Source of the DNA: Candidatus Eiseniibacteriota bacterium
GTDB taxonomy: Bacteria > Eisenbacteria > RBG-16-71-46 > JABDJR01
Assembly (NCBI GenBank): GCA_963783375.1
Contig: CAWANH010000003.1
Span: forward strand, 1 to 64,000
DNA length: 64,000 nucleotides
Reading direction: 5' to 3'
Shown here: piece after piece, positions 1-64,000 of the stretch
How the letters are laid out: the number at the start of each line of letters is the position of its first letter
Position numbering within the stretch: the stretch's first letter is position 1
Position numbers and translations under genes: made by a program
The notes under the pieces: model-generated
The model's input: the letters and a program-made list of their open reading frames with translations, nothing else
The model's database searches: none
What the model was told of the DNA's origin: nothing

Positions 1-796
1 CCGCCGAGTAGTCCGTACCGACTCCGCCCACCCAGATGCGGTTCGAACCGGACACGGCGATCTGAAACCCATCCTCGGAGATCCCCCGGGGTTGGTCGAG
101 CCCGGACGCGTACTCCCCTTCGTAGGTGCCGTCGGCGGCGAACCGCTGGACCGTCCCGAGTTGGGCGTCGGCCACCAGGACCCCCTCCTCCGACCACACC
201 GAGATGCCGCTGGGGTCCCGGAACTGGCCCGGACCGTCCCCCTCGCTTCCCCACTGGCGGAGAAAGTTTCCCTCGGCGTCGAAAACCTGGACGCGGTGGT
301 TTCCCGCGTCGGTCACGTAGACATCGCCCCCGTAAACCGCGATCCAGGCCGGCCCCCGGAGCTGCCCCGGCCCCGAACCGGTCTCGCCGAAACTCCGGAG
401 CCAGTTGCCGGTCCGGTCGAAGACCTGGATGCGGTCGTTTCCGGTGTCGGTCACGAAGATTTCCGGCCGGTTCCACTCCCCCGCGACGGCGGTGGGGTTC
501 CGGAACTCGCCCGGACCGGTTCCGGAGGAACCGATCACCGAGTAGCCGGGATCGCCGTCCACGTCCTCGAACGCGAACGGCTCCCGGACGAGCTGGATCC
601 GGTCGTTCCCCGAATCCACCACCCACAGCGCGCCGGCATTCCAGACGCCCTTCGGGGCGTGGAATTCGCCCGGACCGGTTCCGGAGGTCCCCAGAGTCCC
701 TTCCACGATGACCCCCTGGGAAAACGCGACCGAAACGAAGATGAGAGGGAGCAGACCGGAGAAAAATGCAAGGCGCCGGAAGTGACCAGATCCCAT
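1..796 (-). CDS. Secreted NHL-repeat beta-propeller protein (3' end runs off the window)
   Basis: Not in the ORF track because it is open-ended. Reading the minus strand from ATG 796 gives MGSGHFRRLAFFSGLLPLIFVSVAFSQ (signal peptide), then repeated G-x-GPG(E/Q)F-x-x-P-x-G...(V/T)D-x-GN(D/H)R(I/V)Q(V/L)F NHL units. TATACT -10 at 911-916. Confidence 0.88.
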   Translation of the reverse strand, partial: MGSGHFRRLAFFSGLLPLIFVSVAFSQGVIVEGTLGTSGTGPGEFHAPKGVWNAGALWVVDSGNDRIQLVREPFAFEDVDGDPGYSVIGSSGTGPGEFRNPTAVAGEWNRPEIFVTDTGNDRIQVFDRTGNWLRSFGETGSGPGQLRGPAWIAVYGGDVYVTDAGNHRVQVFDAEGNFLRQWGSEGDGPGQFRDPSGISVWSEEGVLVADAQLGTVQRFAADGTYEGEYASGLDQPRGISEDGFQIAVSGSNRIWVGGVGTDYSA

Positions 797-1049
797 GACA
801 ACCCGTCCTTCCTGGTGGACGGCCGGGGGGATGGGGCGGACCACCGCTGCCGGGGAATGGAGCCCCGGTCGGCCCGCGCGGATGCCGGGGACGATCGCGG
901 GGGTGCATGGAGTATACGCCTTTGGTGACCCATCCATCCAACCGGACCTCGGCCGTCCGGACCGGCGGCCGGCTCCCCGGATTCCGGCAACAGCTTGGCC
1001 CGGGCCCGTTTCCGTGGCCGGCTCCGGGGCCGACACGCCGGGGGACCTG

Positions 1050-1058
1050 TGCTACACT
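1050..1058 (+). promoter_or_regulatory. Extended -10 element (TG-C-TACACT) upstream of ctaA
   Basis: tgctacact lies about 65 nt before ATG 1125, in the divergent intergenic region. Confidence 0.45.
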
Positions 1059-1124
1059 TCGTCGGTTCCGGCCGCACGTCGTCGGATGTCGTCGTTCACA
1101 ATCAAACCCTTGGGTTCCATCGTC

Positions 1125-2120
1125 ATGAACCTCCAGGAAACCCGCCGGGCCGCTCCCGGCACCCGCACCGCGCTCTACCGCTACGCCCAGGTCGTGGCCG
1201 GATCGGTGGTCCTCCTCCTTGCGGCGGGGGCCATGGTCACCAGCACCGGCTCCGGGCTCTCGGTCCCCGACTGGCCGCTCTCCTTCGGCCAGGTCATGCC
1301 CCCCATGCAGGGAGGGGTCTTCTACGAGCACGGCCACCGGATGATTGCCGCCGCGGTGGGCGTCCTCACCATCATCCTCGCGGTGTGGCTGTGGATCCGC
1401 GAGCCGCGGGCCTGGATGCGCCGGCTGGGCTGGACCGCCCTGGGCCTGGTCATCGTCCAGGGGGTCCTGGGCGGGATGACCGTGCTCATGAAGCTCCCGG
1501 TCTGGACCTCGGCCGCCCACGCCTCCCTGGCCCAGGGGTTCTTCATGGTGACGGTGTTCATCGCCCTGGCCCTCTCCCCCGGCTGGAACCGCGGCACGCG
1601 CATGCCCGAGGCCTCGGATTCCCGGCTCCCGGTCTGGGCCACCGCGGCCACCCTCGCCATCTACATCCAGCTGGTGATCGGGGCGGTGATGCGCCACATG
1701 AACGCGGGTCTGGTCATCCCGGATTTCCCCCTGTCTTTCGGCGGGCTGGTCCCCGCCCACTTCACCCCGGAGATCGCCATCGCCTACGCCCACCGGCTCT
1801 GGGCGGTCGTGACCTTCGCGGCGGTGGTCGCCGCCTCGGTGAGCGCGCTTCGCACCGCGGGAAAACGCGCCGAACTCGCCAGCCCGGCGATCCTCATGCT
1901 CATCCTGGTGACCGCACAGGTCACCCTGGGGGCCTTCATCATCTGGACCCAGCGCCAGGTCCACGTGACCACCACCCACGTGGTCACGGCGGCGATCCTC
2001 CTCGCGGTGAGCCTCGTGCTCACCGCCCGTAGCTGGCACACCCTGCGCCTCCCCCGGACCGCGCCCGAGACCCTGACCTCGCGCGAGGGCGCGATCGGAT
2101 ACGGAAAGGCCCCCGCGTGA
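1125..2120 (+). CDS. ctaA: Heme A synthase (COX15/CtaA family)
   Basis: GAMVTSTGSGLSVPDWP, FYEHGHR, second half GLVIPDFP...AHR, conserved His residues, ~8 TM; directly upstream of ctaB; start reassigned to ATG 1125. Confidence 0.92.
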   Translation: MNLQETRRAAPGTRTALYRYAQVVAGSVVLLLAAGAMVTSTGSGLSVPDWPLSFGQVMPPMQGGVFYEHGHRMIAAAVGVLTIILAVWLWIREPRAWMRRLGWTALGLVIVQGVLGGMTVLMKLPVWTSAAHASLAQGFFMVTVFIALALSPGWNRGTRMPEASDSRLPVWATAATLAIYIQLVIGAVMRHMNAGLVIPDFPLSFGGLVPAHFTPEIAIAYAHRLWAVVTFAAVVAASVSALRTAGKRAELASPAILMLILVTAQVTLGAFIIWTQRQVHVTTTHVVTAAILLAVSLVLTARSWHTLRLPRTAPETLTSREGAIGYGKAPA

Positions 2121-3016
2121 AAGAAGGCGTCCTCCGGCAGAGCGAAGTCCGCACCTCCCCCTTCGCAGACTACCTGGAGCTGACCAAGCCGCGGATCACC
2201 CTGCTGGTGGTGCTGACCGCGGCGGTGGGCTACTTCATGGCCAGCCGCGCCGCGCTCTGGCCGCTGGGGCTCATCCACACCATGCTGGGCACCGCGCTGG
2301 TGGCCTCGGGGGCCAGCGTCTTGAATCAGGTGCGGGAGCGCGACGCCGACGCCCGCATGCGCCGGACCGCCAACCGCCCCATCCCCGCCGGACGGGTGAG
2401 CCCGGAGAGTGCGCTCCTCTTCGGAGCCGCCCTGGGGCTGGCGGGCGTGGCCTATACCGCGGCGTTCCTGAACCTCACGGTGGCGGTCCTGGCCGCGGCC
2501 ACCCTCGCCAGCTACGTCTTCGTCTATACCCCGCTCAAGCGGAAGACCACCTTGAACACCCTGGTGGGGGCGATCCCCGGCGCGCTCCCCCCGGTGGGGG
2601 GATGGGCTGCGGCCTCGGGGGGAGTGGTATCCCGCGAGGCCTGGGCGCTCTTCCTCATCGTCTTCCTCTGGCAGGTGCCGCATTTCCTGGCCATCGCCTG
2701 GATGCTCAGGAAGGACTACGAGCGCGGTGGGTTCAGGATGCTCCCGGTGGTGGATCCCACCGGGTCGGCCACCGGCCGCCACGTCGCTCTGAGCGCCATC
2801 GCCCTGGTGCCGGTGAGCCTGGTCCCCACCATCCTGGGCATGACCGGCGCGATCTATTTCTTTGGAGCCCTGGTCCTCACCCTCGGGTACGCCGCCACCA
2901 GCCTCTGGATGGCCCGCCGGCCCGCGGATCCGAGCGCCCGCTGGCTCTTCCTCGGTTCGATCGTTTATCTCCCCGCGCTTCTCGTGATGATGATGATCGA
3001 CAAGCTGCCGACCTAG
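2117..3016 (+). CDS. ctaB: Protoheme IX farnesyltransferase (heme O synthase)
   Basis: ELTKPRI, NQVRERDADARMRRTANRPIPAGR, YTPLKR, GAIPGALPP, WQVPHFLAIAW. Confidence 0.96.
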   Translation: MKEGVLRQSEVRTSPFADYLELTKPRITLLVVLTAAVGYFMASRAALWPLGLIHTMLGTALVASGASVLNQVRERDADARMRRTANRPIPAGRVSPESALLFGAALGLAGVAYTAAFLNLTVAVLAAATLASYVFVYTPLKRKTTLNTLVGAIPGALPPVGGWAAASGGVVSREAWALFLIVFLWQVPHFLAIAWMLRKDYERGGFRMLPVVDPTGSATGRHVALSAIALVPVSLVPTILGMTGAIYFFGALVLTLGYAATSLWMARRPADPSARWLFLGSIVYLPALLVMMMIDKLPT

Positions 3017-3031
3017 GCGAGGAGCGATCGG

Positions 3032-4066
3032 ATGCACGTGACCCTTCCCGCGGAAGACGAAACGGAGCGAGCCGCCGCCGCCGGTGAGCCGATCATCGAG
3101 CTCATCGACCTGGTGCACCGCTACGGAAAGCGCGAGGCGCTCCGCGGGGTGAGCTTCACCGTGGCCCGGGGCGAGGTCTTCGGGGTGCTGGGCCCCAACG
3201 GGGGCGGAAAGAGCACCCTCTTCCGCATTCTCTCCACCATGATCCCGGCCACCGGCGGGACGGTGCGGCTGTTCGGGCGGGACCCCGGGCGCGATCTGAC
3301 CGCGGTCCGGCGCGAGCTGGGGGTGGTGTTCCAGTCCCCGAGCCTGGACCTGATGCTGAACGCCCGGGAGAACCTCCTCCACCAGGGGCACCTCTACGGC
3401 CTCCACGGGAAGGACCTCGACCGGCGGATGGCCGACATGCTCCGGCAGGTGGGGCTGGAGAACCGCGCCTCCGAACGCATCTCCCAGTTCTCCGGCGGCA
3501 TGCGCCGGCGGTTGGAGATCGCCAAGGCGCTGCTCCACCGGCCCAAGCTCCTGATCCTCGACGAGCCCTCGACCGGGCTCGACCCCGGCGCCCGCCGCGA
3601 TATGTGGGAACACCTGCGCCGCATGCGGGAGATGCAGGGGGTCACCATCATCTTCACCACCCACCTCATGGACGAGGCGGAGGGATGCGACCGGCTGGCC
3701 CTTCTCGATGCCGGGCGCATGGTGGCCCTGGACACCCCCGGCGCGCTCAAGCAGCGGGTGGGGGGGGACGTGATGACCCTGGAAACCGACGACCCCGAGG
3801 CGCTGGCCCGGGAGGTCAACGATCGCTTCGCCGCCGAGGCCTCGGTCATCGGCGATCGTGTGCGCCTGGAGCGGCGGAACGGCCACGAGTTCCTGACCGC
3901 GCTGGTGGAGGCCTACCCCGGCCGCATCCGCTCCGTCTCGGTGGGACAACCCACCCTGGAGGACGTCTTCATCGACCTCACCGGGCGCCGGTTCGATGAG
4001 GCCGAGGCCGAGGAACTGGCCCGTCGCGAGGCCGAGGGGAAGAAACGCCGGGGAGGCCGCCGATGA
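3032..4066 (+). CDS. ABC-2 type transporter ATP-binding subunit
   Basis: Walker A GPNGGGKST, signature FSGGMRRR, Walker B LILDEPSTGLDP, C-terminal PTLEDVFI. Confidence 0.95.
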   Translation: MHVTLPAEDETERAAAAGEPIIELIDLVHRYGKREALRGVSFTVARGEVFGVLGPNGGGKSTLFRILSTMIPATGGTVRLFGRDPGRDLTAVRRELGVVFQSPSLDLMLNARENLLHQGHLYGLHGKDLDRRMADMLRQVGLENRASERISQFSGGMRRRLEIAKALLHRPKLLILDEPSTGLDPGARRDMWEHLRRMREMQGVTIIFTTHLMDEAEGCDRLALLDAGRMVALDTPGALKQRVGGDVMTLETDDPEALAREVNDRFAAEASVIGDRVRLERRNGHEFLTALVEAYPGRIRSVSVGQPTLEDVFIDLTGRRFDEAEAEELARREAEGKKRRGGRR

Positions 4067-4848
4067 ACGTGTTGCTCCCCGCGGTGACCCTGTGGCGGCG
4101 CGAGGTGGTTCGCTTCCTTCGCCAGCCCAACCGCGTCATCGGGGCGGTGGGGTCTCCGCTTCTCTTCTGGGTCATTCTCGGCTCGGGATTGGGGCGCTCC
4201 TTCCAGCCCGGCAAGGGCGGCGACGGCCACTACCTGGTCTACGCTTTCCCCGGGACCCTGGTCCTGATCCTCCTCTTCACCGCCATCTTCTCCACCATCT
4301 CCATCATCGAGGATCGGAAGGAAGGCTTCCTCCAGTCGGTCCTGGTGGCGCCGGTTCCGCGGAGCGTGGTGGTGCTGGGGAAGATCCTGGGCGGGGCGTT
4401 TCTGGCCTTCATCCAGGCGGCGTTGTTCCTGGCCCTGGCTCCCACCGTGGGGGTCCACTTCACCGTGGTCAACCTCCTGGGGACGGTGGGCATGTTGATC
4501 GTGCTGGGGATGGGGCTCACCGGGCTCGGGTTCGTGATCGCCTGGCGCATGCAGTCGATCCAGGGTTTCCACGCCATCATGAACTTCCTGCTCCTCCCCA
4601 TGTGGCTCCTCTCCGGGGCGCTCTTTCCCCCCGGCGGGGCGTCGGTCTGGATGCGATGGCTCATCCTCCTGAACCCGCTCACCTACGGGGTGACCGCGGT
4701 TCGCCGCTTGCTCTTCCCCACGGATCCGGGGCTGGCCGGACTGCCCGGCCTCCTTCCCGCGGTCCTGGTCTCGATCGGTTTCGCGGCGGCGTTCTACGTC
4801 GCCGCCTCGTGGGTCGCGCGCGGCGCCACCCGGGGAGATCTGCAATGA
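4063..4848 (+). CDS. ABC-2 type transporter permease
   Basis: Six hydrophobic segments, DRKEGFLQSVLVAP, SGALFP, NPLTYGV; ATGA overlap with the ATPase gene. Confidence 0.93.
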   Translation: MNVLLPAVTLWRREVVRFLRQPNRVIGAVGSPLLFWVILGSGLGRSFQPGKGGDGHYLVYAFPGTLVLILLFTAIFSTISIIEDRKEGFLQSVLVAPVPRSVVVLGKILGGAFLAFIQAALFLALAPTVGVHFTVVNLLGTVGMLIVLGMGLTGLGFVIAWRMQSIQGFHAIMNFLLLPMWLLSGALFPPGGASVWMRWLILLNPLTYGVTAVRRLLFPTDPGLAGLPGLLPAVLVSIGFAAAFYVAASWVARGATRGDLQ

Positions 4849-5483
4849 ACACGCCGGTAGTCCCGCGCCGGAGCGGCAGGCGGGAAAAAGTGGTCTGGGG
4901 GGTGCTGGTGGCCGCGCTCCTGGGGGTGATGGGGACCGCGATATACACCGCGGTTCGACCCCGGGGCCCGGAGTTGGATCGGCTCGGACCCGCCCCCAAC
5001 TTCACCCTGATCTCCCAGGACGCGAAGCCCTTTTCCCGGGACGAGCTTCTGGGCACGGTCTGGATCGCCGACTTCATGTACACCCGCTGTCAGGGGCTCT
5101 GCCCCATCCTGGCCCAGCGGATGGCGACGATCCAGGAACAGCTCACGGGGACCCGGGGGTGGAAGCTGGTCTCGTTCTCCGTGGATCCCGAGTACGACAC
5201 CCCCGAAGTGCTGAGGGCCTATGCCGCCGAGCACGGCGCCGAAACCCGGGACTGGACGTTTCTGACCGGCGAGAAGCAGACGGTGCGAAACCTGGTCACC
5301 CAGGGGTTTCATCTGGCGGTGGAAGAGGGGGCGGGGGACGAGAAGGAGCCCACACTTCACAGCCAGCGCATCGTGCTGGTCGACGCCCGAGGGCAGATCC
5401 GAGGCTACTACGACGCCCTCGATCAGGACGCCATGACCAAGCTGGTTACCGACGCGCGGGGACTCATCGCCAGGGGGACGTGA
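4845..5483 (+). CDS. SCO1/SenC family copper chaperone
   Basis: N-terminal TM, DFMYTRCQGLCP (CxxxC), SFSVDPEYDTPEVL, conserved HS; start at ATG 4845 overlapping the previous stop. Confidence 0.93.
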   Translation: MNTPVVPRRSGRREKVVWGVLVAALLGVMGTAIYTAVRPRGPELDRLGPAPNFTLISQDAKPFSRDELLGTVWIADFMYTRCQGLCPILAQRMATIQEQLTGTRGWKLVSFSVDPEYDTPEVLRAYAAEHGAETRDWTFLTGEKQTVRNLVTQGFHLAVEEGAGDEKEPTLHSQRIVLVDARGQIRGYYDALDQDAMTKLVTDARGLIARGT

Positions 5484-6022
5484 TGGGGATCGGCGACCTT
5501 CCCACCCTGAACGCGATCCTGAACGGGTCCAGCGCGGTCCTGCTCGGCATGGGTTACCGGTTCATCCGCCGGGGCCGAGTAGGCGCCCACCGAGCCAGCA
5601 TGCTGGCCGCGTTCGGCGCCTCGACCCTGTTCCTGATCTCCTACCTCACCTACCATGCTCTGTCCGGCATGCATCGGTTCCAGACCCCGGGCCCGGTTCG
5701 TTGGATCTATCTCGCGATCCTCGGCGCGCACACCGTGCTTGCGGTGGTGATCGTCCCTCTGGTACTCATCACCCTGTTTCGGGGGCTTCGCGGCCGGTTC
5801 GTCGAGCACCGCCGGATCGCGCGATGGACCTGGCCGATCTGGATGATCGTATCGGTGACCGGAGTCATCATTTATCTGATGCTCTACCACCTGGATCCGG
5901 CCCTGATGAGGCGGAGCGGCCGGCCGGAGGCGGTCACCCCGCGGCCGGTTCGGACGGAGACCGGCCTGCTGGTCACTGCTAGAATCCCGGGACCCCCGGA
6001 AAACGCCTCACCGGATCAATAA
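5483..6022 (+). CDS. DUF420 family membrane protein (cytochrome oxidase assembly-associated)
   Basis: LPTLNAILN, HRASM, FLISYLTYH, HRRIARWTWPIWMIVSVTGVIIYLMLY; start at ATG 5483. Confidence 0.9.
   Translation: MGIGDLPTLNAILNGSSAVLLGMGYRFIRRGRVGAHRASMLAAFGASTLFLISYLTYHALSGMHRFQTPGPVRWIYLAILGAHTVLAVVIVPLVLITLFRGLRGRFVEHRRIARWTWPIWMIVSVTGVIIYLMLYHLDPALMRRSGRPEAVTPRPVRTETGLLVTARIPGPPENASPDQ
5977..5985 (+). promoter_or_regulatory. Extended -10 element (TG-C-TAGAAT) inside the DUF420 3' tail, likely driving the M32 peptidase gene
   Basis: tgctagaat lies about 47 nt before ATG 6033, followed by RBS taaggag. Confidence 0.45.
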
Positions 6023-6032
6023 GGAGCGGATC

Positions 6033-7547
6033 ATGAGTTCTACGAATGCGACGGATCGCTTCCATCACGTCATGGAGCGGGCGGCGGAGCTGGCCGACCT
6101 GGAGAGCGCGGGGGCCCTGCTCGGTTGGGACCAGGAGACCTTCATGCCCAAGGGGGGCGCGGACGGCCGTTCCATGGTCACGTCCACCCTGGCCGGGGTG
6201 ATCCACCAGAAACTGACCCATCCCGAGCTCATCGAGAGCCTGGATTCCCTGGTCGGCGACGGGGCCGGACTGGACGACACCGCCCGCGCCCAGGTCCACG
6301 AGCTGAACCGCATCTGCCGGCGGGCGGTCAAGGTTCCCGAGCGGTTGGTCATGGAGATGGCTCAGACCCAGTCCAAGGCCACGTCGGTCTGGGCGGAAGC
6401 GCGGGAACGGAAGGACTATCCGGCCTTCGCTCCCTATCTCGAGAAGATCTACGCCCTCAAACGCGAGACCGCCGAGGCCATCGGATACAAGGAAGAGCCC
6501 TACGAAGCGCTTCTCGACGAGTACGAACCGGGCGCCAGCGTGAGCGCCACCGCCCGGACCCTGGGCGAGGTGCGCGACTTCCTGATTCCCATGGTGAAGG
6601 CCATCGCCGACTCCGGCCGGAAGCCCGACCCGAAGCTCATGGCCGGTCCCTACGACGTCAAGCGCCAGGACGCCTTCGGCCGGGAGATCGTGGCCGCGAT
6701 GGGATTCGAAATGAAATCGGGCCGGCTCGATCTCTCCGCTCACCCCTTCACCAGCGGAATCCACGCCGGAGACGTCCGCCTCACCACCCGGTACAAGGAC
6801 GATCTGAGCGTGGGGCTTTTCGGCACCATGCACGAGGCGGGACACGGCCTCTACGAACAGAATTTGCCCGTAGAGTTCAGCCGCACCCCCATCGGGACCT
6901 CCACCTCCCTGGGCATTCACGAGTCCCAGTCGAGGATGTGGGAGAACCTGGTGGGCCGGAGCCTCCCCTTCTGGACCCACTTCTATCCCAGGCTCCAGGC
7001 GATCTTCCCCGAGCGCCTCGGCTCGGCTTCCCTCGACGAGTTCTACCGGGCGGTCAACACCGTCCAGCCCTCGTTCATCCGCATCGAGGCCGACGAGGTG
7101 ACCTACAACCTCCACATCATCCTCCGCTTCGAGCTGGAGCGGGAAATCCTCTCCGGGAAGCTGGCGGTGAAGGATCTGGTCGAGGCCTGGAACTCCCGGT
7201 TCGAGGAGTACCTGGGGCTCACGCCCCCCACGCCCGACCTCGGGGTCATGCAGGACATCCACTGGGCCTCCGGGTACATCGGCTACTTTCCCACCTACAC
7301 CCTGGGGAACCTCTACGCCTCGCAGTTCTACGATGCGGCGAAGCGCGACATCCCGGACCTGGAAGCGCGGATCTCCCGGGGGGACCTGATCCCGCTTCGG
7401 GACTGGGTGGTGGAGCACGTGCACCGTTGGGGACGGCGATACCCGGCCGCGGAGCTGGTGGAACGGGCCACGGGGAGCGCTCCCACCGGTGAACCGTTCA
7501 CCCGGTATCTGAAAGCCAAGTTCGGGCCGCTGTACGGCCTGGACTGA
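6033..7547 (+). CDS. Carboxypeptidase M32 (Taq-type)
   Basis: WDQETFMP, HPF, DVRLTTR, HEAGH zinc motif, HESQS, IRIEADEVTY, QDIHW, GYFPTYTLGN. Confidence 0.96.
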   Translation: MSSTNATDRFHHVMERAAELADLESAGALLGWDQETFMPKGGADGRSMVTSTLAGVIHQKLTHPELIESLDSLVGDGAGLDDTARAQVHELNRICRRAVKVPERLVMEMAQTQSKATSVWAEARERKDYPAFAPYLEKIYALKRETAEAIGYKEEPYEALLDEYEPGASVSATARTLGEVRDFLIPMVKAIADSGRKPDPKLMAGPYDVKRQDAFGREIVAAMGFEMKSGRLDLSAHPFTSGIHAGDVRLTTRYKDDLSVGLFGTMHEAGHGLYEQNLPVEFSRTPIGTSTSLGIHESQSRMWENLVGRSLPFWTHFYPRLQAIFPERLGSASLDEFYRAVNTVQPSFIRIEADEVTYNLHIILRFELEREILSGKLAVKDLVEAWNSRFEEYLGLTPPTPDLGVMQDIHWASGYIGYFPTYTLGNLYASQFYDAAKRDIPDLEARISRGDLIPLRDWVVEHVHRWGRRYPAAELVERATGSAPTGEPFTRYLKAKFGPLYGLD

Positions 7548-7642
7548 TCTTCGAACGCCGGGAACCTGACCGCCGATCGGAGTGCGCCGGACGAGGCCCT
7601 CCGGTCGGCGGATTCACGAGCCATCAAGAGGGGGTGCGGGCG

Positions 7643-8584
7643 ATGAACATTTCCTTTCTCGATCCCCTGGTGCGGGCCTGGGGCCGGACGCGCGCCATGC
7701 TCTTCGCCGGGATCGGCGTGGGGGGGTGGTTCGTTCTGGGGTTCTCGGCCTGGCTGGCCGGCCTGGCCGACGGACGGAACGGCACCTCCGGGCTCGACAT
7801 GAACTACAAGCGGGGCGAGCCTCCCTTTCACGGCTTTCCGGGGCTGGCGCACCTCATCACCCAGATCCAGGCGGGCGCCCCCTGGATCTTCCTGGCCGTC
7901 TTCGGGGGGCTGGTGGCCCTGGCCCTGGGAATTCTCTTCCTCTGGCTGAGCTCGCGGGCCAAGTTCGTCTTCCTGGACAACGTCCTCCACCGCCGGGCGG
8001 CGATGGTCGACCCCTGGAATCGCTACGGGCGCCTCGGGGACTCGCTGTTCCTCTGGCGGCTGGTGTTCTCGGCCATCGTGTTCCTGGTGGTCCTGGGGGT
8101 CATCATCCCGGTGGTTCTGGCCACCGGGATCGGGAGCCACTTCGGGTGGTCGGATCTTCTCACCGGGGGGATGTTCATCCTCCTCGTTTTCGCCATCCTG
8201 CTCATCGTCCTCCCGGTGGCCTACGTCCAACTCCTCCTGGACGACTTCGTCGTTCCGATCATGTACGTGCGGAACGTCTCCACCACCGCGGCCTGGGGGA
8301 TCTTCTTCCCCCTCCTCCGGCGTGAGCTCGTCCACTTCATCCTCTACGGCTTTCTCATCCTCGCCCTCTGGATCGTGGTGGCCATGGGGATCACCTTCCT
8401 GGGCCTGGCCACCTGTTGCGTGGGGTTCCTGATCCTGGCCATCCCCTACATCAACTCGGTCATCCTGCTCCCGGTTTCCGTCACCTACCGGGCCTATAGC
8501 GTGGAGTTCCTGGGGCAGTTCGGGACGGAGTTCGCGGCGATCCCGGCCGCGGGCGCCTCGGAGCCGCCTTCTCCCCAGGCCTAG
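7643..8584 (+). CDS. Conserved hypothetical multi-pass membrane protein
   Basis: ORF with high GC3 codon bias and 5-6 hydrophobic segments, C-terminal TCC motif; start could be 7634 or 7643. Confidence 0.75.
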   Translation: MNISFLDPLVRAWGRTRAMLFAGIGVGGWFVLGFSAWLAGLADGRNGTSGLDMNYKRGEPPFHGFPGLAHLITQIQAGAPWIFLAVFGGLVALALGILFLWLSSRAKFVFLDNVLHRRAAMVDPWNRYGRLGDSLFLWRLVFSAIVFLVVLGVIIPVVLATGIGSHFGWSDLLTGGMFILLVFAILLIVLPVAYVQLLLDDFVVPIMYVRNVSTTAAWGIFFPLLRRELVHFILYGFLILALWIVVAMGITFLGLATCCVGFLILAIPYINSVILLPVSVTYRAYSVEFLGQFGTEFAAIPAAGASEPPSPQA

Positions 8585-8620
8585 CCCGGGCCTTTCACGA
8601 ACCCGCTGCGGCCGGGAGCA

Positions 8621-10066
8621 TCAGGTCCGGCGCCAGAACATGGGGGTGAGGACGACGAGCACGGTGAAGAGCTCGAGGCGTCCCAGAAGCATGCAGCCCG
8701 ACAGCACCATCTTGGCCGCGGCCGGCAACCCGGCGTAGGTGCTGGCCGGACCCACGCTCCCCAGTCCGGGGCCGATATTGCCCAGGGTGGCCGCCGCCGC
8801 CCCCAGGGAAGTGGTGAGATCAACCCCCATCGCCGACACCGACAGGGTCGCCACCGCGAACACCAGCACGTAGAGGAGGAAGAACCCCAGGACGTTCATC
8901 ATGACCTCGTCGGGGACCCGCCGCCCCGAGAGGCGCACCTGGAACACCGCCTGGCGATGAAGGAGCCGCCGGATCTCTCGGTGTCCGTGCTTGCCCAGGA
9001 GCAGGACCCGCATGTTCTTCATGCCGCCGCCGGTCGAGCCCGCGCACCCGCCGATGAACATCAGGAGGAGGAGCAGGATCTGGGCGGCCGCGCCCCAGAG
9101 CAGGAAGTCCGCGGTCCCGAACCCGGTGGTGGTGAGGATGGAGACCGCCTGGAACGAGGCGAGCTGCAGGCCGTGAAGCGGCGCCTCGCCCAGGCGGAAC
9201 ACCAGGTCCGCCCAGAGGAGCGCGATGGCCGCCACCGTCACCGCGGTGTAGAAACGGAACTCCTCGTCCCGCCAGTAGTGCCCGAACCGCCGGCGCAGGA
9301 GCCAGTAGTGGAGCGCGAAGTTCGCCCCGGCCAGGAACATGAACACGGTGATCACGGTCTGGATGAAGGGGCTGGGGAAGGCGCCCACCGAGGCGTTCCG
9401 GGTGGAGAACCCGCCGGTGGCCATGGTGCCGAAGGTATGGCAGAGAGAGTCGAAGAAGTTCATCCCTCCGAACATGAGGAGCCCGGCCTCGATGGCCGAC
9501 AGCCCCACGTAGACCCCCCATAGGATCTTGGCCGTGGACTGGATGCGGGGGGAAAGGCGGTCGGCGGTGGGTCCGGGAACCTCGGCCCGAAAGAGCTGCA
9601 TCCCCCCGACTCCGAGGGTGGGAAGCACGGCCACCGAGAGCACCACGATCCCCATTCCCCCCAGCCAGTGGGTGAGGCTCCGCCAGAAGAGAAGGCCCCG
9701 GGGCAATGCCTCGATGTCGGTGAGGATGGTGGCCCCGGTGGTGGTGAACCCGCTCATCGACTCGAAGAACGCGTCCACCGGACTTCGAACCGCCCCCGAG
9801 ATCACGAACGGCAGCGCTCCGAACACCGCGCAGGCCAGCCAGCCGAAGGTGACGATGGCGAAGCCGTCCTTCACCGAAAGATCCACCTTCCCGCGGGTGC
9901 CGGCCATCATGGCCAGTCCGGCGCCTATGGAGATGCCGGCGGAAATGAGGAGGGGGAAGAGGTCGCGGGTGTGATCGGCGAAGGCGAACCCGGCGGCGGG
10001 GATCATGAAGATCCCGATCGCGGCCAGGAGCACTCCCAGGACCCGGAGCACCGACCGGCGGTTCAT
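8621..10066 (-). CDS. trkH: Trk system potassium uptake membrane protein
   Basis: FESMSGFTTTGAT, WLGGMGI, TGGFST, TTTGFGT, GGCAGSTGGGMK, GNIGPG, GRLE. Confidence 0.96.
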   Translation of the reverse strand: MNRRSVLRVLGVLLAAIGIFMIPAAGFAFADHTRDLFPLLISAGISIGAGLAMMAGTRGKVDLSVKDGFAIVTFGWLACAVFGALPFVISGAVRSPVDAFFESMSGFTTTGATILTDIEALPRGLLFWRSLTHWLGGMGIVVLSVAVLPTLGVGGMQLFRAEVPGPTADRLSPRIQSTAKILWGVYVGLSAIEAGLLMFGGMNFFDSLCHTFGTMATGGFSTRNASVGAFPSPFIQTVITVFMFLAGANFALHYWLLRRRFGHYWRDEEFRFYTAVTVAAIALLWADLVFRLGEAPLHGLQLASFQAVSILTTTGFGTADFLLWGAAAQILLLLLMFIGGCAGSTGGGMKNMRVLLLGKHGHREIRRLLHRQAVFQVRLSGRRVPDEVMMNVLGFFLLYVLVFAVATLSVSAMGVDLTTSLGAAAATLGNIGPGLGSVGPASTYAGLPAAAKMVLSGCMLLGRLELFTVLVVLTPMFWRRT

Positions 10067-11406
10067 GCGAACATTTTTTCCACGGCTTCCACCGCCGTGG
10101 GCAGGGCGAACACCACCACCCGGTCCCCGTCCTTCACCTGGGTGTCGCCGCGGGGAATGATCACCTCGCTCCCTCGGATGATGGAACCCACCACCGCGCC
10201 CCGGGGGAAGTTCACGTCGGCCAGGGGCTTCCGCACCACCGGGGTGTCGGCATGGGCCACCAGCTCCAGGAATTCGGCCTCGTTCTCCTTGAGCTGGGCG
10301 AAGGAGAGGATGTCCCCCCGCCGGCAGAACCGCATGACCGCGGCGGCGGTGCTAAGACGCACCGAAACCGCGGCGTCCACCCCCACCACCGGGACCAGGG
10401 GCACGTAGTTGAGCCGGCGAATGACCGCGATGGTCTTCTTCGCCCCCAGGTGGCGGGCGAGGAGACAGGACATGATGTTCGTCTCCTCGTCGTTGCTGGC
10501 GGCCACGAAGGCGTCCATCTCCTTCACGTTCTCGGAGTTCAGGAGGTCCACGTCGGTTCCGTCCCCGTGGAGGACCATGACGTTGTCGAGCTCGTCGGCG
10601 GTGCGCTCGGCCTTGGCCTTCTTGACCTCGATCAGCTTCACCTGGATCTTGTGGTCGGCCAGATGACGGGCCAGGTGCCTCGAAATGGGTCCCGCCCCCA
10701 CGATCATCACGTCCTTCACCGGCTCCATCTCGTAGCCCATGAGTCGCATGAGGTCGGGCATGGCCCCGCGCTTACCCACCAGGAAGATGTGGTCGCCGGG
10801 GTGCAGGACGGTGTCGCCGTCGGGAATCAGGGTGACGCCGTCGCGGACGATGGCCACCGCGGTGGCGGGTTGGGCGCCGAAGCGGCTCGGGAGCTCCTTC
10901 AGGGGGAGCCCCACCACCGGAGCGTCCTCGGTCACGAAGGTCCCGATCATGCGGACCCGCGCGTCTCCGAAGTCGGTGACGTCGCTGGCCCCGGGGAGGG
11001 AGACCAGGCGCTCGATCTCCAGGGCGGCCACCAGGTCGGGATTGATCATGAGATCCACCCCGACCTCGCGCATGGACCGGCCGGCTCCCCGGCTGTAGTA
11101 GTCGACGTTCTTGACCCGGGCGATCCGGCGCGGGATGCCCAGGGTCTTCCCGCTCACGCAGGCCACGATGTTGACCTCGTCGGAGTCGGTCACCGCCACG
11201 ATCATGCCCGCCCCGTGGGCTCCCGCCGCGTCGAGAACGGACACGCTGGCGCCGTTCCCCTGGATCACCAGGGCGTCCAGGCTCTCCTGGGCGGCCTCGG
11301 CCCGGCCCGGGTCGGCCTCCACCAGGATGATGTCGTTCCCCTCCTGAGAGAGGTGGGAGGTGATGTGGGTGCCCACCTCCCCCGCGCCGACAACAATGAT
11401 CTTCAT
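10063..11406 (-). CDS. trkA: Trk system potassium uptake NAD-binding subunit (two RCK domain pairs)
   Basis: MKIIVVGAGEVG, SDEVN, second VGAGPI, DEETNI; start reassigned to ATG 11406; TG-C-TAGACT -10 at 11439-11447. Confidence 0.95.
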   Translation of the reverse strand: MKIIVVGAGEVGTHITSHLSQEGNDIILVEADPGRAEAAQESLDALVIQGNGASVSVLDAAGAHGAGMIVAVTDSDEVNIVACVSGKTLGIPRRIARVKNVDYYSRGAGRSMREVGVDLMINPDLVAALEIERLVSLPGASDVTDFGDARVRMIGTFVTEDAPVVGLPLKELPSRFGAQPATAVAIVRDGVTLIPDGDTVLHPGDHIFLVGKRGAMPDLMRLMGYEMEPVKDVMIVGAGPISRHLARHLADHKIQVKLIEVKKAKAERTADELDNVMVLHGDGTDVDLLNSENVKEMDAFVAASNDEETNIMSCLLARHLGAKKTIAVIRRLNYVPLVPVVGVDAAVSVRLSTAAAVMRFCRRGDILSFAQLKENEAEFLELVAHADTPVVRKPLADVNFPRGAVVGSIIRGSEVIIPRGDTQVKDGDRVVVFALPTAVEAVEKMFA

Positions 11407-11551
11407 GGTCGGACCCCCATTCCCTGCATCGGCGCGAGAGTCTAGCAGAGGCCCCCGATTTTGGGGCCGGCCGGCTGGCCGAGGGCCGGATCCGGGGACG
11501 GCCGGGCCCGTGTTCCGGCAAACGGCCGCCGGGGGGTGTAAGGTCGGGGCC

Positions 11552-11971
11552 ATGAAACAGCATCAGGAAACTCTTTCCGTATCCCCGAGGGGCCGGGGCC
11601 TTTACGAGATCAGCGCGGAGGTGTCGGAGGCGGTCCGCCGGGCGGAGGTCCGGACCGGAATCTGCCTGGTCTTCCTCCGCCACACCTCGGCCAGCCTCCT
11701 CATCCAGGAGAACGCGGACCCCAGCGCCCGGCGGGACCTGGAACGCTGGTTCGAGGAGGCCGCCCCCGACGGCGACCCGGCCTACGAGCACCGGGCCGAG
11801 GGACCCGACGACATGCCCTCCCACATCCGGGCCGCCCTCACCTCCACCTCGGAGCAGATCCCGGTGGTGAACGGAGGGCTGGGGCTCGGCACCTGGCAGG
11901 GGCTCTACCTGTTCGAACACCGGCTCCGGCCGGGGACCCGGACGCTCATCATCCACGTCTGGGGGGAGTGA
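11552..11971 (+). CDS. yjbQ: YjbQ/UPF0047 family protein
   Basis: HTSASLLIQENADP, EGPDDMPSHIR, LGTWQGLYLFEHR. Confidence 0.93.
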   Translation: MKQHQETLSVSPRGRGLYEISAEVSEAVRRAEVRTGICLVFLRHTSASLLIQENADPSARRDLERWFEEAAPDGDPAYEHRAEGPDDMPSHIRAALTSTSEQIPVVNGGLGLGTWQGLYLFEHRLRPGTRTLIIHVWGE

Positions 11972-12022
11972 CCGCGGGCCGGGGTTCGGGGGCCGGCCGC
12001 GCTCCGGAACAGGCTCCCGGGC

Positions 12023-13141
12023 TCACCCGCGGTCCGGCTTCCCCTCCGCGCCCGCGCTCAGCCGCTCGAGGGCCCACGCGGCGTGCTCCCGGACCAGCTC
12101 GGAAGGATCGCCCAGGGCCCGGGTCAGGGCCTCCACCGCACCCGGCCCGCCCACGTTCCCCAGGGCCACGCAGGCGTTCCGGGCCAGCCCCTCCCGCCGG
12201 GCCCGCATGACCGGGCTGCCGGCGAAGCGGCGGAGGAAGGCGGCCCCGTCCATGGCCGTGAGTTCGGCCAGGAGGGGGGCGGCGGAGCCCGGCCGGGGCC
12301 GGAAGTCCGCCACCCGCGAGGCCTCGGCGAAGCGGTTCCAGGGACAGACCTCCAGGCAATCGTCGCAGCCGAACACGTGGTCGCCCATGAGCGGCCGAAG
12401 CTCCGCCGGGATCGCACCCCGGTGCTCGATGGTGAGGTACGAGATGCAGAGGGTGGCGTCCAGGCGGTAGGGACCGGTGATGGCCCCGGTGGGACAGGCG
12501 GCGATGCAGCGGGTGCAGGTCCCGCAGTGATCGGATTCGGGGGGATCGGGGTCCAGCTCGAGGTCGGTGAGAACCTCGCCCAGGAGGAGCCAGGAGCCCC
12601 GGCGCCGGCTCACCAGGTTGGTGTGCTTGCCGCGCCAGCCCAGACCGGCCCGCTCGGCCCAGAGCTTCTCCAGCACCGGTCCGGTGTCCACGTACCGCTT
12701 GGTGCCCACCCCGGGGAACCGTTCGGCGAGCAGGGTTTCGAGGCGCCGGAGCCCCGCGGTGAAGACCTTGTGGTAGTCCCGGCCCCGGGCGTAGCGGGCG
12801 ACGCGGCCTCGGGGGCCGGCGCCGGACCCGGACGAAGGCGCGGTATCCGGGGCGGCCGGGGACGGCTCCGGCGCCCTCCCCCCCCCTTCCGGCTCCCAGT
12901 AGTTGAGGGCCACGCAGAGGATCGAGCGCGCCCCTGGAAGCACCCGCTCGGGGTCCAGGCGGCGCTCCGGGTCGCGGGACAGGTAGCCCATGGTGCCGTG
13001 GCGTCCGGCGGCGATCCAGTCCCGGTACCGCTTCCCGTCGTCGGTCCCAGCCAGGGGCGAGAGGACGGCCACGCCGATCTCGTCGAAACCGGCCTCCCGG
13101 GCGAGGCCCCGGGCGATCGCGCTTCTCTCCGCGGGGGTCAT
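12023..13141 (-). CDS. queG: Epoxyqueuosine reductase
   Basis: ARYARGRDYH, YVDTGPVLEK, CGTCTRCIAACPT, CISYLTIE, GCDDCLEVCPWN, C-terminal HEAT-like repeat; start ATG 13141. Confidence 0.95.
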   Translation of the reverse strand: MTPAERSAIARGLAREAGFDEIGVAVLSPLAGTDDGKRYRDWIAAGRHGTMGYLSRDPERRLDPERVLPGARSILCVALNYWEPEGGGRAPEPSPAAPDTAPSSGSGAGPRGRVARYARGRDYHKVFTAGLRRLETLLAERFPGVGTKRYVDTGPVLEKLWAERAGLGWRGKHTNLVSRRRGSWLLLGEVLTDLELDPDPPESDHCGTCTRCIAACPTGAITGPYRLDATLCISYLTIEHRGAIPAELRPLMGDHVFGCDDCLEVCPWNRFAEASRVADFRPRPGSAAPLLAELTAMDGAAFLRRFAGSPVMRARREGLARNACVALGNVGGPGAVEALTRALGDPSELVREHAAWALERLSAGAEGKPDRG

Positions 13142-13325
13142 CGGCCCAGTATACCAACCTCCCGAGGCCGGCCGGGCCGGTCCCCGGCGGGAGAGGCGGG
13201 GCCCGGCGGGATATGACATAATTGTCCGCTCGAACAGAGCGTCCCGCGGGCGGCCCCGGAAGGAGATCGGACCGTCGTCCGGCTCCGCCTTCCCGCGGGC
13301 GACGAACGGTGCGAAGAGGAGCATC

Positions 13326-14942
13326 ATGTCCCGATTCGTCCTGACCGGAACCCTGGCCGGCAAACCCCTCCGCTACGAACTCCGTCCCGGCACCTACGTG
13401 GTCGGGCGGTCCTCGGATTGCGAGATCCCGCTCACCGACAACGCCATCTCGCGGCGCCACGCGGAGTTCGTGCTGGAGAAGAACCGGATCCTGGTCCGGG
13501 ATCTCGGGAGCACCAACGGCACCTTCGTGAACGGCGAGCGCCTGGAGGGCGAGAAACCCGTGAACCGGGGGGACCAGGTCCGCTTCGGCCACGTGACCCT
13601 CTCCCTGGCCGAACAGGAGACCGCCCGCCTTGCCGGTTTCGCCCCCGAGGGGACCATGGTCACCATGACCACCTCGGTGCGGGAGATCAAGGAGGAGACC
13701 GAACGCACCCGCTCCGAGGGCAAGTTCGTGGCCCTGCTCGAGGCCGGCCAGATGCTGAGCCGGAAGATGGAGCTCTCGGATCTCTACGAGGCCATGCTCG
13801 AGCTGGTCGAGCGCTTCATCAAGGCCAGCCGCATCCTCATCCTCTCCAAGGAGACCAAGGCGGACGGATCGCCGGAGATCCTGGCCGCGCGCCTGGTGGG
13901 GAGCACCGCCGACGAGCCGCTCCGCATGAGCCACACCATGCTCCGGGAGGTGCTGGAGGGCGGACGCTCCTTCCTGACCTCCGACGCCGCCACCGACGAA
14001 CGGTTCAACGCCACCGAGAGCATCATCCGGACCGGGGTCCACGCGGCCATGGGCGCCCCGCTCTTCGACAACGACCGGGTCCTGGGGGCCATCTACGTGG
14101 ATTCCCGGGTGGCCGGGGTGGCCTTCCAGGCCGACGACCTCCGCCTCCTCACCCTGCTCGCCAACATGCTCGCGGTCAAGGTCACCAACAGCCGCCTGGA
14201 AGAGGTGGAGCGCCACCAGGAGCGGATCCAGCAGGAGCTGGCCCTGGCCGCCCGGATCCAGAGGAACCTTCTCCATCGCTTCCCGGAACCGACCGCGGGC
14301 TACGACGTCTTCACCCACCAGACCCCCTGCTACGAGGTCGGGGGAGATCTCTTCGACGTGCGCCGGCGCTCCGACGGGCGGGTCTGGCTCATGCTGGGGG
14401 ACGTGACCGGAAAGGGCATCGGGGCGGCCATGCTCATGGCCACGGTCATGGCCAGCCTCCAGATCCTCGAGGAGGACTGCACCGATCCCCTGGATCTGGT
14501 GAATCGTCTGGAGAATCACCTGGCCCGGCACGTGGAGACCGGAACCTACGTCACCCTCTTCGCCGGGCTCCTCGATCCGGAGACCGGGACCCTCCGCTAC
14601 GTGAACGCCGGCCACAACCCGCCGGTCCTCCTCGGGGATGGGGATCCCCGCACCCTCGACTCCACCGGACTTCCCGTGGCCATGCTTCCCGGCATGACCC
14701 GGACCGCGGCCGAGACCGACCTCATCAACGGCGACAGCCTCCTCATCTTCTCGGACGGCATCCCCGAGACCGAGAAGGACGGGGTCCAGTACGAGGAGGG
14801 GCGGATGGACGCATTCCTGGGCGAGGTCGAAGGGTGGGACTGCGAGACGCTGGGGAAACGGCTCCTGGCCGACGTCGAGGATTTCCGAGGGGATGAGCCC
14901 CCCTCCGACGATCTCACCCTGGTGGTGGTGAGGCGGCTCTGA
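13326..14942 (+). CDS. FHA-GAF-PP2C (SpoIIE/RsbU-type) serine phosphatase
   Basis: FHA GRSS...SRRHA...DLGSTNGT; GAF middle region; VGGDLFD, GDVTGKG, NAGHNPP, SDGI, DDLT. Confidence 0.93.
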   Translation: MSRFVLTGTLAGKPLRYELRPGTYVVGRSSDCEIPLTDNAISRRHAEFVLEKNRILVRDLGSTNGTFVNGERLEGEKPVNRGDQVRFGHVTLSLAEQETARLAGFAPEGTMVTMTTSVREIKEETERTRSEGKFVALLEAGQMLSRKMELSDLYEAMLELVERFIKASRILILSKETKADGSPEILAARLVGSTADEPLRMSHTMLREVLEGGRSFLTSDAATDERFNATESIIRTGVHAAMGAPLFDNDRVLGAIYVDSRVAGVAFQADDLRLLTLLANMLAVKVTNSRLEEVERHQERIQQELALAARIQRNLLHRFPEPTAGYDVFTHQTPCYEVGGDLFDVRRRSDGRVWLMLGDVTGKGIGAAMLMATVMASLQILEEDCTDPLDLVNRLENHLARHVETGTYVTLFAGLLDPETGTLRYVNAGHNPPVLLGDGDPRTLDSTGLPVAMLPGMTRTAAETDLINGDSLLIFSDGIPETEKDGVQYEEGRMDAFLGEVEGWDCETLGKRLLADVEDFRGDEPPSDDLTLVVVRRL

Positions 14943-15033
14943 GCCGAGCGACCGGCCCCGCCCGCTCCCGGCGCCGGGACCGCCGCGGGCGTGGATGTCC
15001 CATGCGCGCCCCCCACTCCGTATACTTGGACGT

Positions 15034-15966
15034 ATGAACCCCCAGCTCGCCTCCGGAACCGCGTCCCGTCCCGCCCACCTGGCCCTTCAGGAGTTGGGCT
15101 CGATCTGGTTCCAGGTCACCGGCCTCCTCTGCAACCTGGAATGCACCCACTGCCTGGTGGATTCCTCCCCGCGGAACAAGACGATGGCCTTCCTGGAGCG
15201 CGAGACGATCCGGCGGCGGCTGGCCGAGGCGGACGCCCTGGGGGTGAAGGAGATCTACTTCACCGGCGGCGAACCCTTCCTCCATCCGGAGATGACGGAT
15301 ATCCTGGCCGATGCCCTGGCCGTCGGCCCCACCACCGTGCTCACCAACGGGATCCTGGTCACCGAGCGCCTGGCCGCTTCGCTGGCCGGGGCGGCCCGCG
15401 CCTCCCGCTATTCCCTGGAGATTCGGGTGAGCCTCGATCATCCCGACCCCGAACGGAACGACGCGGTTCGCGGGACGGGGGCCCACGCCAAGGCGGTTCG
15501 CGCGGTGCGGCGGCTGGAGGCGGCGGGGCTCCTCCCCATCGTCACCGCCACCGAGTACCTGATGGATCCGCCCCCCGAGGCCTCGGAGGGCGGGCGCCGG
15601 AGCCCGGGGCGGAGCGCGCCGCCGGAGGGCATGTACGACGCCTTCCACCGCATGCTGCGGGACGCCGGGGTCCGCCGGCCGCGGCTCAAGATCATGCCGG
15701 TGTTCCGGGTTGGAAAGCTCGAGGATCCCGCCGACGGGGGGGCGATCACCGAGGACATGATGGAGGGTCTGGACCCGATGCTCCTCCAGTGCGGCTCGAC
15801 CCGGGTGGTGACCGCGGACGGGATCTACGCCTGCCCGATCCTGGTGGGGAAACGCGTGGCCCTCATGGGCCGGGGCGATCTGGCCGGGGCCCTCGGCGCC
15901 GCGCCCCTGACCCACCATGCCTGCCGGACCTGTTACGACACCGGCATGACCTGCGGGAACTTCTGA
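15034..15966 (+). CDS. Radical SAM protein with Cys-rich C-terminus
   Basis: CNLECTHC (CxxxCxxC), FTGGEPF, LTNG, C-terminal C...YACPIL...CRTCYDTGMTC. Confidence 0.9.
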   Translation: MNPQLASGTASRPAHLALQELGSIWFQVTGLLCNLECTHCLVDSSPRNKTMAFLERETIRRRLAEADALGVKEIYFTGGEPFLHPEMTDILADALAVGPTTVLTNGILVTERLAASLAGAARASRYSLEIRVSLDHPDPERNDAVRGTGAHAKAVRAVRRLEAAGLLPIVTATEYLMDPPPEASEGGRRSPGRSAPPEGMYDAFHRMLRDAGVRRPRLKIMPVFRVGKLEDPADGGAITEDMMEGLDPMLLQCGSTRVVTADGIYACPILVGKRVALMGRGDLAGALGAAPLTHHACRTCYDTGMTCGNF

Positions 15967-16015
15967 TCGTGGCGCGCTCCGCCTCGCCGCGGCCTTCCCG
16001 CCGGGGACTCCCCGC

Positions 16016-16864
16016 GTGGTGAGCGCGGGGCCGGACGCCGCCGCCGCGGTGGCCGGGGCGGAACGGGTGGACGGCGCGTTCCGCCGGGTCGCGGTCTTCG
16101 GGGGGATCTACAACAACTACCTGGCCCTGGCCGAGGCGATCGACGACGCCGGCCGACGGGGGGCGGAGGCTCTCTTCTGCCTGGGGGACCTCGGGGGGTT
16201 CGGGCCCCATCCCGACCGGGTCTTTCCCCTGCTCCGGGAACACCGGGTACGGGTCATGCGGGGGAACTACGACGTCTCGGTGTCGTCGGGTCTCGACGAC
16301 TGCGGTTGCGGCTACACCGATCCCCGCGACAACCGGTTCGCCCAGCTTTCCTATGACTACACGTTTTCGCACACATCCGCGGAAAACCGGCGATGGATGG
16401 CCGGCCTCCCCCCCGCGTTCCGTTTCCGGCTGGGGGAGATCGAGGTGGCGACCTGTCACGGCTCCCCCCGCCGCCTGAACGAGTTCCTGTGGGAGAGCGC
16501 CACCCCCGACGGGCTCCTCCGCCGCTTCCTCGACGCCGCCGGGGCCGGGGTCATCCTCGCCACCCACACCGGGATCAAGTGGAGCCGCCGTCTTCCCGAC
16601 GGACGGGGGTTCGTCAACGTGGGGGTCCTGGGGCGGCCGGAGAACGACGGGACCCCCGGGGTCTGGTACACGCTCCTGGAGGCGGATCCCCGGCGCGGCT
16701 GGCGGGAAACCTTCGTGCCGGTCCGCTACGACCACGAGCGGCTGGCCCGGGAGATGCGGGACGAGGGGCTCCCGGAGGAGTTCGTGGAGACCACCCTCAC
16801 CGGGTGGTGGACCACCTGCCTGGAGATCCTCCCGGCCAAGGAGCGGGTCCGCGGACGCTACTGA
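16016..16864 (+). CDS. Calcineurin-like metallophosphoesterase with CGCGY motif
   Basis: CLGDL, RGNYD, CHGSP, THTG, NVGVLGRP; start uncertain. Confidence 0.88.
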   Translation: MVSAGPDAAAAVAGAERVDGAFRRVAVFGGIYNNYLALAEAIDDAGRRGAEALFCLGDLGGFGPHPDRVFPLLREHRVRVMRGNYDVSVSSGLDDCGCGYTDPRDNRFAQLSYDYTFSHTSAENRRWMAGLPPAFRFRLGEIEVATCHGSPRRLNEFLWESATPDGLLRRFLDAAGAGVILATHTGIKWSRRLPDGRGFVNVGVLGRPENDGTPGVWYTLLEADPRRGWRETFVPVRYDHERLAREMRDEGLPEEFVETTLTGWWTTCLEILPAKERVRGRY

Positions 16865-18828
16865 CCGGTCTCGAAGAGCGGCGCGATCCCGATCAGGTCG
16901 TCCGAGGCGCCCAACAGGACCAGGGCGTCCCCCGCCTCGATCCGCTCCTCTCCCCCCGGGTTGGCCCGAACCTCCTCCCCGCGATGCAGGGCGAGCACGG
17001 TGACCCGGTGGCGGCGGCGGAACTCCAGGTCGGCCAGGGTGCGGGCGGCGGCCGCGGAGCCCGGCTCGGCCCGGAACACGGTGATCTCGAGGCCGGGCAG
17101 CGCCCGCTCTATCCCCCCTGCGGTGAGCCGGCCCGGCGATCCGGAACGGAGCATCTGGTAGCCCTCGGCCCGGATGTCCGCGGCCACCGCGTCGATATCC
17201 CCCTTCGCCACCAGGTACGCGCCCAGAACCCGGGTGAAGATCTCCACCGAGGTCTCGAACTCCTCGGGGATCACCTGGTCGGCCCCCAGGGCGACCAGCT
17301 CCTCGAGGTCGCGAACGAAACGGGTCCGGACGATGAGATGGAGAGCCGGATTCATCCGCCGGGCGGCGGCCACCACGGTGCGGATGGCCACGGGGTCGGC
17401 GATGGCCACCGCCAGGACCCGGGCCGACCCAACCCCCGCCGAGCGGAGCACCGACTCGTGCACCGCATCCCCGTAGAAAACCGGTTCGCCGCGGGACCGG
17501 GCCGACTTGACCGTCTCGGAGTTCATCTCGAGGCCGAGGTGGGGAATCCCCGCCGCGGTGGCCGCCCGGGCCACGTTCCGGCCCACCAGGCCGTACCCCA
17601 CGATGACCAGGTGGTCGGTGAGAGCGGTCTTCCGGCCGCCGAGCCGGGACTCCTTCGGACCCCCTTCCCGGCTGCGGCGACCGAGGGCCCGCCCCCACCG
17701 GGGCGCCGCCGCCACCAGGAGCGGCGTGACCCCCATGGTGAGCAGGATGACCGCCAGGGCGACCTGGTAGGTCGTCCCCTCGACCAGTCCCCGGTCGCTC
17801 CCCGTCTTCAGCAGCACGAAGGCGAACTCTCCCACCTGCGCCAACACGATTCCGCTCTGGATCGCGGTCCGGGGCGGAAAGCGAAGGAGGAGCAGCACCC
17901 CGGCGGTGAGCGCCGCCTTGAGCAGCATCACCCCGATCGCGGCGGGGATCACCACCGCCCAGTGCTCGGCGGCGATCCGCAGGTTCACCAGCATTCCGAT
18001 GGAGATGAAGAAGAAGCTGGTGAAGACGTGGCGAAGGGGAAGCACGTTGGCCAGGGCCTGGTGGCCGTACTCCGACGAGGAGATGATCAGCCCGGCCATG
18101 AAGGCCCCCAGGGCCAGGGAGAGGTGGGCTTTGTAGGTGAGCCAGGCCACGGCCAGACACATGGCCACCACGCTGATCACGAAGAGCTCGCCGTCCCGGG
18201 TCCGCACGATCTGGTGAAGGGCCCAGGGAACCACCCACCGGGCCAGGACGGCCAGGGCGAGAAGCACCCCGGTGCCCAGAAGCTCGGGAACCAGATCTTC
18301 CCCGGTCCGGAGCGAGGCGCCGGCCAGGAGCGGGACGGCCAGGATCATCGGGGCCACGAGCAGGTCCTGCACCACCAGGATCCCCAGGGCCGCGGTCCCG
18401 TGGGGAGCCTCCAGCTCCGCCCGCTCCTGGAGGGAGCGGAGCACGATCGCGGTGCTGCTCAAGGCGAGGAGTAGCCCCAGGAACACCGCGCGCCCGGCCC
18501 CCTCCCCCGCGGCGGCCAGGATCCCCGCCCCCACGCCTACGGTGACCAGGACCTGGAGCGCGCCGGCCGCTCCCACCCGCTTCATCCTCCCCAGGGCGCC
18601 GACGGGGATTTCCAGACCGATGGTGAAGAGGAGGAGCACGACCCCCATCTCGGCCAGCACCTCCACCTCGTGGCCGGCGCCGACCAGGGCCAGGCCGGAG
18701 GGTCCGGCCACCATCCCGGCCACGATGAAGCCCAGCACGGTGGGCACCCGCAACCGATGGAAGAGGACAAGCAGCACCGAGGAGAGGAGAAGGACGACGA
18801 CGACGTGGTTGAAGATGGGTGCGTTCAT
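16858..18828 (-). CDS. CPA2/Kef-type cation:proton antiporter with RCK-N and RCK-C domains
   Basis: LLFTIGLE, LSSTAIV, QDL, LGAFMAG, QVGEFAFVL, VGYGLVG, GDA, PEEFETS. Confidence 0.94.
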   Translation of the reverse strand: MNAPIFNHVVVVLLLSSVLLVLFHRLRVPTVLGFIVAGMVAGPSGLALVGAGHEVEVLAEMGVVLLLFTIGLEIPVGALGRMKRVGAAGALQVLVTVGVGAGILAAAGEGAGRAVFLGLLLALSSTAIVLRSLQERAELEAPHGTAALGILVVQDLLVAPMILAVPLLAGASLRTGEDLVPELLGTGVLLALAVLARWVVPWALHQIVRTRDGELFVISVVAMCLAVAWLTYKAHLSLALGAFMAGLIISSSEYGHQALANVLPLRHVFTSFFFISIGMLVNLRIAAEHWAVVIPAAIGVMLLKAALTAGVLLLLRFPPRTAIQSGIVLAQVGEFAFVLLKTGSDRGLVEGTTYQVALAVILLTMGVTPLLVAAAPRWGRALGRRSREGGPKESRLGGRKTALTDHLVIVGYGLVGRNVARAATAAGIPHLGLEMNSETVKSARSRGEPVFYGDAVHESVLRSAGVGSARVLAVAIADPVAIRTVVAAARRMNPALHLIVRTRFVRDLEELVALGADQVIPEEFETSVEIFTRVLGAYLVAKGDIDAVAADIRAEGYQMLRSGSPGRLTAGGIERALPGLEITVFRAEPGSAAAARTLADLEFRRRHRVTVLALHRGEEVRANPGGEERIEAGDALVLLGASDDLIGIAPLFETGQ

Positions 18829-18959
18829 GCTCGGGCCGGGGTTCGGGACGCGGACTCCGGGACTCGAGCCCGGAGCATACTATGCGGGGGGGGTGGTTGC
18901 CGAGGCGGCCGGAGCGGGCGGGCGGCCCGGGTTGCGGGGCCGCGCCGGGCCGGACCGGC

Positions 18960-21641
18960 TCAGCGGTCCTGACGGCTTTCCGCGGGCGGGGACTCGGCGG
19001 GCGGGCTCACCGCTTCCAGACGGGCCTCGAGCCGTCGGATCTCCTGCTTCATCTCGTCCGAGGCATGACGGATCTGCTCGAGCTCCCGCGTGAGCTCCTC
19101 GCGGGAGGTCGCCGCGCCATCCCCCTTCCGGATGGCCTGCGCGGCGCTTCGGGCCGAGGCCTTCAGCCCGCGGTCGACGTCGCTCCCCGCCAGCCGTTCC
19201 AGGATCGGAACCGCTTCGGTATCGCCGAGGTCCCGTAGCCCCCGGACCGCGGACTGCCGGATCCGGAGGAAGGGGTCGTCGAGGGCGGCGAGGAGGCGCT
19301 TGCGGACCGTCTTTCGCCGGGCGTCGTCGTCGTCGAGCTTCCCGCCCAGATAACCCGCGGTCTCCAGCGCCTCCCGGCGGGTCTGGGTCGGCCCCGCGGC
19401 CCCGGCCAGGGGAAGCACCAGGTCCACCGCCTTGGGGTCGCCCAGGGTCCGGAACTGGGCTGCCGCGGTCCGGCGGACGGTGTCGTCCCAGGAGTCCCGG
19501 TCCAGGGCCGCCTTCAGGATGTCGAAGGCCTCGGTCGCCCCGTCCTTCCCCGCCTTCCCCACCCCCTGGAGCGCGCCTTCGGAGACCTGGGGAACCGAGT
19601 CGGTGAGGGCGATCCGGCGGAGGCGGGTCATGGCCCGGGGATCGGAAAAGCTCCCGAGGGCCACGGCGGCCCGCCGCCGGACCCGGGCGTTCGCGGCCTC
19701 GGATCCGGCCAGAAGCGCTTCCTCGGCCCGATCGCCGCCGAGTTCCGCCAGGGCCGCCGCCGCCTCGCCCCGCACCCCCCAGAACTCCCGCTCGTCCAGG
19801 AGCGATACCCGAAGCGAGTCCACCGACCGGGGGTCCTTCTCCCCACCCAGCGCCTCGGCCGCCCGCGCCCGGCTCACCACCGCGGGGGAGCGGCGGAGCT
19901 GGTAGGCGAGCTCCTCCGCCGACTTCCTGAAGTCGAGAGCCTTCACGATCTTCTCGCCCCGATCGAACTCCACCATCTCCGGGCGGGCCGGCGCCTCGAA
20001 GTAGAAGTCCCCCTGGGCGCGGTCGAGCACGATCCCCACCCGTTTCTTCCATCCGTCCCCGGTCAGATCCACGTCGGTCTCGATGTGGAAGAGCGGGGTG
20101 AGGGCATCGATCTCCTGGGTCTGGGCCAGGGAGAGGTGGACGAGCCGGGTCCCCGCGTCGTAGTCCCAGGAGGCTCTGATCTCCGGATGTCCGCCGTGAT
20201 AGACCCACTGGTCGAAGAACCGGTCCAGGGGCACCCCGCTCACCTCGGCCGCGGTGTCCCGAAAGTCGTGACTGTCCGCGTTTCCCGCCCGGTGCTCCTC
20301 CAGGAAGCGACGGAGAACCTCCCGGAAGACGGCGTGTCCGAGCCGGGCCCGGAGCATTCCCAGAACGAGAGAGCCTTTGGCGTAGGAGACGCTGTCGAAC
20401 AGATCGTTCGAGTCCTCGTAGTAGCGGGTGACCAGGGGACGGCGATAGCCTCGATCGGACCGGAGATAGCTCTGGAGATTCTCGTAGGCGTCCCAGGCCC
20501 CGGCGTCGGGTCCCAGGGCGACCTCGCGATAAACCGTCTCCCCGAAGGTGGCGAAGCCCTCGCTGAGCCAGATATTCGACCAGTTCCGGACCGATACCAG
20601 GTCGCCGAACCACTGGTGGGCCAGCTCGTGGACGACGAGGCCGACACTGGTACGGGCGTTCTCCACCACCCGAGGGTGGAGGGTCCGGGAGGTCAGGGTG
20701 GTGGCGGCGATGTTCTCCATGCCCCCGAAGAGGAAGTCCTCCACCTCGACCTGGCGGTAGGCCGGGTAGGGATAGCGCATCCCGAACTCCTCGCTCAGGA
20801 TGCGCATCATCTCCGCGGTCCGGGCGAAGGAGCGAGGCGCCTCGTCGTAGAGCGACGGGCGCACGTAGGAGAGGATGGGGATGGAGTCCCATTGGGTTGC
20901 GTAGATCCGGTACTCCCCCACCACCAGGGACATGAGGTAGGTGGGATGGGGAACGTCCATCCGGTAGTGCCAGGTCACCGTGCCGTCGTCGTTCCCCGTC
21001 TTATCCACCAGCGCGCCGTTTCCTATCACCGTGAACGCGGGATCCACGGTCACCCGCTCGTCGGTGGCCATTCGATCGTCCAGCTCGTCGACGCAGGGAA
21101 ACCAGAAGTGGTTCTCGTCCTGTTCCCCCTGGGTCCATATCTGGCGGGGCCGGCCGGGGTGGCTTCGATCGGGGAGGTTGAAGTAGAGCCCCTCCGGCGG
21201 ATTCACCGCGCGGTAGTCCACCGCCACCGCCAGGGTCTCGCCCCGGTCGTAGGCGCGGTCCAGTTCAACGGCCAGGGTATCCCCCAGGGTTCGCCAGGAG
21301 AGCGGGCCGCCCCCGACCAGGCGGACTCCCTTGAACTCCATCCGGTGCTGATCGAGGCGAAACACATCGAGGCCGTCGCGGAGGGGGGCGAACCGATGAA
21401 CCACCGTTCCCTCCACCGCCCGCGCGTTCCAGTCGAACCGCACCGAGAGGTCGGTGTGAACCATGTCGACATCACGAACACGGTCGTAGCGGGCCGATGC
21501 GTCGGGGGAAACGAAGGAAGCGGTGGGGCGGGGCCCCTGGGCCCGAACGGGGGGGGCGCCGGCGAACAGCAAACCGGAAGCGAATACCGCCGCGAGGGCG
21601 GCGACGAGGAGACGGGATGACCGGGGGCGGCGGTTGGGCAT
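18960..21641 (-). CDS. Exported M1 family aminopeptidase with HEAT repeats and C-terminal coiled coil
   Basis: Signal peptide, WFPCVD, GGMEN, HELAHQWFGD...WLSEGFA, YAKG, HEAT/PBS-like repeats. Confidence 0.94.
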   Translation of the reverse strand: MPNRRPRSSRLLVAALAAVFASGLLFAGAPPVRAQGPRPTASFVSPDASARYDRVRDVDMVHTDLSVRFDWNARAVEGTVVHRFAPLRDGLDVFRLDQHRMEFKGVRLVGGGPLSWRTLGDTLAVELDRAYDRGETLAVAVDYRAVNPPEGLYFNLPDRSHPGRPRQIWTQGEQDENHFWFPCVDELDDRMATDERVTVDPAFTVIGNGALVDKTGNDDGTVTWHYRMDVPHPTYLMSLVVGEYRIYATQWDSIPILSYVRPSLYDEAPRSFARTAEMMRILSEEFGMRYPYPAYRQVEVEDFLFGGMENIAATTLTSRTLHPRVVENARTSVGLVVHELAHQWFGDLVSVRNWSNIWLSEGFATFGETVYREVALGPDAGAWDAYENLQSYLRSDRGYRRPLVTRYYEDSNDLFDSVSYAKGSLVLGMLRARLGHAVFREVLRRFLEEHRAGNADSHDFRDTAAEVSGVPLDRFFDQWVYHGGHPEIRASWDYDAGTRLVHLSLAQTQEIDALTPLFHIETDVDLTGDGWKKRVGIVLDRAQGDFYFEAPARPEMVEFDRGEKIVKALDFRKSAEELAYQLRRSPAVVSRARAAEALGGEKDPRSVDSLRVSLLDEREFWGVRGEAAAALAELGGDRAEEALLAGSEAANARVRRRAAVALGSFSDPRAMTRLRRIALTDSVPQVSEGALQGVGKAGKDGATEAFDILKAALDRDSWDDTVRRTAAAQFRTLGDPKAVDLVLPLAGAAGPTQTRREALETAGYLGGKLDDDDARRKTVRKRLLAALDDPFLRIRQSAVRGLRDLGDTEAVPILERLAGSDVDRGLKASARSAAQAIRKGDGAATSREELTRELEQIRHASDEMKQEIRRLEARLEAVSPPAESPPAESRQDR

Positions 21642-21735
21642 CACGGCCCTGGAAAATGCCACACGAGCCCGGCCCCGTCAACGAGGGATGCGCGGAATCC
21701 GAATCGCCGCAGGGCGGCGCCGCGGACGGACGGGA

Positions 21736-23055
21736 TCAGCCGGCCCCGCCGACTCCCGCCTTCCGGGCCATCACCGCCGCTTCCTCGCTCATGGCCGCCA
21801 CCGGTTCCGGCGCGCCCTCGGGGTAGCGCGCGGGGTCGCCGGACACCTTGCGGGGACGTAGCTCCCGGGCGAAGATCGGCTTGGCCCCCAGGCGAAGGGC
21901 CGAGAGTTTGAGCTCGTAGGTCCGCCACTTCATGTCCCGCTTCGGCAGGTACCGCGCGTCGTCCGGAGACACGATGAGGCTGACCTCGATCCCCGGGGTC
22001 ACCCCGATGGGGATCCCGTTCCGCCGGCAGGCGTCCCACATGTACTCCATCACCACCCGCATGTCCTCGTAGGAGGGGGACGGGTAACGCTCCATGTCCG
22101 AACCGATGGTGGGGCGGAAGATGCAGACGGTGGGAAACGCCCCCACTCCGGTGATGTAGTCGATGGCCTTCAGGGTGTCCTCGATGGGTTCGACCCCGGC
22201 GATGATCTCCCCCGAAACCCTTCCCTTGCCCATCTTCTTGGCGGAGTATTCGATGGCGTTGAAGAACGTGCGCTGGCCCAGGAGCTTCTCCTTCCCGGGC
22301 AGGAGCTCGGCGAAGTACCCGGGGTTCTGGAACTCGTAGCAGAAGGAGAAGTGGTCCGCGCCGCAGTCCACCAGCCAGTCGTACTTCCAGAGGTTCGGGG
22401 AGGGGGTGACCTGGATGCCGGTCAGGACCCCCACCTCTTGCTTCATCGCCTTGACGTAGGGGGCCACCTCGTCCAGGCCCCGGTCCTTGCCCGCATATCC
22501 GCTGTTGAAGTGAACGAAGGTGACCCCGGACTCCGCCTTGGCCGCCTTCGCCACCTCCACCACGTCCTTGACGTCCTTCTGCGCCACCTCGTTCACCCCG
22601 ACGTTGAGCCCGGTCGTGCAGAACTTGCACCCGAGGCTCGGGGAGTGATACCAGAAGGAGCAGGAGTTGGAGAGATAGATCCCCAGGTAGGTGCCCTGAA
22701 GCACCCCGACCTTGTGCATGGGGGTTCCGAGGGAAGTCCGGGAGGTATACCACTTCGGCTCGGACGGTATGCGGACCTCGTACTCCTCGCCGCTCCGGGT
22801 GTCGCGCACCAGGTAGTCGTCCCCTCCCTTCACGAGCACGAAGGGGGTGCTGTAGACGAAATCCTCTTCCACCGGCGCGTTCATCCAGATGTCTTTCAGG
22901 TCGCCGGGGATGACCAGCTCCAGGCCGCTTCCCAGGCCGGCGCGGGTCCGGGTGAGGAGGCGGCCGTCCTCGGAGATGGAGCAGCTCGGGTCCAGCTTGA
23001 TTCCCCGGCAGAACAGGTCGATCTCGAGCTCGGCGGGGTTCAGGCGATCGGACAT
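21736..23055 (-). CDS. Radical SAM protein with non-canonical CX10CX2C motif (biotin synthase-like/MSMEG_0568-related)
   Basis: RTRAGLGSGLEL N-terminal motif, CSFWYHSPSLGCKFC, SFCYE, IIAGVEP, PTVCIFRPTIGS. Confidence 0.85.
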   Translation of the reverse strand: MSDRLNPAELEIDLFCRGIKLDPSCSISEDGRLLTRTRAGLGSGLELVIPGDLKDIWMNAPVEEDFVYSTPFVLVKGGDDYLVRDTRSGEEYEVRIPSEPKWYTSRTSLGTPMHKVGVLQGTYLGIYLSNSCSFWYHSPSLGCKFCTTGLNVGVNEVAQKDVKDVVEVAKAAKAESGVTFVHFNSGYAGKDRGLDEVAPYVKAMKQEVGVLTGIQVTPSPNLWKYDWLVDCGADHFSFCYEFQNPGYFAELLPGKEKLLGQRTFFNAIEYSAKKMGKGRVSGEIIAGVEPIEDTLKAIDYITGVGAFPTVCIFRPTIGSDMERYPSPSYEDMRVVMEYMWDACRRNGIPIGVTPGIEVSLIVSPDDARYLPKRDMKWRTYELKLSALRLGAKPIFARELRPRKVSGDPARYPEGAPEPVAAMSEEAAVMARKAGVGGAG

Positions 23056-23072
23056 GGGGGAAACCTCCGGGT

Positions 23073-23501
23073 TCAGTCCGGCACGGTGAAGGTGAACGCG
23101 CGCCGAAGCTTGGGGGGGCGGATCTCGGGGTCGAAGCCGCTGGTCGCGAACTCCAGCCAGCCGTTCATCTCGGTCGGAGACGCATCCACCCCCGGGATGA
23201 TGCAGACGCCGTAGGAGAAGCGGTCCCGGCTGAAGGGGACCTGGCTCCCCTTGTAGAAGAAGGCGGCGGCCTGGCCCTTCATGGGGCCGTCCGGGATGCT
23301 GAACACCTTGACCACCGCCCGGTTGGGGCGGCCGTCCACCTCCCGGAGGCTGGCAAAGTCGAAACCGGACTCGACCGGTCGGAATTCAAAGGGGTCCGGA
23401 TGCCCTTCCAGGGCCTTGAGGAGGGCGTCCGAGGCCGGGATCTCCCGTCGGCAGCGTTCCAGGGCCAGGGCGGCGTCGGGGTCATTCTGGTTTGCGATCA
23501 T
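23073..23501 (-). CDS. Hypothetical protein co-transcribed with the radical SAM gene
   Basis: 142 aa ORF with AAGGAG RBS, high GC3, 17 bp gap to the downstream gene. Confidence 0.75.
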   Translation of the reverse strand: MIANQNDPDAALALERCRREIPASDALLKALEGHPDPFEFRPVESGFDFASLREVDGRPNRAVVKVFSIPDGPMKGQAAAFFYKGSQVPFSRDRFSYGVCIIPGVDASPTEMNGWLEFATSGFDPEIRPPKLRRAFTFTVPD

Positions 23502-23623
23502 GGTTTGGGCTCCTTGGGATTCCGAACCATTCTATCCAAAAACGGTCATGTTCCAGCGGTCAAAATCGATCACTAATCTGGATACGTCGTATCGACCAAA
23601 CTACGTGGACTCCGGCCTCCTCT

Positions 23624-23652
23624 TTGACCTGGTTCGAGCGGATCGGTACGAT
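23624..23652 (+). promoter_or_regulatory. Sigma70-type promoter for the M28 peptidase gene
   Basis: TTGACC-17 nt-TACGAT in an AT-rich divergent intergenic region. Confidence 0.7.
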
Positions 23653-23722
23653 TCCTCGTCCCCCCGAACCCGGCGCCGCCCGCGCCCGGTCCGGATCCGA
23701 AACCCTTGAACGCGAGGCCCCC

Positions 23723-25611
23723 GTGAAGCGACATCCGTACCCCTATCCGAAGCACGTGTTTCCCATCCTCGCCGCCCTGGCTCTTCTGGCGCCGGGTCTC
23801 GCCCCGCCGGGCACCGCGGCATCCGCGTCGCCGGCGGTCGCCCCCGCTTCCGGGCAGCTCCTCGTCTCCCCCGACTCCCTGATCGAGTCGGTCAGGTGGC
23901 TGGCCGACGACGCGCGCGAGGGCCGGATGACCGGAAGCCCGGGCTGCGAGGCCTCGGCCGCCTACATAGCCCGGCACTTCGAGGCCGACGGGCTCCAGCC
24001 CGCCGGCGACGACGGCTCCTGGTTCCAGAGCTACGACGCCACCATCGGGGTCCGGCTCGGCGACGGGAACGTGCTCCGGGTGGACGGGGTGGACGGCCTG
24101 GATCATCTGAAGATCCACGATGATTTCGTCCCCTTCGGATTCAGCGAGAGCGGAACCGTGGACGTGCCGGTGGTCTTCGCGGGCTACGGCATCACCGACG
24201 ACGAGGCGAGCTACGACGACTACGACGGCATCGACGTCAAGGGGAAGGCGGTCCTGGTGCTCCGGCACGAGCCCCAGCAGGAAGACAGCACCAGCGTCTT
24301 CAACGGCCGTTCCTTCACCCAGCACGCCCTCTTCCGGAGCAAGGCGATCAACGCCCGGGAGCACGGGGCGGTGGCCATGCTGGTCTTCACCGGACCTCTG
24401 AGCCAGGGCTACGAAAAGGACAAGCTGACCCGGCTCGACGGCGCCGAGGGAATCGGGGGGGGGACCTTCTCGCCGTTCACGTGAAGAAGGAAGTCGGCGA
24501 GGCGATGCTCCAGGCGGCCGGCACCGACGTCCGGAAGTGGATGGAGGACGTTGACCGCGACTTGAAGCCGCGCTCCTTCGACTTCGATTCCCCGATCCGG
24601 GTTCATCTCGAGGTCTCGGTGGCCAAGGACCGCCGTCCCACCGCCAACGTGGTGGGAATCCTTCCCGGCACCGACCCCTCGGCGGGGGCGCTGATCCTGG
24701 GCGCCCACTACGACCACCTGGGACGCGGGAACTCCAGCTCCCTCGCCCCCGACCAGATCGGAGAGATCCACAACGGGGCCGACGACAACGCATCGGGGAC
24801 CGCGGCGCTGATGGAGCTGGCCCGGGTTTTCGGGATCGAGGGCCCACCCCGGCGCACCCTGGTGTTCGCCGCCTTCTCCGGGGAGGAGCTGGGGCTCCTG
24901 GGGTCGTCCCACATGGCCTCGAATCCGCCGGTTCCCCTGGAGACGGTCCAGGCCATGATCAACATGGACATGGTGGGGCGCCCCCGGGACGGGAAGATCA
25001 CCGTGGGAGGGATCGCCACCTCCCCGGTGTTCAAGGACGTGATCGCCCGCGCCTCCGAGGGCTCGCCGCTCAAGGTCGGCACCAGCAAGAGCGGCTACGG
25101 GGCCAGCGATCACACGTCGTTCTACGTGAAGGACGTCCCGGTGCTCTTCTTCTTCAGCGGCCTCCACTCCGACTACCACAAGCCGAGCGACGACTGGGAG
25201 AAGATCGACCGCCAGGGAATCGCCGAGGTGACCAAGGTGGTCTACGCCACCACGCTCGACCTGGCCGACCGCGACGACCGGATCGAGTTCGCCAAGGCCG
25301 CCGAGGACTCGGCCGGCCCCCACGGCTCGGGCGGAGGCGGCGGGTACGGGCCCTACCTGGGGACCATCCCCGACTTCGGCGACTACGAGGGCGGGGTGAA
25401 GCTGGCCGGGATCAAGGAGGGAAGTCCGGCGGAGAAGGCGGGCATGAAGGGGGGCGACATGGTGATCCGCTTCGCCGGGAAGCCGATCGGCGATCTCTAC
25501 GCCTACACCTACGCGCTTCGCGACCAGAAGCCGGGCGACACCGTGGAGATCGTGGTGCTCCGGGACGGGAAAGAGGTGACCGTGCACGCCGTCCTGGAGA
25601 GCCGCGACTGA
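23723..25611 (+). pseudogene. M28 family aminopeptidase (signal peptide, PA domain, M28 catalytic domain, PDZ) split by a frameshift at a G9 run
   Basis: 5' ORF has signal peptide, LADDAREGR, VFAGYGI, DYDGIDVKGK. 3' ORF has GAHYDHLG, NGADDNASG, GEELGLLGS, NMDMVGR, SDH, DYHKPSD and PDZ. One extra G at 24455-24463 joins them. Confidence 0.88.
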
Positions 25612-25761
25612 CCCGGGGCTCTCCCGCGCCTTGCCAACCGCTTGATCGACGGCGAGTTCCGGCCGGTCGGGATTTTCCTCCCGGCCGGCCTCTTCAGTTC
25701 CTCCCCCTTCGACCGAGACTGGATGTGACCGCTCCCGCGATGGGAGAGAGGAGGAACCGTC

Positions 25762-26407
25762 ATGAGCCTTTGCAGCCTGAGCGGCGCCGCGCGGGTTCTA
25801 CCCGGCGCCGCCGCCGAACTACACGAACGGCGAGAGATCCCTGGGCCGCCGGGCCGCGCCGGGGGTCGGATCGCCGGCCCCCGCTTCCGATCCTTCGGCG
25901 ATCCTCCGGGCGGGAAGCATCAGCCGGACCAGTTCCGCCGAACTCCAGATCACCACCGGCGAAGGCGACACCGTGACCATCACCCGAAGCTCCACCTTCG
26001 AGGCGATGGTCGGCTCTCTCCGGTACCAGGACTCCGGTCCGGAAGGCGCCTATCGCCAGCGGGCGCGGTTCGAGCAGACCTCCCGGAGCAGCGACTTCAC
26101 GATCAGCGTGGAGGGGGATCTGAGCAAGCAGGAGCTGAAGGACATCCACAAGCTCCTGGCCCATCTCCGGCCCGCGTTCCGCTCCGCCTCGATGCGGGCC
26201 GGGACCGCCGCCGCGCTCCGGGTGAACGGGTCCAAGCTGGACTCGCTCTCGGGGTTCGAGTTGAGCTTCAGCCGTTCGGTCACCCGGAACTACCTGGAGT
26301 TCCAGGGCTCCCCGCCGGCCGCGGATCCACCCGCGGACCCGGCCACGGATCCGCCCGCGCCGGCCCGTGAACCGGTGGACGCCCCCCTTCCGCTCAGCGC
26401 ACGGTAA
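25762..26407 (+). pseudogene. Hypothetical protein (ITTGEGDTVTI / SVEGDLSKQELKDI motifs) with apparent frameshift near the 5' end
   Basis: Strong RBS gaggagg precedes ATG 25762, but the GC3-rich frame from about 25790 to stop 26407 is shifted by one base. Confidence 0.55.
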
Positions 26408-28664
26408 AGCGCACGCGGTCGGAGCCGGAGAGGGTCCGTAGCACCAGCTCGTGCTCGCCGGGGACCGGGGGCCAGAACGCATCCTCCCCCCGTCCCACCT
26501 CGCGGCCGTCCATCAGCCAGCGCCCGTCGGGCGGGCATCCGGGCGCGGTCAGACGAACCGCCTCGGAGGGCCCCAGGGTCGGGTCGCGGAAGTAGACGTT
26601 CCCCTCCTGGGGGGAGAGGATTCGAGGCCCCGAAGCGACCGGCGACGGCCGCTCCAGGAGTCCCGCCTCCCGCGCCCACCCCGCGTACTCCGCCGGCCAC
26701 GCGATCGTACGCCGTCCGTCCACCCGGCGGTGAAACGAGCACCGGGGGCGTCGCGCGTACTCCGGATCGGTGAACCATTCGAGAACCGTCCCCCCGCAGG
26801 CGGGACCCGGAACCGCTCCGGAGAGCGCGCACACCGGACGGAGCCGCCACCCCGCGGGAGGCGTCGCCGACCACGGCCGGCTCCCGCGGTCGTGGAGCCG
26901 GAGCATGATCTCGCGGAATACCGGCCCCGCGCTCCGGCTTCCGGGTAGGCCCCGGAGGGGCCGACCGTCGAAGTTCCCCGTCCACACCCCCACCACGTGG
27001 TCCCGGTCGAAGCCCACGCACCAGGAGTCGCGATAGCCGGTGGAGGTGCCGGTCTTGACCGCCACCGGGAACGGGAGATCGAGGACCGAGGCGCCGCCGA
27101 AGCCGGGGATGCGGGCCGCGTCGTCGGCGAGGACGTCGGCGGCCAGAAACGCCGAGGCCGGCTCGCACCACCGACGGCCGGCCGCGGGCGGAGCCGCCCG
27201 CTCGTGCCCGCGTGAATCGAGCGCCGCGCGGAGAAACGCCGGCGGACGGTAGACGCCGCCCCGGGCCAGGCCGGCGTAGGCGCTGGCAAGATCGAGGAGC
27301 GTCACCTCCCCCACCCCCAGGGTGAGCCCCAACCCGTAGCGCCCGGGATCGCCGCGAATGGAGCCGAGCCCGGCGGCGCGAAACCCGTCCAGGACGCGAC
27401 CGGTCCCGAGCGTTTCCTGGAGCCGCACCGCGGGGACGTTGAACGAGCTGGCCAGGGCTTCGCGCGCCCGCACCGGGCCGTGAAAACGGCCGTCGTAGTT
27501 CCGGGGGGCCACGTCCCCACCCGCCCCGTCGGCGGCGTGAAACGGCACGTCGGCCAGAAGGTCCGCCGGGGAGAGGCCGCGGTCGAAACCCAGGGCATAG
27601 AGGAAAGGCTTGAGCGCGGAGCCGGGCTGGCGAAGCGAGGTGGCCCCGTTCACCTGCCCCTCCTCGGGATCCGTCCACGCGGCGGAGCCGGTCATGGCCA
27701 GGACGTCGCCGGTTCGGATCTCCAGCACCACCACCGCCACCTGGCTGGAGTCCGCGGGGAGGGAGCGGGCCATCGATTCCGCCACCGTTCGCTCGACGTC
27801 CCCCTGGATCCCGGGATCGAGGGTGGTCACGAGCCGCGCCGACCCCGCCGCCCAGGCCGGTCGTTCGGCCAGGACCCAGTCCGCGAAGTGGGGAGCGCGA
27901 AAGGCCGGCGGCTCGGGGTCCAGGGAGAGGGGCTCGGCTTCGGCCCGGGCCGCCACCGCCGGGAGGAGCGCCCCACGGGCGGCCATCGCCCCCAGGATCG
28001 CGTCCCGCCGGGCGCGGAGCCGCGCGGCGAAGGCCGGATCGCCGAGCCGGCTCGGGGCCTGGGGAAGCGCGGCCAGGGTGGCGGCCTGGGTGGGATCGAG
28101 GGCGGCCGGCGACCGGTCGAAATAGCGCGAAGCAGCCTCACCAATCCCTTGAATACCATGGCCGTACGGGACTCGGTTCAGGTACTGCTCGAGGATCTCG
28201 TCCTTGGTCAGCCGCCGTTCCAGGCGAAGCGCCCGCACCGCCTCCCGGAGCTTTCCCGGAAGCGTCCGGGGCTCGGGCCAGAGCATCCCCGCCAGTTGCT
28301 GGGTGAGGGTCGAGCCGCCGCTCACGATCCGCCCGGCGCGGAGGTCGATCCACGCCGCCCGGGCCAGCGCCAGGGGATCCACCCCGGGGTGGCGCCGGAA
28401 GCGGCGGTCCTCGGCGGCGAGGGAGGCATCGATCAGGAGCGGCGAGACCTCGGAGAGGGGGATCCAGACCGCGCGAGTCTCCGCCCCCCCCAGGGTGGTG
28501 CGAAGGGGAGTCCCGTCGCGCGCGGTCACCACTGCCGAGGCGAGATCCCGGTAGTCCAGCGCGGCAAGATCGCAGGGCACGTGCGCCGCCCACGTCGCGG
28601 CCGCCACCGCTCCGGCAACCGCGGCCACCGCCGCCGCGCGCCACCGGAGCCGCCGCCGTCTCAC
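26394..28664 (-). CDS. pbpC: Penicillin-binding protein 1C
   Basis: Transglycosylase EDRRFRRHPGVD, GGSTLTQQL, YLN; transpeptidase PGSALKP, SFN, KTGTS; GTG 28664 overlaps the macroglobulin stop. Confidence 0.94.
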   Translation of the reverse strand: MRRRRLRWRAAAVAAVAGAVAAATWAAHVPCDLAALDYRDLASAVVTARDGTPLRTTLGGAETRAVWIPLSEVSPLLIDASLAAEDRRFRRHPGVDPLALARAAWIDLRAGRIVSGGSTLTQQLAGMLWPEPRTLPGKLREAVRALRLERRLTKDEILEQYLNRVPYGHGIQGIGEAASRYFDRSPAALDPTQAATLAALPQAPSRLGDPAFAARLRARRDAILGAMAARGALLPAVAARAEAEPLSLDPEPPAFRAPHFADWVLAERPAWAAGSARLVTTLDPGIQGDVERTVAESMARSLPADSSQVAVVVLEIRTGDVLAMTGSAAWTDPEEGQVNGATSLRQPGSALKPFLYALGFDRGLSPADLLADVPFHAADGAGGDVAPRNYDGRFHGPVRAREALASSFNVPAVRLQETLGTGRVLDGFRAAGLGSIRGDPGRYGLGLTLGVGEVTLLDLASAYAGLARGGVYRPPAFLRAALDSRGHERAAPPAAGRRWCEPASAFLAADVLADDAARIPGFGGASVLDLPFPVAVKTGTSTGYRDSWCVGFDRDHVVGVWTGNFDGRPLRGLPGSRSAGPVFREIMLRLHDRGSRPWSATPPAGWRLRPVCALSGAVPGPACGGTVLEWFTDPEYARRPRCSFHRRVDGRRTIAWPAEYAGWAREAGLLERPSPVASGPRILSPQEGNVYFRDPTLGPSEAVRLTAPGCPPDGRWLMDGREVGRGEDAFWPPVPGEHELVLRTLSGSDRVRFTVR

Positions 28665-31600
28665 CGGGGCGGTTCCGCTTTCCACGCCCCGGATCCGCTG
28701 GCCCCGGAGATCTCGGGGGTGTACATGGCCTCGACCTCCGCCGGGGGCTGGCCGAACTCGCCGGCCGCGCGTACCCGGGCCAGGTAGCGGACCTGGTAGA
28801 TTCCCGGTCCGACCCGATCGCAGAAGAAACGCACCTCGCGGTCGCCGCGCTCGACATGGGTCGTGGGGAGGCGTTCGTAGCGCCCGACACGCTTCGCCAG
28901 GCGCGAGGCGGCCTCGGCGGAGTTCACCACGAAACCGGTCTCCACCGGCTCCAGGCCGGCGGGGAGCGGATCGCGCACCGCCAGATAGTAGGACTCCCGC
29001 GGGAGCACCAGGGTCAGGGTCACCACCATGAGGTCGCCGACCCGAACCGTTCCCTTCCCCTCCAGCCGGTCCACGCTCCGGAGCAGGGTGTAGCCGCCGT
29101 CCCGCGGGGCGCGGCCCAGGGCATCCTCCCGCCAGCGAAGCAACGCCTGGTAGTAGAGATCCCCCCGGCCCATCCGCTCGAAGCGGAGCTCTTCCGGCGC
29201 CCCGCGCTTCTTCGCCACCGGAAGCGCGACCGTGGCCTCGGCTTCGGCCAGGGAGCCGGCGGCGAAGGCGTGCCGGAGGAGCGGCTCCTTCCGGTCGCGG
29301 AGCGTCACCTCCGCGGTAAAGGCGTCGCTCCCCGTCTCCACCCGCTCGCGGTACTCGGTCAGGGCGATGAGCGCGAGGGCGTCGTCGTGGGTGCTCCCCC
29401 AGTGCCCATGCGCGCGAAGGCTCAGGAGGCCGTGGGCGAGCTGGGGGATCATGGGGCCCTCGGGGCGCATGCGCTCGGCCAGGAGCAGGATCAGGGCGGT
29501 GGCCCGGGTCGGGGTGCGGAAGGGCTCGGGGAGGAGCGACGACGACGCGGCCGGGACCGTCGCCCCCGCCGCGGTCACGTTGACGCGGTTCAGCGCGTCG
29601 CCGAGCACCTTGGCCGCCACGTCCTCTCGCTCTCCCAGGCGAAGCAGCGCCAGGGCCAGGAAGAGCCGGTCGTCGGGGGCCAGGGAGTCGAGGCTCCGCA
29701 CCACCACGTCCAGGTCGCCGGCCCCCACCAGGTCCGCCCGATCCGAGGCGGTGAGCTCGCTGGCCGCGAAGAGGAAGATGCCCAGCGGAAGGTTTTGCTT
29801 TTCTGCCCCGGCCCACAGGTCGTCGCTCCGCCCGATCCGGTGGACGTAGCTTCGCCAGGTCTGCTGGAGGTAGGCCGCGGCCCCGTCCGCGAGCCCCTCG
29901 GGGACCGCCACCCCGGCCCGTTCGGCGCGAAGGAGCGCGTAAGCGGCATAGGCGGCGATGGGAGCGGGGGCGGGCGCGCCCCCCGGCCAGAAGGAGAGCC
30001 CACCCCAGGGCGTCACCAGGGACTCCATCTGCCTCACCGTCTCCGCCAGCTTGGCGTCGAGGTCGAGGGAGTCGATCCACGCCTCGGAAGACGCAGCGGT
30101 AAGCTCTTTGTACATAGATAGAAGCAGCAGTCGGCTCGAGGTTTGCTCGAGGCATCCGTACCGGTAGTCGACCACGTGCCGGAAGGCCCCCTCCGCTCCC
30201 GAGATCACGCTCGGGGAGAGGCTCACGTCCAGGGTGGCGGTTCCGTCCAGGGCCTCCGCCGGGAGATCGATGAGCTCCGCCCGGGAGCCGGTGGTGTGAC
30301 CCGCGGCGGCGGCGGCGCGCTCCAGCACCGCTCGCTCCACCGGTAGGGTGACCCGCGCCGCGTCGGACGCCCCCCCGAACTCGGCCCGGAAACCGACCGC
30401 GGCGTTCCGCTCCCGATCCGCCCGCACCGGAAAGGCCACCCGCGCCGAGCGCCCGGCGTCGAGGCTCAGCTTCGATGCCGTCCTCCCTTCGGGGACGAGA
30501 TCGGTCACCAGGGTCACCGTCCCCTCGATCCGGTGATCGGTGCGGTTGGTGATCAGCGCGGCGGCCTCGAACCGGTCCCCCGCGCGCGCGAAGCGGGGCA
30601 GGGCGGGTTCGACGGTGAGCGGCTTGGTCACCCGGAATCCCGCTTCTCCCCCGCCGAAGAGATCACCCCCCGAGGCCGCGGTGGCCACCACCCGGAAGCG
30701 GGTGAGATTCTCGGGAAGCGGCACCCGGACCGTGGCCCGCCCGGCGGCGTCGGTCATCACCCCCGCGTTCCAGTAGGCGGTGGTGGCGAAGACCGAGCGG
30801 AAGGCCGGGCCCTCGGCGCCCCCGCCTCCCGGCGCTCCCTTCAGGGCCCCCGCCTCGTGCTCCGCTCCCAGCCCCAGGCGGAGCCGGGTGTCGTCGTTCA
30901 TCACCCCGAGGCCCCGGGTGGCGTAGAAGAAGCCGTGGGGATCGGGGTTGGGGCTCTGGAGGAGCGCCAGCACCGCCTCGTCCACCACCGCCACGCTCAC
31001 CCGCGCGCGGGCCCCGCCTCCCGAGGCGCCGGTCACCCGGAGGCTCACCCGGGCGGTGTCGGCGGGGGCGTAGGATGCGCGGTCGGTCTCCACCGCCACC
31101 TGCAACCGCCGGGAGGAGGTATCCAGGGCGAGCTTCACGTAGCCCGCCTTGTACTGGGGGAGACGGGCCTCAGGGGGAAGGTCCGGGGCGGCGGTCGAAT
31201 CCAGGGCCGGCTCCACCACCGAGAGACCGACGAACACATTGGGCATGTAGGAGGCCTTGATCGGCACCTCGAACACCGGGGCACCGGGATCGAGCTCCAC
31301 CACCCGCGCCTCGATCACCCCTTCCCGCTCCACGGTGAGAACGCCGCGGCGGGCCCGGGTGGGCGTGGTGAGGAGGATGCGCGCGGTCTCCCCCGGCCGG
31401 TAGACCTCGCGGTCGGCGGTGAGATCCAGGTAGGGCTCGTCCCGCCGGGGAGCGAGCGGCGACGCGCCCCATCGTCCCGAGGCGTAGACTCCGACGGCCG
31501 AGCGCGCGGTCCGCCCGCGTGAATCGGCGGCGATGACCTCGATCCGGTAAGACCCCGCCTGTGGTGGCGTCCAACTCATTGTCACCGGGGTAGTTTCGGA

Positions 31601-34231
31601 GGTCGTCTCGCGTGATTCCAGAAGGGTGTCCACCCGGGAGGTCTCGTAGCCGATCCGCCCCCCCACCAGGAGCTTTCGCACCGAGCGCCACTCCCGGTGG
31701 ATGAACCGGACGGTGAGCGGCGCCCCGGCCCGGGCCTCCGCGGTGTCCCCGGCCACCGCCACCAGGCGGAGCCGGAGGGGGCTTCCTGCGGACACGAACT
31801 CCCGATCCACCGCCACCCCGGGGACCACCCCGGCCGGGAGGTAGAGGACGCTCCCCCGCGCGGACACCACATCCCCGGTGGGGTCCTTGATGCCGGCTTC
31901 CAGGGTCAGGCCCTGGGACGAGGGAAATGGCTCGTCGGGGAGGGGCACCGCGACCTTGGCGGCGCCGTCCTTGTCCAGCTCGCCTTCACCCGAGGCCACC
32001 AGCCGGCCGGCCCCCTCCCCCGCCTCGGGATCCCCGAACCGGTACGCGTCGAACCCGGCCGGGCGGAACCGCGTCTCCTCCCGCACCAGGGTCCAGGTGA
32101 AGGCGGCCCCGGCCAGCGGGGCGCCGAAGTAGTACGAACCGGCGACCGTGGCCGACATGACGTCCCCGGGATAGACCGGACCCGGGTGCGCGCCCACCGA
32201 GGCCTTGAAGTTCGGCGCCCGGTAGGCGGCGATCCGCACGCTCTGCCGGCCGATGGCGACCGGGGTAGCGGTCCCGGTCCGGTACACCACGACGGAGACC
32301 GACCCCACCCTCACGTCGGACGCGGTGGGGACGTCGAGCGCGAACCCTCCGAGAGGGTCCAGGGCGAGAGCGCGGTCGGCGAGAGCGGAGCCTTGGGGGT
32401 CGCGCACCGCGACCCGGACGCTCTCCACCCCGGCGAGAGTGACGCCGGCGGCCCCCAGCCGCCGGACAAGCCCGCTCAGATGCACGGTCTCCCCCGGACG
32501 GTAGAGATCGCGGTCGCCGTAGACGAAGGCGGAGAGATCGCTCCCGCCCCCGGAGTCCTGGGGAAGCTTGAAGCGCCAGGCGGAGAGCCGCCAGTCGCCG
32601 TCGCCGTCGTCGAGGGCCGCCCCTCCGGGGGCTTCGGCGGTCACGGTGACCCGCCAGGGATCGGCGGCGAGGCTCCGGATCCCGGGAAGGGCGACGGTGC
32701 CGCCCGGACCCGAGCGGCCCTCCCAGAGCACGGTTCCGTTCTGGCCGCGAAAGGCCACCGAGGCTCCGGCGACCGGTTCGCCGGTGGTGAGGCGGGTCAC
32801 CCACGCCTCGCCCGCGTCGAGCGAGGTCTTGGAGGTGAGGCCGATGTCGCTCCAGCGGAGAATCGACCGGGCGGTTCCGATCGACGGGCCCCGCGGGCCG
32901 CCGGGATCGGTGGTCGAGGCCTCGACCAGGACCGCCCCCCTGCCGTCGGAGAGGAGGGCGGAGAGATCCACCACGGTGTCGGCCAGGGCGTTTCGGGGCT
33001 CCCCCCGGTAGAGCACGCGGTCGAGGGCCCAGGAGGAGGGCGCGGTCCGAAGGCCCCGGCGGGAGCGTACCTCGTCGGCCACGGTGTAGGGCAGGGCCCG
33101 GATCCGCACCTCGCGGCTCCCCCCGTAGCGGACGATGACCCGGCGTGGAACGTCCGGGGTGAGAACGGAGGTGGACGGGAAGAGCTGGACGGTGGGAGGC
33201 CGGTCCGACGTCGTGAAGCGGAAGGAAACGTCGCGAGGAAGGGGCTGGCCGAAAACGTCGGGCATCCCCGCCCGGAGCGTTCCCTCATAGTCCGCGCCGA
33301 AAGCGAGGTTTCCCACGATCAGCCGGGAGCGGTTCGACCAGACGCTCCAGCTTCCGGGGGCGGGATCCAGCCGCAGGTAGCGACGAAGGGTGTCGGGGTC
33401 CACCGGGGTCCGGAATTCCAGCGACAGGTTCTCCGCCGCCTTCGCCGAAACCAGGCCGGGCGGTCCAAAGGTGCGGAAAGGAATCTGGATTTCGGCGGCC
33501 AGGGAAAGCGGTCCGAGGCGGCCGCGCAGGGACTCCTTGATTCGAAGGGTGTAGGCGTGATCCATCTCCAGGGGCGACTTGTGACGGAGCACCACCGCGC
33601 GCCCGGGATCGACGCCCCGGAAGCTCCACCCCAGATCGGCCAGGAAGGCGCTGTCCGGGTGGGAGGCGGTGAACGGCCCCGTCCGGCCCAGTTCGGCGGC
33701 GTCGGAAACTTCCCGGGGGTCCACGGGCTGGTTGAAGACGAGGACCAGGGGGTCGTCGGGGCGGAAGAGGCTGTCCCCCTTTTCGGGGACCGACTTCACC
33801 AGCTCGGGGCGGGGGGTCTGGAATTCCCAGGTCGTCGCTTCCCCGAGTCGGGTGCCGTCCACCGCCTTCACCCCGGCGGGGACCTCGGCCTTGAACGCGG
33901 TGGCGGGAGGAAGGCCGCCGGAAACCACGTAGCTGAGCGTCCGGGTACCCACCCAGTGGTAGTACCCTTCGGGGCGGGGATCGAGACGGAGGAGCTTCTC
34001 CCCGGCCTTCGGCGAGGGATCGTCGGCCCCCAGGGGGACCACCGGCCGGTCGAAGATCACGTCCACCGAGGTGCGGACGTCGGTGGCGTCCCTGGGGAGC
34101 ACGGTGGCCACCGTGAGGGGTCCGGCCGGGACCTCGGCGGCGGGAGCATGCTTCCGGCCGCAGCCGGCCAGGACGACCAGGATTCCCAGGATGGCCAGGC
34201 GCCGGGCCGCCGGGCCGAGGCTTCGAAACAC
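28661..34231 (-). CDS. Bacterial alpha-2-macroglobulin lipoprotein (YfhM-like)
   Basis: Lipobox LAGC, DRDLYRPGETV MG2 motif, FATTAYW, LPENLTRFR, thioester motif YGCLEQ, W-x-STH, EAMYTPE; adjacent to pbpC. Confidence 0.95.
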   Translation of the reverse strand: MFRSLGPAARRLAILGILVVLAGCGRKHAPAAEVPAGPLTVATVLPRDATDVRTSVDVIFDRPVVPLGADDPSPKAGEKLLRLDPRPEGYYHWVGTRTLSYVVSGGLPPATAFKAEVPAGVKAVDGTRLGEATTWEFQTPRPELVKSVPEKGDSLFRPDDPLVLVFNQPVDPREVSDAAELGRTGPFTASHPDSAFLADLGWSFRGVDPGRAVVLRHKSPLEMDHAYTLRIKESLRGRLGPLSLAAEIQIPFRTFGPPGLVSAKAAENLSLEFRTPVDPDTLRRYLRLDPAPGSWSVWSNRSRLIVGNLAFGADYEGTLRAGMPDVFGQPLPRDVSFRFTTSDRPPTVQLFPSTSVLTPDVPRRVIVRYGGSREVRIRALPYTVADEVRSRRGLRTAPSSWALDRVLYRGEPRNALADTVVDLSALLSDGRGAVLVEASTTDPGGPRGPSIGTARSILRWSDIGLTSKTSLDAGEAWVTRLTTGEPVAGASVAFRGQNGTVLWEGRSGPGGTVALPGIRSLAADPWRVTVTAEAPGGAALDDGDGDWRLSAWRFKLPQDSGGGSDLSAFVYGDRDLYRPGETVHLSGLVRRLGAAGVTLAGVESVRVAVRDPQGSALADRALALDPLGGFALDVPTASDVRVGSVSVVVYRTGTATPVAIGRQSVRIAAYRAPNFKASVGAHPGPVYPGDVMSATVAGSYYFGAPLAGAAFTWTLVREETRFRPAGFDAYRFGDPEAGEGAGRLVASGEGELDKDGAAKVAVPLPDEPFPSSQGLTLEAGIKDPTGDVVSARGSVLYLPAGVVPGVAVDREFVSAGSPLRLRLVAVAGDTAEARAGAPLTVRFIHREWRSVRKLLVGGRIGYETSRVDTLLESRETTSETTPVTMSWTPPQAGSYRIEVIAADSRGRTARSAVGVYASGRWGASPLAPRRDEPYLDLTADREVYRPGETARILLTTPTRARRGVLTVEREGVIEARVVELDPGAPVFEVPIKASYMPNVFVGLSVVEPALDSTAAPDLPPEARLPQYKAGYVKLALDTSSRRLQVAVETDRASYAPADTARVSLRVTGASGGGARARVSVAVVDEAVLALLQSPNPDPHGFFYATRGLGVMNDDTRLRLGLGAEHEAGALKGAPGGGGAEGPAFRSVFATTAYWNAGVMTDAAGRATVRVPLPENLTRFRVVATAASGGDLFGGGEAGFRVTKPLTVEPALPRFARAGDRFEAAALITNRTDHRIEGTVTLVTDLVPEGRTASKLSLDAGRSARVAFPVRADRERNAAVGFRAEFGGASDAARVTLPVERAVLERAAAAAGHTTGSRAELIDLPAEALDGTATLDVSLSPSVISGAEGAFRHVVDYRYGCLEQTSSRLLLLSMYKELTAASSEAWIDSLDLDAKLAETVRQMESLVTPWGGLSFWPGGAPAPAPIAAYAAYALLRAERAGVAVPEGLADGAAAYLQQTWRSYVHRIGRSDDLWAGAEKQNLPLGIFLFAASELTASDRADLVGAGDLDVVVRSLDSLAPDDRLFLALALLRLGEREDVAAKVLGDALNRVNVTAAGATVPAASSSLLPEPFRTPTRATALILLLAERMRPEGPMIPQLAHGLLSLRAHGHWGSTHDDALALIALTEYRERVETGSDAFTAEVTLRDRKEPLLRHAFAAGSLAEAEATVALPVAKKRGAPEELRFERMGRGDLYYQALLRWREDALGRAPRDGGYTLLRSVDRLEGKGTVRVGDLMVVTLTLVLPRESYYLAVRDPLPAGLEPVETGFVVNSAEAASRLAKRVGRYERLPTTHVERGDREVRFFCDRVGPGIYQVRYLARVRAAGEFGQPPAEVEAMYTPEISGASGSGAWKAEPPR

Positions 34232-34506
34232 GTCTTACCCCCCGCGTCGAAGGAATGCGCTCCGAACGATCGCGCGCCGTTCCCGTTTATCCTCGGGCCA
34301 ACCGGCGGGAGACGCAAGGGGGGCCCGTCCCGAACCCGCCACCCGGAATCACCCCGCGATCGAGGAGCGGTTTCCCCCGCCGCCCGCCGCGTTCACCCGC
34401 CCCGGCCGACGGGGCCGCCCACCGGCCCGGATAGGACGACGCCCGATCCGGAGAGTCTCCGGACCGGGCGAAGCGCCTCGGATCGCGACCGGCGTCGATT
34501 CGCGGG

Positions 34507-36144
34507 CTACGACGACGAGGAGACCTTCACCCACCGGGCGTCGTTGCTCGGCTTCAGGGGGGTGTTCTCCTGCACGTACTTGGTCAGGGTCTCGAGGTCG
34601 GTGTAGCCGGTGTAGAGGATATCCTCCGGGCTCAGCTCGTCGCGGAGGCGCCACATCCCGCTGTTCCCCTGGGCCAGGTAGTCGGTGAGGGCCACCTTGT
34701 AGGTCTTGTCGGGATCCAGCGGCTGGCCGCCCACGGTGATGTCCACGATCCGGTCCCCGTCCGGGCGGGAGAGGTCGTAGCGAACCTTGCCTCCGGAGAT
34801 GAAGATGCCCCCCGCCTGTCCGGTCAGCTTGTCCTCGAGAATGGCCCGGAGGAGCGACCCCTTCATGTTCACCAGCACCATCTGGTTCCCGAAGGGAGAC
34901 ACCGTCAGGAGGTCCCTCCGGGTGATCGTCCCGGGGGAGATGTCCGCCCGAACCCCGCCGGTGTTCTGGAACGCGAAGTCGGCATTCAGGATCGTCCGGT
35001 AGGCGTCCGCCACCACGAACCCCATGAGGGCGCTGTTGGGCGACCCGCGCTGGAGGAGCACCTCGGTCCGCCCCACCGTCTCTTCCAGCCCCGCCTCCGC
35101 CTTCGAGACCTCGGCCTGGATCACCTCCTTCTGGAGCTCGTCCGGCCAGATCTCGTCCTCGAACAGGGTGACCAGCGCGCCCCGGTCGGCGTGGGTCTCG
35201 AACCCGAGGAGCGACTTGGTGACGGGGTCGATCTTCAGGGTGACGTCCCCGATGCTGGAGCCGTTGGCGTAGGGCTCGAACACCAGGGTGTGGGTCCGGG
35301 GATCCTCCCAGGGCTGGTCGTACCCCTGGTGGGTGTGGCCCCCGAAGATCGCGTCCACGCCCCAGAGCATGTGGGCGATCTCCATGGCGTTCATGCCGTA
35401 GTGGGGAAGCCCGCCGTCCTTCTCCCGCTGGATCATGCGGCGGTACTCGTTGTCCCGCTCCGGCTTGTAGGGAAGGCCGGCGTGCATGAGCACGAAGACC
35501 AGGTCCGCGCCCTCCGCCCGCACCGTTTTCACGTCTTTCTGCAGGGCCTCGAAAACCGGCTCGAACTCGATCCCCTCGATGTTCTTCCCGAAGGACATGT
35601 TGGCGGTGGTTTCGGTGCAGTAGCCGAGCACCGCGATCTTGACCCCCTTGGCGTCGAGCCACACCGGGGAGGGGTCGACCCAGTCCTCGGTCTTCTTGGT
35701 CTTCGCGTCGAGGATGTTGGTTCCCAGGATCGGGAACTTGGCCAGCTCGATCAGACGCTTGGTGTTCTCCCACCCGAGGTCGAAGTCGTGGTTCCCCAGG
35801 GCCACCGCCGTGTAGTCCATGGCGTTCATCCACTGGATGATCGCGGTGCCCTTGGTGTTGATGCCCAGGGGGGTCCCCTGGAAGAGGTCGCCGGAGTCGA
35901 AGAGGAAGACCGGCCGCCCCGCCGCCTTGGCCGCGGCACGCGCGTTCTGGATGTAGGTGGTGGCGGAGGCGCCTCCTCCCAGGGGCGGAGGAAAGTTGGG
36001 GTTCAGGAACGTGGCGTCGTCGTGGGCGATGTGTCCGTGGATATCGCTGGTGTAGAGGATCTCCAGCGAGATCGGAGGCTTCTCGGGGGCGGCCCCCCCG
36101 AGGAACAGAAGCCCGAGGACGGCCAGGATGCTGAATCGCTTCAT
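34507..36144 (-). CDS. Exported 5'-nucleotidase (UshA-like bifunctional metallophosphatase)
   Basis: Signal peptide, SDIHG, DSGDLFQG, GNHDFD, GGHTHQ, C-terminal NTGGVRA...PFGN...DYLAQG. Confidence 0.93.
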   Translation of the reverse strand: MKRFSILAVLGLLFLGGAAPEKPPISLEILYTSDIHGHIAHDDATFLNPNFPPPLGGGASATTYIQNARAAAKAAGRPVFLFDSGDLFQGTPLGINTKGTAIIQWMNAMDYTAVALGNHDFDLGWENTKRLIELAKFPILGTNILDAKTKKTEDWVDPSPVWLDAKGVKIAVLGYCTETTANMSFGKNIEGIEFEPVFEALQKDVKTVRAEGADLVFVLMHAGLPYKPERDNEYRRMIQREKDGGLPHYGMNAMEIAHMLWGVDAIFGGHTHQGYDQPWEDPRTHTLVFEPYANGSSIGDVTLKIDPVTKSLLGFETHADRGALVTLFEDEIWPDELQKEVIQAEVSKAEAGLEETVGRTEVLLQRGSPNSALMGFVVADAYRTILNADFAFQNTGGVRADISPGTITRRDLLTVSPFGNQMVLVNMKGSLLRAILEDKLTGQAGGIFISGGKVRYDLSRPDGDRIVDITVGGQPLDPDKTYKVALTDYLAQGNSGMWRLRDELSPEDILYTGYTDLETLTKYVQENTPLKPSNDARWVKVSSSS

Positions 36145-36349
36145 TGCAGTCTCTTCCTCTCCGCCGTATCCGGGCCGGGAGCGGACTCCACGAAACCGGA
36201 GTAGGGACGGCTCAGGGACGGTTCGGGGTCTTGTAGTTCCCGTCCGAAAGCTGGCTCAGGTCACCGCCGGTGCGATGGGCCACGATTGAAGTGGCAGGAT
36301 CGCCGGTCGCCCGGAGACGGATCGCCGCACCCTCTTTGATACACAAGGC

Positions 36350-37645
36350 CTAGAACGCATAATCCACGCCAAAATGGATCCGAACCAGGGTGTCTTCCAC
36401 CCGGTCCTTGCTGGCTCCCACCCCGAAGTTCTGGTTGTTCAGGTCTCCGCGTGAGCGGACCGGGTCCTGACGGCTCACCCGCTTCGACACTTCCCCGGAC
36501 ACATCGAGCTTCATCTGGTCGATCACGTACCCGAATCCGAAGGTGAAGGCCGAGGTCTGGGCTTCGGTCATCCCGTAGGAATCGCCGAAACGGAACCCGA
36601 TCCGGGCGGGGAGATTGTTGTAGAAGATGTGCTCGATCCCGAACCTCCCCTGCCAGGTGTCGTTCAGGGTGGCGGGAAGCCCGTAGTCGCTCTGAAGAAT
36701 GTCCGCCGGGAGCTTGTCCTTCAGCTCGGACCAGGGCATGTAGACCACGTCCGCGGCGAAGGTGGTCTCGAAGGTGTTCCGGGGCCGGTAGGCCAGTCCG
36801 CCCTGCACGCGGAGGGGCAGGGTCAGGTCGGCGTTGGAGTTCTCGGGGGAGACCTCCACCCCGTTGTACCAGAGGGTGTAGTCGTCGTGGAGCTTGGGGG
36901 CGGTCTCGATCGAGGCCCCCACGTCCAGGCGTTCATCCACGTGGGCCAGGGCCCCGATGGTGACCGAGAACCCGTCCAGCTTCCGCTCCAGGACGGTGTC
37001 GGTGCCGGACGAGTAGAAGGAGGTCGGGAACCGGACCAGGGCCCGGCGATCGGTGAAGGTTCCGAAGTAGTAGTTCACCGCCGCTCCCAGCGAGGATCCC
37101 TCCCCGAGGGGCAGCGCCACCCCGGCGCTGAGGCTGCGGAGCATCCCCTCGGAGGTGATGATCTTGTTGTTCAGCAGGGTGTCGCCTACGTCCTGGGACC
37201 GCAGTTCGTCCAGGTAGTCGAAGCGCGGGTCGTAGCGATTGAAGATCCCCACCGACACCAGGATGCCGCGCTTGCCCCATCGATCGAGAACGAATCCGCC
37301 CTGGACCCCGCCGTATCCGTTGTCGTTCACCGCGATGGCCGTCTCGTCCACGAAGGAGTCGAAGGTGTCGAAGAGCGGAACGAAACGGTTCTCGCTGGCC
37401 CGGGAAAGGGATCCTTCGATCTGCGCCCGGGTTCCCGGCGTGAGGACCATGGCCGCCGGGTTGTCCATCAGGCTGTAGGTGCCGTTCCCCATCGCCGCGC
37501 CGGCGCCGCCCATGGCCCGGGAGCGCGCGGAGAACCCCGCCTCCGGAGTCCCGTAGGCGCGATCGAGAAAGGAAAACGCGTGTGCCGGGCCGGCCGTCAC
37601 GACGATGGCGGCGGCAAGGACCAGCGACAGAATGACTCGCTTCAT
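36350..37645 (-). CDS. Outer-membrane beta-barrel, OmpP1/FadL/PorV-like
   Basis: Signal peptide, SARSRAMGGAG...NPAA N-terminal hatch motif, amphipathic beta-strands, C-terminal GVDYAF. Confidence 0.8.
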   Translation of the reverse strand: MKRVILSLVLAAAIVVTAGPAHAFSFLDRAYGTPEAGFSARSRAMGGAGAAMGNGTYSLMDNPAAMVLTPGTRAQIEGSLSRASENRFVPLFDTFDSFVDETAIAVNDNGYGGVQGGFVLDRWGKRGILVSVGIFNRYDPRFDYLDELRSQDVGDTLLNNKIITSEGMLRSLSAGVALPLGEGSSLGAAVNYYFGTFTDRRALVRFPTSFYSSGTDTVLERKLDGFSVTIGALAHVDERLDVGASIETAPKLHDDYTLWYNGVEVSPENSNADLTLPLRVQGGLAYRPRNTFETTFAADVVYMPWSELKDKLPADILQSDYGLPATLNDTWQGRFGIEHIFYNNLPARIGFRFGDSYGMTEAQTSAFTFGFGYVIDQMKLDVSGEVSKRVSRQDPVRSRGDLNNQNFGVGASKDRVEDTLVRIHFGVDYAF

Positions 37646-37676
37646 GCTCTTTCTCCCGCGATATCAGGCCGGTGGC

Positions 37677-40295
37677 CTAGAAGGAATAGTCCAACTGAAA
37701 CCGATAGGCGCTCTGGTCACCCCGCGCGTTGGTGGCGTCCGGAGTGGGGTTCACGAGCGCCCCGTTGTTCCGGATGTCCACGTAGGTGCGCGCGAGCTGA
37801 TGGTCGGTGGTCCACTTGAACCGCCAGGAAACCTTGGGCGACAGGCGGCTCCTCACCATGAACCAGTTCCGGAAGCCGTTTCCGTCGACCACGATGAACT
37901 CGTTGTCCTCGAAGTTGTAGAGAAAGCCGTCGTAGACCTCGGTGGAGACCGTCGCGGTCAGATAGTCGCTGAAGTTGTGGCTCAAGGAGGCCTGCAGGGC
38001 CTTGGCCGGGATCCCCCGGGATCCCACCAGGTTCCCGTACACGCTCCCGCCCCCGGGGGCGCCGGAGAGGCGTGGACGGACCGCGAACTGCACGTTGGAG
38101 GTCGAGTACAGGAAGCTCATCCGGTCGTAGTCGGAGAGGTTGACCCGCATCTCGATCCGGCTGTCCCAGGACTTGAAATTCCGGAAGTCGTCCGGCCGCT
38201 GCTCGTGCCGGCTGGAGATCCGGTGGCGGATCCGGAAGCGAACCGGGAACACCGGCTGATATTCCGCCCGGACGGTGATCCGCTGCTCGTCGGCGCCGTC
38301 CGCCTTCCGGGTCCAGGTGTCGTACTCCAGGCCGGTCAGGGTAAACTGGCGGGAGAACTGGTACCGGGTGGTGAAGAACCAGCCCCGCTCCGCCTTCGGC
38401 TGGGGCTCACCTCTGGCCATCTCGGCCCAGTAGGGGTTGTTGAGCCGGTACGGGTTCCCGTCCAGGATGGTCTGCTGGTAGCGGCCGTTCTCGGAGAAGG
38501 CGCGGTTGTACGGGTTGTCGTAGCCGACGTCGTAGTCCCGGTAGAGGGCCAGGAAGTTGAAGTTCTCATACTGGACGTACGCGTTGGCGGTGAACGCCTC
38601 GGGACCCTTGGAGAAGATCCGGCTCAGGGCGTCGTTCTTGTCCGAGGTCTCGAGCTTTCCGTACTCCCCGGCCAGGGACACGTTCTTGAACACCGACTGG
38701 CCTTCGAGCCCCCAGATCCGGCGGTAGTTGCCCAGATCCATGCTGTTGTATCGCTGGGTGATCTCGGCGTCCCGGTCCTCCTGGCGGCGCAGGGGATCGA
38801 TGATCAGGGTGGTGGGATCCGGATTCCAGCGGTCGGCGCCGGGGGTGGAGTACGCGTTGTTGTGATACCGCATGTCCACCCCGGTCACTCCGAGAAAAGT
38901 GCCGGGCAGAAACTGGTACTTGAAGTTTCCGCCGACGATCTGCTCCTCCATCACGTCGCGCATGGGCTGGTAGTAGGAGCTGTCGCTGGCCCCCACCAGC
39001 GTTCCGTTACGGATGTCCTCCCGGATCCCGGCGTAGAGGTCGTTGTCGAACCGGGGAACCGCGGTGAAGTAGGAGTTGAAGGAGTGGTCGGGGTTCAGGA
39101 TGGCGTCCTTGTCGTCGTGGGAGTAGAACAAGGTGCCGCGGACGTTCCCCAGGCTCGCCTCCGCCGCCACCCCCTTCAGGGTGTACTCGTCGCTCCGGGA
39201 GAAGTCCCCCCGGAGCCCCAGCGACCGCACGTTGTAGCCGTAGCCGGTCCGCCGGGGGAGGTAGAAGTCGGTGGCGTCCATGACCAGCCCCTGGCCGAAT
39301 GCCACGGTGTAGTTCCCGACCACCGCGCTGTGGAGCTTGAACTTGCCGAGCGGCGTGTCCTTCTCCGGCAGCTCCTGGGCCTCGACGTAGGCCTTCGCCG
39401 TTTCGTCCCACTTCTCCTCGCCCAGATTCCGATGGGTGAGGACGCCGCCCCTCAGGTACCGGCCGTAGCGAAGATGGAGCTTGTTCGTCATGTAGGGACG
39501 CCAGGTCCCGATCGCCGCCCTCCCCCAGTAGGTGTTGGTGTCGAAATCCTTGGGGGTGGGCGCGATGATCTCGGTCAGGTTGTCCAGGTCGTCGAGGGAG
39601 TAGGGGGTGTTGTAGACCCGGAACTGGTAGTACCCGGTCAGCCGGTTCGGCCCGGTGGGCTCCTCGTAGCGCACGAAATCCCGTAGGTTCCGGTACCCCC
39701 AGTAGGTGATGCCGTTGGCCGAGCGGAGCTGTCGCTGATTCTCGATCCGGCCCGCCATCTTCCGTTCCTTCAGCACCGCCACCGCGTCCACCGGGGAGAC
39801 GTTCTGGAAGGAGACCAGATCGAAGTAGTTCATGCGGTTGATGTTCTGGGGGAACTTGAGCCGGTCGACGTACTGGTCGACCAGACCTTCGCTGGCCCCC
39901 TCTTCGGACAGGAACCGCTGGACGACGTAGTAGCGCTCCTGGGCGCGCCGCTCCTCTTCGCGCAGCTCCTCCCGCTCCAGCTCGAACACCGGGGTGATGT
40001 GGATCAGGGGCCGGATCTTCCCGAGAAGCTCCGGGGTCATGCCCGGGACCTCCATGAGGTCGTAGATGCTCCCGAAGTAGGCCCGATAGGTACGGTAGTG
40101 GAAGATCGCCTCCGCGACGTCGCCCGGTATGGGGAGAGCCTTGATCTGGTCCAGGCTGGCCCGGTTCAGATCGAGCTGGTTCTCCTGGGAGTAGGACGTC
40201 GCCGACCCGGCCGGCGGCTGGGCCCCGGCGCTGGCCGCGGCCCCGAGCCCCAGCAAGAGGGCGAGGAGGACGATCCCTCGGCGCTTGATCAACAC
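37677..40295 (-). CDS. Outer-membrane beta-barrel protein with two N-terminal ComEA-type helix-hairpin-helix domains
   Basis: Signal peptide; LDLNRASLDQIKALPI...AEAIFHYR...FGSIYDLMEVPGM; second NINRMNYFDL...VDAVAVLKER...QLRSANGI; GNYTVAFGQGLV; aromatic-rich strands; C-terminal FQLDYSF. Confidence 0.82.
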   Translation of the reverse strand: MLIKRRGIVLLALLLGLGAAASAGAQPPAGSATSYSQENQLDLNRASLDQIKALPIPGDVAEAIFHYRTYRAYFGSIYDLMEVPGMTPELLGKIRPLIHITPVFELEREELREEERRAQERYYVVQRFLSEEGASEGLVDQYVDRLKFPQNINRMNYFDLVSFQNVSPVDAVAVLKERKMAGRIENQRQLRSANGITYWGYRNLRDFVRYEEPTGPNRLTGYYQFRVYNTPYSLDDLDNLTEIIAPTPKDFDTNTYWGRAAIGTWRPYMTNKLHLRYGRYLRGGVLTHRNLGEEKWDETAKAYVEAQELPEKDTPLGKFKLHSAVVGNYTVAFGQGLVMDATDFYLPRRTGYGYNVRSLGLRGDFSRSDEYTLKGVAAEASLGNVRGTLFYSHDDKDAILNPDHSFNSYFTAVPRFDNDLYAGIREDIRNGTLVGASDSSYYQPMRDVMEEQIVGGNFKYQFLPGTFLGVTGVDMRYHNNAYSTPGADRWNPDPTTLIIDPLRRQEDRDAEITQRYNSMDLGNYRRIWGLEGQSVFKNVSLAGEYGKLETSDKNDALSRIFSKGPEAFTANAYVQYENFNFLALYRDYDVGYDNPYNRAFSENGRYQQTILDGNPYRLNNPYWAEMARGEPQPKAERGWFFTTRYQFSRQFTLTGLEYDTWTRKADGADEQRITVRAEYQPVFPVRFRIRHRISSRHEQRPDDFRNFKSWDSRIEMRVNLSDYDRMSFLYSTSNVQFAVRPRLSGAPGGGSVYGNLVGSRGIPAKALQASLSHNFSDYLTATVSTEVYDGFLYNFEDNEFIVVDGNGFRNWFMVRSRLSPKVSWRFKWTTDHQLARTYVDIRNNGALVNPTPDATNARGDQSAYRFQLDYSF

Positions 40296-40304
40296 GGCTG
40301 CCTC

Positions 40305-41207
40305 CTACTTCCCGGACGGAAGGACGTAGCTGATTCCGAACTGGTGGGTGGTGTCCAGGGTGCCTCCCCCGGTGGAGAAGGCGTAGTCCAGGCTGATCCC
40401 GTAATGGTTGATTCCCACCCCGGCGGTGAAGACGTTGGGCGAGGTGCGGAGACCGGCCCGGAGCCTCAGGAACTCGGTCACCTCGAACTCGGTGCCCGCC
40501 CGGTACTGGAGCGCGTCGCCCAGCTGGTTGGTGATGTCCAGAACCGTGGTCACCCCGGCGTAGGGACTGTAGGCCACCCCCGCCCCGATCTGTCGGAGCA
40601 GTTCTTCGTGGTCGATCTTGCCGATCGACGGGTTGTTGATGTTGTGGGCGTAGAACCCGACCCGGGTCCGCTCGTGGACCACGGCCTGGGCGGAGAGGTT
40701 CACCCCCACCGTGGTCGCGCTCCCCGGATCCATCCCGGTCACCGATGTGCCGTAGTCCAGCGAGTAGAGGTTCACCGACCAACCCGCGCTCACCGTGCTC
40801 TGCATGTCCTGGAGGAGCTGGAAGCCGTGAGCGAGGGAGACCGTGGTCTCGCCGGTCAGGCTCTCTCCCAGGTACTCCACCGCGAAACGACGGATCCCGA
40901 TTCCCACTCCGCCCCAGCGGCCGATCGGGGCGATCCCCGAGACCACGCTCTGGCTCGAGAAGTCGTACCCGAAGGGACGGGTATAGGAGCCCGCTCCGCG
41001 AATGTCACCGGCCCAGGCCAGGGCGGCCGGGTTGTGGAACGCGGAATAGGCGTCGGGGCCCATGGCCACGAAGGACATCCCCATGCCCCGCGACCTCGGC
41101 GAGACCTCCACGTCGTCGAAGGCCGCGGAAGCGACCCCCGCCAGGCCCGCGCAGAGGGCAACAACTGCAATCAGGATCAGACCCTTCTGGCATTTCGTCC
41201 TTGGCAT
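40305..41207 (-). CDS. PorV/PorP-like small outer-membrane beta-barrel
   Basis: Signal peptide, SPRSRGMG...AFHNPAAL, NINNP, LRAG, LDYAF...THQFGISY. Confidence 0.8.
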   Translation of the reverse strand: MPRTKCQKGLILIAVVALCAGLAGVASAAFDDVEVSPRSRGMGMSFVAMGPDAYSAFHNPAALAWAGDIRGAGSYTRPFGYDFSSQSVVSGIAPIGRWGGVGIGIRRFAVEYLGESLTGETTVSLAHGFQLLQDMQSTVSAGWSVNLYSLDYGTSVTGMDPGSATTVGVNLSAQAVVHERTRVGFYAHNINNPSIGKIDHEELLRQIGAGVAYSPYAGVTTVLDITNQLGDALQYRAGTEFEVTEFLRLRAGLRTSPNVFTAGVGINHYGISLDYAFSTGGGTLDTTHQFGISYVLPSGK

Positions 41208-41216
41208 GACGCCTCC

Positions 41217-44200
41217 CTAATCCAACCGGACCGCTACCACGATGGGCGCCTGATCCTTGGTCACGTTGCCGTTCAAATCCGTGGTCATCAGATGGCAGAT
41301 GTACATCCCCGCGGGGACGAGTTCGTAGGTCTCGTCGCGTCCGTCCCAGCTCAGGGTCTTGGCGTAGGTCCCGCTGCCGGTGAAGTTCTCCTCGAGGAGC
41401 ACCTTCACCAGGCGGCCCTGGAGGTCGAAGACCCGGACGATGATCTTCCCCTGGGGCTCGATGGGGACGTTGATCTTGATATCGATGCGCTCGTTGGTGT
41501 TCTTGATCAGGGTCCGGGCCGGGATGACCAGGCGCCCCGTCCGCTCCACCTTCGCCGCGGTCAGAAAGCTGACCGTGGAATTGGCGGCGATGACGTTCCC
41601 GGCCAGGTCCTGGACGTTGTTGACCCGGACGATGTACGGGGTGTCCGCCTCGAGCGTTCCGCTCAGGGTCAGGGTCACCGTGGCCGCGGATACCGATGCG
41701 GAGACCACGGAGATCCCGGCCGACGGGTCCCCGGAGGGATAGACTTCGTAGTTGGAGGCGACGTTGGCCCCGGTCCCCACACCCTCGCTGAAGTTGACGG
41801 TGACCCGGTTGGATCCGGCGGAACCCGAGGCCGAGCTCATGACCGGCGGGGTGGTGTCCCCCGGCCCGCCCCCCTTGGAGAAGTCGTCGGCGTTCCCCAC
41901 GTTGATCTGGAAGGTGCTCTGGTACGCGCCCCCCGCCCCGGCGCCGGTCACCAGGTCGCCGGCCTTGAAGTCGGCGGCGTTGATCCCGGTGCTGTTCCGC
42001 ACCCGGAAGCTGATCCCCTGGGCGTCGTAGTTGTAGTTGCTGGCACCCGACGCCACCGGGGCCGAGACCAGGGCGGCGGTGGTCTGGATGTAGGTTCCCT
42101 CCCACTGGGGGTTCGCGGCCTGGGCCACGGAAAGCACCTTGGGCGCCAGCCGGGGCTGGTTGCTGGCCACCACGCTCACCGGGGACGGATTGAGGAGCTC
42201 CAGGGTGGTGAAGTACAGGGTATCCGCGCCGGTCACCTGGATCACGCTCCCCCGGCTCGCATAGGCGCTGACGAAGCTCCCGCCGAAGACGTTGAGCCCC
42301 CGGGCCGAGCCGTCCTGGATGTAGATGTTCGGCAGGCCGCTGGGCACGGGGATGTAGACCTGGCCGATCACCGTCACCTTGCGGCCGTTCCCGGGCGAGG
42401 TGGCGAACACGTCGGCGATGTTCATGACCGTGGCCGAGCTGGTCTGGAACGAGGCCGACCCGCCGCTCAGGGTCCCGCCGGCCTGGGCGTTCACCCCGCT
42501 CACCGTCACCGAATAGCCGGCGCTCTGGGGGAGCGGCGCCGCGGTCTTGAGCACCACCGTCTGGCCGTTCTCCTGGACGTAGGCCGACGAGAGGCTCAGG
42601 GAGGGCGTGAAGCTGTAGTTCGAGGTCTGGACCGCCTGGGCCAGGTTCACCTTGGCCGAGAACGTCACCGCCACGTAGTCCTTCCCGAACTGGAAGGCGT
42701 CGTTCACGGTGAAGTCCCCCCCTCCTCCGCCGGAGGTGAAGCTCACCGTCGAGTTGGCGAGGATGGCGTTCCCGGCCGCGTCCTGGACGTTCGACACCCG
42801 CACCGTGTACGAGGTCGAGGCGGCCAGGCTCGCGCCCAGGGTCAGGGTGACCGTCGATCCCGAGGCCGAGGCCGAGGTCACGGCCAGGGTGGCCGACGGG
42901 TTCGACGCCGGATAGACGCTGTAGTTGGAGGCGGTCGAGGCCCCGGCGGCCACCGCCTCGCTGAAGCTCACCGTCACCTGGCTGGCGCCGGAGGCGCCCG
43001 AGGCGCTCAGCAGGGTCGGCGGGGTGGTATCGGTCCCGGTCGCCTTGTAGAAGTCGGCCGCGTTCCCGACGTTGATCTGGAAGGTCTCCTGGAACGCGCC
43101 TCCCGCCCCCGCCCCGGTCACCGAGTCCCCGACGTGGTAGAGGCCGGTGTCGATCCCGGTCAGGTTCCGGGTGCGGAAGGTGATCCCCTGGGCGTCGATG
43201 TTGTAGGCGTAGCTTCCCGAGGCCACCGGCGCCGCGGTGATGGTGGAGGTGGTCTGGATGTAGGTCCCCTCCCACTGGGGGTTCGCGGCCTGGGCCACCG
43301 AAAGCACCTTGGGACCGAGCTTCGGCACCCCGGTGGCCACCGGGGTGGAACTCACGTTCACCAGCTCCACGGTGGTGAAGTAGGTGTCCACGGTGGCGGT
43401 CACCAGGCCCACGTCACCGATCGCATCGATGGCGGCCTGGGCGCCGGACCGGTCGAAGACATTGATCCCCCGGCCGGTTCCGTCCTGGATCCAGCCGCTG
43501 TAGTGACTCCCTTCGGCCAGCACCGGGATGAAGGCCTGCCCGATGACGTTGACCGAGGTGCCCTTGTAGCTGGCCAGATTGCTCTGGATCTGGTCGATCC
43601 CGATCACCTGCTTGTTGACGGTGGTGAAGGAGGTCGGCCCGCCGGACTGGAGGGCGGAGCCGCCCGCGCTGGTCACTCCCGATACCGCCACGGTGTAGCT
43701 CGTCGAGAGGGGCAGATTGGAGGCGGTCTTCAGGATCGCCGTCCTCCCGTTGTCCTGCACGGTCACGCTCTGGATGGTGACCGCAGGGGTCAGGGAATAG
43801 TTCGAGGCCACCGCGGCCTGGCTCGTGTTCACCAGGTCGCTGAAGGCCACCGCCACCTGGGCGGGGCCGAACTGGTAGAGGGCGGCCACCTGGAAGGTGC
43901 CGCCGCTCCCGCCTCCGGTGGTGAAGCTCGTCGTCGAGTTGGCCGCGATCAGATTCCCGGCCACATCCTGGACATTGGACACCTTCACCGTGTACGGGGT
44001 GGAGGCGGCCAGGCTCGAGCCCAGGGTGAGGGTCACCGTGGCCCCCGACACCGAAGCCGAGGAGACCCCGATCGTCGATGAGGGGCTGGACGTCGGGTAC
44101 ACGCTGTAGTTGGACGCGGTGGAGGCCCCGGCCGCCACCGTTTCCGAGAAGGTCACGTTCACCGTGCTCGATCCCGCGGTTCCCGAAGCCCCGACGAGGG

Positions 44201-46268
44201 TCGGCGCGGTGTTGTCCACCCCGCTCCCCTTCATGAAGTCGTCGGCGTTCCCCACGTTGATCTGGAACGTGGTCTGGTACGCCCCGCCCGCTCCCCCGCC
44301 GGTCACCGTGTCGCCGACGTTGTAGCTGGCCGCGTTGATCCCGGTGCTGTTCCGCACCCGGAAGGTGATCCCCTGGGCATCGTAGTTGTAGTTGCTGGCC
44401 CCGGAGGCCACCGGCGCCGCGGTCAGGGTCGAGGTGGTCTGGATGTAGGTCCCTTCCCACTGGGAGTTCGCGGCCTGGGAAACCGTGAGGACCTTGGGAG
44501 CCAGGTTGGGCTGCCCGCTGGCCACCGTGCTCACCGAGGTCGGGTTCTCGATCTCCAGGGTGGTGAAGTAGAACGTGCCCAACCCGGTGACCTCGATCAC
44601 GTTTCCCCGGCTCGCATAGGCCGGCTCCAGGTTCCCGCCGAAGACGTTCAGTCCCCGCGCGGAGCCGTCCTGGATGTAGATGCTCGGGGTGCCGCTGGTG
44701 ACGGGGATGAAGATCTGGCCGATCACGGTTACCGTCTGGTCGCCGCCGGAAATGGTGGTGTGGACGTCGGCGATGTTCATGACGGTGGCCGCGCTGGTCT
44801 GGAACGAGGCCGCGCCGCCGTTCAGGGTCTCACCGCTCGCCCCTCCCACCCCGGTCACCGTCACCGCATAGCTCGTGCTCTTGGGGAGCGCGGCCGCGGT
44901 CTTGAGCACCACCGTCCGGCCGTTCTCCTGAACGTAGGCCGACGAAACGGTCAGGGACGGGGTGAAGCTGTAGTTCGAGACTGCAACCGCCTGGGCCGCG
45001 TTCACCTTGGCCGAGAAGGCCACCGCCACGTAGTCCTTCCCGAACTGGAAGGCCCCGGTCACGCTCAGGCCCCCGCCGCTTCCCCCACCGGTGGTGAAAC
45101 CCACGGTGGAGTTGGCGGCGATCGCGTTTCCGGCCACGTCCTGGACGTTGGAAACCTTCACCGTGTACGAGGTTGAGGAGGTGAGGGCAGAGGCCAGGGT
45201 GAGGGTCACCAGCGCCCCGGATCCCGAGGCCGCCGACGCCGAGCTCACCGCGATGGTGGCCGAGGGATTGGCGGTCGGGTACACCGAATAGTTCGCCGCG
45301 GTCTCCGCGCCGGTTCCCACCGGCTCGGAGAAGGTCACGCTGATCGTGCTCGAGGCGGCGGTCCCCGAAGCTCCGACGAGGGTCGGCGGCGTGGTGTCCG
45401 CTCCGCCGCCGCCGGGCGGCGTCCCGTCGGTGTTGTCGGTGAAGGTGACGGAGAGGTTCTCGCTGGTCTCGTCGCGGCCGTTCACGCCGTTGCCGCCGCT
45501 GGTCTTCTGGGTTCCCTCGGAGTTGTCGACCCGGATCAGGGTTCCGGTGGGGTTCCCGAAGGGGGCCGTCGCGTCCTGGGCGGAGATCGCGGTGTCCGGC
45601 TGGTACATGGTCGGAGTGGAGTCGGCGTCGGGGCCGTCGATGGAGACCCCGGTCTTGTCCACCGCCTCGTCCTTGTCCCCCCAGACCACGTAGTCGATAT
45701 CGGTCACCAGGTCCGTCTGCCCGTCCCAGTAGAAGAGGACCACGATCTCGCCGGTGTTGGTGAGACTCGGGTTGGTAGTCGAGTTGATCGAACCCGGGCG
45801 GGCGTCCCGCATGTCGGGGATCGCGTCGGAGCTGGTCCCGTCCTCATAGAGCTCGTAGGTGGGCTGGACCCCGTAGGTGCCGAAGAACCCGTCGCTCCCG
45901 TCGACCGCGATCGAGGCCTCGGCTCCCGGGGCCAGGGTCGCCCCGGCCGGGAAACGAGCCACGAAGTCGGTGAAGTTGCCGCCCGCGATGTCCTTGGAGG
46001 GATCGGGGAGGTTGTAGTAGTACTGGCTCAATGGAGCGTAGGTGGCGTCGGTCAGGTAGTAGTCCGACAGATCCACCGTGGAGCTTCCCGGGTTCTTGAT
46101 CACGATGTACTCACCCGGAGTGGTCGGGCCGCCTCCGCGAACCTCGACCTGGCTGATCAGGAGCTTGGCGGGTGTCTGGGCGGAGGCGGGAAGCGGAAAC
46201 TGGAGGAAGGCGACGATCACGAGGGCGGCGGCGGCGATGCCCGCCGCGTTCCGTGCACGGTTCAACAT
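41217..46268 (-). CDS. Large secreted surface protein: lamin-tail domain, 3x(Ig-Ig-OB-OB) repeats, extra Ig, FlgD-type C-terminal domain
   Basis: Signal peptide; LLISQV...GEYIVIKNP...VDLSDYYLTD (LTD); DTTPPTL...VTFSE...ASNYSV...VQDVAGN (Ig-like); IYIQDG..RG(L/I)NVF and WEGTYI...GDTVTG (OB-like); VRVFDLQGRLV...WDGRD...PAGMY. Confidence 0.85.
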   Translation of the reverse strand: MLNRARNAAGIAAAALVIVAFLQFPLPASAQTPAKLLISQVEVRGGGPTTPGEYIVIKNPGSSTVDLSDYYLTDATYAPLSQYYYNLPDPSKDIAGGNFTDFVARFPAGATLAPGAEASIAVDGSDGFFGTYGVQPTYELYEDGTSSDAIPDMRDARPGSINSTTNPSLTNTGEIVVLFYWDGQTDLVTDIDYVVWGDKDEAVDKTGVSIDGPDADSTPTMYQPDTAISAQDATAPFGNPTGTLIRVDNSEGTQKTSGGNGVNGRDETSENLSVTFTDNTDGTPPGGGGADTTPPTLVGASGTAASSTISVTFSEPVGTGAETAANYSVYPTANPSATIAVSSASAASGSGALVTLTLASALTSSTSYTVKVSNVQDVAGNAIAANSTVGFTTGGGSGGGLSVTGAFQFGKDYVAVAFSAKVNAAQAVAVSNYSFTPSLTVSSAYVQENGRTVVLKTAAALPKSTSYAVTVTGVGGASGETLNGGAASFQTSAATVMNIADVHTTISGGDQTVTVIGQIFIPVTSGTPSIYIQDGSARGLNVFGGNLEPAYASRGNVIEVTGLGTFYFTTLEIENPTSVSTVASGQPNLAPKVLTVSQAANSQWEGTYIQTTSTLTAAPVASGASNYNYDAQGITFRVRNSTGINAASYNVGDTVTGGGAGGAYQTTFQINVGNADDFMKGSGVDNTAPTLVGASGTAGSSTVNVTFSETVAAGASTASNYSVYPTSSPSSTIGVSSASVSGATVTLTLGSSLAASTPYTVKVSNVQDVAGNLIAANSTTSFTTGGGSGGTFQVAALYQFGPAQVAVAFSDLVNTSQAAVASNYSLTPAVTIQSVTVQDNGRTAILKTASNLPLSTSYTVAVSGVTSAGGSALQSGGPTSFTTVNKQVIGIDQIQSNLASYKGTSVNVIGQAFIPVLAEGSHYSGWIQDGTGRGINVFDRSGAQAAIDAIGDVGLVTATVDTYFTTVELVNVSSTPVATGVPKLGPKVLSVAQAANPQWEGTYIQTTSTITAAPVASGSYAYNIDAQGITFRTRNLTGIDTGLYHVGDSVTGAGAGGAFQETFQINVGNAADFYKATGTDTTPPTLLSASGASGASQVTVSFSEAVAAGASTASNYSVYPASNPSATLAVTSASASGSTVTLTLGASLAASTSYTVRVSNVQDAAGNAILANSTVSFTSGGGGGDFTVNDAFQFGKDYVAVTFSAKVNLAQAVQTSNYSFTPSLSLSSAYVQENGQTVVLKTAAPLPQSAGYSVTVSGVNAQAGGTLSGGSASFQTSSATVMNIADVFATSPGNGRKVTVIGQVYIPVPSGLPNIYIQDGSARGLNVFGGSFVSAYASRGSVIQVTGADTLYFTTLELLNPSPVSVVASNQPRLAPKVLSVAQAANPQWEGTYIQTTAALVSAPVASGASNYNYDAQGISFRVRNSTGINAADFKAGDLVTGAGAGGAYQSTFQINVGNADDFSKGGGPGDTTPPVMSSASGSAGSNRVTVNFSEGVGTGANVASNYEVYPSGDPSAGISVVSASVSAATVTLTLSGTLEADTPYIVRVNNVQDLAGNVIAANSTVSFLTAAKVERTGRLVIPARTLIKNTNERIDIKINVPIEPQGKIIVRVFDLQGRLVKVLLEENFTGSGTYAKTLSWDGRDETYELVPAGMYICHLMTTDLNGNVTKDQAPIVVAVRLD
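41560..45398 (-). repeat. Intragenic tandem repeat, ~1.18 kb unit x3 plus a partial fourth unit
   Basis: Unit starts (DTTPP/DNTAP) at 45398, 44216, 43031 and 41858, spacing 1182/1185/1173 bp, with near-identical blocks such as QWEGTYIQTT and TFQINVGNA. Confidence 0.92.
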
Positions 46269-46503
46269 TGGACGGGACCTTTCTCCTTCACGGAGTCGGC
46301 TGGCAACCGACCGGAGGGACCCGGTCGGTCGTTCGGCGGGTGGAGCCGGCCTCGAACTGCTATCGCCTTACCCCCCACGTTACCAATCCGGCCGGCATCA
46401 CGGTTTTGAGACCAGACGCTCGCTGGGCGCGAAGCGACGAGTCGGACAAAACGTACTCCCCTCCCGTCGTCGATCCGAACGGCGGGTGTGGGGTTAGCCG
46501 CGC

Positions 46504-46532
46504 AGTCTAACCCCCGCCTCCGGGAATTTCCA
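46504..46532 (-). promoter_or_regulatory. Candidate sigma70-type promoter for the surface-protein/barrel operon
   Basis: TGGAAA-17 nt-TAGACT on the minus strand, overlapping the AT-rich 3' end and stop of the upstream gene. Confidence 0.35.
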
Positions 46533-48726
46533 CCCATATTGGGTTGCTGAACCCTATCGATTTTGTCAATGAGCGTTGTTCAGTCGATTCGGTCGTCCCC
46601 ATCACTGGATTGTCCGACGGTGGATTGCTGTGGAAAACCCCGTCCACTCGAATCACGACGTACCCGGACCGGTCCACCGCCGGCTCGACATCCTCGTCGA
46701 AGCGGAGGGATCGGTCGCGCCCGCGCAGCATGAAGATCGAGTCGGCCTTCCCGTTGACGATGACCGTCACCTTGCGGACCTCGACCGACGACGGAGCCCA
46801 GACCGTGAGATGGCCTCGGAGGACGCCGGCCGCGGTCACGAGGGTGTCGCCGATCGTTTCCCCCCCCAACCGGAAATCGATGAAGGGGCCGTCGGAGACC
46901 ATCACCCTGCCGGCGCGGATGGCGTTCATCACGCCGTCCACGGTCGCGGGGCCGTCTCCGGTGAAGACGAGGCTCCGCGCTCCCCAGGGCGCGTCCCCCG
47001 AGAGCCCGTCCGAGCCGGCGCTCCCCACCCCGGTGCGCTTCCGGCCTTCGCCGAGGTCCTCGAGCCACCGTTTCCAGCGGGTCTCGAACGAACCGTCGTC
47101 CCGATGCCCGAGGAGTTCGACCGTCGTGCCGGTCCCGCCCCCGGGAAGACGCCGGAGCGGCGAGGCCAGGTTGAGGGTGTCGATCGCCGAATCGTAGTCG
47201 GTGCGCCGGTCGCGGTCGACGGACGCGAACCACGCAACGCCCTCCGAGGCCAGCGCGCGCGCGCGGTCCGGCACCTCGACCTCGGTCCCGGGGCTGGGCG
47301 CCGCCCGCACTCCGGTGTCCACCGCCACCCATCCCCGGGGAAGATCGAGCGGGGTGATGACCGCCTGGAGCGCGGCCTTCCGGCCGGAGTGCAAGGTCGC
47401 CTCGACCTGCCATTCTTCGAAAGACGGACCGCGGGCGGCGGTGACCCGGTAGCGCCCGGCGGGAATCTCCACGCGGATCCCCCCGGTTCCCGAGAACACC
47501 GCGCGTCCCGCCCCGTCGGCCCGCCAGTCGGGTCCGAGATCGGGGTTCGGCGTGCCGTCGATGCCGGTGAAGAGCCACTTGGCGGGAGAGGGGCTCCCGT
47601 TCACGTCCACCGCGACCAGGGTGACCGTCGCCGCCTGGGGGAGCTCGAATGAGGCGTGGGCGTCCTTCCCCACCTCCACCCGCTCCTCGCGCTCACGCTC
47701 GGCGGGACCGCGGCGGGGATGGCGGGCGGTGACTCGATAGCGCCCGGGGGGAAGGGCCAGGGTCACCCGTCCCCGGCGGTCCGTCTCTCCGAGACCTCGG
47801 GATACACCCTCTTCGTCCACCGCTTCGATCACCGCATCCGCCACCGGGCGGCCGTCGTCCCCCTCGACGTCGGCGCGGAGCTTTCCCACCGGCCGGCCCT
47901 TCGTCGCCCAGGCCGCTTCCTGGGCCCGGGCGGCGGAGCCTCGGACGGCGAACAGGAGCCGTTCATAGCGGGCGGTGTCGCCGGGGGCCAGGGTCGCGGT
48001 CGCGGCGGTCAGCGCCGAACCGTTCCGGCCTTGCCGGGCGCTGAGATCGCCGGCCGTGCTCACCCAAGCGTAGCCGCTTCCCTCGCCCGAGGCGGCGGCG
48101 AAGGGTATCGCCACGGGTGCGGCGGTGGCGAGCGCGCCCCGCCCCGGTGCGTAGGGCTCGGCCCGCCCCCACTCCACCACGTCCCCGAGGGGAAAGGCGG
48201 CCAGGGTGTCGGCCCCCGTGTTCACCACCGTGGTGCGGATGGTGAGGTGATCGGAGCCGGCGCGAAGCTCGTAGCGGGTCTCCACCCGGAGCCGGGAGCG
48301 GCCGGGATCACCGCCGGTCCACCGGCCGGAGGCCACCAGCACCTGGAGGGAGCTGTCGGGCGCGGTGTCGCCCCGAACCTCGTCGTACCGAACGGGCAGG
48401 AGCAGGGAGTCCCCGAGGCCGGTGAAGATCCCACGAAGGGCGTCCCGGCCGCCGGCCGGAGCCGCGTCGATCAGGTTCCCCGCCGCCGGCGCCCGGTTCG
48501 AGGCGGCGCCCGCCACCACCACGGTGAGGTGCTCGTTCACGAGGAGCCAGTCCCCCGCCCTCCCCTCGACCGTCCCCCCGGCGAGGGGGGGTGGGGCGGT
48601 GAGTTCGTGCGATGTCACGAAGGGGGGCGGCGGGAGCGGGACCGGTTCCGGTGGAGGTGGTCCTCCCGCGCAGGAGACGGTGAGAAGCGAGCCGGCGAGG
48701 AGAAGGGGACGGAAGGGGATGCGCAT
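46507..48726 (-). CDS. Lipoprotein with carboxypeptidase-regulatory-like beta-sandwiches and a degenerate PHP (CehA/McbA-like) domain
   Basis: Lipobox TVSC, GDWLLVNEHL...GNLIDA, PAGRYRVTAARGP, AIRAGRVMVSDGPFI, SNPIWV; His metal ligands absent. Confidence 0.72.
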   Translation of the reverse strand: MRIPFRPLLLAGSLLTVSCAGGPPPPEPVPLPPPPFVTSHELTAPPPLAGGTVEGRAGDWLLVNEHLTVVVAGAASNRAPAAGNLIDAAPAGGRDALRGIFTGLGDSLLLPVRYDEVRGDTAPDSSLQVLVASGRWTGGDPGRSRLRVETRYELRAGSDHLTIRTTVVNTGADTLAAFPLGDVVEWGRAEPYAPGRGALATAAPVAIPFAAASGEGSGYAWVSTAGDLSARQGRNGSALTAATATLAPGDTARYERLLFAVRGSAARAQEAAWATKGRPVGKLRADVEGDDGRPVADAVIEAVDEEGVSRGLGETDRRGRVTLALPPGRYRVTARHPRRGPAEREREERVEVGKDAHASFELPQAATVTLVAVDVNGSPSPAKWLFTGIDGTPNPDLGPDWRADGAGRAVFSGTGGIRVEIPAGRYRVTAARGPSFEEWQVEATLHSGRKAALQAVITPLDLPRGWVAVDTGVRAAPSPGTEVEVPDRARALASEGVAWFASVDRDRRTDYDSAIDTLNLASPLRRLPGGGTGTTVELLGHRDDGSFETRWKRWLEDLGEGRKRTGVGSAGSDGLSGDAPWGARSLVFTGDGPATVDGVMNAIRAGRVMVSDGPFIDFRLGGETIGDTLVTAAGVLRGHLTVWAPSSVEVRKVTVIVNGKADSIFMLRGRDRSLRFDEDVEPAVDRSGYVVIRVDGVFHSNPPSDNPVMGTTESTEQRSLTKSIGFSNPIWVEIPGGGG

Positions 48727-48801
48727 GGCGCCAATCCTAACCGGTGGGGCCCGGCGCCGTCATTCCTGTCCGCTCCCCGGCGCCGAAGAGGGCAGGCGCC
48801 C

Positions 48802-48839
48802 AAAAAAAAGGTGGGGGACCGGATAACCGGTCCCCCACC
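48802..48839 (-). terminator. Rho-independent terminator
   Basis: 13-bp perfect stem GGTGGGGGACCGG/CCGGTCCCCCACC, 4-nt loop, then T8 on the minus strand, 22 nt after stop 48862. Confidence 0.9.
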
Positions 48840-48861
48840 GAGGTCGAACTCCCGAAGGAGA

Positions 48862-50775
48862 TCAGCGGATGTAGAGCATCTTCCGGGTCAGGACCTGGCT
48901 CCCCACCTCGAGGCGGTAGAAATAGATCCCGGTGCCCGAGTTCCCCATGGTGGTCGCGTCGACGCTGGCCACGTGATCCCCGGGGGTCATCTCGGCATCC
49001 ACCAGGGTACGCACCAGGCGTCCCTGGATGTCGAACACCGAGAGCTTCACCGGTGTCCGGACGTCCGCCCCCGCGGCCGCCGGCACCTGGAAGTGAATCT
49101 CGGTGCGGGCCCCGAAGGGGTTGGGGATGTTCTGGGCCAGCCGGAGCGTCGGCTTGAGCGGGTTGTCGCCCACGCCGGTGGCGGTCAGGAACACGATGTC
49201 GCTGGCGAACCGCGGCACGATCTCGTAGCCGCCGGTGTAGGGGCTCGAGCTGTCGTACTGGCTGCCGATCCCGGTCACCGTGATGTACTGGCTGGTCACC
49301 GGGGTGCCGGGGATGTTCGTGTCCAGGTCGATGAACATCTGGACCGAGTCCGGGACGCAGTTCCGGATGTAGTAGCTCACGTTGGTTCCCGCCGGCGACA
49401 GGGTGTCGACCCCGGCCGGGAGAGCGGCGATGTTCATGGTGATGAGCTCGCCCTCGAAGGCCTCGAAATCGTCGCAGGAGGTGACGATCTTCGGCGCCGG
49501 AACCGCTCCCGGACCGTTGATGTCCACCAGCAGGGAGTCGCAACCGGCCCCCGAGGTGATCTCGAGCTTCCCGTTGTACTGGTCGATCGTGCCCTCGACG
49601 GTCACGTCGTCCCCCAGGCTGGGCTGCACGGTGTGGGTCCCGTACTTGAACACGTCGATCCCGCCGGTGGCGTCCTGGATGTAGTACTCGGTGTTCGCGG
49701 TCTGGAACACGCCGTAGGGAACGGTGCAGTTGCCCCGGACCCGAACTCCCAGGAAGCGGTAGATGTTGGCCTGGTTGGCGTCCATCACCTGGATATCGCC
49801 GATGTCCGTCGTCCCCACGAAGTACCCCCGCTCGAAGCCGACGGTGGTGTCGGGGTTGGCGTTCCGGGCGTAGACGGTGTAACGAACGATGTCACCGTTC
49901 GAGGGCTGGCCGGGGATGGTCGCCTGGAACACGGTGGTGTCGCCCGAGGTGGAGAACGTGCTCATGGCCACCACGCTCTCCGCCCCGCCGTTCACCGAGT
50001 AGTGGAGGTCGGCGGCGGTGGCGTAGAGAACGAAGGCCTGCGCGGTCACCGACTGGTTCGGCACCGGGACGCAGGGGGTGCGGAGCTGGTCGAAGACGTC
50101 CGGGGGCGGATTCAGGCAGCTCGGGTTCGGGCTGCCGGGGGTGTCGTCGATGCCCAGGGTGAACTGCCCGATGACCCACTGGTTGACCAGGTCGGAGCAG
50201 CGATAGACGTGGCCGGGGACGAAGGAGCCGTCCGGACCTACCGTGGTGGCGCAGTAGAGGTACTCGTCGCCCGCGCAGTTGGGGGTGGTCCCCTCGTCCA
50301 GCCCGACGCAGTCCACGATGGACGTCCACGGAGTGGTGTCGAAGGTGCCGGTATCGAGGGTGTCGAGATCCTGGCCGTCGGTTCCCGTGAACCCGAGCAC
50401 CAGCATGTGGGTGACGTTGTCGCTGTTTTCGAAGTTCATGGCCAGCGACGCGTCGTATCCGGTGAGCGTGTTGGCGTCACCGGCCTTCAGCGCCGCGAAC
50501 AGGCTGTCGGCCTGGATGGAGTACCCGTCCAGGGGCGTCACCGACTCGATGGTTCCGCAGGAAGTCACCGAGCCGTCCCCGATCACGAGGTAGGTGTAGC
50601 CGTTCAGGCTGGTGCCCGGAGCGCCCTTCAGTTCGAAGTACTCATCGGTGTCCCCGCCCGGCATGTCGGTGCGGATCTCGTTGATCTTGATCTGGGCCGA
50701 AGCCGTCCCGATCATTCCCATCAACCCGATGCCCAGCGCGAGAAAGAAGACGAATCGCAGCGTAGGTCGTTTCAT
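48862..50775 (-). CDS. Secreted protein: LTD-like domain, Ig-like domain, OB-fold(s), T9SS/FlgD-type C-terminal sorting domain
   Basis: Signal peptide; INEIRTDMPGGDTDEYFEL...NFENSDNVTH; YYIQDATGGIDVF...LGDDVTVEGTIDQYNGKLEI; VTGIGSQYD...YEIVPR; AQNIPNPF...VFDIQGRLV...GIYFYRL...RKMLYIR. Confidence 0.85.
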   Translation of the reverse strand: MKRPTLRFVFFLALGIGLMGMIGTASAQIKINEIRTDMPGGDTDEYFELKGAPGTSLNGYTYLVIGDGSVTSCGTIESVTPLDGYSIQADSLFAALKAGDANTLTGYDASLAMNFENSDNVTHMLVLGFTGTDGQDLDTLDTGTFDTTPWTSIVDCVGLDEGTTPNCAGDEYLYCATTVGPDGSFVPGHVYRCSDLVNQWVIGQFTLGIDDTPGSPNPSCLNPPPDVFDQLRTPCVPVPNQSVTAQAFVLYATAADLHYSVNGGAESVVAMSTFSTSGDTTVFQATIPGQPSNGDIVRYTVYARNANPDTTVGFERGYFVGTTDIGDIQVMDANQANIYRFLGVRVRGNCTVPYGVFQTANTEYYIQDATGGIDVFKYGTHTVQPSLGDDVTVEGTIDQYNGKLEITSGAGCDSLLVDINGPGAVPAPKIVTSCDDFEAFEGELITMNIAALPAGVDTLSPAGTNVSYYIRNCVPDSVQMFIDLDTNIPGTPVTSQYITVTGIGSQYDSSSPYTGGYEIVPRFASDIVFLTATGVGDNPLKPTLRLAQNIPNPFGARTEIHFQVPAAAGADVRTPVKLSVFDIQGRLVRTLVDAEMTPGDHVASVDATTMGNSGTGIYFYRLEVGSQVLTRKMLYIR

Positions 50776-50886
50776 GGTGCCATTAACCCCCTAAGAATGC
50801 TCAGCCCACCCCTAGACACACGCAGGAGGGATTCAATGCGCGGGTGAGCGGTTGCACCCCCCTTTTGAAGATGTGGTCGCTCAATA

Positions 50887-50915
50887 ACCCTATCGCAAAT
50901 CGACCCCTGTTTCAA
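50887..50915 (-). promoter_or_regulatory. Sigma70-type promoter
   Basis: TTGAAA-17 nt-TAGGGT on the minus strand in an AT-rich intergenic region. Confidence 0.6.
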
Positions 50916-50970
50916 TGACAAAAACTTGACAGAACGGTGACAACCGCTTGAATTCCAGGGGGTTGGAGGA

Positions 50971-51816
50971 TCAGGAGACAAGGAGCCGGGGGAGGAGGGC
51001 CTGGAGGAACCGGGTGAAGGTCTCCCGGACCCGGGCCGTAACCTCCATCACCTCTTGATGGTGGAGCGGCTCGGCACTGAGCCCGGCGGCCAGGTTGGAT
51101 ATGCAGGAGATCCCCAGGACCTCCATCCCCAGATGGCGGGCCGCCACCACCTCGGCCACCGTGGACATCCCCACCGCATCCCCCCCGAACCGCTTGACCA
51201 TCCGGATCTCGGCGGGGGTCTCGTAGGCCGGTCCCAGGTTCCCCCAGTAGGTCCCCGCGCGGACCCGCGCCAGCCCCAGCTCGGCCGCGGTCCGGTGCGC
51301 GACGTCCAGGAGCCGGCGGGAGAAGGGCTCGGACATGTCCACGAAGCGGTCCCGGTCGAGGAGCGGGCCCCGTCCCCGGAGCGGGCTCTGGAACTGGAGG
51401 TTCATCTGATCCTCGATCAGCATGAGATCGCCCGGCTCCAGCCGGTGATCCACTCCCCCCGCGGCGTTCGTCACCACCAGGACCCGGGCTCCCAGGGCGT
51501 GCATCACCCGCAGAGGGAAGGTGATCTGCGCCGCGGAGTACCCCTCGTAGAGGTGGAACCTCCCCTGCTGGGCCGCCGCCGGAACGCCGTTCGCCGCCCC
51601 CAAGACCAGCCGCCCGGCGTGCCCCTCCACCGTGGATACCGGAAAACCCGGGAGATCGGCGTAGTCCACCGCGACCCGGTCTGCGAAGGTATCGGCGTAG
51701 TCCCCGAGCCCCGAGCCCAGGATCAGGGCCACTCCGGGAACCTGATCGGTCCGGGCCCGGACCGCCGCCGCCGCCCGCTCCACCTCTTCCGGGCCGTAGG
51801 CCATGACGCCGCTCAT
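50971..51816 (-). CDS. punA: Purine-nucleoside phosphorylase (trimeric type)
   Basis: ILGSGLG, STVEGHAG, QGRFHLYEGY, TNAAGG, GPAYETPAE, VGMSTVAE, SNLAAG. Confidence 0.96.
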   Translation of the reverse strand: MSGVMAYGPEEVERAAAAVRARTDQVPGVALILGSGLGDYADTFADRVAVDYADLPGFPVSTVEGHAGRLVLGAANGVPAAAQQGRFHLYEGYSAAQITFPLRVMHALGARVLVVTNAAGGVDHRLEPGDLMLIEDQMNLQFQSPLRGRGPLLDRDRFVDMSEPFSRRLLDVAHRTAAELGLARVRAGTYWGNLGPAYETPAEIRMVKRFGGDAVGMSTVAEVVAARHLGMEVLGISCISNLAAGLSAEPLHHQEVMEVTARVRETFTRFLQALLPRLLVS

Positions 51817-52442
51817 GCCGCAGTCTCGCGGAGCATGCTGCGCACCTTGGTCACCAGGAGATCGATGGCCACCCGGTTCTTCCCCCCCTCGGGAATGATG
51901 ATGTCGGCGAAGCGCTTGGAGGGTTCGATGAACTGCTGGTGCATGGGGCGCACGCTCTCCTCGTACTGGGTGAGGATCGACTCGAGGCTTCGGCCCCGCT
52001 CCACCGTATCCCGGCGGATGCGCCGGATGAGCCTGACGTCGGCATCGGTGTCGATGAACACCTTGATGTTCATCAGCCGGCGGAGCGCGGGGTCCTCCAG
52101 GACCAGGATCCCCTCGAGGATCACCACGGTGTGGCCCTCCACCCGCTCGGTCTGGGGGAGCCGGGTGTGATGGGTGAAGTCGTAGATGGGCTTGTCGATG
52201 GGTTGCCCCCGGAGCAGGGTCTGCACGTGATCGAGGAGCAGCTCGCGATCGAAGGAGTCGGGGTGGTCGAAGTTCAGCCGTCCACGCTCCTCGACCGACA
52301 GCCCGGCAAAGTCCCGGTAGTAGGCGTCCTGCTCGAGCATCACCACTTCGGAGGAGCCGAGATTCCGGATGAGGGTCGAGGCCACCAGGGACTTTCCCGA
52401 GGCGGTCCCGCCGGCGAGCCCGATGAGCAACGGTCGTTCCAT
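51813..52442 (-). CDS. udk: Uridine kinase
   Basis: GGTASGKS, QDAYY, NFDHPDSFD, ILEGIL, RRIRRD..ERGR, FIEPSKRFADIIIP. Confidence 0.97.
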   Translation of the reverse strand: MERPLLIGLAGGTASGKSLVASTLIRNLGSSEVVMLEQDAYYRDFAGLSVEERGRLNFDHPDSFDRELLLDHVQTLLRGQPIDKPIYDFTHHTRLPQTERVEGHTVVILEGILVLEDPALRRLMNIKVFIDTDADVRLIRRIRRDTVERGRSLESILTQYEESVRPMHQQFIEPSKRFADIIIPEGGKNRVAIDLLVTKVRSMLRETAA

Positions 52443-52458
52443 GGGTCCTCTCCCCGTC

Positions 52459-53589
52459 CTAGAAGTGGTCGCGCGGCGGGACGAACTGGGGTCCGAAGCT
52501 CCGGGCCACGATGCCGTCGAGTTCGTCCAGCACCTGGGTGAGGAGCGCCACCTTCCGCTTGAGCGGCAGGAAGGCGCTCTTGAAGCCGTTCAGCACCAGC
52601 TTCCGCACGTCGGGTATTCCCAGCTCGAACGCCTCGACGGCCAGCTGGTACTCCCGGGTGATGTCGGTCGCGCTCATCAGGGTGTTGTCGGTGTTCAGGG
52701 TGACCCGGAGGTCCTCGTCGTAGTAGAGCCGGAAGGGGTGGTCGGCGAGGCGGCTCACCACCCCGGTCTGGAGGTTCGAGCTCAGGCAGATCTCCATCGG
52801 GATCCGATGGTTGTTCACGTAGGCCATGAGGTCGGAGTCCTCGTGAAGCCGGGTGCCGTGACCGATGCGGTGGGCCCCCAGGTAGTGGATGGCCTGATGG
52901 ATGCTGGGAGGGCCGAACCCTTCCCCGGCGTGGCAGGTGCAGTTGATGTTGTTGTTGAGGATCTTGTAGAAGGCCTGGACGTGATCCTTGGCCGGGTAGT
53001 CCTTCTCCGCTCCGGCCAGGTCGAAGGCGACCACCCCGCGGTTCTTGTACTCCACGCTCAGGTCGGCCAGTTCCATGGTGGACTGGGGAGGGAGATTCCG
53101 GATGCCGCAAACGATCGCTCCGGTGAGGGTTCCGGTCTTCCGGGACGCTTCGTCCAGCCCGGCCAGCACCCCTTCCAGGATATCCCGCATCGAGTGGCCG
53201 TTCTTGAGATGAAGGATGGGGGAGAATCGCACCTCCACGTAGCGAACGTTCTCCTTCGCCGCGTCCTCCACCACTTCCCGGGCCACGCGCCGGACCGCAT
53301 CGGGTTCCTGGAGAACGGAGAGCGTGAGGTCGAACGCCTCCAGGTATTCCTCCAGCGACTCGCAGGCGTCCCCGCAGATCAACCGGCGGCGGAGATCGTC
53401 CTCGCTGTCCACCTTGAGCGCCACCCCCTGCTCCCGGGCCAGGTCCTTCACCGTTCCCAGGCGGAGGGATCCGTCCAGGTGAAGATGGAGATCGGTCTTG
53501 GGGATCTCGTGGAGGAAACTGGGATGATCCAGGATCATCCGGGCCTCCCGCGCCCTCTCGCTCGAACCCTCGGTCGCCGTGTTCGTCAT
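52459..53589 (-). CDS. add: Adenosine deaminase
   Basis: PKTDLHLHLDGS, YVEVRFSP, FDLAGAE, HAGE, RIGHG, EICLSSN, LNTDN. Confidence 0.95.
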   Translation of the reverse strand: MTNTATEGSSERAREARMILDHPSFLHEIPKTDLHLHLDGSLRLGTVKDLAREQGVALKVDSEDDLRRRLICGDACESLEEYLEAFDLTLSVLQEPDAVRRVAREVVEDAAKENVRYVEVRFSPILHLKNGHSMRDILEGVLAGLDEASRKTGTLTGAIVCGIRNLPPQSTMELADLSVEYKNRGVVAFDLAGAEKDYPAKDHVQAFYKILNNNINCTCHAGEGFGPPSIHQAIHYLGAHRIGHGTRLHEDSDLMAYVNNHRIPMEICLSSNLQTGVVSRLADHPFRLYYDEDLRVTLNTDNTLMSATDITREYQLAVEAFELGIPDVRKLVLNGFKSAFLPLKRKVALLTQVLDELDGIVARSFGPQFVPPRDHF

Positions 53590-53695
53590 CGTGAAACCCT
53601 TTCTTGCCCGCCCGCCTCCGCGGGCCCGTTCTGCATCCTGTCCCGGCCGCGCGGCGGTCCGGCCCCGGCCCGATCCGGCCCCCCCGCGCCCCCGG

Positions 53696-55051
53696 TCAGT
53701 TCAATTCCACCCGGGCCAACAGCGCCCGGATCTCCTCCCTCGGTCGACGGCGGAGCGCCTCGGGGTCCAGATGGGGCAGGCGGCCGGCGTCCACCGCCAC
53801 CTCGCCGTCCACCACCACCCAGCGCACCGCGTCCCGCCCCGCCGCGTAGACGATCCGATCGTAGACCGAAACCCGTTCCGGTCCAAAACTCTGGGGGCGG
53901 TCGAGGTCCAGGATGGCCAGGTCCCCCGCCTTTCCCGGCTCGAGGCTCCCCAGATCGTCCTCGAGCCCCATCGCCCGCGCCCCCTCCACCGTGGCCAGCT
54001 CCAGCGCCTCCTCGGCCCGGAACGCGCCGGGGCCGCGCTTGAATCCGGTAAGGAGGGCGGCGAGCCGCATCTCCTCCAGGACGTCCATGTCGTTGTTGCA
54101 GGGGGCGCCGTCGGTTCCGATTCCCACCGCCAGGTTCGGCCGGCCGCGAAGAAAAACGATGTCCGCGATCCCCGAACCCAGCTTGAGATTGGCCGAGGGG
54201 CAGTGGGCGATCCCCATGCGCCGGCCCGCCAGCACCTCCAGCTCCCGCTCCCCGAGCCACACCGCATGGGCCACGCGGAGATCGGCGTCCAACACCCCCC
54301 GCCGGTCCAGGAACTCCATCTGGCTCGTGCCGAGGGCTTCACGCACCGAGGTCTCCTCGTCGCGGCTCTCCAGGAGATGAGTGTGCATGGGCGCGGCCAG
54401 GGAGCGGGCCAATCCGGCTGCCCCCTCCCAGAGACCGGGGGAGCAGGACAGGATGAACCGGGGACAGACCGCGCCCCGGATCCGGCCGCGTCCCTCCCCG
54501 TGCCACTTGCGGTGGAGCGCCTCGGCCTCGGCCAAGCCCGCCGCGGCGTCCTCGGCCAGGGGGGCGGGGACCCCGGCCCCGGTGTCCATGAGGCACTTCC
54601 CCGCGGTGGCCCGAAGCCCCGAGTCGAGGATGGCCCGGAACACCCCCTCCATCCCCCGCACCACCCCGATTTCCTGGACGGTGGTGGTGCCGGAAAGCAG
54701 GCAGTCCGCCGCCCCCAGCATCGCCGACCAGTAGGCGCTCTCCTCGGTGTGCGCCGCCTCCAGGGGCCAGATGCGGTCCCGAAGCCAGCTCAACAGGGCC
54801 CGGTCCTCGGCCAGCCCCCGGAACAGCGCCTGGCCCAGGTGGACGTGGCCCTGGATGAACCCGGGGAGAACGTGGAGTCCGCGGGCGTCGAGGAGCCGGG
54901 ACCCCGAGGGCGCATCGAGATTCCGGCCCACCGCGGCGATACGCCCCTCGGTGATGAGGAGGTCCTCCTCCACCACCCGGCGGCCGGGATCCATGGTGAC
55001 CAGCGTTCCCCCGGAGACCAGGAGATGCCGGTGGGAACGGGGGCGGTTCAC
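53696..55051 (-). CDS. Amidohydrolase, MtaD/5'-deoxyadenosine deaminase-like
   Basis: PGFIQGHVHL, SGTTT, PRFILSCS, HTHLLES, AHAVWL, HCPSANLKLGSG, DGAPCNN; GTG 55051 overlaps the hpt stop. Confidence 0.88.
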   Translation of the reverse strand: MNRPRSHRHLLVSGGTLVTMDPGRRVVEEDLLITEGRIAAVGRNLDAPSGSRLLDARGLHVLPGFIQGHVHLGQALFRGLAEDRALLSWLRDRIWPLEAAHTEESAYWSAMLGAADCLLSGTTTVQEIGVVRGMEGVFRAILDSGLRATAGKCLMDTGAGVPAPLAEDAAAGLAEAEALHRKWHGEGRGRIRGAVCPRFILSCSPGLWEGAAGLARSLAAPMHTHLLESRDEETSVREALGTSQMEFLDRRGVLDADLRVAHAVWLGERELEVLAGRRMGIAHCPSANLKLGSGIADIVFLRGRPNLAVGIGTDGAPCNNDMDVLEEMRLAALLTGFKRGPGAFRAEEALELATVEGARAMGLEDDLGSLEPGKAGDLAILDLDRPQSFGPERVSVYDRIVYAAGRDAVRWVVVDGEVAVDAGRLPHLDPEALRRRPREEIRALLARVELN

Positions 55052-55611
55052 GGGTTGGTGTACACCTCTTCCTTCAGGACCCCGATGTAGGGGAGGTTCC
55101 GGTAGATGCCCAGGTAGTCCAGGCCGTAACCCACCACGAACTCGTTGGGGCACTCGAAGCCCACGTACTTGACCGGCACCTCCTCCATCCGGGCCTCCCG
55201 CTTGTCCAGGAGCGCGCAGATCTCCACCGAGGCCGGGTGCCGGGTGTTCAGGTTGTCGAGGAGGTAGCTCGCGGTCAGCCCGCTGTCGATGATGTCCTCC
55301 ACCAGGAGCACGTCCCGCCCGGTGATGTTCTCGTTCAGGTCCTTCAGGATGCGCACCACGCCCGAGGACTGGGTGCCCCCGCCGTAGGAGGAGACGGACA
55401 TGAAGTCCACCTCCAGATGGGTGTTCATGGTCCGCACCAGGTCGGCGATGAAGGGGAAGCATCCGTTCAGGATGCCGACCATGAGCACCCGCCGACCGGC
55501 GTAGTCGCGCACGATCTCGTCCCCCATCTCGCGGACCTTGGCCTGGATCGCCTCCTGGGTAAAGAGGACCTCGCGTAGCCCGGACCCGATGCCTTCCTGC
55601 CAATTCTTCAT
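55048..55611 (-). CDS. hpt: Hypoxanthine phosphoribosyltransferase
   Basis: DFMSVSSYG, VLLVEDIIDSGLT (PRPP motif), FVVGYGLDY, RNLPYIG; start ATG 55611. Confidence 0.97.
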   Translation of the reverse strand: MKNWQEGIGSGLREVLFTQEAIQAKVREMGDEIVRDYAGRRVLMVGILNGCFPFIADLVRTMNTHLEVDFMSVSSYGGGTQSSGVVRILKDLNENITGRDVLLVEDIIDSGLTASYLLDNLNTRHPASVEICALLDKREARMEEVPVKYVGFECPNEFVVGYGLDYLGIYRNLPYIGVLKEEVYTNP

Positions 55612-55712
55612 GCGTTCGTCTCCCGAGGTTCTTGAGTTCCGGGCCCCGGGACGTGGCCGGGACCTCCGCGCGGGAGCCCCGGCCGTGAGCCGGCCGGGCC
55701 TCCGAATACAGC

Positions 55713-57023
55713 CTACAACAGCATGCCGGCCAGGGTGGCGGTCAGGGCGCTGGCCAGGGCCCCCACGATCATCGCCTTGAACCCCAGCCGGGCCAGGTCG
55801 TGGCGGCGTTCGGGGGCCATCCCCCCGATCCCTCCGATCTGGATGGCGATGCTGCTCAGGTTGGCGAATCCGCACAGGGAGTAGATGGCGATCACGTACG
55901 CCTTGTCCGAGATCTGTTGGTGGATCGATCCGAGCTGGATATAGGCCAGGAACTCGTTCACCGCCAGCTTGGTCCCGATCAGGTTCCCCACCGCGGGGGC
56001 GTCGTGCCAGGGAACCCCCATCGCCCAGGCCATGGGGGCGAACGCCCATCCGAAGATCTTGGCCAGGGTGAGGTCGTTCAGGAAGGGCAGCGAACCGGCC
56101 AGGGGATGGGAGACCTTGAGCAGGATGTAGTTGACCAGGGCGATGAGGGCGATGAACGCGATGAGCATGGCGCCCACGTTGGCCGCCAGCTTGAGCCCGG
56201 TGGCCGCGCCCGAGGCGGCGGCGTCGATCACGTTCACCGTGTCCTTCTCCACCTCCACCTTCACGTACCCCGCGGTCTGGGACTCGCGGGTTTCCGGCAC
56301 CGCGATCTTGGCCAGGGTGAGCGCGGCGGGCGCGCTCATCACCGAGGCGGTGAGGAGATGCCCGGCGTCGATCCCGAACCGCACGTAGGCGGCCATCACC
56401 CCCCCGGCCACGGTGGCGAATCCCCCCACCATGACCGCCATCAGCTCGCTGACCGTCATGGAGGAGACGAAGGGGCGGACCATGAGCGGAGCCTCGGTCT
56501 GTCCCACGAAGATGTTGGCGGCGGTGGAGAGGGTTTCCGATCCCGAGGTCTTCATGGTCTTCTGCATCACCCAGGCCACCGCGGCCACGATGCGCTGCAT
56601 GATCCCCAGGTGGTAGAGCACCGACATGAGCGCGGAGAAGAAGATGATGGTGGGCAGAACGTGGATGGCGAAGATGACCCCCAGCTCCACCAGCTTTCCG
56701 GTGCCGCTGTCGGTGACCTGGACGTAGCCCTGCATGGCCCCCGGCCCCAGGCTCTTGGCGATGTCCGGGGTCGAGCGGTAGAGGTTCCCGAAGAGGAAGC
56801 CCGCCCCCGCGTCGGTGAAGGAGAGCAGGCGGTTCACCATCGCCCGGCCCAGCACGAAGAGGCGCTCTCCGGGCCCGGTCTTGAGGATCACCACCGCGAA
56901 GATCACCTGGAGCCCGATCCCCCAGGCCACCGTCCGCCATCGGATGGCCCGGCGATCGGTGCTGATCAGCCAGCAGATGCCCAGAATCATCACCACCCCG
57001 ATGAGACCCACGAATCGGCTCAT
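55713..57023 (-). CDS. nupC: Concentrative nucleoside transporter (CNT, NupC/NupG family)
   Basis: VLPTIIFFSAL, ANIFVGQTEAP, GFATVAGG, SVMSAPA, KLAVNEFLAY, LCGFANLSS. Confidence 0.95.
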   Translation of the reverse strand: MSRFVGLIGVVMILGICWLISTDRRAIRWRTVAWGIGLQVIFAVVILKTGPGERLFVLGRAMVNRLLSFTDAGAGFLFGNLYRSTPDIAKSLGPGAMQGYVQVTDSGTGKLVELGVIFAIHVLPTIIFFSALMSVLYHLGIMQRIVAAVAWVMQKTMKTSGSETLSTAANIFVGQTEAPLMVRPFVSSMTVSELMAVMVGGFATVAGGVMAAYVRFGIDAGHLLTASVMSAPAALTLAKIAVPETRESQTAGYVKVEVEKDTVNVIDAAASGAATGLKLAANVGAMLIAFIALIALVNYILLKVSHPLAGSLPFLNDLTLAKIFGWAFAPMAWAMGVPWHDAPAVGNLIGTKLAVNEFLAYIQLGSIHQQISDKAYVIAIYSLCGFANLSSIAIQIGGIGGMAPERRHDLARLGFKAMIVGALASALTATLAGMLL

Positions 57024-57285
57024 GTCTCCCCCTCGGAGCATCGCCCCGCGGCTCCGCCCCCGGTTGTCCCCGTCGGCGCTCACCCATCGGCCCCGAACTC
57101 CGGAGCCGGACCGGGCCCGAACCCCCCGTCGCCGGACGGAGGAAGCGACGGCCGGATGATCATCCCTCGCCGCCGGGTAACTATCCCGTCGGAGGCGGGG
57201 TTATGACGGGCGCCCGCTTGGAACTCGGTGGTCGGCATGAGCCGGGCCGTGGATTGTGCCCCGATCGGCCCGGGGAGGCAAGTGC

Positions 57286-57492
57286 ATGGGAAGAGGAATC
57301 CTCGGGGGGAGCTTGGCGCTCGCCGTGGCCGAGGGCGAAGTGCGGCTGGACCGGCGAATTCACGGACCTTACCTTCTGGAGGGGGGGTACGACTTCCGGT
57401 ACGAGGAAGGTACCCTGGAGAGCGGCCAGGACGGGAACTGGATCCGTTCCCGGGAGCACGGCCTGTTCCTGGGCCTCCGCCGGGGAGGCTGA
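57286..57492 (+). CDS. Small hypothetical protein (68 aa), beta-strand-like pattern
   Basis: GGAGG RBS before ATG 57286; GC3-biased codons; LLEGGYDFRYEE...HGLFLGLRR. Confidence 0.4.
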   Translation: MGRGILGGSLALAVAEGEVRLDRRIHGPYLLEGGYDFRYEEGTLESGQDGNWIRSREHGLFLGLRRGG

Positions 57493-57555
57493 CCGGCCGC
57501 GAACGTACGGCCATCGTCCGGCATTCCGCGGAAGGAAATGAGGAGGGTGCACGGC

Positions 57556-58446
57556 ATGAAGATACTGATGGCGGCGGCCACGGCCGGGATCCTGATCGGA
57601 GCGTCGGGCGCGGCGGCCGGGGCCCGGGAGTACCCGACCGACCCCGGCGCGCTCCAGCCGCCGATGGAGTTCACCGCCCTCACCATCGTCACCCCCGACT
57701 CGGCCCGGCTCGCGAGCTGGTTCGTTCCCGCCCAGGACTCGGCCGGGGCCCGGCTCCCGGGCGTGCGCCCCGGGCTCCTGGTGCTCCCCGGCGACGGCGA
57801 CACCATGGACCGGCGCCTTCCCCTGGTGGCGGCCATGGCCCGCCGGGGCTTCAACGTCCTCACCTTCGATCACCGCGGCCGCGGCGGGAGCAGCGACTTT
57901 CCCGTCCCGAGGGACGCCCTCGTTCTCCCCGAGTTCCTCAACGACGCCCACGCCGGTCTTTGGGTCCTGTGGAAGCGCCCGGAGGTGGATACCACCCGGG
58001 TCGCGGTCTACGGCGAATCCAAGGGGGCGTGGCTGGCCTTCGCCCTGGCCGGGGAGCGCACCGAGGTGCGAGGGATCGTGGCCGCCTTTCCCCCCACCGG
58101 GGCCAAGGACTGGATCCCGCTTCTGGAGGAGGCCCACCCCGATCGGAAGTTCTACGTCCCCAAGGGATGGAAGCGCCGGGACGATCCCGACAAGGTGGTG
58201 AACCGGTTCAACGGGCCGGTCTTCTTCATCGCCGGGGACGCCGATCTCACCAACCCGACCTGGATGGCCGAGGAGCTTCATCGGCGCTACCCCCGTCCCA
58301 AGGACCTATGGGTGATCCAGGGAGCGGCCCACGACGGGGACCGAACCCCGGAGAAGGTGGCGGGACGCGAGTACTACGACCGGATCGCCGCCTTCCTCAC
58401 CCGGGAGCTGGCCAAGCCCCCGCACCGGGGCTGGCCGGAACGTTGA
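57556..58446 (+). CDS. Exported alpha/beta hydrolase
   Basis: Signal peptide, GFNVLTFDHRGRGGS, nucleophile elbow YGESKG, GDAD, GAAHD. Confidence 0.9.
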   Translation: MKILMAAATAGILIGASGAAAGAREYPTDPGALQPPMEFTALTIVTPDSARLASWFVPAQDSAGARLPGVRPGLLVLPGDGDTMDRRLPLVAAMARRGFNVLTFDHRGRGGSSDFPVPRDALVLPEFLNDAHAGLWVLWKRPEVDTTRVAVYGESKGAWLAFALAGERTEVRGIVAAFPPTGAKDWIPLLEEAHPDRKFYVPKGWKRRDDPDKVVNRFNGPVFFIAGDADLTNPTWMAEELHRRYPRPKDLWVIQGAAHDGDRTPEKVAGREYYDRIAAFLTRELAKPPHRGWPER

Positions 58447-58546
58447 ACGCCCCCCAAGCGGCGGAGCTCCCGGCTTCGCGGAGCCGGGCAACCCGGCTTT
58501 CGGGGGAGCCGTCCGCCCACGGAGTAACAATCAGGAGAGCCCGATC

Positions 58547-59227
58547 ATGACCCGCTTTCGCACCATCCTCATCGCCGCCCTCGTGTTCGCCGGAATCCTG
58601 GGGTGTTCCTCGGGCAACGGCGTCCTTCCCCAGACCCTGGACGACATGGAGAGCGGGGCCGAGGACCTGGTCGATCTCGTGGCCGCCGGAGACGTGCCCG
58701 GGGCCATCAGCAAGGCGGCGGAGATCCAGGCGGACTGGAAGGTGATGCGACCGGAGGTCGCCCGGGCCGGGGCCTCGAAGCAGACGATCGAGGGGATGGA
58801 CGGGGCGGTGGACGCCCTGGTCGCCCCCGAACTTCACGAGGACCCCCTGGCCATGGAGCGCGCGGCGAACGAGGTGAGCCGGTACATGCCCGATCTCTTC
58901 CGGCTCTACTCCATCACGACCCCTCCGGGCACCCTGAGGCTCGACTACCTGGGACGATCCCTGGCCCTCGACGCCCGGGAGGACGACATGGACCACGCCG
59001 GCGACGACCTCGACCGGATTCAGCGGGTCTGGGGGGACCTCCGGCCGGAAATCGCCTCCCGCGCCGGCGGGGAGAAGGTGGCCGCGGGCTACGACCTGAA
59101 CCTGGAGAGCGTCCGCGCGGCCATCGCCGCTTCGGATACGACGCTCCTCGAGGAAGCAGCCAGGCGAAGCCTGGAGACCGTCGACCTCATGGAAGGACTG
59201 TTCGCTTCCGGAGAGACAAAGGACTGA
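58547..59227 (+). CDS. Hypothetical helical lipoprotein
   Basis: Lipobox ILGC after a hydrophobic stretch, AGGAG RBS, two helical-bundle-like halves. Confidence 0.75.
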   Translation: MTRFRTILIAALVFAGILGCSSGNGVLPQTLDDMESGAEDLVDLVAAGDVPGAISKAAEIQADWKVMRPEVARAGASKQTIEGMDGAVDALVAPELHEDPLAMERAANEVSRYMPDLFRLYSITTPPGTLRLDYLGRSLALDAREDDMDHAGDDLDRIQRVWGDLRPEIASRAGGEKVAAGYDLNLESVRAAIAASDTTLLEEAARRSLETVDLMEGLFASGETKD

Positions 59228-59232
59228 TTCTC

Positions 59233-59267
59233 GGATCCCGGCCGGGCCGCGCGCCCGGCCGGGATCC
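59233..59267. terminator. Perfect 15-bp inverted repeat between convergent genes
   Basis: GGATCCCGGCCGGGC-cgcgc-GCCCGGCCGGGATCC; no U-tract. Confidence 0.6.
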
Positions 59268-59275
59268 TCCACCGA

Positions 59276-62137
59276 TCAGTCCGCGGCCGGGGGCAGGTCG
59301 TTCCAGTTCAGGATCACGTTGTAGACGAACCGGAAGTCGGACAGGTTCAGGTAGCGGTGCATGGGGTTGAAGGCGAAAAGGATCACCCTCCCCTTTCCCG
59401 CGGGAACGTCGAGGATGGCCGGCTTCCCGTTCACCGCTCCCTCCCCCTTCACATAGCCGGAGAGCACCAGGCGGTTGTCCGCGGGCTTTCCGGTCCCGGC
59501 GGCCGGTCCGTTCGTCGAACCCTCCGGGTGATCGTCGGGCTTTGCCCCGGCATCCGGCTTCGACCCGGCGTCCCCGTCCTCCGCGTCCTCGTCGTCAACT
59601 TTCTTCGTTCCGAACTGCACCACCGCGTACTTCCGGTGAAGCTTGTCCACGTCGAAGAGCGGGCCGTTCCCCCGAAAGACGTGGGTCAACTCCGGGTAGC
59701 CGTAGGTGATGGGGTGGGCGGGCCGGAGAACCTTGGCCCGGAGCACCGAGCCGGGGGTCTGCGCCGCCCCCCGAGGCGCCGTCGCCACGTCCCGGACCAG
59801 CCCTCCTCCCACCGGCAGGGTGCCGGCGTTGGCCATGGTCACGAACACCCCCCCGTCCCGGAGGAAGGCCTGGAGGTTCAAGAGCCCTTCGAAGCCCATC
59901 CCGCCGGTGATGTCCGGAGACCCGTCGGGGATCCCGTGGCTCGGGTACTTCGCGGTCCTGGTGTAGGCAAGAGGACCGTACTTGGGGTCGATCCCCTGCA
60001 CGATGCTCGTGAAGCGCCCCCAGGTATTGGGGAAGAGGATCACGTCGAACCGGGCCCGGAGCCCGCCCTTCCGCAGATCGTCGTCGTTCACCAGCGTGTA
60101 GGGGATCTTCCCGCGATCGAGGGTGTAACGGACCCATCCGCAGTCCTGGGTGGCGATCCACGTGTGATAGATCCCGACCCGGGGGAGATCCAGGTCGTGG
60201 CGGGGAACGTCGGGGACGGCGTCCGCGGCGACGAATTCCAGGCCGAGCCGGTCGGCCGCCTCGGCCACCGCGTCCCTGGGGGCGTGCACGATCCAGCTTC
60301 CCTCGGGGTAATCCACCCCCCCGGCAGCGAAGGTGGCCTCCGCGGCCTCGACCCGGTACTTCCCCAGGAGGACCCGGGCGGAGAGGAAGGCGGTCTGGCC
60401 GGTGTCCTTCAGAAGGTAAAGGTCGCCCTTCCCCTGCACGCCGCCCGGGAAGAGCACCGGGCCGGTGACCGGATCCATGGCCGCGTCGAGCACCGACTTG
60501 TCGTTCACCCGGCTCCCGTCGACCCCGAACATGAGCCCGAAGGTCCAGGCCACGTCGTCGTAGGGCGGGTTGGGCTCGTTGGCGGGGAACTTCTGTTTCT
60601 CCAGGAAGTTCAAGGCGGCGTTCCGGTAGGGCTGGTCCATGCGCACCACGTAGGTCCCCGCCACCCACACCGTATCCTTGGCCGCGAAGTCCGCGGTCAG
60701 CCGATGGACCTCGATCCCGTGCTTCGCGAGCAGGTTCAGGAGATGGGCCAGCCGGGCGGGGTCGCGCTGAGCGGCGGGGAACACCCAGGCGAAGGGGGCC
60801 TCGCTCTTCCCCCGCTCCACCGCCCGGTTCCCCTTGATCCAGAAGTTGGTGAGCAGCTCCTCCCGGTGCTTGGCCGCGTAGCCGAGCGCCGAGAGCACCC
60901 CGGCCTCCATGTAGTTGGTGTTGTCCCGGAGCGACCAGGTGATCTTCTTGTTCGGGGGCCAGGTGTTGTACCACTGGACGTCGGTGACCGGCTTCCCGGC
61001 GAAGCTCCGTTTGCTCAGGTCGCGCTCGAACGTCCCGGCCATCGAGTTCCCGAAGGTCTCGTAGAAGCGACCGACGGCGTTGTGGTTGTTGGCCACCGAG
61101 AACAGGTAGCCGGGCCACCAGCCGTCCCAGAATCCCCAGGTCCACACCCCCGGAAGCCCCTGGGCCTGAAGCTCGGACACGTCGTGATAGGCGAACTGGG
61201 TCCACTCCCCCACCGTGACCGGGTCCACCGCGTCGGTGTAGGGACCGTGGCCGGTCATCGCGTAGAGCAGGGGGATCGACTCGTGGAGGTCGTGGATCAC
61301 CTGGGGGTGGTACTTCCAGTAGGTGTCGTTCACCGAGCGGGTGAGGGGAAGGGTGAGCTGGATCCCGTCCCGGTTGTTGTCGTGGAGGACGTAGTGCCCC
61401 CAGTAGGGCGGGGAGTTGAACTCGTCCAGCTCCTCGAAGGGGAGATCCCGCCCCTTCAGGTGCCGGTAGTACCACTGGACCACCCGGTCCCGGCCGTCCG
61501 GCTCCATGACCGGGGTGATGAGGACCACATCCTGGGCCCGGATTTCCCGGATCTCGGGCTTCTCGCTCACCGCCAGCCGGTAGGCCAGCTCCATCAGCAT
61601 CTCGGGGGGGCCGGTCTCGGTGGAGTGGAGCCCTCCCATGACGTAGTAGATGACCCGCCCCTCCCGGGCCAGGGACCTCGCCTCCTCGCGCCCGGTCTTC
61701 CGCGGATCGGCCAGCCTGGCGTTGATCTCCCGCCAGCGGTCGATTCCGGCCAGGTTCTCCTCGTCGGAGATGAGGACCAGCAGGATGTCCCGCCCCTCGA
61801 TGCTGGTGCCGATCTTCTCCAACCGCACCCGGGGGCTGGCCGCGGCCAGCTTCCGGTAGTAATCGTAGATCGTGGCGGTGTCCGACAGCTCGTCCGGAGC
61901 CCCGGCCAGGTGCCCGAGCACCCGGGTGGGCGACGGCACGGTCTCCGAAGCGGGGACGTAGGCCACCGACGCCGGGAGGTACTCCGGAGAGGTGGTGTAG
62001 GCGGCGATGGAATCCACGCTCCCCGGTTCCGGGGTGTCGGGGGCGTAGGGCCCCTCCGCAGCCCGGAGCGCGGGGGTCGAGGCCGGATTGCAGAAGAGCG
62101 CGGTGAGGACCGCGATGCGGACGAGTGCGCGTATCAT
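59276..62137 (-). CDS. Exported M14-family zinc carboxypeptidase-like protein with C-terminal GATase-like domain
   Basis: Signal peptide, GLHSTE (HxxE), EPDGRD, HDNNRD, HDLHES, PYDDVAW, GWVRYTLD. Confidence 0.88.
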   Translation of the reverse strand: MIRALVRIAVLTALFCNPASTPALRAAEGPYAPDTPEPGSVDSIAAYTTSPEYLPASVAYVPASETVPSPTRVLGHLAGAPDELSDTATIYDYYRKLAAASPRVRLEKIGTSIEGRDILLVLISDEENLAGIDRWREINARLADPRKTGREEARSLAREGRVIYYVMGGLHSTETGPPEMLMELAYRLAVSEKPEIREIRAQDVVLITPVMEPDGRDRVVQWYYRHLKGRDLPFEELDEFNSPPYWGHYVLHDNNRDGIQLTLPLTRSVNDTYWKYHPQVIHDLHESIPLLYAMTGHGPYTDAVDPVTVGEWTQFAYHDVSELQAQGLPGVWTWGFWDGWWPGYLFSVANNHNAVGRFYETFGNSMAGTFERDLSKRSFAGKPVTDVQWYNTWPPNKKITWSLRDNTNYMEAGVLSALGYAAKHREELLTNFWIKGNRAVERGKSEAPFAWVFPAAQRDPARLAHLLNLLAKHGIEVHRLTADFAAKDTVWVAGTYVVRMDQPYRNAALNFLEKQKFPANEPNPPYDDVAWTFGLMFGVDGSRVNDKSVLDAAMDPVTGPVLFPGGVQGKGDLYLLKDTGQTAFLSARVLLGKYRVEAAEATFAAGGVDYPEGSWIVHAPRDAVAEAADRLGLEFVAADAVPDVPRHDLDLPRVGIYHTWIATQDCGWVRYTLDRGKIPYTLVNDDDLRKGGLRARFDVILFPNTWGRFTSIVQGIDPKYGPLAYTRTAKYPSHGIPDGSPDITGGMGFEGLLNLQAFLRDGGVFVTMANAGTLPVGGGLVRDVATAPRGAAQTPGSVLRAKVLRPAHPITYGYPELTHVFRGNGPLFDVDKLHRKYAVVQFGTKKVDDEDAEDGDAGSKPDAGAKPDDHPEGSTNGPAAGTGKPADNRLVLSGYVKGEGAVNGKPAILDVPAGKGRVILFAFNPMHRYLNLSDFRFVYNVILNWNDLPPAAD

Positions 62138-62158
62138 GTGGATTCCCCCCTGGAAGGA

Positions 62159-62632
62159 TCAGTCCTGGTCGGCGAGGAGGCGGCGGAGCGCGCGGATCTG
62201 GCCCGCGTGGTAGGTCAGGTGGCCGAGGAGCCGGACGAGGTAGGCGTGAACCGGCCCCCCGCCCGGAAAGGTGTCCACCGGAGCGGCGTCGTTCAGACCG
62301 CGGGGATCGAAGGCCAGGAGAGCGGTCCGGGTCTCCACGCACGCCTCGTCCCACATCTCGAGGACCCGGCCCTTCCCCGCCCAGGACTCGGCCTCGAATT
62401 CGCGGTCCCGCTGGCGCTCGTAGTCGGAACCGGCCAGCAGGTGTCCGATGAAATGCCTCAGGTTTCCGGTCAGGTGCAGGGCGAGGTTGGCCGGGGAGAC
62501 CATCTCCGGAATCGGGCGATTCCAGATACCGCTCTCGGGTATCGCCTCCAGGTCGGCCCTCACCGAATTGCGATAGCGTTCCACCATGTCCGCGGCGTCG
62601 GCCAGGAGGCCGCCTTCCGTCATCTCGGTCAT
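62159..62632 (-). CDS. DinB/DUF1572 family protein
   Basis: NLALHLTGNLRHFIG, RQRDREF, HLTYHAGQI; ATGA overlap with the kinase stop. Confidence 0.88.
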   Translation of the reverse strand: MTEMTEGGLLADAADMVERYRNSVRADLEAIPESGIWNRPIPEMVSPANLALHLTGNLRHFIGHLLAGSDYERQRDREFEAESWAGKGRVLEMWDEACVETRTALLAFDPRGLNDAAPVDTFPGGGPVHAYLVRLLGHLTYHAGQIRALRRLLADQD

Positions 62633-64000
62633 TGGGTTCCTCCGGCCGGCATGAGTCGTCTTACCCGTTCCACCACCGCCTCGGGCGAGAAGGGCTTGGC
62701 CAGGAAGCTCTCGCTCTCCAGCCCGGGGATGCCCTCCAGGCTCTCGGGGGCCGCCCCCGACATGTATAGCACGCGGAGGCCGGGTCGAAGCGCCTTCAGG
62801 CGCGTCCCCAGCTCCCCTCCGTTCATGTCCGGCATGTCCATGTCGGTGAGGAGCAGCCGTATGCTTCCGTCCTCGTGAAAGAGCCTCAACGCCTCCGTCC
62901 CTCGCGCGGCCTCGCGGACCCGGTAGCCTTCCCGGACCAGCACCTGAACCACCAGCCGGCGGAGCGCCGGCTCGTCCTCCACCACCAGGATGCACCCGCC
63001 CGCGGCCGCCGGCTCGGCGCTTCGGGCGGGAACCGGGCGCGGAGCGCCGCCTCCGGCGGCGGCCGCGCTCGGCAGGTAGATGTTGAAGGTGGATCCCATG
63101 CCGACGGCGCTGGTCACCTCGATGAAGCCCCCGGCCTGTCGCACGATCCCGTAGATGATGGCCAGCCCGAGCCCGGTCCCGTGTTCCTTGGAGGTGAAGA
63201 ACGGTTCGAAGATCCGCTCCTGGGTGACCGGGTCCATGCCTGTCCCGGTGTCGGAAAAGGTCAGCCGGACGTGAGCCTTCTTGGCGGGCTCTCCCGGGGG
63301 AATCGGGAGCGGATCGTCCACCTCCGCGTTGGCGGTCTCGATGAGGATCTCCCCCCCTTCGGGCATGGCGTCGCGGCCGTTCACCGTGAGGTTGATCAGC
63401 ACCTGTTCGACCTGACTCCGGTCCGCCATCACCGGGCCGAGCCCGGGGTCGAGCCGGGTGGTGAGCTCGATCCCCCGCCCCACCGTTCTCCGGAGGAACC
63501 GCGACATCTCGTCCACCACCTCGTTCAGATTCAGGATCCGGGGCTCGACCGTCCGATGGCGGCTGACCGCCAGGAGCTGATGGGTGAGCGCCATCCCCCG
63601 CTCCGCCGCCTCGAGGATCGCCTGCACGTCCTGCCCCATCTCGGGGTCGCCCTGCGCCCGCTCGGCCAGGGTCTGGGCGTACCCGCGCACCACCCCCAGG
63701 ATGTTGTCGAAGTCGTGGGCGATCCCGCCGGCCAGCCTCCCCACCGCCTCCATCTTCTGGGACTGGCGGAGCTGCTCCTCGAGGCGCTTCCGCTCGGTGT
63801 TGTCCAGGACGAACCCGTGGATCTCCTTCAGCTCGCCCCGCTCGTCGAACACCCCGATCAGGTTCTCCACCAGGTGGACGGGCGTCCCGTCCACCCGCCG
63901 GCACTCGATCTCGTGGAGCTCGAGCTTCCGATGCCGGGCCAGGAGCTCCAGGAGCCGGCCCCGGGACTCCGGGGTGTGGTAGTGGAGGTTGGCGTTGCTC
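62629..64000 (-). CDS. Hybrid PAS sensor histidine kinase/response regulator (5' end beyond the window)
   Basis: PAS end, QSQKMEAVGRLAGGIAHDF, NLTVNGRDAMPEGG, DTGTGM, FFTSK..GTGLGL, receiver VVEDE...LLTD..MP. Confidence 0.95.
   Translation of the reverse strand, partial: SNANLHYHTPESRGRLLELLARHRKLELHEIECRRVDGTPVHLVENLIGVFDERGELKEIHGFVLDNTERKRLEEQLRQSQKMEAVGRLAGGIAHDFDNILGVVRGYAQTLAERAQGDPEMGQDVQAILEAAERGMALTHQLLAVSRHRTVEPRILNLNEVVDEMSRFLRRTVGRGIELTTRLDPGLGPVMADRSQVEQVLINLTVNGRDAMPEGGEILIETANAEVDDPLPIPPGEPAKKAHVRLTFSDTGTGMDPVTQERIFEPFFTSKEHGTGLGLAIIYGIVRQAGGFIEVTSAVGMGSTFNIYLPSAAAAGGGAPRPVPARSAEPAAAGGCILVVEDEPALRRLVVQVLVREGYRVREAARGTEALRLFHEDGSIRLLLTDMDMPDMNGGELGTRLKALRPGLRVLYMSGAAPESLEGIPGLESESFLAKPFSPEAVVERVRRLMPAGGTQ

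Follow-up and report, generated by a model that had tools for sequence, protein, structure and literature searches.

A widely conserved cassette, likely for capturing and importing nucleic acid as food, adjoins an ordinary salvage cluster in one order of Eisenbacteria

Two modules in one stretch of genes

Do the outer-membrane barrels and the nucleoside salvage genes that stand side by side in one Eisenbacteria genome (G000) make up a single system for feeding on nucleic acid? The original prediction had read them this way, as 13 consecutive minus-strand genes in the 64,000-nucleotide stretch of DNA analyzed here (the window). Pfam and NCBIfam profiles confirmed all 13 at 34507-57023; every feature of the locus described below lies on the minus strand. 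The genes comprise two modules: a five-gene cassette (an LTD/Ig/OB secreted protein, a PorV/PorP-like barrel, an HhH barrel, a FadL/BamG-like barrel, and a 5'-nucleotidase) and an hpt/udk/punA/add salvage cluster. As anticipated, the same profile collections found no SusC-SusD pair and no TonB-dependent domain in the locus, nor did they find a nuclease domain among the 13 genes.

The salvage genes are punA (purine nucleoside phosphorylase, 50971..51816; NF006054, 332 bits, cut-off 218), udk (uridine kinase, 51813..52442; NF004018, 297 bits, cut-off 180), add (adenosine deaminase, 52459..53589; TIGR01430, 304 bits, cut-off 216.55), and hpt (hypoxanthine phosphoribosyltransferase, 55048..55611; TIGR01203, 210.8 bits, cut-off 150). 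With them is an MtaD/DadD-like amidohydrolase, a putative nucleoside deaminase (53696..55051). It had been called MtaD-like; the family assignment stands, but the best NCBIfam score is for 5'-deoxyadenosine deaminase and falls below its cut-off (460.6 against 522 bits). The predicted NupC-type CNT nucleoside transporter is also present (55713..57023; three CNT Pfam domains above cut-off; TIGR00804 421.6 bits, cut-off 442) but is optional to the pathway, as it was found in 22 of 34 barrel-bearing genomes and not found in the other 12. Nucleotide auxotrophy was rejected because purM and pyrB, the one gene checked in each pathway, are present.

In six genomes of two families (G000, G001, G003, G004, G006, and G008), udk and the salvage genes lie 8-12 kb from the barrel. 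In more distant genomes, udk is on another contig than the barrel in 20 of 20 cases, and in the single-contig genome G122 the two are 571 kb apart. Any salvage-like gene at all was seen at 1 of the 80 metagenome loci, and 15 of 22 genomes where the barrel was not found contain hpt-udk clusters. Since linkage to udk is confined to this family and order, the modules are unlinked in distant relatives and linked in close ones, and the original view of 13 genes as one system holds within that range and fails beyond it.

It is rather unlikely, though worth weighing, that the 13 genes are one selected, co-regulated nucleic-acid utilization locus brought together in this order. Linkage has been retained through an inversion that rearranged the locus in G008, the salvage operon is fuller here (six genes, against two- or three-gene clusters in most other genomes), and all of the genes point in the same direction. 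However, kin are not independent, and G009 already has ~32 kb between its small secreted gene and its salvage operon; of 8 relatives of the order that were scored, 4 lack nupC; and the genome has no other copy of hpt or udk. The stretch also contains several promoters and a terminator, in agreement with the several transcription units originally proposed, and no shared motif was found before its other units. The linkage is specific to one lineage and may therefore be a chance adjacency inherited by kin. The best reading is that an ordinary hpt/udk/punA/add cluster was secondarily joined to the cassette. Overall, we consider it fairly probable that a widely conserved cassette feeds the cell by capturing fragments of DNA or RNA and importing them, and that the ordinary salvage cluster adjoins it only in this family and order.

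Parts of the conserved cassette

The cassette genes keep the same order in almost all of 68 genome loci and in most of 80 metagenome loci (26-69% GC). Among genome loci with enough flank, the tailed large secreted gene is upstream of the barrels in 60 of 61, the PorV-like gene immediately precedes the HhH barrel in 67 of 67, the FadL-like barrel is in place in 59 of 59, and the 5'-nucleotidase follows the barrel in 51 of 51; it was seen at 58 metagenome loci, many of them on short contigs. The surface half is a strongly conserved unit, and its parts are nucleic-acid-related, as had been proposed. Family members carry the names Eisenbacteria, Krumholzibacteriota, Zixibacteria, Calditrichaeota, Cloacimonadota, WOR-3, and Elusimicrobiota. 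No Bacteroidota member is named among the matches listed (the best 120-150, most without a name). Within the phylum of G000, only 16 of 153 genomes yielded the barrel. Searches of the literature outside subscription journals and bioRxiv supplements found no published description of this cassette.

The HhH barrel (37677..40295) is the likely gate. Its AlphaFold model (pLDDT 78.9) has 24 long strands by DSSP count, and the two predicted N-terminal ComEA-type HhH units are borne out by profile (HHH_3, 49 bits) and by fold (one unit matches ComEA 8dss with Z 12.0 and rmsd 1.3 over 64 residues). The barrel part contains 28 conserved Arg residues. A Foldseek search returned generic barrels only (TM <=0.31), and neither Pfam nor NCBIfam matched any of the three barrels to a TonB-receptor or plug family.

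The HhH units raise the prospect that the cassette is a second natural-transformation route, in which DNA captured by surface OB proteins is drawn into the periplasm for ComEC by the barrel with its ComEA-type units, and the nucleotidase only recycles the degraded strand. ComEC is indeed present, a ComEC-like metallo-beta-lactamase is an optional neighbor (16 of 68 genome loci), and a comparable protein set is essential for transformation in Riemerella anatipestifer (PMC8459023). Yet this reading is improbable. Besides ComEC, the genome encodes a standalone ComEA (C29:167566) and PilQ (C29:191612), and these score over cut-off in 5/5 and 13/14 genomes, respectively. Ordinary competence therefore does not need the HhH barrel, which is not the cell's ComEA or outer-membrane channel. 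Recurring neighbors are instead degradative: apart from the nucleotidase, an EEP protein follows it in 22 of 80 metagenome loci, with endonuclease I-LTD in 5 and a class B acid phosphatase in 4 (one representative scanned per cluster); comEC, comF, and dprA are not among them. Lineages differ in which phosphoester hydrolase they add to the cassette, the ComEC-like protein being one of these.

The large secreted protein (41217..46268; LTD and six Big_5 domains in Pfam) consists of an extended LTD-like domain, six SbsC-type Ig domains, three tandem-OB units, and a cassette-specific T9SS-type tail. On the cassette profile, this tail reaches 114.8 bits, whereas other matches in the genome score <=46 bits. 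Pfam calls no OB folds in the window proteins, though the structure model (residues 28-690, pLDDT 89.7) supports those claimed earlier. In this model, the OB pair matches the folds of DNA-binding RPA and HIN proteins: the matches are RPA 3e0e (Z 12.2), p204 HIN-dsDNA 5z7d (Z 11.0), and p202 4jbm (Z 9.5 over 159 residues). Some proteins with OB, HhH, or LTD folds do not bind nucleic acid, and function cannot be read from a shared fold. The LTD-like part resembles the DUF4876 protein BT_1938 (4q1z; Z 14.6, 194 residues, 16% identity). Foldseek results for the large protein were dominated by Ig domains, and a sequence search of solved structures returned S-layer Ig domains only.

The gene immediately downstream encodes a PorV/PorQ/PorP-like barrel (40305..41207), which scores below cut-off on PorV_fam (56.7 against 90 bits) and on the NCBIfam PorP profile (23.5 against 90.55 bits), with 19 bits on PorP_SprF; it is likely the anchor of the large protein. 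The third barrel (36350..37645) is FadL/BamG-like (Toluene_X 24 bits; BamG 67.6 bits, cut-off 250; PorV_fam 45 bits) and ends in YAF. The feeding model does not account for its role.

There is a small chance that the three barrels are instead an export or anchoring device for a large adhesin or S-layer-like stalk, which may bind matrix DNA, with no import via the large barrel. The closest folds of the HhH barrel are the 24-strand ushers FimD and PapC (Z 14.3 and 13.7), which export; the small barrels resemble PorV/PorQ and BamG; and the Ig domains resemble the S-layer proteins SbsC and Sap. However, usher identity is 8-10% with an rmsd of ~5, a likeness that reflects barrel size only, and SprA is already present for export (SprA/Sov translocon TIGR04189 over cut-off in 5/5 genomes, including G000). 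An export device would also leave the HhH units, the conserved arginines, and the fixed nucleotidase unexplained.

That last component (34507..36144) is an exported UshA-type 5'-nucleotidase, with Metallophos and 5_nucleotid_C domains above cut-off, a signal peptide judged by eye, and metal motifs DxH34, GD85, NHD118, and GHTH269 that are conserved in 46 aligned homologs. Uptake of small phosphorylated compounds (nucleotides, sugar nucleotides, or cyclic nucleotides) rather than polymers, with the surface domains as scaffolds, would suit a cassette whose sole always-present catalytic gene is this one, and many Krumholzibacteriota secreted proteins repeat the LTD-like domain with no match to the G000 OB unit; but this reading deserves little credence, as a 24-strand pore and HhH units would be superfluous for small solutes, the cassette has recurrent neighbors from true nuclease families, and OB units are present in 46 of 80 metagenome loci.

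Accessory genes and a Pho-box-like repeat

Two further genes lie between the modules. The first had been noted as one lipoprotein; it is there (46507..48726; CarboxypepD_reg), and we can now identify it as a CehA/McbA-like protein with a degenerate PHP domain (CehA_McbA 54.5 bits, cut-off 80). Its HxH metal motif has become TGV, with the motif intact only in L041 among 5 aligned copies, and ~60 residues are missing here. It is likely an inactive, family-specific passenger.

The second encodes a small secreted protein (48862..50775) made up of an LTD-like domain, an Ig domain, a DUF5689-like OB pair, and a type A T9SS tail (TIGR04183, 32.3 bits, cut-off 23). Its DUF5689 match lies below cut-off (22.1 bits, E 1.5e-4, cut-off 28.6), and its OB pair aligns with that of the large protein over 177 columns (hhalign, E 2.9e-5). 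The gene adjoins the cassette in this order and in G122 and is absent or unlinked in most other genomes. A terminator had been placed after it at 48802-48839, and we found one at 48810..48839, with a 13-bp stem and a T-run; an equivalent hairpin with a T-run is present in G001, G003, G004, and G006.

The promoter of the small secreted gene (50888..50943) carries three TGTCA repeats with an 11-bp period (50916-50942), abutting TTGAAA-17-TAGGGT. This repeat is newly described here. Pho regulon promoters have direct repeats of 11-bp period next to the promoter (PMC12351708), and the three TGTCA repeats have this same arrangement. It is the sole exact triple in the 4.7-Mb G000 genome, and two or three repeats occur at the same position in G001-G006, for 7 family genomes counting G000. 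In G001 and G006, a TGTCA doublet also precedes phoB and pstS. G000 has lost the phoB that accompanies TGTCA-type boxes in its relatives, and its pstC/pstS promoters carry CTAAC repeats; the TGTCA repeat was not seen in the pst stretches covered for G003, G122, and G161. The large secreted gene shows no upstream enrichment of the repeat, with 2 of 71 loci having it at period 11 and 1-4 at control periods. In a PWM scan of G000, matches below the top site at period 11 (20) are not separable from controls (5-22). The TGTCAAG repeat was also considered as an antisense -35, a reading abandoned when inspection by eye showed no conserved -10.

A consensus promoter scan of the locus found nothing above shuffles. 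No Rfam family reached its gathering score at 33500-58000, and the region therefore holds no known riboswitch. A single RNA run (X1; share 0.06; contigs only) contains fragments from relatives, which cover the locus no differently from a control stretch (1000-20900).

Elsewhere, G000 encodes a secreted endonuclease I with a tail and other secreted nuclease candidates. The ExeM/NucH profile scored over cut-off in 0/5 genomes. One protein considered as an ExeM-type nuclease (C3:146769-148870) combines DNase I-like motifs, seen by eye, with a weak ExeM match; it is retained only as a candidate nuclease because Pfam gave no EEP match.

A feeding model and its relation to known systems

The best reading of the cassette is a TonB-independent nucleic-acid feeding system that would be analogous to ddbABCDEF of Bacteroides thetaiotaomicron. 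From the genes, domains, model folds, gene order, linkage, and repeat described above, we infer its binding, transport, and regulatory steps as follows. The type IX system would export the large protein, whose special tail would fix it to the PorV-like barrel at the cell surface, where the protein's OB pairs may bind nucleic acid. Secreted nucleases, found elsewhere in G000 and inside the cassette in other lineages, would cut this material, and the fragments could pass through the 24-strand barrel, pulled in by the fused ComEA-type units with no TonB. The exported 5'-nucleotidase would release phosphate and nucleosides, which NupC or another carrier would import for recycling by PunA, Add, Udk, Hpt, and the deaminase. 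A Pho-box-like repeat lies in the separate promoter of the small secreted protein and would tie this part of the system to phosphate supply. Counting against the model are the absence of a nuclease domain from this locus, the lineage-specific salvage link, the genome's own synthesis of purines and pyrimidines (purM, pyrB), the small share of genomes in the phylum with the barrel, and, for the phosphate link, the lost phoB, the CTAAC repeats, and the lack of enrichment before the large secreted gene.

A bolder claim is possible but doubtful: that the HhH barrel is a third outer-membrane route for nucleic acid, beside secretin/pilus and TonB-dependent uptake. It would join a 24-strand pore to a built-in ComEA ratchet, fed by an OB stalk that the T9SS exports and that docks on a partner barrel; combined with the salvage operon and a second binder that responds to phosphate, this would make a complete DNA/RNA-to-nucleotide feeding locus in this order.

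Extracellular DNA is a major source of phosphorus, nitrogen, and carbon in sediments (PMC8289736), and the one characterized dedicated uptake locus in the literature searched depends on a TonB-dependent transporter. If our reading is correct, a barrel that is free of plug families and fused to DNA-binding units would represent a new principle of transport, and its gene could be used as a marker to find nucleic-acid feeders in uncultured phyla. Should the third route exist, widespread uncultured bacteria of soil, sediment, and sea would be specialist recyclers of nucleic-acid phosphorus. The cassette parts are small enough for tests without culturing the host.

Several known systems share pieces of this arrangement. 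The salvage half is ordinary and offers local context only: as in other bacterial clusters of hpt, udk, punA, add, and nupC, its genes are ordinary NCBIfam members that cluster in many related genomes lacking the barrel, and only their position beside the cassette is particular to this order. In the T9SS cargo and shuttle pairs PorP-PG1035, SprF-SprB, and PorQ-PorZ (PMC9143113, PMC12618676, PMC5562754), as here, a tailed secreted gene directly precedes a PorV/PorP-like barrel gene. A further parallel is that the tail here is a distinct subclass that matches PorU (52/53) and PorZ (15/53) profiles, and PorZ is reported to retain its own tail. Type A is matched by 39 of 53 tails (23.6 bits for the isolated large-protein tail, cut-off 23), whereas no type B model is among the 14 families that the 53 tails match; moreover, the barrel is below the PorV cut-off, and the phylum is not Bacteroidota. 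A reading of P. gingivalis PG1035 as an HhH barrel proved wrong (PMC9143113).

DUF4876 proteins are putative lids of non-SusC TonB-dependent transporters (bioRxiv 10.1101/2023.03.17.533168). Because the large protein has the BT_1938 fold in its LTD-like domain, this domain could sit over the barrel. BT_1938, however, is a lipoprotein beside a TonB-dependent transporter, whereas the domain here tops a long Ig/OB stalk.

The Riemerella set (RA0C_RS04915/04920/02645; PMC8459023) likewise combines a DUF5689 surface protein, a barrel, and an HhH protein, with proposed DNA entry into the periplasm. There, the HhH protein is separate and predicted to be periplasmic, and the barrel is TonB-receptor-like; here, a different barrel family itself carries the HhH units, and the neighbors are degradative.

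The closest functional parallel is ddbABCDEF, a locus for utilization of exogenous DNA (PMC12478041). It tempers the original statement that no characterized system has this parts list: the function would be analogous, while the parts list does differ. Both loci are gene clusters with an outer-membrane barrel and a surface protein with OB folds like p202 HIN 4jbm, the structure to which DdbD was matched, and the small secreted protein here has the weak match to DUF5689, the DdbD family. DdbC, however, is a TonB-dependent transporter, in contrast to a barrel with HhH units and no plug or TonB match. The Ddb surface proteins are lipoproteins, whereas the binders here carry T9SS-type tails beside a PorV-like barrel. 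Finally, in the cassette the 5'-nucleotidase is fixed and nucleases are optional, absent from this locus but found in the cassettes of other lineages.

Gene content and spread of a five-gene cassette

All 13 minus-strand genes of the original prediction (34507..57023) are present at the positions claimed. Its interpretation, a system for capture, import and salvage of nucleic acid, is supported in part: the locus contains a conserved five-gene cassette, and the link of this cassette to salvage genes is lineage-local. The cassette comprises a large secreted protein with a C-terminal type IX secretion (T9SS)-type tail (41217-46268), a PorV-like barrel (40305-41207), a barrel carrying HhH domains (37677-40295), a FadL-like barrel (36350-37645) and a 5'-nucleotidase (34507-36144). 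Profile searches of the locus identified the three barrels and showed T9SS-type tails on both secreted proteins, the second being a smaller protein at 48862-50775, and together with alignment they assign the nucleotidase to the UshA type with metal ligands present. The locus lipoprotein (46507-48726) is a CehA/McbA-like PHP protein whose metal motif is gone in this copy and in three of four aligned relatives. Close homologues carry the name Candidatus Eisenbacteria, to which the host most probably belongs as well. Following the locus, an alpha-2-macroglobulin and a PbpC-like gene (26394-34231) form an ordinary pair found in this genome's family only.

Using an alignment of 47 HhH barrel proteins as a query, we fetched 68 genome loci (best 80 of 199 matches) and scored gene order only where there was enough flank. 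A PorV-like gene lies upstream of the HhH barrel in 67/67 loci, a tailed secreted gene upstream of that in 60/61, a FadL-like gene downstream of the barrel in 59/59 and a 5'-nucleotidase after it in 51/51, counts that are not independent, as the loci include many kin. The same order was seen again in 80 metagenome loci spanning 26% to 69% GC (best 80 of 487 matches to a more distant barrel alignment). Named cassette members fall in at least seven phylum-level groups. Within the host phylum the barrel is patchy (16 of 153 genomes), and it was not found in G007, an assembly that is 75% complete. Two loci (L176 and L179) have the barrel, FadL-like gene and nucleotidase with no upstream PorV-like or tailed gene detected, possibly a version of the cassette without type IX secretion. 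One genome beyond the order, G176, has three cassette copies (L083, L068 and L079), in which the LTD-like domain of the secreted protein is repeated as many as six times. We found no published description of the cassette in the literature searched, and it is this five-gene unit that is the interesting, so far undescribed object.

Linkage of the salvage operon

Among the salvage genes, hpt, udk, punA and add each score above their own NCBIfam cut-offs, the deaminase best matches 5'-deoxyadenosine deaminase at a score below cut-off, and the locus also encodes a CNT transporter (nupC type, 55713-57023). The view of the 13 genes as one locus holds among close relatives, with udk 8.2-12.1 kb from the barrel in six genomes (G000, which carries the window, and G001, G003, G004, G006 and G008). 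In the broken assemblies G002 and G005, punA and the small secreted gene remain neighbours; in G009 the operon lies about 32 kb from that gene. Outside the order the link breaks down: G122 has udk 571 kb from the barrel, and the two are on separate contigs in G072, G073, G090, G093 and G108, several of which are fragmented, and in 20 of 20 genomes from G157 to G176. In 17 of these 20, by our calculation, the contig extends 18 kb or more upstream of the barrel. Of 24 genomes without a detected barrel, 22 carry udk, with hpt within 1.5 kb of it in 15. This linkage pattern, together with salvage clusters in genomes without a detected barrel, indicates that the salvage cluster is housekeeping of older origin, adjacent to the cassette in a single order. 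The operon is ordinary and its link to the cassette local; only kin show the linkage, which may be inherited without selection maintaining it.

Searches of 34 genomes with the barrel detected no nupC in 12, among them G003, G004, G008 and G009; purM and pyrB are present in G000. Beside the operon (57538-62137) lie a divergent alpha/beta hydrolase, a lipoprotein without a Pfam match and an M14 peptidase, an arrangement that is the same in the genus. Elsewhere in G000, an organophosphate-antiporter-like MFS gene stands by a second adenosine-deaminase-like gene in a stretch occurring twice in the assembly (C28:437252-439849 and C18:10949-13492).

Promoter repeats and possible Pho-type regulation

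The predicted terminator was found 3' of the small secreted gene. The promoter of this gene has three TGTCA repeats with an 11-bp period, the last overlapping into TTGAAA-17-TAGGGT, and the exact triple occurs once in G000. Two or three repeats occupy the equivalent site in the family members G001-G006, and none was found there in G008, G009, G072, G073 or G122. An 11-bp repeat is the layout of a Pho box, as described in PMC12351708. Each of five relatives has 8-19 copies of the doublet YGTCA-N6-YGTCA, versus 0-5 of the reversed control. In 14 stretches picked by eye, three of the eight G001 sites lie upstream of phoB, of pstS and of a gene resembling organophosphate antiporters, and two of the 19 in G006 upstream of phoB and pstS; most other sites have no assigned gene.

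G000 itself has only six such doublets versus 4-17 at control periods. Searches of it detected neither the phoB nor the type-2 pst operon of G001 and G006, and all that stands before its phoR (C28:462280-464100; 74% to the G001 orthologue) is a short leftover similar to the phoB end. Its operon pstC-pstA-pstB-phoB-pstS carries CTAAC repeats with an 11-bp period, two before pstC and four before pstS (C28:1242940 and 1246572), probably a second type of Pho box. PhoB-type control of the small secreted gene promoter is a tentative reading, to which we give slightly less than even credence; alternatively, the TGTCA repeat may be under another OmpR-family regulator. G000 has four PhoB-like regulators. 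In cassette loci, the region upstream of the large secreted gene shows no enrichment of the repeat. In G006, punA and the small secreted gene are separated by an extra small exported gene, which sits behind the conserved promoter (C14; L027:14800-15200).

Predicted structures and a proposed mechanism

The first 663 mature residues of the large secreted protein were modelled at pLDDT 89.7. The model contains an extended LTD-like domain folded like BT_1938, a DUF4876 protein, together with two Ig domains of S-layer type and two OB folds in tandem (residues about 490-685); in a fold search this OB pair matches RPA, DNA-bound p204 HIN and p202. The OB region of the small secreted protein (residues about 328-528), which scores weakly against DUF5689, can be aligned to this pair. 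The tail of the large protein belongs to a subclass particular to the cassette: it scores 114.8 bits on the profile of that subclass, and other genome matches reach 46 or less (86 domain rows). In the tail profile comparison it is similar to tails of type A, PorU and PorZ, with no type B likeness. SprA is present in the genome; its match (C29:766899-771106) falls in two frames near the N-terminus, a possible frameshift or assembly error. By analogy with the pairs of barrel and tailed cargo PorP-PG1035 and PorQ-PorZ (PMC9143113, PMC5562754 and PMC12618676), the PorV-like barrel likely anchors the large protein.

In the HhH barrel model (pLDDT 78.9), two helical units precede the 24 long strands, the HhH region spanning residues 36-210. 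A fold search places the model closest to ushers with 24 strands (Z 14.3, rmsd 5.0, 9% identity), while its residues 38-101 match ComEA (Z 12.0, rmsd 1.3). The N-terminal position of the HhH units suggests that they point into the periplasm; alignments to TonB-dependent receptors start near residue 120, which hints weakly at a location of the second unit at the barrel lumen.

Domain profiles identified no catalytic nuclease among the 13 genes. Other lineages have a nuclease-type gene inside the cassette. In 16 of 68 genome loci, including G004 and G006 of this family, the interval that separates the FadL-like and nucleotidase genes is occupied by a ComEC-like metallo-beta-lactamase lipoprotein, and the 80 metagenome cassettes include an EEP protein (22), endonuclease I-LTD (5) or acid phosphatase (4). 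In the window this interval is a 205-bp gap (36145-36349) without the lipoprotein that G004, G006 and others have there. G000 encodes a tailed, secreted endonuclease I candidate (C3:171349-172722) and a weaker candidate, secreted, tailed and DNase I-like by motifs (C3:146769-148870); both lie on the contig of the window, 80-110 kb past it. ComEA, ComEC and PilQ are also present apart from the cassette, which favours feeding over transformation as its role.

As the most likely working order, we infer at every step that an OB stalk would be exported and anchored at the surface, where it would capture nucleic acid; secreted nucleases would do the cutting, the HhH barrel would be the passage route, the imported material would be dephosphorylated and salvage would come last. 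Since neither a transporter nor a nuclease of the kind expected for the ddb family was found in the locus, we do not count it as a member, although it would work in like manner to ddbABCDEF, the DNA-utilisation locus of Bacteroides thetaiotaomicron (PMC12478041).

Follow-up and report, generated by a model that had tools for sequence, protein, structure and literature searches.

The window, a 64,000-nt stretch of DNA from a Candidatus Eiseniibacteriota bacterium, carries a gene for a predicted outer-membrane protein in which two helix-hairpin-helix (HhH) modules precede a large β-barrel (Table 1). The gene starts with GTG and its ribosome site AGGAGG, as read from the sequence, overlaps the stop codon of the upstream gene. 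The product, the HhH-barrel protein, begins with a Sec-type signal peptide, which appears in the structure model as a low-confidence N-terminal helix, and inspection of the sequence revealed no lipobox Cys at this N terminus. A signal peptide, two HhH modules and a long C-terminal barrel-like part with a terminal Phe motif had been named in a preliminary description of the locus; all were confirmed by the sequence, by Pfam and profile comparison and by the model. The gene is single-copy in its genome, and promoter and terminator scans at the locus gave only chance-level scores. In sequencing runs it made up mostly small shares; one RNA library contained scattered short contigs, which are no sign of transcription.

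Table 1 Features of the HhH-barrel gene and its neighbourhood (positions in the window)
Feature	Position	Strand	Basis
HhH-barrel gene, 872 aa	37677..40295	(-)	ORF, homologues, structure model
Sec-type signal peptide, aa 1-25	40221..40295	(-)	Sequence; low-confidence N-terminal helix in model
HhH module 1, aa 38-101, ComEA fold with altered hairpins	39993..40184	(-)	Pfam, fold overlay, hairpin counts
Acidic helical linker, aa 102-147	39855..39992	(-)	Model, profile alignment, charge count
HhH module 2, aa 148-212	39660..39854	(-)	Model helices, profile homology
Predicted 24-strand outer-membrane barrel, aa 219-871	37683..39641	(-)	AlphaFold2, fold searches, couplings
Conserved loop 3, aa 333-372	39180..39299	(-)	Invariant columns; couplings Y352-S540, V338-I527
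Secreted cargo, 1683 aa	41217..46268	(-)	Pfam, NCBIfam, repeat analysis, fold search
PorV-like small barrel, 300 aa	40305..41207	(-)	NF033709 E 2.9e-15 (below cut-off); PorV 6h3i E 6.8e-8
FadL/BamG-like barrel, 431 aa	36350..37645	(-)	NF053685 BamG E 1.1e-18, PF03349 E 1.2e-5, both below cut-off
UshA-type 5'-nucleotidase with signal peptide, 545 aa, predicted periplasmic	34507..36144	(-)	PF02872 E 1.1e-36, PF00149 E 2.3e-11
Upstream same-strand block	48862..57083	(-)	Family matches

Of 8000 scored candidates, 227 are homologues of the HhH-barrel protein; among the matches listed there are 120, most of which cover 94-100% of the query. Because of this number and this near-complete coverage, the fusion of HhH modules to a barrel is, on comparative grounds, neither a frame nor an assembly artefact. 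Named homologues are mostly from Ca. Eisenbacteria, related loci lie in genomes labelled Eisenbacteria and Krumholzibacteria, and proteins named from WOR-3 and Ca. Caldipriscus are among the full-length relatives at greater distance. Look-alike clusters in the atlas belong to Cloacimonadota and Fidelibacterota.

Module 1 (aa 38-98) is recognized by Pfam HHH_3 with an E-value of 6.7e-13, the sole Pfam match in the protein, and overlays on the ComEA structure 8dss with Z 12.0 and an rmsd of 1.2 Å over 64 residues. Module 2 has no Pfam match; its predicted helices fit an HhH, and hhalign relates it with probabilities of 99.9 and 100 to the HHH_3-bearing single HhH of relatives that carry one module. 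It is thus this module that both forms have in common, and D170, A171, R191, R202, N203 and R205 in it are invariant. Between the modules lies the linker, modelled as two long helices (aa 103-147) with a median net charge of -6, the second half of which is kept in the single-HhH relatives. The compact two-hairpin fold and the periplasmic location are those of ComEA (Geobacillus 8dss, B. subtilis 8dfk, Thermus 2duy; all HHH_3), but the modules described here are fused to a barrel, lack the Gly-h-Gly motif and the DNA-contacting Lys, and are acidic or neutral instead of basic.

The preliminary description had taken the modules for ComEA-type DNA ratchets, and this is where it fails. Gly-h-Gly is found at none of the four hairpins in the 115 close homologues and, per hairpin, in at most 2 of 64 wider ones, whereas stand-alone ComEA proteins of the same phylum, which served as control, have it at both hairpins in seven of seven cases and carry a charge of +2 to +5. 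The median net charge of module 1 is -3, that of module 2 is 0. In Geobacillus ComEA the DNA contacts are made by backbone nitrogens together with K166, K195 and T196; the substitution K166A abolishes DNA binding, and K201 matters in vivo, according to the available text of PMC9747964. When these residues are mapped via the alignment to 8dss (Geobacillus numbering), the K166 position is taken by V60 in module 1 and by D170 in module 2, an Asp in 115 of 115 homologues, and that of K195 by E89 and W199; the K201 position is basic in both modules (R95 and R205). The stand-alone ComEA of the phylum has Leu at the K166 position, despite keeping both hairpins. The NCBIfam comEA model TIGR01259 scores far under its cut-off (36 versus 152 bits). 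Because Gly-h-Gly and the K166 equivalents are missing, while the stand-alone control retains its hairpins, we read these residues to mean that the modules keep the fold of ComEA and not its standard DNA-binding surface. A non-standard mode of binding via the invariant arginines of module 2 may exist. Riemerella RA0C_RS02645, an HhH protein needed for transformation according to the published description available in part, was considered as a homologue and set apart on the basis of that description, since a periplasmic protein with three HhH (one at aa 236-301) does not fit.

AlphaFold2, run with 115 sequences, gave a model with pLDDT 87.2 and pTM 0.82 (five models with pLDDT 84-87), in which module 1 is followed by two long helices, module 2 (aa 148-208 in the model) and then, over the C-terminal 660 aa, 24 long strands. 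The even-numbered connections between strands are short (2-9 aa), the odd-numbered ones 2-52 aa with a mean of ~26. In outer-membrane barrels the face with the short turns is periplasmic. Because the even connections are short and the odd ones long, the chain would enter the barrel from the periplasmic face; this topology places the HhH modules on the periplasmic side, as had been supposed. The strands are amphipathic by their residue pattern, and in most homologues the terminal residue is Phe or Trp. Together with the alternating connections of the 24-strand model these features bear out the proposal that the C-terminal part is a membrane barrel. Nor does the lumen appear acidic: the polar strand faces average ~30 K/R versus 20 D/E, a count made without a control barrel and with poor face assignment for some strands. 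The ~4.6 K/R of strand 17 are nearly all Arg.

Coupling analysis of 255 sequences of the family supports a meander, since adjacent-strand pairs account for 21 of the 38 strand-strand couplings in the top 100, compared with ~9% expected. Closure between strands 1 and 24 was not recovered by this analysis (rank 2784), and the pairs that link the N-terminal part with the barrel showed scatter and are regarded as noise. The third- and eighth-ranked couplings, Y352-S540 and V338-I527, connect the conserved loop 3 to the barrel and suggest that this loop folds into the lumen.

Fold searches with the barrel retrieved generic barrels, with nearly all top matches being membrane barrels; the best reached Z 14.5 at an rmsd of 6.1 Å, no family stood out in the lists and there was no close solved relative. 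Sequence searches of the PDB with the HhH-barrel protein, the profile of the Bacteroidota-type relatives described below and the cargo repeat returned HhH matches or nothing. FimD/PapC ushers and MtrB have a similar barrel size and align across the whole barrel (Z 11.5-13.1; FimD, Z 13.1, rmsd 5.1 Å, 368 residues), but with an rmsd of 5-6 Å, 10% identity and a TM-score of at most 0.32 the likeness is in size only. A chaperone-usher pore consists of a 24-strand barrel with a plug in mid-sequence and periplasmic Ig-like domains, and its gene adjoins those for pilin and chaperone; the HhH-barrel protein has the same strand number and a loose fold match, no usher family match was found in it, and there is no pilin/chaperone cluster among its recurring neighbours. 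Pfam and NCBIfam gave no match to the SprA or BamA families. TonB-dependent transporters of the DdbC type are 22-strand barrels with an N-terminal plug. Here, the N-terminal part is helical, the barrel has 24 strands, and neither a plug nor a TonB-dependent-receptor family match (Pfam, NCBIfam) was found. As far as the protein itself is concerned, these results agree with the uptake independent of TonB that had been proposed; the genome, however, encodes eight TonB_C matches over cut-off, which does not favour it.

The neighbourhood was inspected in the best 80 of 202 loci with two HhH modules, whose genomes are kin and not independent. Gene order is constant: cargo, PorV-like barrel, HhH-barrel, FadL/BamG-like barrel, optionally a gene with a ComEC-type nuclease fold, and 5'-nucleotidase. 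Where the flank sufficed, PorV-like, FadL-like and nucleotidase genes were present in 76/76, 70/70 and 60/60 loci, as judged with profiles built from these same loci; with the single proteins of the window as queries the counts were 78, 76 and 67 of 80. The cargo gene was seen in 71 of 80 loci, short contigs included. A ComEC-type metallo-β-lactamase-fold gene, the sole source of ComEC matches in these loci, is inserted in 19 of 80. The operon in the window has no nuclease gene, and there is no gene for a TonB-dependent receptor among the operon proteins scanned. The block further upstream encodes a second CTD protein, purine nucleoside phosphorylase, uridine kinase, adenosine deaminase, a phosphoribosyltransferase and a Na+-dependent nucleoside transporter; such a salvage block next to the operon was seen only in close kin (L002, L011).

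The cargo comprises a lamin-tail domain, Big_5 repeats, three tandem-OB repeats and a T9SS-type C-terminal domain, the latter from a weak match to the T9SS sorting domain; no nuclease domain was found in it. Its repeat is predicted to fold as two OB domains nearest to RPA, MCM, HIN and anticodon-binding domains (best match Z 11.7, rmsd 1.7 Å, 84 residues), and the comparison with the p202 HIN-DNA complex 4jbm gave Z 9.4 and an rmsd of 6.3 Å over 160 residues. Cargoes homologous to it resemble ExeM/NucH nucleases in the N-terminal part of the latter (E-values of 1e-14 to 1e-17). An operon with an OB-fold cargo and a fixed 5'-nucleotidase speaks for a setting related to nucleic acids.

The genome encodes SprA, ComEC, two secretin matches and a stand-alone ComEA whose gene immediately precedes pilB-, pilT- and pilC-like genes, and ExeM/NucH gave no match over cut-off in it. 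Because of this separate competence set and the nucleotidase as fixed partner, transformation, which the preliminary description had offered as one use of the protein, is less likely. Among 151 genomes of the phylum, the two-HhH form was found in 16 (14 whole, two split or partial) and the single-HhH form in seven others. Thus, either form is present in 23 of 151 genomes compared with 144 of 151 for SprA, a count that could miss very diverged copies. Because of this patchy occurrence the HhH-barrel module is considered accessory and, to judge from the genomes compared, not a core T9SS component.

Long ORFs behind weak HhH matches define the single-HhH subfamily, in which homology extends from the acidic helix through module 2 to the barrel and which leads to a family of ~680-aa proteins, here called the Bacteroidota type. 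This family is very common (1476 homologues among 7994 scored candidates) and uncharacterised, with Palpr_2067 of Paludibacter propionicigenes as a member from a cultured organism. Over the acidic helix, module 2 and the barrel, hhalign aligned both families with probability 100 (E 4.8e-49), and a barrel-only Bacteroidota-type profile that contained no two-HhH sequence recovered the HhH-barrel gene with E 4.5e-10. In a FastTree phylogeny of 60 rows, midpoint-rooted and with long branches, a branch with support 99 separates the two-HhH proteins from the rest. Both families also have a PorV-like gene directly upstream (for the Bacteroidota type in 62 of 63 loci with flank), and this is the only neighbour they have in common. 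In contrast to the two-HhH protein, the Bacteroidota type has one HhH, shorter loops and no nucleotide-related neighbours: nucleotidase, FadL-like, nuclease-fold and ComEC genes were not found in 80 loci, 50 of which had at least 3 kb downstream. Its HhH is acidic (median -2) and Gly-h-Gly is found in none of 65. Within the phylum of the window's genome, single-HhH relatives lie near a gene for a lamin-tail cargo with CTD (L084, L086, L087, L089). By sequence homology, the HhH-barrel protein is a member of an uncharacterised FCB family built from an acidic helix, an altered HhH and a barrel, with a PorV-like gene upstream. Because only the PorV-like partner is kept in the Bacteroidota-type loci, nucleic acid may have no part in the ancestral function; of all results, this neighbourhood speaks most strongly against a nucleic-acid role of the whole family.

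Apparently, the operon resembles ddbABCDEF of Bacteroides thetaiotaomicron and the Riemerella transformation genes, which likewise combine a surface OB/HIN-like protein, an outer-membrane barrel and a periplasmic hydrolase, as described in the available text of PMC12478041 and PMC8459023. There, DdbD was matched to p202 HIN, DdbC is annotated as a TonB-dependent transporter and Ddb has three nucleases (PMC12478041). As in these loci, a surface protein of this kind, with a predicted tandem OB fold, is encoded beside the barrel; DdbD in that account and the cargo repeat in our fold search both resemble p202 HIN. The systems differ in that HhH modules take the place of the plug in a protein that matches no TonB-dependent family (a comparison with DdbC by annotation only), that a T9SS-type cargo accompanied by a PorV-like protein takes the part of the binding protein, that the fixed hydrolase is a nucleotidase, that a nuclease-fold gene is present in 19 of 80 two-HhH loci and absent from the window, and that a receptor gene of the TonB-dependent type is missing among the operon proteins scanned. 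The available main text of PMC12478041 makes no mention of ComEA, HhH, PorV or nucleotidase.

In that its large barrel has small barrels of the FadL type encoded next to it, which are related to PorV and BamG, the operon is also reminiscent of SprA-PorV of the T9SS translocon (6h3i) and BamA-BamG of the Bacteroidota BAM. PorV and BamG are the small-barrel partners of the large barrels SprA and BamA. Unlike these, the HhH-barrel protein matches neither the SprA nor the BamA family, a separate SprA is encoded in the genome, and the pair is one of neighbouring genes whose products may or may not bind each other. A full-text literature search, largely of open-access papers, found no study of the HhH-barrel protein or of its pair with the PorV-like barrel, and within the same scope no paper in which 'helix-hairpin-helix' and 'type IX secretion' occur together.

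The HhH-barrel protein is a real, undescribed outer-membrane architecture in a conserved nucleotide-related operon, and a built-in ratchet is unsupported. We consider it likely, at a probability of about 0.5, that the protein gives nucleic-acid fragments a gated entry as part of a scavenging system and that its modules are a periplasmic gate or scaffold and not a DNA-pulling ratchet. The cargo would leave the cell via the SprA-type translocon, for which the parts are encoded, and would be held at the surface by the PorV-like barrel, where its predicted OB folds would bind environmental DNA or RNA. Short or single-stranded fragments would then cross the Arg-rich barrel, in whose lumen loop 3 and perhaps the acidic helix of the linker, a candidate gate, may leave less room. 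In the periplasm, the 5'-nucleotidase and, where present, the ComEC-type nuclease-fold lipoprotein would, as their families suggest, release nucleosides and phosphate. Because periplasmic hydrolysis would act as a sink, uptake is proposed to be one-way. The products would be used by the nucleoside transporter and the salvage enzymes recognized by family upstream. The fixed operon, the barrel model, the basic strand faces and the OB-fold cargo count for this gated entry, its patchy distribution fits an accessory trait, and ddbABCDEF, in the account available in PMC12478041, is a working precedent with seemingly the same logic. Against it, OB folds bind other ligands too, the FadL-like barrel could be the pore instead, and neither the operon of the window nor, for ExeM/NucH over cut-off, the genome offers a nuclease.

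The main competitor, less likely but serious, is an envelope platform made up of the large barrel together with its PorV-like neighbour, at which T9SS-type cargo would be docked, displayed or handed over, with the HhH as protein contact or plug and no nucleic acid crossing the large barrel; nucleotide use in the two-HhH clade would then be due to the cargo, the nucleotidase and the FadL-like barrel. This would explain why the PorV-like gene is the sole neighbour common to both subfamilies (76/76 and 62/63 loci), why both small barrels resemble partners of large barrels, why single-HhH relatives of the phylum lie near a lamin-tail CTD cargo gene and why the Bacteroidota-type HhH is acidic and devoid of Gly-h-Gly. 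It leaves the nucleotidase in 60/60 loci and the Arg-rich strands unexplained, and the occurrence in 23 versus 144 of 151 genomes sets the protein apart from the T9SS core.

The ratchet in its original form, in which two modules bind double-stranded DNA like ComEA and draw it, with neither pilus nor TonB, through a pore of their own to serve as food or for transformation, is improbable. The well-preserved ComEA fold, the periplasmic position of the modules, a barrel in the size class of ushers and the invariant R191, R202 and R205 of module 2, the last of which matches ComEA K201, are what it can draw on. They are outweighed by the altered hairpins, by Val or Asp in place of K166 and Glu or Trp in place of K195, by net charges of -3 and 0, by a loop 3 that likely narrows the lumen and by the separate competence set; moreover, two tethered domains presumably cannot pile up along incoming DNA as free ComEA does. 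That the C-terminal part is no membrane barrel, or the fusion an artefact, is hardly credible: the distant structural matches (Z 14.5 at an rmsd of 6 Å) and the missing closure of strands 1 and 24 speak for it, but five models of similar confidence, amphipathic strands, fold matches that are nearly all membrane barrels and more than 100 full-length homologues among the matches listed speak against it. It is tempting to extend the gated entry to the whole family, with the HhH-barrel and PorV-like pair as an ancient, FCB-wide nucleic-acid channel free of pilus and TonB, the ComEA domain and acidic helix as a gate displaced by the polyanion, and the two-HhH clade coupling this channel to OB-fold capture and salvage. 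We regard this as speculative and hold it with considerable doubt.

Large amounts of carbon, nitrogen and phosphorus are stored in extracellular DNA. To our knowledge, the known outer-membrane routes for DNA are pilus-secretin systems and TonB-dependent receptors of the Ddb type, and the gated entry would, if true, be a new, third type of outer-membrane gate. If the platform is true instead, the genes would encode an undescribed envelope complex of a large barrel and a PorV-like barrel. The HhH-barrel gene ties a nucleotide-rich operon of uncultured phyla to a very common Bacteroidota family of unassigned function, and if the channel is indeed FCB-wide, the single-HhH form of Bacteroidota would open cultured strains to testing.

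In 19 of the 80 loci (the best 80 of 202), a gene encoding the ComEC-type metallo-beta-lactamase fold is inserted, with the FadL-like gene on one side and the nucleotidase gene on the other. Its product, a stand-alone protein with a lipoprotein-like N-terminus, is a candidate periplasmic or surface nuclease. Less frequent in the same best 80 of 202 loci are the second CTD protein, encoded near the operon (7/80), and the CehA/McbA-like metallohydrolase lipoprotein (3/80). DUF5689, weakly matched in the second CTD protein, is common to DdbD of the DNA-utilisation locus (PMC12478041) and one Riemerella gene required for transformation (PMC8459023).

The tandem-OB repeat of the cargo recurs, at 38-48% identity, in another protein of the same genome (G000). 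Immediately past the nucleotidase, the alpha-2-macroglobulin and penicillin-binding protein 1C-like genes form an ordinary pair.

Coordinates of neighbouring and related genes (G000, genome of the window; L, loci of related genes)
Feature	Location	Strand	Remark
ComEC-type fold protein	L004:4485-5882		
ComEC-type fold protein	L009:13907-15316		
ComEC-type fold protein	L064:13625-15289		
Second T9SS-type CTD protein, 637 aa	window 48862-50775	-	weak DUF5689 and ExeM/NucH N-terminal matches
CehA/McbA-like lipoprotein	window 46507-48726	-	between cargo gene and salvage block
Alpha-2-macroglobulin	within window 26394-34231	-	Pfam
Penicillin-binding protein 1C-like	within window 26394-34231, after alpha-2-macroglobulin	-	presumed from motifs
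Amidohydrolase-like ORF	window 53696-55050, inside nucleoside salvage block	-	presumed from motifs
Tandem-OB protein	G000:C3:225768-226430		
SprA-type translocon	G000:C29:766899-771106		

In six loci (L083, L084, L086, L087, L089, L092) the single-HhH gene is flanked by a lamin-tail CTD gene, observed in L084, L086, L087, L089 and L092, and an aminotransferase gene; five of these six loci also have a small lamin-tail protein that follows. The two subfamilies were found together in none of the 151 genomes of the phylum sample. In P0182, a distant homologue of 1251 aa, the match to the HhH-barrel protein begins at residue 435, and the roughly 430 additional N-terminal residues may represent a fusion.

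A SprA-type translocon is encoded in 144 of the 151 sampled genomes, and G000 has dozens of CTD-like matches. A T9SS-like system is thus nearly universal in this phylum outside the Bacteroidota.

Follow-up and report, generated by a model that had tools for sequence, protein, structure and literature searches.

The gene at positions 41217..46268 of the 64-kb window (the entire 64,000-nucleotide stretch of DNA analysed here) encodes a 1683-aa protein that consists of a lamin-tail domain (LTD), three Ig-Ig-OB-OB units, a further Ig domain and a special C-terminal tail, lacks detectable nuclease domains, and occupies a fixed position ahead of a set of outer-membrane barrel genes. This gene and all other features located below are on the reverse strand. 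We interpret the protein, hereafter the cargo, as a non-catalytic capture arm with putative nucleic-acid binding capacity that would be exported by type IX secretion, anchored to a barrel and employed in feeding; we estimate the probability of this reading at about 0.65.

Domain architecture and repeat units of the cargo

The cargo ORF runs from 46268 to 41217, with a GC3 of 0.93. Its start reads by eye as a Sec-type signal peptide (aa 1-30, 46179..46268), with a basic start, a hydrophobic core and an ASA/Q junction; no lipobox Cys was seen by eye in this region. Next come the extended LTD (aa 31-285, 45414..46178) and three units, namely, unit 1 (aa 291-684, 44217..45398), with two Big_5 Ig domains followed by an OB-OB pair (44217-44798), the divergent unit 2 (aa 685-1079, 43032..44216; OB pair at about 43032-43622), and unit 3 (aa 1080-1470, 41859..43031; OB pair at 41859-42443). 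The seventh Big_5 Ig domain (aa 1471-1570, 41559..41858) leads into the special FlgD/T9SS-type C-terminal domain (aa 1571-1683, 41220..41558), which terminates in APIVVAVRLD. Pfam recovers seven Big_5 stretches and one LTD above the cut-off (PF00932, 35.8 bits, cut-off 34.3), and does not detect the OB pairs. Together with the model of an OB pair described below, these matches bear out the original prediction, which had read the protein as an LTD, three units of about 394 aa, an extra Ig domain and a FlgD-type C-terminus. That prediction had also noted the absence of nuclease motifs, and the profile searches agree. With Pfam and NCBIfam at E<=0.05, the cargo shows no nuclease family, including the SNase, 5'-nucleotidase and His-Me catalytic domains; neither the EEP domain nor NF033681 is matched, and all 1683 residues belong to other domains. 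A sequence search of the whole cargo against solved structures produced no match.

The units are 394, 395 and 391 aa long and, as had been predicted, remain recognizably similar at the DNA level. Units 1 and 3 are identical at 286 of 390 aa (73%; 79.5% of the DNA), compared with 240/390 aa for units 1 and 2 (62%; DNA 69%) and 230/389 aa for units 2 and 3 (59%; DNA 68%). The blocks FQFGKDYVAV (aa 407 and 1192) and AYVQENG (aa 444 and 1229) occur in units 1 and 3 only; their predicted absence from unit 2 is thus confirmed by position and is explained by the tree of 41 OB pairs, which joins units 1 and 3 as sisters and places unit 2 on a different branch. Many units in this tree cluster by genome. 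The units duplicate within lineages, the pattern expected of avidity modules. The number of units was compared across relatives, with three found in G003 and G006 and two in G001; these multi-unit relatives rule out an assembly artefact as the source of the triplication.

The AlphaFold model of aa 491-684, which covers the OB pair of unit 1 only (pLDDT 94.5, 47-row alignment), consists of two predicted barrels. The best structural match of the first half has a Z score of 12.4 (rmsd 1.5, 81 residues aligned), and that of the second half has a Z score of 11.3 (rmsd 2.6, 87 aligned). In the fold search, both halves resemble RPA, tRNA-synthetase anticodon, POT1, Teb1, Stn1 and HIN domains, and among the matches listed for the pair, all 50 are nucleic-acid-associated OB folds or engineered OB domains. 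The pair in unit 1 models as two OB folds of the RPA/tRNA-synthetase type. OB folds are known to bind sugars and proteins too. Across 165 OB-pair copies, the residues Y567, Y664, F668, R538 and R637 are kept. The three pairs of the cargo are neutral to acidic, with K+R/D+E ratios of 6/12, 9/14 and 10/10, and neither these pairs nor the cargo as a whole match DUF5689 (PF18942).

The C-terminal tail and the barrel cassette

No other feature of the cargo is as conserved as the special tail, which is linked to the next gene. Its final residues fit AP[IV]VVxxRL, and it is the sole member of its class among the 84 tail-bearing frames in the genome, scoring 148 bits, a value inflated by the inclusion of the query in this first tail profile, vs at most 49 bits for the 83 others. 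TIGR04183 scores 19.9 bits with the whole cargo and 23.6 with the isolated tail (cut-off 23), and CHU_C (PF13585) has no match in the cargo tail at E<=0.5 and weak matches in 2 of 37 relatives.

The next gene (40305..41207) encodes a 300-aa PorV/PorQ/PorP-like barrel, predicted to be a dedicated anchor or shuttle, which stays below the family cut-offs (PF11751, E 0.001; NF033709, 56.7 bits). The predicted complex of the 110-aa tail with this barrel (272 aa) has a confident interface and a score of 0.93, compared with 0.00 for the best control, although the score does not distinguish the adjacent barrel from six other PorV-family genes and, because solved PorV-tail complexes exist, may reflect likeness to these. 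The score mark is reached by 116 of 157 solved pairs vs 2 of 215 mismatched pairs. At least 98% of the contacts are shared between runs, partner pLDDT is at least 85, and the best-placed contacts involve P1675 and V1677 of the class motif as well as aa 1584-1588. The model predicts that the cargo tail docks on the product of the adjacent barrel gene. The genome encodes SprA above the cut-off, a PorU-like protein (377 bits, cut-off 420) beside PorV, and six PorV-family genes above the cut-off, and we infer that the cargo is exported through this type IX system. In Bacteroidota, type B cargos are described as being held by cognate PorP/SprF barrels that are encoded adjacently (PMC9143113, PMC12618676).

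Downstream of the cargo, the PorV-like gene is followed by genes for an 872-aa protein with an N-terminal ComEA-type helix-hairpin-helix (HhH) and a predicted outer-membrane barrel (37677..40295), a 431-aa FadL/OmpP1/BamG-like outer-membrane barrel that is below the cut-offs (36350..37645), and an exported 545-aa 5'-nucleotidase/UshA-like enzyme (34507..36144); the successive gaps are 9, 9, 31 and 205 nt. The 872-aa protein is called a barrel from its C-terminal Phe, a strand heuristic and look-alikes in the Atlas only. In profile searches, neither the 872-aa nor the 431-aa gene matched a plug or TonB family, and the cassette locus contained no nuclease family. Upstream of the cargo are a CehA/McbA-like metallohydrolase lipoprotein (46507..48726), which is found in the cargo's family and is missing at the same place in G001 and in other families, and a second non-catalytic cargo of 637 aa (48862..50775). 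The latter combines an LTD-like domain, an Ig domain, an OB pair with a weak DUF5689 match and a tail of the ordinary type A. Homology links this OB pair to those of the cargo units (probability 94, E 9e-8). Farther upstream, six genes form a nucleoside salvage and transport block (50971..57083) that encodes a purine nucleoside phosphorylase (50971-51816), a uridine kinase (51813-52442), an adenosine deaminase (52459-53589), a deoxyadenosine-deaminase-like amidohydrolase (53696-55051), a phosphoribosyltransferase (55048-55611) and a NupC-type nucleoside transporter (55713-57083). Scans for promoters and terminators remained at chance level, save one hairpin of 13 pairs at 48810-48839, after the 637-aa gene. 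One RNA run, with a share of 0.05, yielded patchy contigs 85-99% identical to the locus, which on this account come from relatives and are no gauge of expression level or co-transcription.

The HhH barrel is present in 16 of the 206 genomes of the phylum. The order tail, PorV-like gene, HhH barrel is retained in 14/14 relatives (14 of the 15 barrel loci were taken), and the FadL-like and nucleotidase genes follow in all 13 relatives with room. The metagenomic sample comprises 80 barrel loci. A PorV-like gene is directly upstream of the HhH barrel in 62 of 63 loci with enough contig room, 53 of 62 loci have a FadL-like gene downstream, and a nucleotidase lies within 3.6 kb in 31 of 40. A special-tail cargo precedes the PorV-like gene in 52 of 53 loci, a count that is partly circular because the proteins used to train the broader tail profile had been selected by a tail motif; the gene order is independent of the profile. 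Several of the loci that have no FadL-like gene (9/62) or no nucleotidase (9/40) lie among housekeeping genes (ksgA, recO, glycyl-tRNA synthetase). The recurrent partners around the cassette are the nucleotidase, NupC or ABC transporters, and deaminases. We found no description of the cassette or of the tail class in the openly accessible literature covered by our searches.

In the cargo slot itself the tail is constant, and at the N-terminus OB pairs and extended LTDs substitute for each other. Under the thresholds applied, the 53 metagenomic slot cargos, 22 of which are interrupted by a contig end, divide into 39 with OB pairs only, 8 with extended LTDs only, 6 with neither and none with both; an ordinary short LTD is found on seven OB cargos. 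In the cargo's own family, the LTD is combined with two or three units. OB pairs are missing from two other families, which carry two or three LTD-PKD repeats instead; yet another family lacks the LTD and has two OB-pair units. A scan of 37 proteins with the special tail, of which 35 were slot cargos and two were additional short ones, detected no nuclease Pfam family. Precomputed Pfam annotation likewise shows none in the 67 proteins with this tail that rank within the top 120 LTD relatives; only 4 of these 67 leave at least 140 residues outside the LTD, OB and tail regions. Three slot cargos match DUF5689 weakly.

The extended lamin-tail domain

In the cargo, aa 31-285 are modelled as one domain (pLDDT 93.9, pTM 0.93). 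The closest structure is the DUF4876 protein BT_1938 (PDB 4Q1Z; Z 14.2, rmsd 3.3, 192 residues aligned), the next match is the lamin Ig fold (Z 7.6), and there is no enzyme among the clear structural matches. The original prediction had described the LTD as having an acidic extension. Because the whole region models as a single domain and the 4Q1Z alignment spans model residues 4-255, the extension appears to be part of an acidic LTD fold (38 D/E, 12 K/R) and not a module of its own. The DUF4876 profile matches 0 of 105 LTD family members at E<=0.1, and the LTD profile hits only chance antibody sequences among the solved structures. An Atlas search with aa 31-285 retrieved LTD clusters only; the extended LTD family includes 982 clusters at E<=1e-30, and the LTDs of two relatives labelled Candidatus Eisenbacteria (L040 and L044) are 80% and 64% identical to that of the cargo.

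Seven residues of the extended LTD, D190, D192, R246, E251, N260, E267 and E270, are near-invariant over 325 domains, so that metal binding is a plausible inference from the alignment. Together with the existence of LTD-only cargos with 2-6 copies and the report that ExeM without its LTD is slower in vitro (PMC6085458), this conservation could be taken to indicate cryptic, metal-dependent nuclease or phosphodiesterase activity of the LTD (or else of an OB pair), in line with the original suggestion of an unrecognised catalytic module. We regard this as very improbable. The extended LTD is absent from 39 of the 53 slot cargos, and where the domain occurs, it is usually found alongside a genuine EEP or Endonuclease I domain. 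One or the other is present in 22 of the top 120 longer LTD relatives (precomputed Pfam). Of 35 further representatives scanned (from 112 new ones), 23 have an EEP domain and none showed an enzyme of another class, suggesting that the extended LTD is mostly an accessory domain. The residues E56, H103 and H238 (or a His near 238) are kept in 45, 32 and 45 of the 45 nuclease-fused LTD domains, respectively, and are missing from all seven LTD copies of the cargo's own family; the entire cargo has four His, none of them in the LTD. Because this lineage lost the Glu/His/His set kept by the nuclease-fused copies, catalysis by the cargo's LTD copy is unlikely. In ExeM and Xds, the LTD is described as dispensable and the OB region as required (PMC6085458, PMC6746945).

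The structural likeness to BT_1938 bears on another interpretation. DUF4876 proteins have been proposed to act as lids of TonB transporters (10.1101/2023.03.17.533168) and are reported to be iron-regulated (PMC10434189), and the type B cargos on PorP-like barrels include adhesins, according to PMC9143113. The cargo might then act on the cell surface as an adhesin or matrix tether and bind, instead of food nucleic acid, a glycan, a protein, a mineral or eDNA that forms a biofilm scaffold. The acidic composition would fit, as would the resemblance of the Ig domains to the SbsC/Sap domains of S-layer proteins (2RA1, E 1.5e-8; Sap, E 8e-4), matches on the basis of which we read the Ig domains as spacers. 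The adhesin interpretation nevertheless seems improbable, given that the structural matches listed for the OB pair are exclusively nucleic-acid-associated or engineered OB domains, and that the cargo is in fixed linkage with the HhH barrel and the nucleotidase.

A putative route of nucleic-acid capture and its relation to known systems

Under the preferred capture-arm reading, the cargo would be exported via the type IX system and would remain attached through its tail to the neighbouring barrel, where its six OB folds and extended LTD, displayed on Ig spacers, would hold extracellular DNA or RNA. Binding by the OB pairs would be of low affinity, base-stacking and multivalent, providing avidity near the HhH barrel and the FadL-like pore. 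The captured nucleic acid would be cut by nucleases from elsewhere, that is, Endonuclease I and a DNase-I-like protein in this genome, and in some relatives a ComEC-type MBL encoded within the cassette. The fragments might then pass through the HhH barrel or the FadL-like barrel, the 5'-nucleotidase would remove phosphate, and the nucleosides would enter via NupC to be processed by the salvage enzymes. A counterpoint is that an acidic LTD and neutral-to-acidic OB pairs are, by composition, unlike typical DNA binders, unless cations bridge the two partners. In this picture the sequence data establish the domain layout, the missing nuclease domains, the gene order and the special tail; the folds and the tail-barrel complex are model predictions, and the ligand, its transport and the biological role are deduced from them.

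The same arm could serve a cassette that imports long DNA for natural transformation, with the HhH acting as a periplasmic ComEA-like ratchet and feeding being secondary. This version draws on the ComEA-type HhH on the barrel, the ComEC-type MBL that 16 of the 80 metagenomic loci carry within or next to the cassette (the cargo's own locus has none), the occurrence of recO downstream in some loci, and the ddb homologues that are described as needed for transformation in Riemerella (PMC8459023, PMC12478041). The recurrent partners of the cassette, however, would destroy or recycle DNA, and the neighbours scanned include no dprA, comF or pilus genes. We therefore consider a primary role in transformation unlikely.

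The separately encoded nucleases raise the question of physical association. Genes for a secreted Endonuclease I family protein and a DNase-I-like protein, recognized by motifs identified by eye, are located on the same contig, 100-125 kb away. These could in principle be bound by the repeats of the cargo, as in a cellulosome-like scaffold, a possibility that the original prediction had raised. However, both proteins have ordinary secretion tails of their own and no repeated docking module, and Endonuclease I is missing from 6 of the 16 cassette genomes. We see no evidence of direct scaffolding and consider this the least probable arrangement. Endonuclease I was also examined as a tied partner of the cassette and rejected; it is found in 10 of the 16 cassette genomes vs 78 of the 206 genomes overall, and with such loose co-occurrence it is not a fixed partner. 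The other proposal of the original prediction, a stalked, multivalent nucleic-acid trap with the nuclease encoded elsewhere, fares better: as a putative trap, it is backed by the OB fold, the gene context and the two secreted nuclease-type genes.

By analogy, the cargo may work like DdbD and like the accessory half of ExeM and Xds, and it recalls the loci of Candidatus Izemoplasmatales, while failing membership of each of these groups. DdbD (DUF5689) is described as an OB-type lid in DNA-utilisation loci, ddbABCDEF in Bacteroides thetaiotaomicron, where a non-catalytic OB-pair protein is encoded beside an outer-membrane barrel in a locus for feeding on DNA; its model resembles the HIN domain of p202, and 4JBM is among the matches of the cargo OB pair (PMC12478041). 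Weak matches to DUF5689 in the three slot cargos and the 637-aa neighbour extend this likeness. Unlike DdbD, the cargo has no DUF5689 match, its locus includes neither a TonB-dependent transporter (DdbC) nor a nuclease, and it would be displayed by a secretion tail and a PorV/PorP-like barrel, with three OB pairs on Ig stalks and an LTD in addition. With ExeM, Xds and NucH (NF033681), the cargo shares a signal peptide, an LTD and OB modules (YhcR-like region), and extended LTDs frequently occur in fusion with EEP domains; the cargo differs from these nucleases in having no EEP domain, a different anchor and triplicated OB pairs.

Type B T9SS cargos such as SprB with SprF and PG1035 with PorP resemble the present case in that a small barrel gene directly follows the cargo gene and a tail-barrel complex is predicted (PMC9143113, PMC12618676). 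The special tail, in contrast, has no CHU_C match, ends in its own motif and occurs outside Bacteroidota, and its barrel is only weakly PorP/PorV-like and is in fixed linkage with an HhH barrel. The DNA-degradation loci of Candidatus Izemoplasmatales, compared here by description, encode a large secreted protein with LTD and nucleic-acid-binding domains near nucleotidases and nucleoside transporters, but that protein is described with a nuclease domain and belongs to wall-less bacteria that have no outer membrane (PMC8289736). Finally, the DUF4876 lipoprotein BT_1938 has the LTD fold in common with the cargo, at 17% identity; the cargo matches no DUF4876 profile, is not a lipoprotein and has no adjacent TonB transporter.

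A more far-reaching interpretation, which we advance tentatively and consider possible rather than likely, is that the cassette imports nucleic acids across the outer membrane of uncultured phyla of the FCB group, independently of pili and TonB. A third class of type IX tail would clip an exchangeable arm onto a dedicated barrel, next to a pore with a built-in ComEA ratchet. The LTD itself would then be a cation-bridged nucleic-acid-binding module, since extended LTDs and OB pairs can stand in for each other in the arm.

If the capture-arm reading holds, this "nuclease without a nuclease" becomes a testable part of a widespread, unstudied use of extracellular nucleic acids by uncultured soil and sediment bacteria. 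The ligand of the bacterial LTD becomes approachable through the natural swap of LTDs for OB pairs, the comparison of His-keeping and His-lacking versions, and the small size and solubility of the domains. Type IX secretion could have a further class of tail, with a dedicated anchor, outside Bacteroidota.

Orthologues and a paralogue of the repeat protein

In genome G003, the orthologue of the 1683-aa cargo protein (L021:9845-15031) carries OB-fold pairs with identical protein sequences in units 1 and 2, which implies a very recent duplication or conversion. The G004 orthologue (L024:10353-15493) is broken by a stop codon and a frameshift into three ORFs that encode, respectively, the LTD alone, two units, and one unit with the tail; this is either an assembly error or a real split. 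The window's own genome encodes a 589-aa paralogue on the same contig (G000:C3, about 225063-226829; L032:7064-8830), with one Ig domain, an OB pair broken by an inserted region, and a FlgD-type tail. The gene of this paralogue sits within a cluster of further secreted proteins.

Gene neighborhoods in the window and in relatives

In relatives, the interval from the FadL-like barrel to the nucleotidase contains an inserted ComEC-type metallo-beta-lactamase (MBL) gene (L024:4054-5397, L049:7295-8671, L050:4099-5442); the window's own cassette locus lacks this gene. In one clade, two CAP-domain genes occupy the same interval (L132:13091-14649, L136:12839-14406). Five loci (L092, L101, L104, L105, L106) encode a second, short OB protein with the special tail upstream of the main cargo. 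For L092 and L101, the loci that were scanned, the more distant upstream genes include one for an ABC transporter and, beyond it, an MBL gene. Region L028:10938-19819 of G019, a genome without the barrel cassette, encodes a stand-alone 302-aa extended LTD protein. Its neighbors there are the genes for an OB-tail protein, for a nucleoside-type ABC transporter and for a purine nucleoside phosphorylase.

The alpha-2-macroglobulin and PBP1C pair located directly downstream (window:26394-34231) is ordinary, yet its position is kept across the family. A 439-aa ORF (window:21739-23055) has coding-like base composition and produced no Pfam match at E<=1e-6.

Secreted nuclease-type genes on the same contig

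The window's contig also encodes, on the minus strand, two secreted nuclease-type proteins. In the 696-aa DNase-I-like EEP protein (G000:C3:146766-148856; L059:6767-8857), the catalytic-type motifs appear intact by eye, and the match to NF033681 is weak, no more. The 458-aa Endonuclease I family protein (G000:C3:171347-172723; L060:6347-7723) combines a signal peptide with an ordinary type IX tail and contains His-Me-type motifs, also read by eye. This protein is a candidate for a nuclease that would act in trans.
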